Shown here one piece after another: positions 1 through 26,831 of a DNA stretch of 26,831 nucleotides. Position numbers and translations under genes: made by a program. Position 1 is the stretch's first letter. Every line of letters begins with the position of its first letter. The DNA is taken from the sequence record DRR723986_6241. One strand, written 5' to 3'. The notes beneath the pieces are model-generated. The model was not told where the DNA came from. It did no database searches and was given only the letters and a program-made list of their open reading frames with translations.

Positions 1-1061
1 TCGAAGATCCGTCCAAGCGCATGGGTTCTGCAGGAAAGCGCAGCCGGATATGTCGGCTTCAGCAGCGAACCTTCGGGTATCTCCACTTCGACAAGATCGT
101 AAAAGCCGTCATTGAAGAGAATCTGCGGGTCGAACACCATGATCATGTAGATGCCGAAGAACATGCGAAACATGTTTTCATTGAGATAGAAATTGATCGA
201 ATAGTCCGACTGCGGATCTGTTCCGGCAAAGTCGAGATACACTTTCTCGCCTTCGCGATGCATCGTGCACTTGATCTTGAATGGCCCGTTGCCGTTGCCG
301 TCATCGCAGATGTAATCCTCAAAGCTGACAGGCTCTTCGCCGATACTATCCATGATCAGCTTGCGCATCGCCCGGCGATTGCGATCAAGCAGTTCATCCA
401 GCGCGGAGTTGAACACATCCACGCCAAAACGCTCGCAGATTTCAACGACGCGAAGTGATGCAACCCGGCAGGAAGCAACAATCGCGTGCAGGTCTGCCTT
501 GTACCATTCGGGCATTCGGCTCTGATGGGCCGCAATCTTCAGAATGTCCTCCTGGAACTCGCCCTTGCGGTAAAGTTTGACGGGCGGGACTCGCAACCCC
601 TCCTCAAAGATTGACCGCGCATTATTCGGCATCGAGCCAGGGACCTTGCCACCGATATCCGTCATGTGACCGAACATCGCCGACCATGCGATCAGCCGAC
701 CCTCGAAGAAGATCGGCATGATGATCAATTGGTCATTGTTGTGGCTGATCGCGCCCTCGCAGGAATAAGGGTCGTTGAGAAGGATGACATCGCCCTCCTC
801 TATCTTGCCTTCATAGCCCGCAAGGAAGCCGCCAAGGAAAGAGCCGAACTGACCGACGACCATCTTTCCATCGCGGTTGGCAATCATCGGGAAGGCGTCG
901 CCCTGTTCCCGAATGCCGGGCGAAAGCGCCGTCCTGAAAAGTGTCGCATCCATTTCCAGCCTGGCATTGCGAAGCGCATTCTCGATCAGATCGAGCGTGA
1001 TTGGATCGACAGAGACGGTCGGGATCGGGGCGGTATTCGTTTCAATGATTTCAGCAGCCAT
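1..1061 (-). CDS. hyuB: Hydantoinase B/5-oxoprolinase-family subunit (N-terminal part; runs off the left edge)
   Basis: Absent from the ORF track because it is truncated. My minus-strand translation from ATG 1061 gives MAAEIIETNTAPIPTVSVDPITLDLIENALRNARLEMDATLFRTALSPGIREQGDAFP...NDPYSCEGAISHNND...FGHMTDIGGKVPGS...EEGLRVPPVKLY. These are the Hydantoinase_B motifs (DPITL, SPxIRE, NDPY..H..D, H..DIGG..PGS, EG..PP.K). GAGGGA RBS lies just after the hyuA stop. Confidence 0.93.
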   Translation of the reverse strand, partial: MAAEIIETNTAPIPTVSVDPITLDLIENALRNARLEMDATLFRTALSPGIREQGDAFPMIANRDGKMVVGQFGSFLGGFLAGYEGKIEEGDVILLNDPYSCEGAISHNNDQLIIMPIFFEGRLIAWSAMFGHMTDIGGKVPGSMPNNARSIFEEGLRVPPVKLYRKGEFQEDILKIAAHQSRMPEWYKADLHAIVASCRVASLRVVEICERFGVDVFNSALDELLDRNRRAMRKLIMDSIGEEPVSFEDYICDDGNGNGPFKIKCTMHREGEKVYLDFAGTDPQSDYSINFYLNENMFRMFFGIYMIMVFDPQILFNDGFYDLVEVEIPEGSLLKPTYPAALSCRTHALGRIF

Positions 1062-1070
1062 GTTTCCCTC

Positions 1071-3125
1071 TCAAGCCTTAACTGGATTGATGATGATGTT
1101 TCCGTGTGGGTCGACCTCTGCGAGGCATCCCGGATGCACGAGTGCAGTAGAGTCCATTTCGATGATGATCGCTGGCCCCGGAATTCTGTCGCCGGCTTTT
1201 AGCTTGTCGCGATTGTAGATACCCGCCGGCTTCATGCCGCCATCGATATAGATCTCCGATTGCCGGATAAGGGCTGCGGCCGGATCGCCGTTTCCGGATT
1301 CGATTTCGATTGCAGGCAGCTCCAGAGTCTTGCCAAGCGCGATGGCTCGCAGATTCACCACCTCATGTTCTGCATCCATATTGAATGTGAACATGCGCTT
1401 GTGCTCGGCATCAAAGGCTTCGCAAAGCCTCTCAAGCCCCCCGTCCGCAAATGTATCGAGGTCAATATCCATCGGAATTTCAAAAGCTTGCCCGTGATAT
1501 CGCAGGTCTGACTGAAACGCGACGGTGATGTCAGCTTCATCGACGCCGTCGCGGCGCAGCTCCTTGCGCACTTGCTCGCCCATTTCCGAAAGCACATCTG
1601 CAATCTCTTTTGAGCTCGTATCCGAACGCTTCTTGGAATGGGACCGCGAAGCTTCGGCGCGGGCCTTGGTCGTCGCATCACCGACCGCACACAGAACGCC
1701 TGGCGATCGCGGCACGATAACCGGCCAGGAGCCCATAAGTTTTGCCACAGCATTTGAATGAAGCGATCCGGCACCGCCAAAGCCCATCAGCGCAAAATCG
1801 CGAGGGTCATAGCCCTGCTGCACTGAGATCATGCGAAGCGCGCCGAACATGTTTTCGTTGACGATATCGATGATACCTGCAGCAGCAGAATAGACATCCA
1901 GACCAAGCGCGTCAGCCACTTTCTGTACGGCCGTCTTGGCAGCTTCCCGGTCGAGGGCGAACGCCCCGCCGAGAAGCTCTTCCGGCAGATAGCCAAGGAC
2001 GACGTTTGCATCGGTTACTGTAGGCTCCTCGCCTCCCTTGGAGTAGCAGGCCGGGCCAGGCACGGCGCCGGCACTTTCCGGTCCGACGCGCAACGCTCCT
2101 GTCAGCTCAGGCACGTGCGCAATCGACCCGCCCCCTGCGCCAACCGTCTTAACATCGAGCGACGACGCCCTGACACTCAAATGGCCGACATCGGTGTTGC
2201 GGACCAGACGCGGCTGAAAATCCTCAATCAGCGCGACATCGGTCGATGTACCGCCGACATCGAGTGTCAGTATATTCTTGTATCCGGCGCCTCTCGCGAC
2301 CCAGAGCGCACCGGTGACGCCTCCCGCTGGACCGGACATCAGCAGATTGACTGGTGCAGACTGCGACTTCTCGGCGCTCATCAGCCCCCCGTCGGACCGA
2401 AGCAGGCTGAGCTGGCCTTTCATCCCCATATTTCTGAGTTCGCTTTCCAGATTGCGGACATATGAACCGACAACCGGCTGCACCGCCGAATTCGCCACTG
2501 TCGTCAGAGCCCGCTCATATTCGAACATTTCCGGCAGAATTTCGTGGCTCATGGAAATATTGAGGTCTGGGAAGACCTCCGCAGCGATACTGGCGACCTT
2601 TTTCTCATGGTCGCCATTCACATAGGAGTTCATCAGGCAAATCGTGATGGCCTGAACGTCCTGCTTGGCAAGGTCCTCCAGCGCCGCTTTGACCTGCGCT
2701 TCGTCAACAGGCCGGATTTCATTGCCGTAGGCATCCATCCGTCCGGACACTTCGACAGTATCCTCAAGCGCCGCCAGCGGCGTTGGCTTCGGCCAGACAA
2801 TCCATGCCGCCAGACCGCCGGGCACGTAGGACCTCGCGATTTGCATGATCTGCCGGTAGCCTTCTGTCACAATCAGGCCGACGCGCGCGCCCTTTCCTTC
2901 AAGAACCGCATTGGTCGCCACTGTCGTGCCATGCAGGAAATAGTCGATCTCTGACGGCTTCGCATTCGCGATCTCGCAAATATCCTTCGTGCCCATCACC
3001 ACGGCGCGGGACGGATCATCAGGGGTGGATGGCACCTTGGTCTTGAAGGAAGCGCCGGTCTGGTCATCGAACAACAAAAGGTCTGTAAACGTACCGCCTA
3101 CATCCACGCCTAGCCTGTAGCTCAT
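1071..3125 (-). CDS. hyuA: Hydantoinase A/5-oxoprolinase-family ATP-binding subunit
   Basis: 684 aa. Motifs GVDVGGTFTD, HGTTVATNA, SGPAGGV, DVGGTSTD, GAGGGSIA, GPESAGAVPGPACY, PTVTDAN and FGGAG. Lies directly upstream of the B subunit. Confidence 0.95.
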   Translation of the reverse strand: MSYRLGVDVGGTFTDLLLFDDQTGASFKTKVPSTPDDPSRAVVMGTKDICEIANAKPSEIDYFLHGTTVATNAVLEGKGARVGLIVTEGYRQIMQIARSYVPGGLAAWIVWPKPTPLAALEDTVEVSGRMDAYGNEIRPVDEAQVKAALEDLAKQDVQAITICLMNSYVNGDHEKKVASIAAEVFPDLNISMSHEILPEMFEYERALTTVANSAVQPVVGSYVRNLESELRNMGMKGQLSLLRSDGGLMSAEKSQSAPVNLLMSGPAGGVTGALWVARGAGYKNILTLDVGGTSTDVALIEDFQPRLVRNTDVGHLSVRASSLDVKTVGAGGGSIAHVPELTGALRVGPESAGAVPGPACYSKGGEEPTVTDANVVLGYLPEELLGGAFALDREAAKTAVQKVADALGLDVYSAAAGIIDIVNENMFGALRMISVQQGYDPRDFALMGFGGAGSLHSNAVAKLMGSWPVIVPRSPGVLCAVGDATTKARAEASRSHSKKRSDTSSKEIADVLSEMGEQVRKELRRDGVDEADITVAFQSDLRYHGQAFEIPMDIDLDTFADGGLERLCEAFDAEHKRMFTFNMDAEHEVVNLRAIALGKTLELPAIEIESGNGDPAAALIRQSEIYIDGGMKPAGIYNRDKLKAGDRIPGPAIIIEMDSTALVHPGCLAEVDPHGNIIINPVKA

Positions 3126-4069
3126 GTCATCTCCGCTTGGTAAGTTGTCTGTTTGGTCTGGGTCTTGGGATCAGGGAAACGTCCGGCGCGGCTGAGCATG
3201 CCTGGAAGCTGCCGGTCGAATTTCTCGGTCAGCCAGCCTGCAATATCGATCAAGGCGTCTTGGGATATGGCCTGGCACAGGCCGTGACGCTGCAGCATGT
3301 ATACAAGGTCTTCGCTTGGCACATTGCCTGTCGCCGCCGGTGCAAATGGACACCCGCCAATCCCGCCCACGCTTCCATCCAGTATCGACACGCCTGCCTT
3401 GAGCGCCGCATAGGCATTTGCCAGCCCGGTATTACGTGTGTTGTGAAAATGAGCCCGTAGCGGCATGTCCGGCAAGGCCTCGCGAAGCTCAGAAAACAGG
3501 GCTTCAACATGCCAGGGATCGCCGACACCGATCGTGTCGGCAATTGCGATTTCGCGCGGGCCTTCCTCTGCAAGTTCCTTAGCCATGTTGACGACACGCC
3601 GGATCGGAATCTCGCCCTCGAACGGACAGCCGAATGCGGCCGAAATCGTGACATTTGCACTGCGCCCATTGGCAAGTGCCCGCTTCAATATTGTCCGCGC
3701 CACCTGAACCGACCCCAGGTAGGATTGCCCCTGATTTTTCTGGGCAAACGTATCGCTGGTCAGGGCGACACATCCGATTTCATCAATCTTGGTACCGAGC
3801 GCACGCTCCAGGCCGCGTTCATTGAGCACGAGGCCGATATACGTCACGTCGTCATGCTCAGGCAGCGCGGCGATCACGGCTTCAGCGTCCGCCATTTGCG
3901 GCACGCGGCCCGGATGTACAAAACTTGCCACTTCGATCCGCTTGACCCCCGCAGAGGTGACAGAGCGAATGAGCTCCAGCTTTTCGGACGTGGAGAATAT
4001 TCGAGCTTCGTTTTGCAGCCCATCGCGCGCGCTCACGTCGAGAAGTTCGCAGTCGAGGGCTGCGCCCAT
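3122..4069 (-). CDS. Hydroxymethylglutaryl-CoA lyase family (DRE-TIM metallolyase)
   Basis: Motifs RDGLQNE, FGCPFEG, ADTIG, HFHNTRNTG and GGCPFAPAATGNV. Stop overlaps the hyuA start (ATGA). GGAG spacing favours ATG 4069 over ATG 4075. Confidence 0.92.
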   Translation of the reverse strand: MGAALDCELLDVSARDGLQNEARIFSTSEKLELIRSVTSAGVKRIEVASFVHPGRVPQMADAEAVIAALPEHDDVTYIGLVLNERGLERALGTKIDEIGCVALTSDTFAQKNQGQSYLGSVQVARTILKRALANGRSANVTISAAFGCPFEGEIPIRRVVNMAKELAEEGPREIAIADTIGVGDPWHVEALFSELREALPDMPLRAHFHNTRNTGLANAYAALKAGVSILDGSVGGIGGCPFAPAATGNVPSEDLVYMLQRHGLCQAISQDALIDIAGWLTEKFDRQLPGMLSRAGRFPDPKTQTKQTTYQAEMT

Positions 4070-4140
4070 GGCCATATCTCCATCACCGGTAGCCTTGATT
4101 ATGCAGATTAGTGGGGCGGCAGAGAGCGGAGTTGGCCATT

Positions 4141-4158
4141 TTATCCGCTGTGCGAGAA
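4141..4158 (-). promoter_or_regulatory. Putative operator TTCTCGC-ACA-GCGGATAA facing the lyase/hyuAB operon
   Basis: Read on the minus strand, it is identical to 4231-4248 at 15 of 18 positions (only the 3-nt spacer differs). It lies in a divergent intergenic region. Confidence 0.65.
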
Positions 4159-4230
4159 TATCGCTTCAAAGCGATCGGGCGATAACGCTGGCAGCGTCAT
4201 ACGAACCATATACCGGGGCGCGGTCCGGCC

Positions 4231-4255
4231 TTCTCGCTTGGCGGATAAATTGACG
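4231..4255 (+). promoter_or_regulatory. Putative operator TTCTCGC-TTG-GCGGATAA followed by a -35-like TTGACG
   Basis: Second copy of the motif, facing DUF1838 #1. TTGACG is at 4250-4255. Confidence 0.65.
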
Positions 4256-4350
4256 CAATTGTCTACCCTCAGGGCACGTCAACTCTACCAATCTATACTG
4301 GCGGTCGCCTTAAAAAGCGCGACGATGTGCAGGAAAAAGGAAAAACGGTC

Positions 4351-5313
4351 ATGAGCAAAATTTTCAATCGGCGCGATGCTTTGAAATTTGGCGGGGGTAT
4401 CGCCGCCGCAGGTGGCATTGCAGCTTGCACCAGCACGCAGGCAGCGATGGCCGAAACGCCGACGCAACCGCTCGAATTCGACAATCCGATCTGGAACCGC
4501 GACAAGTTCGCAAGGCTGCAAGGTAACGTCGACACCAATGAGCAGAAGTGGGGCTGGTATGGCGGCCGCGTCTTCGGGATTCGGCCCGATGAGAAAGACC
4601 GGCACATCTGCAACTTTGAGGGGTTTTCGGTGACGCGCCTCCTGCCGCTCGGAGATGGCAACTATCGCAAGGTGCTGCGCGAAGTCGGCTTCTACCTCGA
4701 CAAGGATACCGGTGAAATTCTGGAGACGTTCGTCAATCCTTATACCGGCGAAAAGGTGAATGTTGTCCCGATTGCCAACGACCCGTTCAACATCACGATC
4801 GAAGCTTATTACCCGGCTCCGCCAAGCTATGGCGGCCTGAACACCGAAGCCCCACCGCGTAGGCCGCTTCTGCTGAACTGGCGCGAATTCGGTGACCGGG
4901 TCTTCCTGCACACCGACATCAATCTCTACTATCCTTCATCACTCCAGCCCGACGAATGGCCGCGCGAGAGCCCCGGGCCGATGACGCAGGTTTCCGAATT
5001 CTTCAGCTACAATTTGTCGAAGGCCGACCTGATGAACCCGGAGCTCACGACAATTGAGCACTGGGGCGTCTGGAACCGGGCCACGCCTTGGTTCCCCTGG
5101 ATGCTCATGGACCAGGCTCCGGGTCATATGATGTATGTGTGCGACTTCTGCGGCCGCAAAACGCCTGAAGGAATTCCTCAGAAAATTCTCGATGCGGCGA
5201 AAGCAATCGATCCGAAATATCTTGAAGCGCCCACTGAAGACTACGGCCCCAGCCTTTCAAGCCTGGAAAATTACAAGCTGACGCAAACGCCTGCTCCGCC
5301 GCGCACCGAGTAA
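4351..5313 (+). CDS. DUF1838-family protein #1, predicted Tat-exported lipoprotein
   Basis: ATG 4351 follows an AGGA-rich RBS. N-terminus has a twin-arginine NRRDALK and a lipobox IAA-C. Family-like motifs G.VFG..P, FEGF, REVGFYLD..TGEIL..F.NPYTGE.V.V..IANDP and W.R..PW.PWM.M. Confidence 0.8.
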   Translation: MSKIFNRRDALKFGGGIAAAGGIAACTSTQAAMAETPTQPLEFDNPIWNRDKFARLQGNVDTNEQKWGWYGGRVFGIRPDEKDRHICNFEGFSVTRLLPLGDGNYRKVLREVGFYLDKDTGEILETFVNPYTGEKVNVVPIANDPFNITIEAYYPAPPSYGGLNTEAPPRRPLLLNWREFGDRVFLHTDINLYYPSSLQPDEWPRESPGPMTQVSEFFSYNLSKADLMNPELTTIEHWGVWNRATPWFPWMLMDQAPGHMMYVCDFCGRKTPEGIPQKILDAAKAIDPKYLEAPTEDYGPSLSSLENYKLTQTPAPPRTE

Positions 5314-5350
5314 ATTTTTGCAGATATGCCGGGACAGTTTCCCGAATTGA

Positions 5351-5380
5351 GAAAGGCGCCCATTCGGCGCCTTTTTTCTT
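5351..5380. terminator. Rho-independent terminator, probably bidirectional
   Basis: AAAGGCGCC-CATTC-GGCGCCTTT followed by a T run on + and preceded by an A run. It sits between convergent genes. Confidence 0.85.
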
Positions 5381-5386
5381 GTGGGG

Positions 5387-6025
5387 TTAAGACGTGCGGG
5401 CCGATTTGAGCTTGGCAAGATAGGCCAGCACATCCGCCTCGCTCACAACATCCGCATATTTCGCATTCATGTCGAAGAGATTGGCTTCATGAGGCGAGGC
5501 ATGCCGGTCTCCGCATGCTTCCTTCACAACGATCGGGATGAAACCGTGCGAGCAGGCATCAACGCATGTCGCGCGCACGCAGCCTGACGTCGTCAGCCCC
5601 GTCAGAATGACTGAATCAATACCGCTCGCCGTCAGCGTTGACGCAAGCGAAGTGCCGAAGAACGCGCTCGGATACTGTTTCCTGATGACAAGCTCATTGC
5701 TATCGGGAGCCAATCCTTCCGGCCAGTTACCCATCGGGCTGCCGTCATAGAAGTGTCTAAGCGGCGCCGCCTTTTGATAGAACCTTCCGCCGTCGATGAA
5801 TGAAGGATGATACACCACGCTGGTCAGCACAACTGGGACAGAAGCCTCCCTAGCCGCTTGACGGACGCGAAGCGCGGCGTCGAGCGCAGGCTGCGGCGAG
5901 GCAAACAGATCGCATTCGGGATCAAAATAGGCTTGCACAAAGTCTATCAGGATCAATGCCGGCTTTTCGCCGAACCCGATCTTGTTGTCGTACACCCCGC
6001 TATAGGAGTCAGTCTGAGACACCAT
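5387..6025 (-). CDS. Isochorismatase-family cysteine amidohydrolase (maleamate amidohydrolase NicF / N-carbamoylsarcosine amidase-like)
   Basis: 212 aa. Motifs GFGEKPALILID, KQYPSAFFGT and GLTTSGCVRATCVDA give an intact Asp-Lys-Cys triad. C-terminal HEANLFDMNAKYADV is typical of the NicF/CSHase subgroup. Confidence 0.9.
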   Translation of the reverse strand: MVSQTDSYSGVYDNKIGFGEKPALILIDFVQAYFDPECDLFASPQPALDAALRVRQAAREASVPVVLTSVVYHPSFIDGGRFYQKAAPLRHFYDGSPMGNWPEGLAPDSNELVIRKQYPSAFFGTSLASTLTASGIDSVILTGLTTSGCVRATCVDACSHGFIPIVVKEACGDRHASPHEANLFDMNAKYADVVSEADVLAYLAKLKSARTS

Positions 6026-6238
6026 CCACTTTCACCTTCTCGTTCCATATACCGGCAGCACGGTCAGCTCCTACACCCGACTTCACTCCTTTATTAGGGC
6101 GAGACCGGCCGCGTTTCACGCCCTTATCGCCCAGATCGGTCGACTAGCGGATAGACTGACCAGAAGCTGCGACATGCTCCAGGACCGTCAGTATCCAAGC
6201 GTACCCTTGTGATGCCCGGAATGTCAGGAGAACCGTGG

Positions 6239-7438
6239 ATGAAAAAAGACGCACAAGTCATCATCGCAGGCGCCGGCCCCGTCGGTACATTCGCTGCTTA
6301 CTTTCTCGCCGAAGCCGGCATTGATGTCATCGTGCTGGAAAGCACTCCGTCCTGCATGGAAGACATGCGCGCGTCTACCTTCCATCCGCCAACACTGGAA
6401 ATGATGGATGAAATCGGCATCGCCCAGGACTTGATTGAGAAGGGCCTCAAGGCTCCTGTCTATCAGTATCGTGACCGCCAGTCGGGTGAGCGATACGAGT
6501 TCAATTTCGCAGAACTCTCCGACGATACGGCATTCCCGTTCCGGCTGCAGTGCGAGCAATACAAGATGGCGGGCTTGCTGAGCTCGAAGCTCGATGCTCA
6601 TCCGAGAGCCAACATGCTGTTTCAGCACCGCATGAACAGCTTCTCACAGGATGATGATGGCGTGACGGCATTTGTCGAGACGCCCTATGAGATCACGTCT
6701 TTCCGCGCCGATTACCTGATCGCTGCCGACGGGGCCAACAGCGTCATCCGCAAGTGGCTGGGGGTGCAGTTTGACGGCTTCACCTATCCTGAGAAATTTT
6801 TGACCCTCAGCACCATCACGCCGCTCGAAGACTATTTCGAAGGCTTGTCTCTGGTGAACTATATTGCCGATCCTGAGGAGTGGGTGGTCCTGCTGCGCGT
6901 GCCGAGTGTCTGGCGGGTTCTTGTTCCTGCGACCGGCATAGAGGACGAAGAGCTTCTCTCGGACGAAAACAAGACGAAAGTCTTCGACCGGCTGATCGGG
7001 ATTGGCGAAGAGGTAAAAACCGAGCACCGAACGATCTACAATGTCCATCAGCGGGTTGCCGAGAAATTCAATCACGGGCGGGTCATGCTGGTCGGCGATG
7101 CGGCGCACCTGAACAATCCGCTCGGCGGGTTTGGGATGAATAGCGGTATACACGATGCGGAGTATCTCGGCCGCGCGCTCATCCAAATCCTGCAAAACGG
7201 CGCGGACCCCGCCCCTCTCCTCTCAGCTTTTGATGCCGAACGCAGGGCCATCACACATGAGTTCATCCAGCGCCAGACCATTCGCAACAAGAAGATGATG
7301 GAAGCCAATACGGCCGAGGCACAGAAAGCCTATGCGGCGGAATTGAAGGCGATCCACTCCAGCGATGAGCGCCGACGGGAGTTCCTCCTCAACCAGTCAA
7401 TGTTGAACAAGGTGAGACGACGAGAAAGGGTGGCTTGA
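6239..7438 (+). CDS. FAD-dependent monooxygenase (group A, MhpA/PheA-like)
   Basis: AGGAG at 6226-6230 precedes ATG 6239. Motifs GAGPVG, ADGANS.IR and GDAAHLNNPLGGFGMNSGIHDA. Confidence 0.9.
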   Translation: MKKDAQVIIAGAGPVGTFAAYFLAEAGIDVIVLESTPSCMEDMRASTFHPPTLEMMDEIGIAQDLIEKGLKAPVYQYRDRQSGERYEFNFAELSDDTAFPFRLQCEQYKMAGLLSSKLDAHPRANMLFQHRMNSFSQDDDGVTAFVETPYEITSFRADYLIAADGANSVIRKWLGVQFDGFTYPEKFLTLSTITPLEDYFEGLSLVNYIADPEEWVVLLRVPSVWRVLVPATGIEDEELLSDENKTKVFDRLIGIGEEVKTEHRTIYNVHQRVAEKFNHGRVMLVGDAAHLNNPLGGFGMNSGIHDAEYLGRALIQILQNGADPAPLLSAFDAERRAITHEFIQRQTIRNKKMMEANTAEAQKAYAAELKAIHSSDERRREFLLNQSMLNKVRRRERVA

Positions 7439-7440
7439 TC

Positions 7441-8190
7441 ATGTCTGACGTACTTGGAACACGCGCGCTCTTCGGTGTGCTTGGCCCATCGACCAATACC
7501 ATCGTCCAACCCGAATTCGAGGCGATGCGACCTGTCGGTGTCACCAATCACTACAGTCGAATTTTCACGCCCAATGCCAGGGCAGTCAGCAATGATACCT
7601 TCCTGGCGGGCGCGCGCGCCATCGCAGAGAATGTCGATGAGGCCGTACGTAGCGTCCTTACATGTGAGCCCACCTATCTGGTCATGGGCATGTCCGCCGT
7701 CACCTTCTTTGGCGGCGCAAAAGGTGCGGACGAATACCGTGATCACGTTGCAAAAATTTCAGGCCTTGGCGTCAGCACAGGCGCGCTCGCCTGTATCGCA
7801 GCACTGAAAGCCTATGGCGGTTGCAAGAACCTTGCGGTCGTCTCTCCCTACTTTCCGGCAATGAACGAGCAGGTCAGCGGCTTTTTCGCGGACCATGGTT
7901 TCAAAGTCGTCCGTGACCGCGCCCTGGAATGTCCATCATGGGTCGACATTGCCCGCGTGAAGGAGGAGACGCTCCGCGACGTTGTCGTCAACGAGCTGAA
8001 TGGCGACGACGTCGATGCCATCATCCAGGTCGGCACCAATCTCTGCATGGCCTCATTTGCAGCCGAAGCAGAGAGATGGCTGAACAAGCCTGTGATCGCC
8101 ATCAACACAGCGACTTACTGGCACGCGCTCAGAACGTGTGGCCTTGAGGACAAGATCCAGGGTTTCGGTCGCCTGCTCTCAGAATTCTAG
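7441..8190 (+). CDS. Maleate cis-trans isomerase / arylmalonate decarboxylase (Asp/Glu racemase) fold protein lacking the canonical cysteines
   Basis: Motifs GVLGPSTNTIVQPE, VVSPY, DAIIQVGTNL and KPVIAINTATYWHALR..G. Starts 2 nt after the monooxygenase stop. Confidence 0.85.
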   Translation: MSDVLGTRALFGVLGPSTNTIVQPEFEAMRPVGVTNHYSRIFTPNARAVSNDTFLAGARAIAENVDEAVRSVLTCEPTYLVMGMSAVTFFGGAKGADEYRDHVAKISGLGVSTGALACIAALKAYGGCKNLAVVSPYFPAMNEQVSGFFADHGFKVVRDRALECPSWVDIARVKEETLRDVVVNELNGDDVDAIIQVGTNLCMASFAAEAERWLNKPVIAINTATYWHALRTCGLEDKIQGFGRLLSEF

Positions 8191-9485
8191 GGCCCGCCCG
8201 GTGACGAAGCGGTTATTGGCGCACCTGAAACGCTGACGCCCTCATCACCTTCATCTGCGCGCTCTGCGGGCATGAAGTCCGGATATCGGCCCAGTCCAAG
8301 AAGCGTGATACCGCCAAGCAGGAACAATCCCGCGCTAACGACCAGAATGAAGTTGTAGGATCCGCTCTGATCGAAAGCATACCCGAAGAGTCCGGGCGCG
8401 ACCGCCGCCCCGATCGAGAAGGCCATATAGAGAAGGCTGTAAATCTTCGAATAGCTCTTCATCCCGAAATAGCGCGACGCCAGATAGGCGATGATGTCAA
8501 ATTCAGCCCCCGCTGCCAGGCCAATCAGTACAGTGGCGATCACCGCCTCCGTATAGGTGATGGAATCGGAGATCAGCAGGAAGCAGGATATTGCGGGCAT
8601 ACACATCAAAACGGCGGCGACAGCGGGCGCCCAGAGGCGGTCCAGCAGAAAGCCCGTGGCGACGCGTCCGACGATGACTGACAGCCCGACCATGGACATG
8701 ATTGAGGCTGCTGCCGCAGGCGTGAACCCATTGCCGACATAGAGCGGGAAAAGGTTTGGAATGGAGCCGCCAATGCCGAAAGAAATGATCATGAAAGCTC
8801 CCGCAATCAGGGCAAAGCGATAGTCTCGCAGAGCCTCGACCAGCGTCTTGCCCGTCTGAAGCTGCTCTGCCACCTGGTGATGGTGGGTCTTTTCCTTGAA
8901 CAGAAGCGCGACAACCGGAATTCCGAGGAGCAACGGAAAGCCGGCCAGAGTCAGCATGGCAGCACGCCAGCCATGTTCCTCGATCACATATGTCGCGAGC
9001 CGCGGCGCAATGAAGCCGATAAAACCCGTGCCCATCAACGCCGCGCCGAGCGCAATACCGCGGTTTTTCTGAAAGATACCGTTGATGGCACGTGTCCAGG
9101 TTATCGGCGTCGTGCCCGCGCCAACCAACCCTATGATCAGGACAGTGCCGTAATATTGAAGGACATTCGGGCCGAGCAGAGACAACGTGGCGAAACTGAT
9201 GCCGTAAAGGATCATAGACAGGAGCGCGACTGGCCTTGCTCCGAATTTGTCGCACGCCCAGCCGATGAACGGCATTACCGCCAAAGCACCAATCGTCTGG
9301 AAAAGAAGTGGCAGCTGGGTCTGGCTGCGCGACCATCCAAATTCGGCTTCGAGCGACCCGGCAAATACGCCATAACTGTAAAAGGGAAGCCCTGTCAGCC
9401 CGACCATGATGCCGACAAATGAAGCGAGCAGCACTGGCCAGCCCCGCCGGAATTCACCTGACTCGATTGTCTGACTTCCACTCAT
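8187..9485 (-). CDS. MFS transporter
   Basis: About 12 hydrophobic segments, MFS motif A (GWACDKFGARP; GFLLDRL) and FGWSRSQ. GGGAG RBS favours ATG 9485. It shares a CTAG back-to-back stop with the convergent gene. Confidence 0.92.
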   Translation of the reverse strand: MSGSQTIESGEFRRGWPVLLASFVGIMVGLTGLPFYSYGVFAGSLEAEFGWSRSQTQLPLLFQTIGALAVMPFIGWACDKFGARPVALLSMILYGISFATLSLLGPNVLQYYGTVLIIGLVGAGTTPITWTRAINGIFQKNRGIALGAALMGTGFIGFIAPRLATYVIEEHGWRAAMLTLAGFPLLLGIPVVALLFKEKTHHHQVAEQLQTGKTLVEALRDYRFALIAGAFMIISFGIGGSIPNLFPLYVGNGFTPAAAASIMSMVGLSVIVGRVATGFLLDRLWAPAVAAVLMCMPAISCFLLISDSITYTEAVIATVLIGLAAGAEFDIIAYLASRYFGMKSYSKIYSLLYMAFSIGAAVAPGLFGYAFDQSGSYNFILVVSAGLFLLGGITLLGLGRYPDFMPAERADEGDEGVSVSGAPITASSPGGP

Positions 9486-9726
9486 CCCAGCGCTCCCGCT
9501 TCCGATTTGCATTCTGCCGCAGTCGTCCCTGCAGAGGAGACATGGCTTTCAAGCATCTTGGATGCCCCCCGCAGTCCCTATCAGCAATGGATCGCCCCCC
9601 GTCTGATCAATAGGCGAGAATCTCTCAGGATGTCGCCAAAGCTGTATCGCGCCCGCGATAATTTCTCACTTATCGGGAAACAGCTTGCCCCAACCCGGGA
9701 TGCCCCACGCCAGCAAGGACTTCACC

Positions 9727-11235
9727 ATGCCCCTCGACCTTCCACCAAATGTCGCCCTGAAATCCGCCACAACCGCTTTCCTCTCTCGCGGCTCGCAGAA
9801 AATGCTCATCGGTGGGGACTGGACAGATGCAGCAGACAGCTCTGTGATCGAGTCCTGCAGTCCTTTTGACGGACAGTTGCTCTCCACAATCCCGGCCGGC
9901 AAACAGGCCGATGTGGATCGAGCGGTGACGGCGGCGCGGGCGGCGTTGGAAACAGGTGTCTGGAGTAGAATGCTGCCAGCTCAGCGCGCCCGGATCCTAT
10001 GGAAGATCGCAGATCTTATCGAGGAGAATATCGACGAACTTGCCGAACTCGAAACGCTCGATCAGGGCAAACCACTCTTCGTCGGCAGGTGGGCCGAAAT
10101 TCCCGGCGCTGTTGAGCAGTTCCGCTACTTCTCGGGCGCAACCACGCGGATTGAAGGGCGCACGATTCCAACCTCTATCGGCTATCAGCCGGAGGGAAAG
10201 GACATCTTCGCCTACACCACGAAAGAACCGGTGGGCGTGGTCGCAGCCATCGTCCCCTGGAATTCACCGCTTGTGCTGACGGCGATGAAAATCGCCCCTG
10301 CCCTGGCTGCTGGTTGCTCTGTCGTGCTGAAGCCCGCCGAAGATACCTCGCTGACCGCCATCCGGCTTGCGGAACTCGCGATTGAAGCCGGTCTTCCCGC
10401 AGGCGTGCTGAACGTCGTCACGGGTCTTGGACGTGAAGCCGGCGCCGCTCTTGCCGCCCACCCGGGCGTCGACAAGGTCGCCTTTACCGGATCGACCGAA
10501 ACCGGCCGCGCGATCCTGGATGCTGCAAAGGGCAATCTGAAGAAGGTAAGTCTGGAATTGGGCGGCAAATCGCCGGTCATCATCCTCGACGACGCAGACC
10601 TCGATCTAGCCATCCCCGGGGCGGCCAACGCAATCTTCTTCAATGGCGGCCAGGTCTGCGTCGCGGGCTCTCGCCTCTACGCTCATCGTTCGGTTTTCGA
10701 TCAGGTTGTTCAGGGCATTTCCGACATCGCAGGCGGGATCAAGATCGGCAACGGACTCGACCCGGCGACCCAGATGGGGCCTCTGGTAAACCCCCAACAG
10801 GCAAGCCGAGTTGAATCCTATATCAAAGGTGCCACAGCTGCTGGCGCAAAAGTCACGGTCGGTGGCGACCGGACCGGGGAGACCGTCATACAGCCAACCG
10901 TCATCACTCAGGTGACCCCTGATATGGCAATCGTTCGCGAGGAGGTTTTCGGACCGGTCATCGTCTGCACGCCTTTCGATGACATTGATGAGCTTGTCGG
11001 TCTCGCCAATGACAGTGATTACGGTCTTGCCGCCAGCATCTGGACAGAAAGCCTGTCATCTGCACATCGGCTCGCCGCCCGCATCCGGGCTGGCACGGTA
11101 TGGATCAACAGCCATTCCATGTACGACGCGACCCTGCCAATTGGCGGCATGAAACAATCTGGCTGGGGACGTGACAGCGGCCAGGATGCAATAGAAAACT
11201 ATCTAGAGCTCAAGACTGTATGTGCGGTGATATGA
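9727..11235 (+). CDS. NAD(P)+-dependent aldehyde dehydrogenase (aromatic/heteroaromatic aldehyde type)
   Basis: AAGGA RBS precedes ATG 9727. Motifs IVPWNSP, LKPAE, FTGSTETG, LELGGKSP, FFNGGQVCVAGSR (catalytic Cys) and EEVFGP. Confidence 0.95.
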   Translation: MPLDLPPNVALKSATTAFLSRGSQKMLIGGDWTDAADSSVIESCSPFDGQLLSTIPAGKQADVDRAVTAARAALETGVWSRMLPAQRARILWKIADLIEENIDELAELETLDQGKPLFVGRWAEIPGAVEQFRYFSGATTRIEGRTIPTSIGYQPEGKDIFAYTTKEPVGVVAAIVPWNSPLVLTAMKIAPALAAGCSVVLKPAEDTSLTAIRLAELAIEAGLPAGVLNVVTGLGREAGAALAAHPGVDKVAFTGSTETGRAILDAAKGNLKKVSLELGGKSPVIILDDADLDLAIPGAANAIFFNGGQVCVAGSRLYAHRSVFDQVVQGISDIAGGIKIGNGLDPATQMGPLVNPQQASRVESYIKGATAAGAKVTVGGDRTGETVIQPTVITQVTPDMAIVREEVFGPVIVCTPFDDIDELVGLANDSDYGLAASIWTESLSSAHRLAARIRAGTVWINSHSMYDATLPIGGMKQSGWGRDSGQDAIENYLELKTVCAVI

Positions 11236-12491
11236 TGAGACACTTTTTAACAAAACTTGGCTCCGCGAGCCTCGCTTCAGCAACCCTGCTCGCGCTGACG
11301 AGTGCGTGCGCCCACCAGCCCGACACAACGGACAAAGAAAACGCCGCATGGGTGCCCTCGGCTGAAGAGGAGGCCTTTTATGAAAAGCGCTTCAACATTC
11401 TGCTGGAGGCTTTCGCGTCCGGGGCCGCCACAACCGAATATGATACGCTGGCACCTGTTCGAGGTGCCGGGCCGGGCAACGAGGAACTTCCTATAGCGGA
11501 TAGCGGCCTGGATCCCGAAACGGCAGCTGCAATAACGTCCTACGCTGCTGCGAACAACTCGCAGGCCCTCATTGTCTACCATCGCGGCAAGATCGTTCAC
11601 GAGACATATTTTCAGGACATGGATGCGAGCTCACTGATCGTGGGAAAATCGCTCGCCAAGCCACTTGGCGTCGTCGCTGTTGGCCGCGCCATACAAGCCG
11701 GAAAAATCGATAGCCTCGACCAGCCGGTTTCAGATTTTATCACTGAGTGGAAAGATACCGACAAGGCCGGCATCACGATCCGGCATCTGCTGCAGATGCG
11801 GTCGGGACTACTGCCTCAGGGCGCGGCACCAGAACTCGAGAATGTTCTCAACCGCGCCTATCTCCATCCAAGTCACGACCAGGTCATCATTCACGAATAT
11901 CCGCTCACTCACGAGCCAGGCAGCCGCTACGAATACTCCAATGCGAATGCTGAACTTGTCGCGCCTGTTATCGAGCGGGCCACAGGCGTTCAGTATGAAG
12001 ACTGGATCGCAGATGAGGTCCTCGCGCCGATCGGCGCCAAGGGCGGCCAGATCTGGATGAACAAGCCGGGCGGTACAGCGCATGCAGGCTGCTGCGTGCT
12101 TGTGCCGGCCCGGTCATGGCTGAGGCTCGCGAAACTCGTGATGGACGGCGGGTCTTGGGACGGAGAACAGCTGCTGCCGGAGGGCTACACCGTTGAAATG
12201 ACAACGCCAACCGCGCAAAATGAGCACACGGGTATGGGGGTCTATATCGGCCAGCCCTATGTCGAGTATCGCGGCTACTTCAATCCCGAAATCGAATTCG
12301 GAAAGACCTACCACAGTGCGCCTTATGAGGATGAAGATCTCATCCTGTTCGACGGCAATTCGAACCAGGTCATCTACATGATCCCGTCAAAGGACCTGAT
12401 CGTTTTGAGGCTGGGCGAAACACCACCGAAAGATCCGGCCTGGGACAATTCCTATTTGCCAAATCTGGTCTCGAAAGCCATCGCTGACTAG
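11232..12491 (+). CDS. Serine hydrolase, beta-lactamase class C/NylB fold, predicted lipoprotein
   Basis: ATGA overlap with the ALDH stop. Signal peptide with lipobox TSA-C. SxxK (SLAK, 11649-11660), HLLQMRSGL, YxN (YEYSN) and PSKDLIVLRLG. Confidence 0.88.
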   Translation: MMRHFLTKLGSASLASATLLALTSACAHQPDTTDKENAAWVPSAEEEAFYEKRFNILLEAFASGAATTEYDTLAPVRGAGPGNEELPIADSGLDPETAAAITSYAAANNSQALIVYHRGKIVHETYFQDMDASSLIVGKSLAKPLGVVAVGRAIQAGKIDSLDQPVSDFITEWKDTDKAGITIRHLLQMRSGLLPQGAAPELENVLNRAYLHPSHDQVIIHEYPLTHEPGSRYEYSNANAELVAPVIERATGVQYEDWIADEVLAPIGAKGGQIWMNKPGGTAHAGCCVLVPARSWLRLAKLVMDGGSWDGEQLLPEGYTVEMTTPTAQNEHTGMGVYIGQPYVEYRGYFNPEIEFGKTYHSAPYEDEDLILFDGNSNQVIYMIPSKDLIVLRLGETPPKDPAWDNSYLPNLVSKAIAD

Positions 12492-12550
12492 GCCTTGAGG
12501 GCTTTCGGTCCGCCTGATCGCGGCGTCACGACCACTCAGGAAATGGCGGA

Positions 12551-12581
12551 GAAACCGAACCTATTCAGTTGGTTCGGTTTC
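12551..12581. terminator. Perfect 11-bp hairpin between convergent genes (possible terminator or 3'-end stabiliser)
   Basis: GAAACCGAACC-N9-GGTTCGGTTTC, followed by GCTTGCTTT on +. It overlaps the DUF1838 #2 stop codon. Confidence 0.45.
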
Positions 12582-13517
12582 GCTTGCTTTGGCATCGAGC
12601 TCCGCGCGGACCTTCTTCATGAAATCAACCCCATCAATCCTGAGGTCGGTCCACTCATCCGTCGCGAAGATCTCGGGCGTATATTTTTCCAGTCCGGCCC
12701 GAGCTTCTGGCGGAATATCGTCCAGACTATCGATATGCGTCCCAAAGGCGCGGACCATCGTCCGGCCTTCGCGAAAACCCATTTTGAAGTAGGGATTGAA
12801 ACTGACCAGGTTCTGCATGTGAACTTCTGCTTTCGCCCTGGCCAACTCTGGATTGAGCACATCCTCAACATCTGCTGAATATGTCAGCATGGAATCCCAA
12901 TAGACCTCTGCTGGCCCAGCATACTCGCCCCAGTCCGGCGTGCTCATGGGATTGTAGGCGAGGTCTGTGGATTGCGTCGGAATGAACACCCGATCACCGA
13001 TGACAGAAATGTTCAGCGGCTCGGGCGCGAGGCCCGGCGCAATGATCCCGTCCGGCGTGTACTCGCGCGAGATAGGCCCGAGAATGAAGGGCGGAATTTC
13101 CACCGTCTCTCCCGTGACCGGATTGGTCCATTCCTCAATCGGCGTCGTCGTGTCGAATTCCGAATAGTAGGCAACTTCATAGTGTTGCAGCCCGAACGTC
13201 CCTGGCTCTTCCAAAGGTGTCCATTTCTGCACGACCACATTGTTCATGGTGAAGAAAGGAATGAGGTTCTCGCCGACATATCCGTATACGTGGAATTTCA
13301 TGTAGGTGTAGGTATCTTCGCGCGCGGTACTGCCCATGACTTTCACGATCATCTCAGACCGCTTCACAGGATCAGACAGGATCTCGTCCAGATCCGCCGT
13401 CGTGTAGGTTCTGGATGATTCCGGCTCAGACGCTGATACGGTCGGTTCTGCGCCGCAGGCAGACAATGCAAGCGCTGAAACCGCTAGAGTGAGACGGAAA
13501 GAGTGACGTTTGAGCAT
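12561..13517 (-). CDS. DUF1838-family protein #2 (divergent), predicted Sec lipoprotein
   Basis: GGGGAAG RBS precedes ATG 13517. Lipobox LSA-C. EVAYY....T..IEEW.NPVTGETVEI aligns with paralogue #1 (EVGFY....TGEILETF.NPYTGEKVNV). Confidence 0.75.
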   Translation of the reverse strand: MLKRHSFRLTLAVSALALSACGAEPTVSASEPESSRTYTTADLDEILSDPVKRSEMIVKVMGSTAREDTYTYMKFHVYGYVGENLIPFFTMNNVVVQKWTPLEEPGTFGLQHYEVAYYSEFDTTTPIEEWTNPVTGETVEIPPFILGPISREYTPDGIIAPGLAPEPLNISVIGDRVFIPTQSTDLAYNPMSTPDWGEYAGPAEVYWDSMLTYSADVEDVLNPELARAKAEVHMQNLVSFNPYFKMGFREGRTMVRAFGTHIDSLDDIPPEARAGLEKYTPEIFATDEWTDLRIDGVDFMKKVRAELDAKASETEPTE

Positions 13518-13608
13518 GAATGCTTCCCCATGAATTCTGCGCCGAGGCGGAGTCAAATCAGGCTGAACTATAGGGCTATGTCTCGCGTTGAAGAGTGGTT
13601 TGGGCTGA

Positions 13609-14538
13609 TTATCCGTCCTGCGAGTACGCGTCAGAAAAATCCAGGCCCTGAACAACCCGCCAGGCCGCCTGCACCGCTGACGCCATGATAAGTCCGCGCG
13701 ATCGAACGAGATAGGTTTCACTTTCCCAACGCTTGCCCTTCACAGCCGGGATGGGAACACCATGGAGCAGCCCCTGCCTCAACTCGATCTCGAAACTCTT
13801 CGATGGCCAGGCGCTCAAATAAGGCTTTCTTGAAAGAAGTTCAGCGATAACCGCAGGATTATAAACGTCGAACTGACTTGGATTAATGGTGTGCATGTCA
13901 TGCCCAAGAAACGTCGCAGCCTTATCGTCTGTACTGACTAGTCGCTCACTCGAGAGCCAGTCCCACTGTCCGGCCCAGGCCGGGTTGTACCGTCGGCTCG
14001 TCTTCAGCGGGTGCGAGGCGCCCATGAACACCATGAATGGATCCCGCCAGAGCGTCTCAGCCGCAAGGTCGGCATAGGAATCGGGGGTGAGCCCACTTAG
14101 GATCAGAAAGTCGAGCTGCTTTGCACGCAGCCGCGGGATCAGCTCATGCTGCATCCCGGTCCGGACAACCACCATGCTTTTTGGAAGCCTGACCTGCACT
14201 TCAGCTGCAATGCGGGCGATCATGCGCGCAGACATTGCCGCACCAAATCCGATCCTCACCTGACCCGTATGTCCATCACGCAGCAGTTCGACCGCCCTGC
14301 GGGTTTCAGCAAGATCCTCGAGAAGCTTCAGACCGCGCTCATAGATCAGCCGGCCGAAGACCGTCACATCCGTGGATTTGCCTCTGGAACGGGACAGCAA
14401 GGTTGTCCCGAGGTCTGCTTCGAGGCTGGCAATGGACTTGGTCAGCGCAGGCTGTGAGATCCCCAGATGCGCCGCGGCGGCATGGTAGCCACCATGCTCC
14501 ACAATCGCGACAAAGTGCTCAATCTGCCGAACATTCAT
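13609..14538 (-). CDS. LysR-family transcriptional regulator
   Basis: 309 aa. N-terminal HTH MNVRQIEHFVAIVEHGGYHAAAAHLGISQPALTKSIASLEADLG, then G.VRIG and LDF motifs. Divergent from the DUF3598 operon. Confidence 0.95.
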   Translation of the reverse strand: MNVRQIEHFVAIVEHGGYHAAAAHLGISQPALTKSIASLEADLGTTLLSRSRGKSTDVTVFGRLIYERGLKLLEDLAETRRAVELLRDGHTGQVRIGFGAAMSARMIARIAAEVQVRLPKSMVVVRTGMQHELIPRLRAKQLDFLILSGLTPDSYADLAAETLWRDPFMVFMGASHPLKTSRRYNPAWAGQWDWLSSERLVSTDDKAATFLGHDMHTINPSQFDVYNPAVIAELLSRKPYLSAWPSKSFEIELRQGLLHGVPIPAVKGKRWESETYLVRSRGLIMASAVQAAWRVVQGLDFSDAYSQDG

Positions 14539-14541
14539 AAT

Positions 14542-14556
14542 ATAACCATCGGTTAT
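14542..14556. promoter_or_regulatory. LysR recognition site ATAACC-ATC-GGTTAT (T-N11-A)
   Basis: Perfect 6-bp inverted repeat with T14543-N11-A14555. It lies 3 nt upstream of the lysR start in a divergent intergenic region. Confidence 0.8.
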
Positions 14557-14673
14557 TTTTCAAAAACGTCAACAGAAAGAGATTCTGGCTTAGGCTAGTG
14601 GTCACAGTCGTATCTGCAGGCAGTGCGGAAACCTCATACCCGAGGCTTGCGATTACCATCAAGGAGTGACCGA

Positions 14674-15168
14674 ATGAATCTCGTCAAGAAGAACATGCCT
14701 CAACACGGCGGCAGCGAAGGCGTCTGGGAGGGGGTTTACATTTACTGTGATCCCGAAGGCAACGAGCTCGATCGCCACAAGTCTCGTCTCACGCACATGT
14801 TCCCTGAAGATAAACCTGAAGAGTATCATCAGCGAAACCAGTACTTCTGGGAGGATGGGCGCGAGGAAGACCTTCTCTTCATCTTCAAGCTCGACGGCCC
14901 GGACAGCGATGAAATGAAATGGCGGGCCGACAGGTCTTATGGTTGCGTCTGGGAAGAAAAGCAGCGCGTTGGCGACATGGCGAATGTGCGCGTCTCCTGG
15001 CACCGCACTGACCTTCAGGGCTATTCGCCTTTCGACATCCCTTATGCGACAATTCACGAGCTGATCGAGATGGACGCCGACTACAAGCATCGCGCCCGGG
15101 TCTGGCAGTGGTATGTCGACGGGGTGATCGCAGGCCGGACAATCATTCAGGAAAAGCGTGTTGCCTGA
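14674..15168 (+). CDS. DUF3598-like calycin/beta-barrel protein
   Basis: AAGGAG RBS precedes ATG 14674. 164 aa with calycin-type EGVWEGVY, D.H.SRL, Y.Q.N.Y.W.DG and C-terminal R.R.WQW..DG....RT.I.E.R. No signal peptide. Confidence 0.7.
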   Translation: MNLVKKNMPQHGGSEGVWEGVYIYCDPEGNELDRHKSRLTHMFPEDKPEEYHQRNQYFWEDGREEDLLFIFKLDGPDSDEMKWRADRSYGCVWEEKQRVGDMANVRVSWHRTDLQGYSPFDIPYATIHELIEMDADYKHRARVWQWYVDGVIAGRTIIQEKRVA

Positions 15169-15228
15169 GCTCTGTTGAGCGATAACGATCCAAGGAACTG
15201 CAACACCACTTGAGAACAGGACTGAGGA

Positions 15229-16440
15229 ATGGCCGATTCAGCCGGAAAACCCGCAGAAATGGCACCGCCGCCGGTAACCGAAGCTGTGCGTCATGGCGTC
15301 TATCCGGACATGGATCATGACGAACGGGCGCGCTTCAATTATCAGGCCTGTCTCTACAAATCCATTTCGAATGAAGTCTCGCCCGGCAATCCGAAGGTCT
15401 ACGAAAAGCGCGTTCTGCCAGCCTTCAAGAAAGCGCATGGCCGCGCACCCGAAAGCCGTCACGAAGTCCGGCGTGCCATGACGGCTGATCCCTTTCACAG
15501 TTTCTGGGGGGCGCTACGGCGCAACACGATGGAGATGCGCCAGGTCAACGGCCAGTTCATCACCTTGCGCCAGCTGGACAATCTTGCGGCGCGGGCGAGC
15601 GAGCTGAATGACGGATCGGACCGCCTCATTCTCGATCCGGACCTCGAAGTCCCCTACTATGTCTCCGAAGTCGATCACCATTGCATGCCAGGCAGTTACT
15701 ACCGCGAACTCGTAGACGGTGACATCTCACCCGCAGCGAACTATGACGCCGGTTTCTTCATCACGACCGGCGGTTCGATTGGCGGCCTGTGTGACGGCGG
15801 CGGCAAGTCCGTCGTTCAGTGGCTGCGGGACAAGCACGCCGATCTGAAGCCGCGGAAAATTCTGGATATTGGTACGGCGCTTGGGAACACACTCGTCCCG
15901 ATTGCCGCTGCGTTTCCAGACGCCGACATCACGGCGCTGGATGTGTCTGCACCAATGCTCCGCTACGGACATGCCCGCGCGAAATCCCTCGGCATCGAGA
16001 ACATCACTTTCAGACAGATGAATGGCGAGGATCTGTCCGCGTTCGAGGATGGCGAGTTTGACTTCGTCATGACGTCCATCTTCCTGCACGAACTGTCATC
16101 CAAGTCGCTTCCACGTGTCATTCAGGAAGCCTACCGCGTCCTGGCTCCGGGCGGCCTCATGCTGCACCTCGAGCAACCTCAGTATACAGATGATATGCCG
16201 CTCTACGAGCAATATATGCGTGACTGGGACTCGTACAACAATAACGAACCCTTCTGGTCGGCCATGCATGAAATCGACCTGATCGACCTTTTGTCGAGTG
16301 TTGGGTTTGATGCAGACGCTGTCGATGTGGCCTCACTGAAGGGCGTGACAGACTATGCCGACAAATCCAGTCCGACCTCGGTCGAACACGGCCGCGCACC
16401 CGACTGGCACGCCTATGTCGCCCGCAAATCGAACTCGTGA
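15229..16440 (+). CDS. Class I SAM-dependent methyltransferase with long N-terminal domain
   Basis: GAGG RBS. Motif I ILDIGTALG, then ALDVSAPMLRYG, FDFVMTSIFLHE and EAYRVLAPGG. Confidence 0.88.
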   Translation: MADSAGKPAEMAPPPVTEAVRHGVYPDMDHDERARFNYQACLYKSISNEVSPGNPKVYEKRVLPAFKKAHGRAPESRHEVRRAMTADPFHSFWGALRRNTMEMRQVNGQFITLRQLDNLAARASELNDGSDRLILDPDLEVPYYVSEVDHHCMPGSYYRELVDGDISPAANYDAGFFITTGGSIGGLCDGGGKSVVQWLRDKHADLKPRKILDIGTALGNTLVPIAAAFPDADITALDVSAPMLRYGHARAKSLGIENITFRQMNGEDLSAFEDGEFDFVMTSIFLHELSSKSLPRVIQEAYRVLAPGGLMLHLEQPQYTDDMPLYEQYMRDWDSYNNNEPFWSAMHEIDLIDLLSSVGFDADAVDVASLKGVTDYADKSSPTSVEHGRAPDWHAYVARKSNS

Positions 16441-16811
16441 GTGTCGACCAAATGCTCACCGATGAAGACATCCAGCGACTCGCCATTTCCAAGGCAAAGG
16501 GCAAAAGGCCTAAATATCTTGGCACGCCCGCCGAGGAACATCTGCTGTCCATGGTCATGGTGCTCGCAGAAGAACTCGCCGTGATGCGGGAACGTAGCGA
16601 CACGCTTGAACGGCTTCTGGAGCAGCATGGCATCCTGCCGCGCTCGGAAATCGAAAGCTACACCCCCGACAGCGCGACCGGTCAGGCGCGGCAGAAGAAG
16701 CATCTGGAATTCAATGCCCGCCTCCTTCGTAGCCTGCGACAAGAGGCCGACTCACTGAATAGCAATGACAAGTCCGCCGAAGAAATGGCAGACCTGCTGA
16801 AGAAAGCCTGA
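16437..16811 (+). CDS. Small helical/coiled-coil hypothetical protein coupled to the methyltransferase
   Basis: GTGA start/stop overlap. 124 aa with AKGKRP followed by an amphipathic heptad segment LLSMVMVLAEELAVMRERSDTLERLLE. Confidence 0.75.
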   Translation: MSVDQMLTDEDIQRLAISKAKGKRPKYLGTPAEEHLLSMVMVLAEELAVMRERSDTLERLLEQHGILPRSEIESYTPDSATGQARQKKHLEFNARLLRSLRQEADSLNSNDKSAEEMADLLKKA

Positions 16812-16817
16812 CGGCTC

Positions 16818-18215
16818 GTGTCTGACAGTTTCGCTGAATTAGGAAACCGGACCAAGACCATTGGGGTCAGCGAGCGCCTCGTCGATTTCGTCTGCGCCAC
16901 GCGTTTTGAAGACCTGGGTCCGCAGGCCGTCGAAAAAGTCAAAACCTTCCTGATGGACACACTTGCCGTCGGCGTAGCGGGCCGGTGCACTGCCGGGTCG
17001 GACGCGATGCTGAAAGCGGTCGCGACATGGGGGGATGGTGAGGCCGCGCGCGTTATCGGCCGCCCCGGCCTTCGCCTGCCGGCGCCCTCGGCCGCCTTCC
17101 TGAATGGGTATCAGTGTCACTGTCTGGAATGGGATTGTCTTCACGAGGAAGCTGTCGTGATCGCCATGTGTGTTCCCGTCGCGGCGCTGGCGGCAGAGGT
17201 CGAGCAGACGCCTGCGTCGGGAGCAAAGCTTCTCACTGCGCTCACCCTCGCCGTCGAAATTGCTGTGACCCTCGGCAAAGCCTCGCAGACAGCGCCGCGC
17301 TTTTTCCGTCCCGCCGTCAGCGGTCTGATGGGCGCTGCGCTCGGCGTCGCATATTTGCGCGGTTACGGTCGGGACCTCATGTTGCAGACACTCGGACATG
17401 CCTATTCGCAGGCGTCGGGCACAATGCAGGCCCATTGGGAAGGCGCCATGGTGCTTGCTGGACAGGTCGGTGTCGGTGCGAGGGCATCTCTCTATGCTGC
17501 TGACATGGCCGCGGCTGGCATCAAAGCCCCCCTCGATGTGATTATGGGCCAGTTCGGGTTCTTCAAACTGTTCGAAACGGCAGAGACGATTGATGAGGGC
17601 CTGGCTGAGCTGGGGAAACCCTGGAAGGTGACCCAGCTGGCGCACAAGCCCTACCCTGCCGGCCGCGCCACGCAATCGGTTCTGACCATGTTTGAAGACC
17701 TGCAGGCGCAGTCGCCATTCAAGCCTTCGGATATTGAAGCCGTGAACATAGACGTTCCGCCTCTGATCATGCTGCTCGTTGGGCGGCCGCTGGAAGAGAC
17801 GATGACGTCATCTTATGCCCGACTGTGCCTCAAAGTCATCGGACCGATGTTCCTCCTGGACGGCGAAGTCGATCCCCGGCGCCTGCCGGAAGATGCGCCT
17901 GCGCCGGCTGATGTCCACGCGCTCGGCGAACGCTTCAACATCCGCCTGAATGATTGCACTGATCCGAATGCCCTTAATCCGCAGGCCTGCGAGATCCTTC
18001 TGAAGGATGGCCGAATGCTGAAGGCGCAATGCGACCATCCTTACGGCGCCATTGAGAACCCAATGAACAAGGACGCGCGCGAAGCGAAAGTCGGGCGGTG
18101 TTTCGAGATCGGCGCAACCGGTGCGGACCCGGAGAAACTTATCGAACTCGCCGGTCGCGCCGAAACGCTTGGCGATGCGCGCGACCTCTTCTCGACTGTT
18201 TATTCAGGACGTTGA
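16818..18215 (+). CDS. MmgE/PrpD-family protein
   Basis: 465 aa. Motifs DTLAVGVAG, AAFLNGYQCHCLEWD, AYSQASG, G.FGFF and HKPYP. The GTG start has a weak RBS. Confidence 0.88.
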   Translation: MSDSFAELGNRTKTIGVSERLVDFVCATRFEDLGPQAVEKVKTFLMDTLAVGVAGRCTAGSDAMLKAVATWGDGEAARVIGRPGLRLPAPSAAFLNGYQCHCLEWDCLHEEAVVIAMCVPVAALAAEVEQTPASGAKLLTALTLAVEIAVTLGKASQTAPRFFRPAVSGLMGAALGVAYLRGYGRDLMLQTLGHAYSQASGTMQAHWEGAMVLAGQVGVGARASLYAADMAAAGIKAPLDVIMGQFGFFKLFETAETIDEGLAELGKPWKVTQLAHKPYPAGRATQSVLTMFEDLQAQSPFKPSDIEAVNIDVPPLIMLLVGRPLEETMTSSYARLCLKVIGPMFLLDGEVDPRRLPEDAPAPADVHALGERFNIRLNDCTDPNALNPQACEILLKDGRMLKAQCDHPYGAIENPMNKDAREAKVGRCFEIGATGADPEKLIELAGRAETLGDARDLFSTVYSGR

Positions 18216-18227
18216 AACGGAGCCGAC

Positions 18228-18650
18228 ATGCCTCTCACCAAAGCCCAGCTCGAACATCTCGCGGTCGACCGGTACTTTCGCGGGTTCAACCGGCACGACG
18301 AAGCTTCGGTCATGGGCACCTTTGCCGAAGACTGCATCATGACGTTCAGCGCAGCCGATCGCGAGTTCGAAGGACTGGAGTCTCTTCTCGAGCATACTCG
18401 GGAATTCATCGAGACCTTCCCGACCATCAACTTCCACAAGTTCCAGAGCGTCATCGACGCCCGCGCGCAGGAGATTGCCGTCCGGTTCATCGTTCAGCTG
18501 ATTGATGCAAAGGGAGACGAAGTCGTCATGAACAATTGCAACTTCTTCCGCGTCAATCGGGCCGGGCTGTTTTCCGAAGTGGCCATCTTCAATTCGGGCA
18601 AGCTCGACAAAGGCTTCAGGGCCGGCAACACGACCGACGCGACCTGGTAA
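18228..18650 (+). CDS. NTF2/SnoaL-like protein
   Basis: GGAG RBS. 140 aa with YFRGFNRHD....GTFAEDC, then a beta-rich C-terminal half (NCNFFRV...G). Confidence 0.8.
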   Translation: MPLTKAQLEHLAVDRYFRGFNRHDEASVMGTFAEDCIMTFSAADREFEGLESLLEHTREFIETFPTINFHKFQSVIDARAQEIAVRFIVQLIDAKGDEVVMNNCNFFRVNRAGLFSEVAIFNSGKLDKGFRAGNTTDATW

Positions 18651-18792
18651 AAGCTTTGCTCGGAGCGAATGATCGCGCAGCGGCTTTTTCGAAACGGCAA
18701 ACCAAACAGATCGCGCCCCTCACCTAATACCGGCAGGCGTAGCAGGCGACTTCGCGCGGCCTGCCTGATGGCTCTAACCGGAGTGAAAAAGG

Positions 18793-20208
18793 ATGGCGCA
18801 AACACTCTATGAGAAGCTCTGGAATGCGCATGTCGTGAAGACATATTCCGACCGAGACGCGCTGATCTATATCGACCGGCATCTCGTCCAGGAAGTTTCC
18901 AGCCCGCAGGCATTTGAGGGACTGAAAAAGCGGAATATGGCGCTGCGCCGGCCAGATGCCCACCTCGCCGTCGCTGATCATGCGGTGCCGACGACGGATA
19001 GAAACAGCCCGATACGCGACCAGCTGGCACGCCAGCAGATTGACAGGCTGATTGAGAATTCGAACCGGTTCGGCATACCTTACATTCCATTGTCCGATGT
19101 GCGGCACGGCATTGTTCACGTGATCGGGCCGGAGCTTGCATTTACGTTACCAGGCGCCACGCTCGTCTGCGGTGACAGCCACACATCAACGCATGGGGCC
19201 TTTGGCGCGCTCGCCTTCGGCATAGGGTCAAGCGAATGCGAAACCGTTTTCGCCACCCAGTGTTTGAGGCAGACCCGACAAAAGACGATGCGCGTCCAGC
19301 TCGATGGTGAGCTTTGCCCCGGCGTCACAGCCAAGGACATCATTCTGGCCCTGATCTCCAAAATCGGCACAGCCGGGGGCCAGAACCATGCCATGGAATA
19401 TTGCGGCACGGCTGTGGATGCGATGTCGATGGAAGCACGCATGACGCTTTGCAACATGTCCATCGAAGCGGGCGCTCGGATTGGAATTATTGCCCCTGAC
19501 GAGACGACATTCGCGTATCTGAATGGACGTCCGCTCGCGCCAAAAGGCAAGGCATGGGACGACGCTGTGGCACACTGGCGCGAGCTTCAAAGTGATCCAG
19601 ACGCAGAATTCGACCGCGCAATCGAACTCGATGTGAGATCTCTGTCCCCCTACGTTTCATGGGGCACAACACCGGCAGATAGTCTGCCAATCGGTAGCCG
19701 TGTTCCGGCGCTGGATCCTGACAAGTCGCCTGCCTCGAACACGCGGCTGAAAAACATGCTGGCCTATATGGGCCTCTCGCCCGGCCAGCGGCTTGAGGAC
19801 ATAGCGATAGACCGCGTCTTCATTGGCTCGTGCACAAATAGCCGGATCGAGGATTTGCGGGCAGCCGCCGCCATTGTGAGGGGAAGACGCGTCGCAGATC
19901 GTGTTCGCGCGATGGTGGTTCCCGGATCTGCCGCGGTACAGAAGCAAGCCGAGGACGAAGGTCTGGACGCGATATTCCGCAAAGCAGGCTTCGAGTGGCG
20001 CGATGCCGGATGCTCAATGTGCGTTGCCATGAATGAGGACCGGCTGGAACCTGGCGAGCGGTGCGCGTCTACTTCGAACCGGAATTTCGAAGGCCGACAG
20101 GGCTCAGAGGGCCGCACGCACTTGATGAGTCCGCAAATGGCTGCCGCAGCTGCGATCACCGGGCGCCTGACAGATGTCCGGAAGCTGCTGGAGGAGGCCT
20201 ATGCGTAA
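18793..20208 (+). CDS. leuC: LeuC-type [4Fe-4S] dehydratase/hydratase large subunit (probably a catabolic maleate-type hydratase)
   Basis: Motifs [63 protein letters not shown] and [12 protein letters not shown]. All three cluster cysteines are present. Confidence 0.93.
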
Positions 20209-20815
20209 ATTCTCGACCCTGAAGAGCATCGCGGCACCAATCCTGGAAAGCGACATCGATACAGACATCATCTTCCCGGCGCGCTTCCTGCTTTTGCTGA
20301 GCCGCGACGGCATCGGCCAGTATGCGTTTCACGGCTGGCGGAATGATCCGAGACGCGACAGCACATTTGTTCTCGATCAGCCGCGATACGCCGGTGCGGA
20401 GATCATCGTCGCCGGCGAACGATTTGGTGTCGGCTCCTCGCGGGAGCATGCCGTCTGGGCGCTTTTAGACTTTGGAATAAAGTGCATCATCGCGCCGAGC
20501 TTCGGCGACATTTTTTGCGCCAATTGCCTGAAGAATGGCGTACTGCCCATCAGACTTGAAGAGGCGGGCTATGAGCAGGTCAAACAGGCCGCGCTGGCGG
20601 CAGACCCGATTGAAGTCGATCTGCCAGATCAAAATATCCGGATCGCAGACTCACCTCCGCTCGAGTTTGATATCGCCGCCGCAGGCAAAACGGCGCTGCT
20701 GAGAGGGCTGGACGAAATCGACATGATCCTTGCCGAAGATGCAGAGGCGATAGGCCAATTCGAACAAGGGCAGAAAGAAAAGGCACCCTGGCTCTGGCTG
20801 GACGGTGGGATCTGA
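20201..20815 (+). CDS. leuD: LeuD-type small subunit
   Basis: GGAGG RBS precedes ATG 20201, which overlaps the leuC end. Motifs [39 protein letters not shown] and GLDEI. Confidence 0.93.
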
Positions 20816-20819
20816 CACA

Positions 20820-21698
20820 ATGACGAAACCAGACCTGAAAGCGGCGCTCATGAGCGGAAAATTTGTCGCCGCGCCCGGCATCTACGACATGATTGCCGCA
20901 GTTGTGGCAAACAAAGTCGGTTTCGATTTCGTCTACGCATCAGGCTACTGGTCAGTTGCCTCAGCCTATGGCCTGCCTGATGCCGGCATCGCGACTTATA
21001 CCCAGATGGTTGATCGGGTCGCCACACTGTGCCGGACGTCTAATCCAGGCGTGATTGCAGATGCCGATACCGGCTATGGCGGTCTGCTAAACGTCCATCA
21101 CACGGTGCGAGGCTACGAAACCGCAGGCGTTGTTGCGATCCAGATTGAGGACCAGGAGTTCCCAAAGAAATGCGGCCACACCCCTTTCAAGAGAGTGATC
21201 CCGGTCGAAGACATGGTCGACAAGATCAAGGTCGCGACTGATGCAAGGCGCAATGAAGCAACACTCATCATTGCGAGAACCGACGCGAAACAGCCTGAAG
21301 GCTTTGATAGCGCTCTGGAGAGAGCAGCCGCATATGGCGAGGCGGGCGCCGACATCATCTTCGTAGAAGCGCTGGAATCCTGCGAGGAGATGCAACGCGC
21401 CTGTTCGATGATCGACAAGCCGATGGTCGCCAATATGGCGAATGGAGGCAGCACACCGATCCTCACAGTGGATGAGCTCAAGGCCCTCGGGTATCAGATG
21501 GCGATCTTTCCGGCGATGACCGCTCTGAGCGCTGCTGCGGCCGTCGAAAAATCGCTACAAGCCCTGAAGACAATCGGCACATCTCTTCCATCCAACGTGC
21601 CCCAGTTCAGCTTTTCAGAGTTCAATGAACTCATCGGATTTCCGGAGGTGTGGGACTTTGAGCGCAAATGGGCCAAGACGCCAGAAAGTGAAAGTTGA
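20820..21698 (+). CDS. Isocitrate lyase/PEP mutase family lyase (2,3-dimethylmalate/methylisocitrate lyase-like)
   Basis: Motifs APGIYD, GLPDAG, ADADTGYG, IQIEDQEFPKKCGH (catalytic Cys loop), IIARTDA and AGADIIFVEA. Starts 4 nt after leuD. Confidence 0.92.
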   Translation: MTKPDLKAALMSGKFVAAPGIYDMIAAVVANKVGFDFVYASGYWSVASAYGLPDAGIATYTQMVDRVATLCRTSNPGVIADADTGYGGLLNVHHTVRGYETAGVVAIQIEDQEFPKKCGHTPFKRVIPVEDMVDKIKVATDARRNEATLIIARTDAKQPEGFDSALERAAAYGEAGADIIFVEALESCEEMQRACSMIDKPMVANMANGGSTPILTVDELKALGYQMAIFPAMTALSAAAAVEKSLQALKTIGTSLPSNVPQFSFSEFNELIGFPEVWDFERKWAKTPESES

Positions 21699-21813
21699 CC
21701 ATTAGTCAGATAGTCAGAAGAAAGTCCGACAGGGTTGGCCTGCTCCTTCTAAGCTTGGCACAAGTTCATCTCTATTCTTACTGAGTGTGGGTGACGAGTC
21801 TGGAGGATCTATC

Positions 21814-22686
21814 ATGCTTTCACGTAGAAGTTTCGTAACCGGGTCAGCCGCCGGCGCTCTGACAGCTGGCCTTTCCGGTGCAAGCGCTCAGGAACTGAAA
21901 TCACTGGCTCCGCCCGTCTCGCAAGTGCAATCGGACTTTCTGTATTTTGACGATCCGGTAGAAGAGTTCCGCGCCCATCTCAGAATGGAGCGTGACCTGG
22001 TCGAGGATGAAGGATCGACGATCACCTGGTATCACTGGATGGTCTTCATGATTCCGGGTGACAGGCGGCCGGAGCCGCTGATGCGCTATGAGGGCATCGA
22101 ATACAGCTACTTTCGTCACCTCGGAAACAACAACTACCGCATCCACGCACACAACATTTCGTTTCCGCGAGACCTCAAGACAAACCAGTTTACCGATCAG
22201 GTCCTCAATCCGATCACGGGCGAAACCGTCCATGCGCCGGTCTCGAAAATCCTGAATGATCCTGGCACGATCGGAAGCCCGATCGGTTTCCGCAATATCA
22301 GCGGCGACGGCTCCGTCCAGGATGTCTACCGGCAGTTCCGGCGAGAAGACAATCTGATCAAGCTCGACAGTATCCGCAGTGCTCCGCCCGATTGGCCAGC
22401 GACGCATATTGAGAATTCATGCCAGTGGGTGGATCTCGACCTGTTCGCCAATCAGACGATCACCTCCCTGCCTGTCCATTTCTGTGGCCACTATGCCTTT
22501 GAATATTATTCGTGGCTCAACATGCCGAAAGGCAAAGGCCATCTCTCTGGCTTCTGGGATGGCAAGAAACTCAACTCGCCGAGTGAAATTCCGCGTGAAA
22601 TGCTGGACCGCATGGAGCGCGAATATCCTGAACTGCTCCAGCCAAGATGGGAAGACTTTGACAAACCGGTACCATTCGAAATCTAA
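21814..22686 (+). CDS. DUF1838-family protein #3, predicted Tat-exported
   Basis: GGAGG RBS precedes ATG 21814. SRRSFV twin-arginine signal with an ASA cleavage site. Motifs P.PLMRYEG, NPITGETV...NDP and WLNM. Confidence 0.78.
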   Translation: MLSRRSFVTGSAAGALTAGLSGASAQELKSLAPPVSQVQSDFLYFDDPVEEFRAHLRMERDLVEDEGSTITWYHWMVFMIPGDRRPEPLMRYEGIEYSYFRHLGNNNYRIHAHNISFPRDLKTNQFTDQVLNPITGETVHAPVSKILNDPGTIGSPIGFRNISGDGSVQDVYRQFRREDNLIKLDSIRSAPPDWPATHIENSCQWVDLDLFANQTITSLPVHFCGHYAFEYYSWLNMPKGKGHLSGFWDGKKLNSPSEIPREMLDRMEREYPELLQPRWEDFDKPVPFEI

Positions 22687-23935
22687 CCGTTGGCGCAAGT
22701 CGCTTCTCCAAACCGCTGCTGCGTTTTGCTTCATTGCCCTTCCCGGCTGCCAGAGCGCTGCTCAGGAAGCATTTCCACCGGGCGTTACTGATCCCTATGA
22801 GGCGATTGAAGACCCGGTCTACAGCGACCCGATCTTCTGGTGGCGCATGACGTCGAGGCCGGAAAACATCTTTGAACCGGACCCTTACTTCTATTGGCCA
22901 AGCGCACATATTGAAGGCGCGCCTGGCCCTCTGGCAAAGCCCGCGTCAGCCGCTCACATCGAGCATCATACAAATGCGCTCGAGGACATGTCATCGTGGG
23001 CAGAAGCACACGAGACCTACGCCCTGATTGTAGTCCACAAGGGTGAGTTGCTGCTGGAGCGCTATTGGGATGAGACCGATCCGGAAGCGCTGACGAATGG
23101 CCGCGCTCTCACCCGAAGTGTGACGCCCATAATTCTCGGGTTTGCGGTGTCTGAGGGTGCCGTTCAACTCGACGATCCGATCGGAAAGTATATCGAAGAA
23201 TGGGCAGACGACCCGCGGGGCCAGGTTACAGTTCACCAACTCGCGCAGAATGCATCCGGCCTCGAAGTTGCCGAGCAAATGGGTCTCGAACAGATCAAGG
23301 GCAACAAGGATCTATGTCTTGTCTATTGCGGCGATGTCGTACGGGCGGCTCTTGCCTATGAGCAGGCCGCCGATCCTGGCTCGCGCTTTGATGTGGCGCA
23401 GGAAAACATGCAGCTGCTGGCGCTCGTTATTGAGCGGGCTATGGGCAAGCCTATCCAGGACATCCTGTCGGACCGCATATGGAAACACATCGGCGCTTCC
23501 GACGCGACCTTCCAGCTCGACCGGCCGGACGGCGTTGCGCGCGTCATGTGCTGCATGCGCGCCTTGCCACGTGATTGGGCGCGGCTCGGACTTTTGCTGC
23601 TAAATGACGGAAAGTGGAACGGCAAACAGGTTTTGCCGGAGGGTTGGGCGCACACAATGTCGACGCCGTCACCCGCCAATCCGAACTTCGGAACGGGTCT
23701 CTGGATCGGTTCACCCTACACGCCGATGCGGACCTATTTCGAAGGTCAGCCGGGTGTTGTGCCACAGTCGGAGCCGTTTCTCGCAGATGACGTAATCTTC
23801 CTGGAAGGCGGCGGGTTCCGCACCGTGTTCATTGTCCCGTCAGAGGATCTGGTCATCATGCGCCTCGGGCGCTTCGACGAGGCCTGGGATCACGCCTATC
23901 TGGTCAACACTTTCCTGCGGGCAGCTAACCCATAA
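22658..23935 (+). CDS. Beta-lactamase-fold lipoprotein, paralogue of 11232-12491, with degenerate catalytic motifs
   Basis: The probable start is TTG 22658 (uncertain), giving a signal peptide with lipobox LPG-C. Motifs ALIVVHKG, LAQNASGL, PGSRF, LPEGW and PSEDLVIMRLG. SxxK reads ALTR and YxN reads VAQ. Confidence 0.85.
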   Translation: MTNRYHSKSNRWRKSLLQTAAAFCFIALPGCQSAAQEAFPPGVTDPYEAIEDPVYSDPIFWWRMTSRPENIFEPDPYFYWPSAHIEGAPGPLAKPASAAHIEHHTNALEDMSSWAEAHETYALIVVHKGELLLERYWDETDPEALTNGRALTRSVTPIILGFAVSEGAVQLDDPIGKYIEEWADDPRGQVTVHQLAQNASGLEVAEQMGLEQIKGNKDLCLVYCGDVVRAALAYEQAADPGSRFDVAQENMQLLALVIERAMGKPIQDILSDRIWKHIGASDATFQLDRPDGVARVMCCMRALPRDWARLGLLLLNDGKWNGKQVLPEGWAHTMSTPSPANPNFGTGLWIGSPYTPMRTYFEGQPGVVPQSEPFLADDVIFLEGGGFRTVFIVPSEDLVIMRLGRFDEAWDHAYLVNTFLRAANP

Positions 23936-24037
23936 AATTTGTTAGGTGCCTCGCCGCTTCCAAAGTTCACCCGTCCGACACGATCGCACGCTGACGGCGA
24001 GCATTTGACTGCTCGTCCAGTTGCATCGCCGGCGCAT

Positions 24038-24069
24038 AAAAAAACTCCGGGCCAACGAGTGGCCCGGAG
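24038..24069 (-). terminator. Rho-independent terminator of the TonB-dependent receptor gene
   Basis: 10-bp stem CTCCGGGCCA-ACGAG-TGGCCCGGAG preceded by A7 on +, i.e. a U7 tail on -. It lies about 30 nt downstream of the receptor stop. Confidence 0.9.
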
Positions 24070-24101
24070 GTATGGAGGAAACTTCGAACTGGATTCGAAA
24101 T

Positions 24102-26603
24102 CTAGAAGTTTGCCGTCAGGCGAACGCCCCATTCTGCACCGCGGACCGGCGTACCGAAGTAGCTCCGGCTGAAGAAGCCAGTTGTACCGCCCGACGTTGA
24201 AGCGCTGAGGTCGTCCGTCACGTTTGTTCCGTAGATTTCAGCCATGATCCCTTCACTGAGAGCAATGCCAGCTCGAACATTGATCTTGGTCGCGGCGTCG
24301 ACCTTGTTGAACTCCAGATTGTCTATGTAAAAGTCACCGGCATAAAGAGCATCAATCCGAACAAAGGACGACCGACCCAGGAAATCCGTCAGATCAAAGT
24401 CTGCCGAGAAGGATCCTGAGTGTTCCTGAATGTAACGCGGCACGTTGCCTGCGGCGCTTACAGCGTTCTGGCTGTCAACGACGCCGGCCCCCAGCAGACG
24501 GAAGGCTAGCGTGCCCCCCTCGGCATAGCGCGTCAGTTCAGCATCAACCCAGTTGTAATTGGCCGTCAGCGTCAGCCAGTCGGTGGGGCTCAATGTGCCT
24601 TCCAGTTCGAGACCGAGATACTCGGAATCACCATCCTGATAATAGGGAACGAAAGCCGGGTTCAGAACGAACTGAACCTGATTTTCCCAATCCATCTGAT
24701 AGAGAGCGACCGAATACTGGAACATGGAGTTCAGATCATGCTTGAAGCCGATTTCGTAGGCTTCAAGCTTTTGGACAGGCGTGAAATAGCCAACCGTATC
24801 AGAGCTGATCCCGGACGTTGGTTCAGCAGCCGCAAACCCATCAGCGTTCGACTGAGTACCCTGCAGATAGCTCTGTGAGAAGCTGCCATACAGGTTCATG
24901 TTTCTGCCTTCTGGCTGATAGCTCAGAATGATGCGAGGCATGAACTTGCTGTAGGATTGGCTCTTGTTCTCCACACGGTTCGCGGTTGCACCGGCAGCAG
25001 CGTCGGACAGAGGGATCGTCTGTTCGTCGTCCTGATAGCGGCCTTCCACCGACAGCGTCACTTCTTGCGTGATATCATAATCAATGGAGCCAAAGATGCC
25101 GAGCACCTCACTTTCGGTCGAGGTGAAGAACGGGCAAGCCGAAGTTAAGCAGTCGTAATTGCCATTACGAATTTCAACCAGCGTTGAATCGAGATTGTAA
25201 TAGCTCGCCCCGATCATATAGCGGAACCGGTTCTCCGACGGCGACGTCAAACGGACTTCGAAGGACGAATCCTTAATTTCCTGAGCGAAGCCGGTATAGG
25301 TGATAGCAGCGTCACCGCTTGCACCATATGTGCTGTCGAAAATGGCAAAGTTTTCATACTGACCAAACGACCCGAACGCGTCTGCCGTTAAACCATTATC
25401 GAATTCGGTTTCGAATGAAACATGGTGGCGGAACGTCTCATAAGTGTTGCCGAGACCATCCGGCGCACTGACGAAACCGTCGCCAAATTGCGGTGGAGTG
25501 GTTGCAACCCCTTGAAACTGGTTGCCGAAAATACCCGTGAACGCATTCGTGGTGCCGTTCCTCGGATCTGACGGCGGAAGAGGATCGCCCGAAAGCGGCG
25601 TCCGAAGCGTATCTTCGTCAAAATCCGGGATGTTTCCGCAGAAGTTTGAAGAAGCGGTCGAAAGATCGGTCTCGAAGCTTGCACCGGGTGCACCAGTGAC
25701 GACATTCACCAGCTTGCCTTGGTAAACCAGGTTACAGGTGCCCGTCGGATTATTGGATGCAACCCCGCCATAGGCAGACGTATCCTCTGCATCGACGTAG
25801 AAGCCCGAATATTTGATCAGGGATTTGTCGCCGATATCAAAGTGGAGCGACCCAATAATGCCCAGGGTTTCTTCTTCGCCGAGCGGGGTACCATCGAGAT
25901 ACTCCCAATAGGCGCCCTTCTTCTCCTGCGATATGGCGATCCGGCCGCGAAGGCGGTCGGTTATGGGACCACTGGCAACGCCCAGAAGATTGTATCCGGT
26001 ATTGTCATCGGCCGGCCCGGTCGTTGCGCTGATGCCAGCGCTCACACGTCCCTCAAAGGACTCGGTTGGTTCAGCTGGAATATAATTGACTGCGCCGGAA
26101 AATGTGTTGCGCCCAAAGAAGGCCGCTTGTGGTCCCTTGATGACTTCGACCTGTCCAAGATCGACAAGCGGCAAAAGGCCCACACCACCAGAAAGATACG
26201 CACCATCCCAGAAGAATGCCCCGGACCGCGAAGCTGCGGTATTCACTTGTGCCCCGACACCGCGGAAGCGGAACTGCGGGTTGGCGCGGCCGGCAAAACC
26301 ACCGGCGCCATTGTTCTCGAAGTCGAAGCCCGGAACAAAGGCGGCGAGATCCGCATTGCTCAAAATACCGCGGTCGTCGAGATTGTCCTGGGAAAATGCT
26401 GTAACCGAAATTGGAACCTCAAGCGGGGTTTCATCCCGCTTACGCGCCGTGACGTACACGACGTCTTGACGCGAATCCGCTTCATCTGTTTCCGCGGGTG
26501 TCTCAGCCTCTTCCTGAGCCATTACTTGTGCTGGCATCGCCAGCGCAGCCGTCAGCGCAAATGCGCTGACATAGCCAAGTTTCGAAGATCTCCTCATTGC
26601 CAC
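24102..26603 (-). CDS. TonB-dependent outer-membrane receptor
   Basis: AAGGAGG RBS (26610-26616) precedes GTG 26603 (alternative ATG 26597). Signal peptide ends VMA-Q. TonB-box-like DVVYVTARKR, plug motif VEVIKGPQAAFFGRNTFSGAVNY and C-terminal GVRLTANF. Confidence 0.95.
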   Translation of the reverse strand: MAMRRSSKLGYVSAFALTAALAMPAQVMAQEEAETPAETDEADSRQDVVYVTARKRDETPLEVPISVTAFSQDNLDDRGILSNADLAAFVPGFDFENNGAGGFAGRANPQFRFRGVGAQVNTAASRSGAFFWDGAYLSGGVGLLPLVDLGQVEVIKGPQAAFFGRNTFSGAVNYIPAEPTESFEGRVSAGISATTGPADDNTGYNLLGVASGPITDRLRGRIAISQEKKGAYWEYLDGTPLGEEETLGIIGSLHFDIGDKSLIKYSGFYVDAEDTSAYGGVASNNPTGTCNLVYQGKLVNVVTGAPGASFETDLSTASSNFCGNIPDFDEDTLRTPLSGDPLPPSDPRNGTTNAFTGIFGNQFQGVATTPPQFGDGFVSAPDGLGNTYETFRHHVSFETEFDNGLTADAFGSFGQYENFAIFDSTYGASGDAAITYTGFAQEIKDSSFEVRLTSPSENRFRYMIGASYYNLDSTLVEIRNGNYDCLTSACPFFTSTESEVLGIFGSIDYDITQEVTLSVEGRYQDDEQTIPLSDAAAGATANRVENKSQSYSKFMPRIILSYQPEGRNMNLYGSFSQSYLQGTQSNADGFAAAEPTSGISSDTVGYFTPVQKLEAYEIGFKHDLNSMFQYSVALYQMDWENQVQFVLNPAFVPYYQDGDSEYLGLELEGTLSPTDWLTLTANYNWVDAELTRYAEGGTLAFRLLGAGVVDSQNAVSAAGNVPRYIQEHSGSFSADFDLTDFLGRSSFVRIDALYAGDFYIDNLEFNKVDAATKINVRAGIALSEGIMAEIYGTNVTDDLSASTSGGTTGFFSRSYFGTPVRGAEWGVRLTANF

Positions 26604-26709
26604 TCTTAGCCTCCTTACGACTTCGTCCAGTGTCCATGTGTGCAAGCGCAAATACTTACCCACTCATGCTTCGTTTCGTCGCAATTTGTCGCAATCTCGT
26701 TGTTTGGAT

Positions 26710-26744
26710 ATATCCATTGGATGAGAAAACCACTCTGCGGATAG
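26710..26744. promoter_or_regulatory. Tandem copies of the locus operator-like motif upstream of the receptor
   Basis: 26710-26727 on - reads TTCTCAT-CCA-ATGGATAT. 26727-26744 on + reads AAACCAC-TCT-GCGGATAG. Confidence 0.55.
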
Positions 26745-26831
26745 TAAGTACTCAACATTGCCCCACCCAAGGATAGGCATTGGAAATATAAACAGAGAAA
26801 GGTAAGCGGTGCGTAGGCCTCACAGTTTTTC

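Follow-up and report, generated by a model that had tools for sequence, protein, structure and literature searches.

Two described systems are compared here with the present locus: the maleamate pathway of nicotinate and nicotine, and the creatinine pathway, in which N-methylhydantoin is converted to N-carbamoylsarcosine and then to sarcosine. Among solved structures, the HyuA protein encoded here is closest to N-methylhydantoinase (7hk5, 464 bits) and caprolactamase (6yra, 420 bits). Carboxylase structures score below these (302 and 246 bits), and HyuA is, by sequence, nearer to hydrolases than to carboxylases. The cysteine amidase matches N-carbamoylsarcosine amidohydrolase with 154 bits (26st), compared with 127 bits for NicF (3ot4/3uao) and 123 bits for Ami (4l07), and in alignments it keeps the Asp, Lys and Cys (TTSGCVRAT) columns common to all three. 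An initial description of this protein as NicF-like is correct as to family, but the likeness to N-carbamoylsarcosine amidase is at least as strong. The flavin monooxygenase is most similar to PnpA (6ain, 199 bits) and HspB (7da9, 145 bits). No description of the pathway proposed below was found in the published literature.

The window is the whole stretch of DNA that was analysed (26,831 nucleotides). With about even confidence, it is interpreted as a 27-kb modular catabolic island from a marine Hyphomonadaceae-like alphaproteobacterium that would import and degrade a nitrogen-containing ring compound via a substituted maleamate and maleate. That the compound is of the lactam, imide or hydantoin type is part of this interpretation and is equally a balanced judgement. 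The G+C content is even across the window (0.535–0.622). All 15 gene families listed in the first-pass annotation are confirmed at their places by Pfam and NCBIfam searches, but that list omitted five genes of the same operons (LysR, SAM methyltransferase, a 124-aa helical ORF, MmgE/PrpD and SnoaL-like). Export signals (lipobox, RR motif, starts) were read directly from the sequence. The features are as follows.

3–1061, minus strand: HyuB (hydantoinase B/oxoprolinase), N-terminal 353 aa, cut by the left window edge (PF02538, E 7e-93)
1071–3125, minus strand: HyuA, ATP-dependent hydantoinase/lactamase alpha subunit (PF05378, PF01968, PF19278)
3122–4075, minus strand: HMG-CoA-lyase-like (DRE-TIM) lyase, HMGL (PF00682, E 1e-46; PRK05692, 293 bits, cut-off 246)
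4076–4326, no strand: divergent promoter region with three 10–11-mers in common with 6026–6208
4351–5313 (ORF from 4327), plus strand: DUF1838a, Tat-type lipoprotein, beta-barrel (PF08894, E 1e-44, 153.1 bits against 25)
5387–6025, minus strand: isochorismatase-type cysteine amidase, NicF/N-carbamoylsarcosine amidase type (PF00857)
6026–6208, no strand: divergent promoter region between amidase and monooxygenase, with the shared motifs
6209–7438, plus strand: class A FAD monooxygenase, PnpA/HspB type (PF01494)
7435–8190, plus strand: AMDase/maleate-isomerase-fold protein (PF17645, E 5e-19)
8187–9512, minus strand: MFS transporter, oxalate/formate-lactate (monocarboxylate) type (PF07690; SfMCT, 130 bits, below the cut-off of 320)
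9685–11235, plus strand: NAD(P) aldehyde dehydrogenase, ALDH (PF00171, E 3e-173)
11220–12491, plus strand: Blac1, lipoprotein with class C beta-lactamase/PBP fold (PF00144; lipobox LTSAC)
12561–13517 (ORF overcalled to 13721), minus strand: DUF1838b, Sec lipoprotein (PF08894, E 3e-14, 53.6 bits against 25)
13609–14538, minus strand: LysR-type regulator, divergent from the long operon (PF00126, PF03466)
14674–15168 (ORF from 14623), plus strand: DUF3598_N-type barrel, cytoplasmic (PF12204, 29.2 bits against 22)
15229–16440, plus strand: class I SAM methyltransferase with helical N-terminal domain (Methyltransf_25, E 2e-20)
16437–16811, plus strand: 124-aa helical protein with conserved GKRP block
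16818–18215, plus strand: MmgE/PrpD-family protein (PF03972, PF19305)
18228–18650, plus strand: SnoaL/NTF2-like protein (PF12680, E 1.5e-11)
18793–20208, plus strand: LeuC paralogue (leuC, 712.6 bits against 560)
20174–20815, plus strand: LeuD paralogue (leuD, 172 bits against 116)
20805–21698, plus strand: ICL/PEP-mutase-family C-C lyase (PF13714; prpB, 260 bits, cut-off 354)
21814–22686 (ORF from 21787), plus strand: DUF1838c, Tat-exported (PF08894, 28.8 bits against 25)
22658–23935 (ORF from 22379), plus strand: Blac2, beta-lactamase fold (PF00144, E 5e-23)
24102–26597 (ORF to 26663; probable start M23), minus strand: TonB-dependent receptor (Plug domain, E 3e-13)

Exported and cytoplasmic genes are mixed within operons. 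The ALDH gene overlaps Blac1 by 16 nt, from which co-transcription is predicted, and the PrpB-type lyase, DUF1838c and Blac2 genes are joined by overlaps or short gaps. The DUF3598_N barrel gene opens a 10-gene operon. The divergent region between LysR and this operon (14539–14622) contains the inverted repeat ATAACC-ATC-GGTTAT. LeuCD, an aconitase-family hydratase, is predicted to be translationally coupled to the lyase gene. A terminator hairpin is located by DUF1838a at about 5350–5380, and the receptor gene is convergent with Blac2.

The genes of the window are a co-conserved catabolic unit and no chance juxtaposition. A lack of co-conservation had been named beforehand as grounds for rejecting the first-pass reading. 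Of the 23 window genes, 20 have homologues in each of two related genomes, G005 (contig C10, 79–117 kb) and G006 (contig C1, 56–98 kb); in both, these lie in a span of about 40 kb, and their order is shuffled. HMGL is the first gene of an HMGL-HyuA-HyuB operon and overlaps hyuA by 4 nt. HyuA orthologues (67–81% identity) are present in all five Hyphomonad-type genomes, and the three genes are contiguous and in the same order in all five relatives. A family III CoA-transferase gene directly follows HyuB in both relative loci looked at; the CoA-transferase required by the HMGL route is outside the window.

Linkage was counted in 80 DUF1838a-anchored loci kept from 572 relatives, and all counts are conditional on DUF1838a, for which every locus was selected. 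At least three other window families are present in 54 of these loci and none in 15. When both genes are present, the amidase abuts LeuD (5/5 loci), LeuD abuts the lyase (4/5), SnoaL abuts PrpD (5/5), the isomerase-fold gene abuts the FAD monooxygenase (6/7) and the 124-aa helical gene adjoins the methyltransferase (35/35). The methyltransferase pair and DUF1838a also occur without HyuAB. The order HyuA-HyuB-LeuC-LeuD-hydrolase is found in Parahaliea maris (L021/L086) and in three Halieaceae loci (L012–L014), where the HyuB slot is called as a shadow ORF. Locus L095 has the order CoA-transferase-LeuC-LeuD-HMGL, and in L084 LeuC, HMGL and CoA-transferase are consecutive, while LeuD has no ORF call of its own.

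The same gene orders bear on a tentative and rather unlikely alternative, a mosaic of separately evolved small modules that serve several related but distinct substrates and form no single linear pathway. The modules would be HMGL-HyuAB-CoA-transferase; monooxygenase, isomerase-fold protein and amidase; DUF3598-methyltransferase-helical-PrpD-SnoaL; LeuCD-lyase; and receptor-DUF1838-hydrolase. Order and orientation are shuffled among the window, G005 and G006, and many of the 80 loci contain a module by itself; therefore, the island may serve more than one substrate. In five genomes, there are two to four full-length LeuC-like matches per genome (42–62% identity), and each is accompanied by a different combination of the same families. 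In favour of the island reading, the window LeuC falls among copies linked to an amidase or a lyase (SH-aLRT 89), on a long branch and with weak support for this clade; about 0.9 kb from one copy labelled 'no context' in the tree there is a DUF1838 gene. The shared promoter motif described earlier does exist, but it is local and joins only two intergenic regions. CCATATACCGG has exact copies at 4206 and 6045, and two more 10-mers, of the GGGCGATAA and AGCGGATAAA types, are mainly common to 4076–4326 and 6026–6208. The window is not enriched in the 10-mer core CATATACCGG at up to two mismatches (20 matches, 12.4 expected; 3 of 100 shuffles reach 20), and the exact core is found in only one of the 80 related loci. 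Against a mosaic, two other genomes keep 20 of 23 genes within about 40 kb, and the window operons combine exported and cytoplasmic genes. In addition, the amidase-LeuD, HyuAB-LeuCD and CoA-transferase-LeuCD-HMGL cross-links bind the modules to one chemistry.

Among the exported proteins, DUF1838a has an RR motif and the lipobox IAAC, counted from M9, and its AF2 model (pLDDT 80) is a barrel of roughly 10 strands. DUF1838b has a Sec lipoprotein signal (MLKRHSF...LSAC) that starts at M69, and its true gene is therefore about 12561–13517. DUF1838c has a Tat signal (TIGR01409, 20.7 bits, cut-off 16.7). Blac1 contains intact S144-L-A-K and Y239-S-N motifs, and S-x-x-K and Y-x-N are retained in 13 other aligned rows, not all of them distinct loci. 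Blac2 probably starts at a TTG at 22658, followed by LPGC. It has A-L-T-R in place of S-x-x-K and V-A-Q in place of Y-x-N, and having lost both motifs it is predicted to be catalytically dead. Thus, both members of the proposed pair of beta-lactamase-fold lipoproteins belong to the family but one has no catalytic motifs, and the suggested periplasmic fragmentation keeps one intact serine hydrolase.

Several cytoplasmic proteins are less easily placed. In the isomerase-fold protein, the two catalytic cysteine positions are G/M and G, and cysteine is conserved at neither site in eight aligned members; the maleate-isomerase fold reported earlier is present but not the catalytic cysteines. The methyltransferase model (AF2 pLDDT 79) has only generic small-molecule methyltransferases as Foldseek matches, and its HCMPG block is invariant in an 11-sequence alignment. 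The 124-aa protein has no Pfam or NCBIfam match. No NCBIfam model matched the PrpD-family protein, whose best solved relatives are cis-aconitate decarboxylases (about 69 bits). No step could be assigned to four members of the island: the methyltransferase and the helical protein beside it, the SnoaL protein, and the isomerase-fold protein without cysteines.

All steps of the island pathway are inferred from genes. The TonB-dependent receptor would take in the compound or its conjugate, which in the periplasm would be bound or trimmed by Blac1, the live hydrolase, and by the exported barrels of the DUF1838 family. The product would enter the cell via the monocarboxylate-type MFS transporter and be oxidised by ALDH and the PnpA/HspB-type monooxygenase. 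HyuAB would then open the ring amide at the expense of ATP, and the cysteine amidase would release nitrogen to give a cis-butenedioate derivative. The LeuCD paralogue, together with the PrpD-family enzyme, may hydrate or isomerise this derivative. The KKCGH lyase could split the carbon chain to pyruvate and an acid; alternatively, CoA transfer could be followed by an HMG-CoA/citramalyl-CoA-type lyase, giving acetyl-CoA and a 2-oxo acid. The isomerase-fold protein has no cysteines and Blac2 is dead, so two steps proposed earlier are left with no competent enzyme.

A pyridine or pyridone with an alkyl- or carboxyalkyl-substituted ring, degraded by a nicotinate/nicotine-like maleamate pathway in which the substituted maleate is hydrated and cleaved instead of isomerised to fumarate, is an improbable substrate. 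It is congruent with the PnpA and HspB relatives of the monooxygenase and with the amidase scores to NicF and Ami. In sphingomonad loci, the neighbours of the same amidase-LeuCD operon are a further flavin monooxygenase, a dioxygenase of VOC type (extradiol-like) and two hydrolases, one with a polysaccharide-deacetylase fold and one of the alpha/beta type, an arrangement that parallels NicC/X/D/F. However, the window has HyuAB in place of a ring-cleavage dioxygenase and NicD-type deformylase, and its NicE-like protein is without both cysteines.

Little weight is given to a hydantoin or creatinine-type ureide, in which a hydantoin substituted at N or at position 5 would be opened by HyuAB and the N-carbamoyl acid then decarbamoylated by the enzyme of isochorismatase type. 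The best solved relatives of HyuA (464 bits) and the amidase (154 bits) are consistent with this. A creatinase-type M24 gene adjoins the HMGL-HyuAB-CoA-transferase operon in G006, and an M24-cluster gene lies beside HMGL in G005. The racemase-superfamily fold of the isomerase-fold protein presumably recalls hydantoin racemases. However, creatinine deaminase, sarcosine oxidase and sarcosine dehydrogenase are absent from the window, and the HMGL and CoA-transferase partners are left unexplained. In all five loci that contain both, amidase and LeuCD share an operon, which fits an unsaturated or hydroxy di-acid product and not an amino acid.

Tetrapyrrole breakdown products (bilins, chlorophyll catabolites, hematinic acid or methyl-ethyl-maleimide, converted via dialkylmaleamates to pyruvate and an acid) are very improbable substrates, and this part of the first-pass annotation has no direct support: neither a haem oxygenase or bilin enzymes linked to the island nor a receptor of the haem type was found. 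The enzyme set is chemically coherent with such substrates (imide/lactam opener, half-amide amidase, LeuCD-type hydratase, dialkylmalate-type lyase and monocarboxylate MFS), and many host genomes are from algal, cyanobacterial or plant settings by record title. A passage of PMC7318184 reports maleimides and hematinic acid as degradation products of chlorophyll and haem. The weak structural neighbours of DUF1838a include the bilin lyase CpeS (Z 8.0), nitrobindins (Z 6.7–7.5) and DUF3598 (Z 7.2); however, Z 7–8 is typical for unmatched models with this tool, Foldseek TM-scores are 0.2–0.3, and the proposed calycin/bilin-lyase link is at noise level. The Pfam-scanned proteins (25 window ORFs and 78 representatives of recurrent neighbour clusters, 27 + 51) include no haem oxygenase, no bilin reductase or bilin lyase, and neither RCC reductase nor PaO; 40 of 58 further clusters (57 from two loci, one from a single locus) lay outside the scan. 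Canonical haem oxygenase (PF01126) is present in only one of five island genomes, on another contig. The receptor falls short of all NCBIfam cut-offs (76.5 against 223.5 for the siderophore model and 40.1 against 316.85 for the haem model), and a riboswitch search of the window returned none, cobalamin or other.

For the catabolic island, the co-conserved unit and the lower pathway (cyclic amide opening, deamidation, LeuCD hydration and C-C cleavage) are the parts of the original interpretation that hold. The adjacency of amidase and lyase to LeuD and the contiguity of HMGL-HyuA-HyuB in other genomes support the lower pathway. The ICL-family lyase carries a KKCGH loop and matches 4iqd (196 bits), petal death protein (1zlp, 182 bits) and 2,3-dimethylmalate lyase (3fa3, 157 bits), which makes alkyl-malate lyases its best relatives as judged by these scores. 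The lower pathway is likewise supported, at the level of sequence, by characterised relatives of the amidase, LeuCD, PrpD/cis-aconitate-decarboxylase, KKCGH lyase and HMG-CoA/citramalyl-CoA-lyase types. The closest solved relatives of HyuA and the amidase catalyse successive steps of the creatinine pathway, which fits a ureide, rather than an imide, substrate.

The catabolic island in the window is real and conserved, and has so far gone undescribed. The gene families named in the first-pass annotation are all present where it placed them, as judged from the ORF listing and from Pfam and NCBIfam scans. The same three sources place five additional genes within the same operons:

13609-14538, minus strand: LysR regulator
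15229-16440: class I SAM methyltransferase
16437-16811: ORF124, a helical 124-aa ORF of no family
16818-18215: MmgE/PrpD-family protein (PrpD)
18228-18650: SnoaL-like protein

G+C content is even along the window. Gene spacing suggests the following transcription units:

HMGL-HyuA-HyuB (HMG-CoA-lyase-like protein and the ATP-dependent hydantoinase/lactamase subunits), minus strand, continuing past the left window edge
DUF1838a by itself, closed by a hairpin terminator at ~5350-5380
amidase alone
monooxygenase and isomerase-fold gene
MFS
ALDH and Blac1
LysR and DUF1838b
ten genes over ~9.3 kb: DUF3598-methyltransferase-ORF124-PrpD-SnoaL-LeuC-LeuD-lyase-DUF1838c-Blac2
TonB-dependent receptor, convergent with the ten-gene run

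Exported and cytoplasmic proteins are therefore found within common operons. Among the exported proteins, DUF1838a, counted from M9, shows an RR motif together with a lipobox, DUF1838b has a Sec lipoprotein signal starting at M69 of the listed ORF, and DUF1838c has a Tat signal. Blac1, the first of two beta-lactamase-fold proteins, has a lipobox. The listed start of the second, Blac2, is overcalled; an in-frame TTG at 22658 is followed by a basic and hydrophobic leader that ends in LPGC. G+C-rich hairpins flanked by A/T runs lie between the convergent genes at ~5350-5380 (DUF1838a and amidase) and ~24045-24085 (Blac2 and receptor), and look like bidirectional terminators.

At E<=0.001, 1234 of 3053 candidates prove related to DUF1838a, with up to 91% identity. 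With one genome scanned per species, 572 stretches encode DUF1838a, and the best 80 of these 572 loci were kept. Their hosts are Hyphomonadaceae-type, sphingomonad and Azospirillaceae Alphaproteobacteria and Halieaceae-type Gammaproteobacteria. Window families were scored by tblastn within 10 kb, at >=30% identity over at least half the query, and several loci are short contigs. On this measure, at least three other window families are present in 54/80 loci and none in 15/80.

Loci holding each window family within 10 kb of DUF1838a (best 80 of 572 loci)
methyltransferase, 41/80
ORF124, 32/80
MFS, 29/80
DUF3598, 19/80
HyuB, 18/80
ALDH, 17/80
HyuA, 16/80
LeuC, 15/80
monooxygenase, 14/80
amidase, 13/80
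isomerase-fold, 11/80
lyase, 8/80
PrpD, 6/80

The clearest picture comes from extending two loci outwards: in two related genomes (G005, contig C10, ~79-117 kb; G006, contig C1, ~56-98 kb), 20 of the 23 window genes have homologues that cluster in changed order. HyuA has an orthologue of 67-81% identity in 5/5 Hyphomonad-type genomes, and in each of them the HMGL-HyuA-HyuB run is unbroken. The genes are thus co-conserved as a unit in other genomes, on which the first-pass annotation had made its proposal depend. The conserved entity is an island of modules, not an operon of fixed make-up. It recurs in marine and soil Alpha- and Gammaproteobacteria, cultured isolates included.

Within this island, particular gene pairs stay together. 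In loci holding both members, the methyltransferase and ORF124 are adjacent in 35/35, amidase and LeuD in 5/5, PrpD and SnoaL in 5/5, LeuD and lyase in 4/5, ORF124 and PrpD in 4/5, and the monooxygenase and isomerase-fold genes in 6/7. In Halieaceae loci, HyuA-HyuB-LeuC-LeuD-alpha/beta hydrolase forms one run. Five genomes contain 2-4 LeuC-like paralogues each, in settings drawn repeatedly from the same families, which include hydrolase-LeuC-LeuD-amidase, LeuC-lyase-IclR-amidase with an isomerase-fold gene, and CoA-transferase-LeuC-LeuD-HMGL; a CoA-transferase flanks LeuCD-HMGL in two loci (L095 and L084). A family III CoA-transferase gene is located directly 3' of HyuB in both loci viewed (L101, 3605-4807; L102, 6598-7800). 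The window ends inside hyuB, so a gene of this kind has probably been lost at the left edge and lies just outside it. In L102, which is from an Algimonas-type MAG, an RHS-repeat fragment (4554-5315) is found within a few kb of the HMGL-HyuAB-CoA-transferase operon, and MlaA and MMPL genes follow further out; these are probably unrelated neighbours.

Recurrent neighbours of the related loci include VAO-type and amine-oxidase flavoenzymes with cytochrome c, esterases, luciferase-type monooxygenases, a VOC dioxygenase, polysaccharide-deacetylase-fold hydrolases and creatinase-type M24 enzymes. As a set, they suggest a broad enzymatic repertoire for ring compounds that contain nitrogen. An exported protein of ~306 aa with a GHS(F/Y)GA nucleophile elbow lies beside the methyltransferase pair in 26/80 loci (for example L044, 5034-5954; in L001 it is the cluster-5 ORF between Blac and Amd). 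It is absent from the window and has no Pfam match at E<=1e-5.

The enzymes of the long operon suggest hydration and cleavage of a di-acid. LeuC and LeuD score above the NCBIfam leuC and leuD cut-offs (712.6 against 560.25 bits and 172.1 against 116.25 bits, respectively). In a quick maximum-likelihood tree of 27 LeuC sequences, the window LeuC groups on a long branch with amidase- and lyase-linked copies (SH-aLRT 89). One LeuC copy labelled as having no context in this tree has a DUF1838 gene ~0.9 kb away, and the tree is therefore suggestive only. Because of the coupling to the lyase and this tree, LeuCD are less likely to be ordinary leucine-biosynthesis genes.

The lyase carries the loop PKKCGH in its sequence, and K(K/R)CGH is the catalytic loop of methylisocitrate lyase PrpB and other ICL/PEP-mutase lyases. 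Its nearest relatives are a Bacillus enzyme annotated as CPEP mutase (196 bits) and petal death protein 1zlp (182 bits). Others are methylisocitrate lyases (~156-182 bits; PrpB 1mum at 156) and 2,3-dimethylmalate lyase 3fa3 (157 bits). The protein scores under both PrpB equivalog cut-offs (260 against 354.4 bits for TIGR02317 and 212.8 against 353 for NF008455). The PrpD-family protein has both MmgE/PrpD domains, N-terminal and C-terminal (PF03972 and PF19305), and matches no NCBIfam model. At E<=1e-5, it has two kinds of solved relative: cis-aconitate decarboxylases (~69 bits) and, further off, IDS epimerase (41 bits). HMGL scores above the cut-off of the HMG-CoA-lyase subfamily PRK05692 (293.3 against 246 bits), and no CoA-activating partner for it is present inside the window, which ends in hyuB. 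For the characterised enzymes of these families and of the amidase family, the substrates are acids of the maleate, aconitate or alkyl-malate type or the corresponding half-amides. Because of this family chemistry and the gene linkage, a lower pathway from substituted maleamate to maleate, followed by hydration and cleavage, is reasonably inferred.

The HyuA N, central and C domains and the HyuB subunit are all present (PF05378, PF01968, PF19278 and PF02538). The best solved relatives of HyuA are N-methylhydantoinase 7hk5 (464 bits) and caprolactamase (420 bits), and these hydrolases score above acetophenone carboxylase (302 bits) and acetone carboxylase (246 bits). A ketone carboxylase is less likely because of this score order. 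Both proteins fall below the NCBIfam CapAB equivalog cut-offs (552 against 1000 bits for CapA; 174 against 1000 for CapB, with the gene cut by the window edge).

The amidase has the isochorismatase fold (PF00857, E 7e-34). In alignment with NicF 3ot4, Ami 4l07 and N-carbamoylsarcosine amidase 26st, it shares their Asp (LILIDF), Lys (VIRKQY) and Cys (TTSGCVRAT) columns. The description of this protein as NicF-like stands for the fold and the Asp-Lys-Cys triad; in overall similarity it appears nearer to N-carbamoylsarcosine amidohydrolase (26st, its top solved relative at 153.8 bits) than to NicF (126.9 bits, 3ot4/3uao) or Ami 4l07 (123 bits). The monooxygenase, a class A FAD enzyme, is nearest to PnpA (199 bits), then to HspB 7da9 (145 bits).

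Maleate isomerase (NicE/Iso) has two catalytic cysteines, one in each pseudo-symmetric half, and arylmalonate decarboxylase (AMDase) has the catalytic Cys188. The isomerase-fold protein of the window has the Asp/Glu-racemase-superfamily fold (PF17645, E 5e-19; 43.7 bits to 4fq5), which agrees with the maleate-isomerase fold first assigned to it, and both catalytic cysteines are gone. Positions aligned to AMDase G74 and C188 hold G/M and G (GMSAVTF and VGTNL), and Cys is conserved at neither catalytic site in eight aligned members. The protein scores 72 bits against a cut-off of 225 for the NCBIfam arylmalonate decarboxylase equivalog. Judged by its residues, it is neither a thiol isomerase nor a thiol decarboxylase. 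Members of this cysteine-less subfamily occur in the window (7435-8190) and in loci L001, L010, L020, L022, L030, L053 and L077, mostly beside a PnpA/HspB-type flavin monooxygenase, with conserved GMSA(V/E)TF and Q-x-GTNL blocks.

The three DUF1838 proteins score 153.1, 53.6 and 28.8 bits against a PF08894 gathering cut-off of 25. None of 14 control genomes contains the family; five island genomes have 2-8 copies each. In the Parahaliea maris genome (G002), all eight DUF1838 matches lie on one contig (C19) at 161-224 kb, a span of ~63 kb that also holds HyuAB-LeuCD. The AlphaFold model of DUF1838a (pLDDT 80, pTM 0.76) is a barrel of about ten strands. The DUF1838 profile finds nothing better than E 0.19 among PDB sequences, and Foldseek with the model returns TM values of 0.2-0.3 only. 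An exhaustive aligner places BFA1 (Z 8.6), bilin lyase CpeS (8.0), Rv2717c (7.5), a DUF3598 protein (7.2) and nitrobindins (6.7-7.5) close to the model, at a level where Z 7-8 is common without a true match. In the same list, outer-membrane barrels reach Z values equal to those of CpeS and the nitrobindins. We infer that DUF1838 is a periplasmic ligand-handling barrel.

The two beta-lactamase-fold proteins named in the first-pass annotation differ in their motifs. Blac1 contains S144LAK and Y239SN, and 13 other aligned rows, not all of them distinct loci, keep S-x-x-K and Y-x-N. Blac2 (22658-23935) has lost both catalytic motifs, with A-L-T-R and V-A-Q where Blac1 and its aligned homologues carry S-x-x-K and Y-x-N. 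The copies most similar to Blac2 (Halieaceae loci L013 and L017) have A-M-T-R in place of S-x-x-K and F-T-N for Y-x-N. Blac2 probably acts by ligand binding, without hydrolysis. Both S-x-x-K and Y-x-N are intact in other Blac2-like neighbours (L001, L010, L074, L075 and L101).

In 32/41 loci, no more than 1.5 kb separates the methyltransferase from DUF1838a. The HCMPG block of the methyltransferase is invariant in 11 sequences, and the GKRP block of ORF124 is conserved. Structure comparison of the methyltransferase (ESM Atlas, Foldseek) matches only generic class I methyltransferases.

The promoter motif proposed as common to the cluster is exact in two divergent intergenic regions and is not cluster-wide. 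CCATATACCGG is found exactly in both regions, 4076-4326 and 6026-6208. The word GGGCGATAA is common to these regions and a third site at 15176, and the word AGCGGATAAA is limited to the two regions. Searched with mismatches, the 10-mer core CATATACCGG has 20 matches in the window where 12.4 are expected, which is no enrichment (3/100 shuffles give at least 20), and an exact copy is present in just 1/80 related loci. The motif may indicate that the left-hand operons are co-regulated. The interval between the LysR gene and the ten-gene run holds a separate inverted repeat, ATAACC-ATC-GGTTAT. Sigma-70 promoter and terminator scans give counts at or below shuffle expectation. No Rfam model matches at its gathering score; one sub-threshold hit, an sRNA at 25 bits against 70, is rejected.

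Several readings of the substrate compete. The island may be a mosaic that serves several substrates, it may encode a substituted-pyridone 'maleamate pathway', or it may encode a hydantoin or creatinine-type pathway. The M24 neighbours and the closest solved relatives of HyuA and of the amidase lend support to the hydantoin or creatinine-type pathway.

The tetrapyrrole or bilin substrate put forward in the first-pass annotation is very improbable. In its fullest form, the island would be the first gene system by which bacteria mineralise the monopyrrolic compounds left at the end of chlorophyll, haem and phycobilin decay (hematinic acid, methyl-ethyl-maleimide, methyl-vinyl-maleimide and related pyrrolinones), a reading to which we give little credence. 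The DUF1838 and DUF3598 barrels would be periplasmic and cytoplasmic carriers, and HyuAB would be an ATP-dependent maleimide/pyrrolinone hydrolase. A methylcitrate-cycle-like trio (PrpD family, LeuCD and KKCGH lyase) would split methyl-homoaconitate-type acids to pyruvate and glutarate or butyrate. In its favour, hematinic acid, once opened and deamidated, would be a methyl-homoaconitate-type acid and a natural substrate for a PrpD/LeuCD/PrpB-like trio. Maleimides are also reported among chlorophyll and haem decay products (PMC7318184).

None of the present results is specific to tetrapyrroles. No haem oxygenase, bilin reductase, bilin lyase, RCC reductase or PaO family is present among the window proteins and 78 recurrent-neighbour representatives scanned with Pfam, a scan that excludes 40 of 58 further clusters (57 in two loci and one in a single locus). 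The linkage to bilin lyase, RCC reductase or haem oxygenase for which a neighbourhood check had been proposed is thus not seen in this set. PF01126 occurs in 1/5 island genomes, on another contig of that genome, although these MAGs may be incomplete. The receptor scores 40.1 bits against 316.85 for the haem-receptor model and is not of the haem type. Rfam finds no riboswitch in the window, cobalamin included. The tetrapyrrole link is a chemically tidy, unsupported guess. If tetrapyrrole debris were the substrate, the island would supply a piece truly missing from the carbon and nitrogen cycle.

The gene set of the island is described in no paper found, in a search that covered literature other than subscription-journal papers and supplements. 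DUF1838 appears there just as table entries in two Streptomyces gene-cluster papers and DUF3598 in plant and coral lists only; no mention of PF08894 or IPR014990 was found in the literature searched. The island couples families without an assigned function (DUF1838, the methyltransferase and ORF124, the cysteine-less isomerase-fold protein and the dead beta-lactamase-fold protein) to enzymes of guessable chemistry. This makes the island a practical starting point. The inducing compound, once found, would place DUF1838 and its companion families in a setting from which functions could be assigned. It would also delineate a route, apparently undescribed, from a nitrogen ring compound to pyruvate and acetyl-CoA without a ring-cleaving dioxygenase.

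Among known systems, the maleamate lower pathway of nicotinate and nicotine degradation (NicC/X/D/F/E in Pseudomonas putida; HspB/Hpo/Nfo/Ami/Iso in strain S16) bears on the substituted-pyridone reading. The window shares with it a PnpA/HspB-type monooxygenase, an isochorismatase-type amidase with Asp-Lys-Cys and a maleate-isomerase-fold protein. However, the window contains no NicX-type dioxygenase or NicD deformylase, its isomerase-fold protein lacks the catalytic cysteines, and it has the ATP-dependent HyuAB. The di-acid is apparently hydrated by LeuCD and cleaved, and not isomerised to fumarate.

In the creatinine/N-methylhydantoin pathway, the ATP-dependent N-methylhydantoinase and N-carbamoylsarcosine amidohydrolase are the closest solved relatives of the window HyuA and amidase, respectively. 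Unlike that pathway, the window contains no creatinine deaminase or sarcosine-oxidising enzyme. In other genomes, the amidase is operonic with LeuCD, and HyuAB shares an operon with an enzyme of the HMG-CoA-lyase type and with a CoA-transferase.

Nicotinate fermentation in Eubacterium barkeri uses dimethylmaleate hydratase DmdAB and 2,3-dimethylmalate lyase, and the methylcitrate cycle uses PrpD, aconitase and PrpB steps. The window resembles these systems in its LeuCD-type two-subunit hydratase, which is translationally coupled to a KKCGH lyase of the ICL/PEP-mutase family, and in the PrpD-family gene of the same operon. It differs in its host, a marine alphaproteobacterium, and in its upstream steps. 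In contrast to the methylcitrate system, the lyase is below the PrpB cut-off, and the PrpD-family protein, which has no NCBIfam model, is nearest to cis-aconitate decarboxylases. Blastobacter sp. A17p-4 reportedly transforms cyclic imides by an imidase, a half-amidase and a maleate hydratase. The likeness here is one of pathway logic, from cyclic imide to half-amide to (substituted) maleate and its hydration, whereas ring opening in the island would use the ATP-dependent HyuAB.
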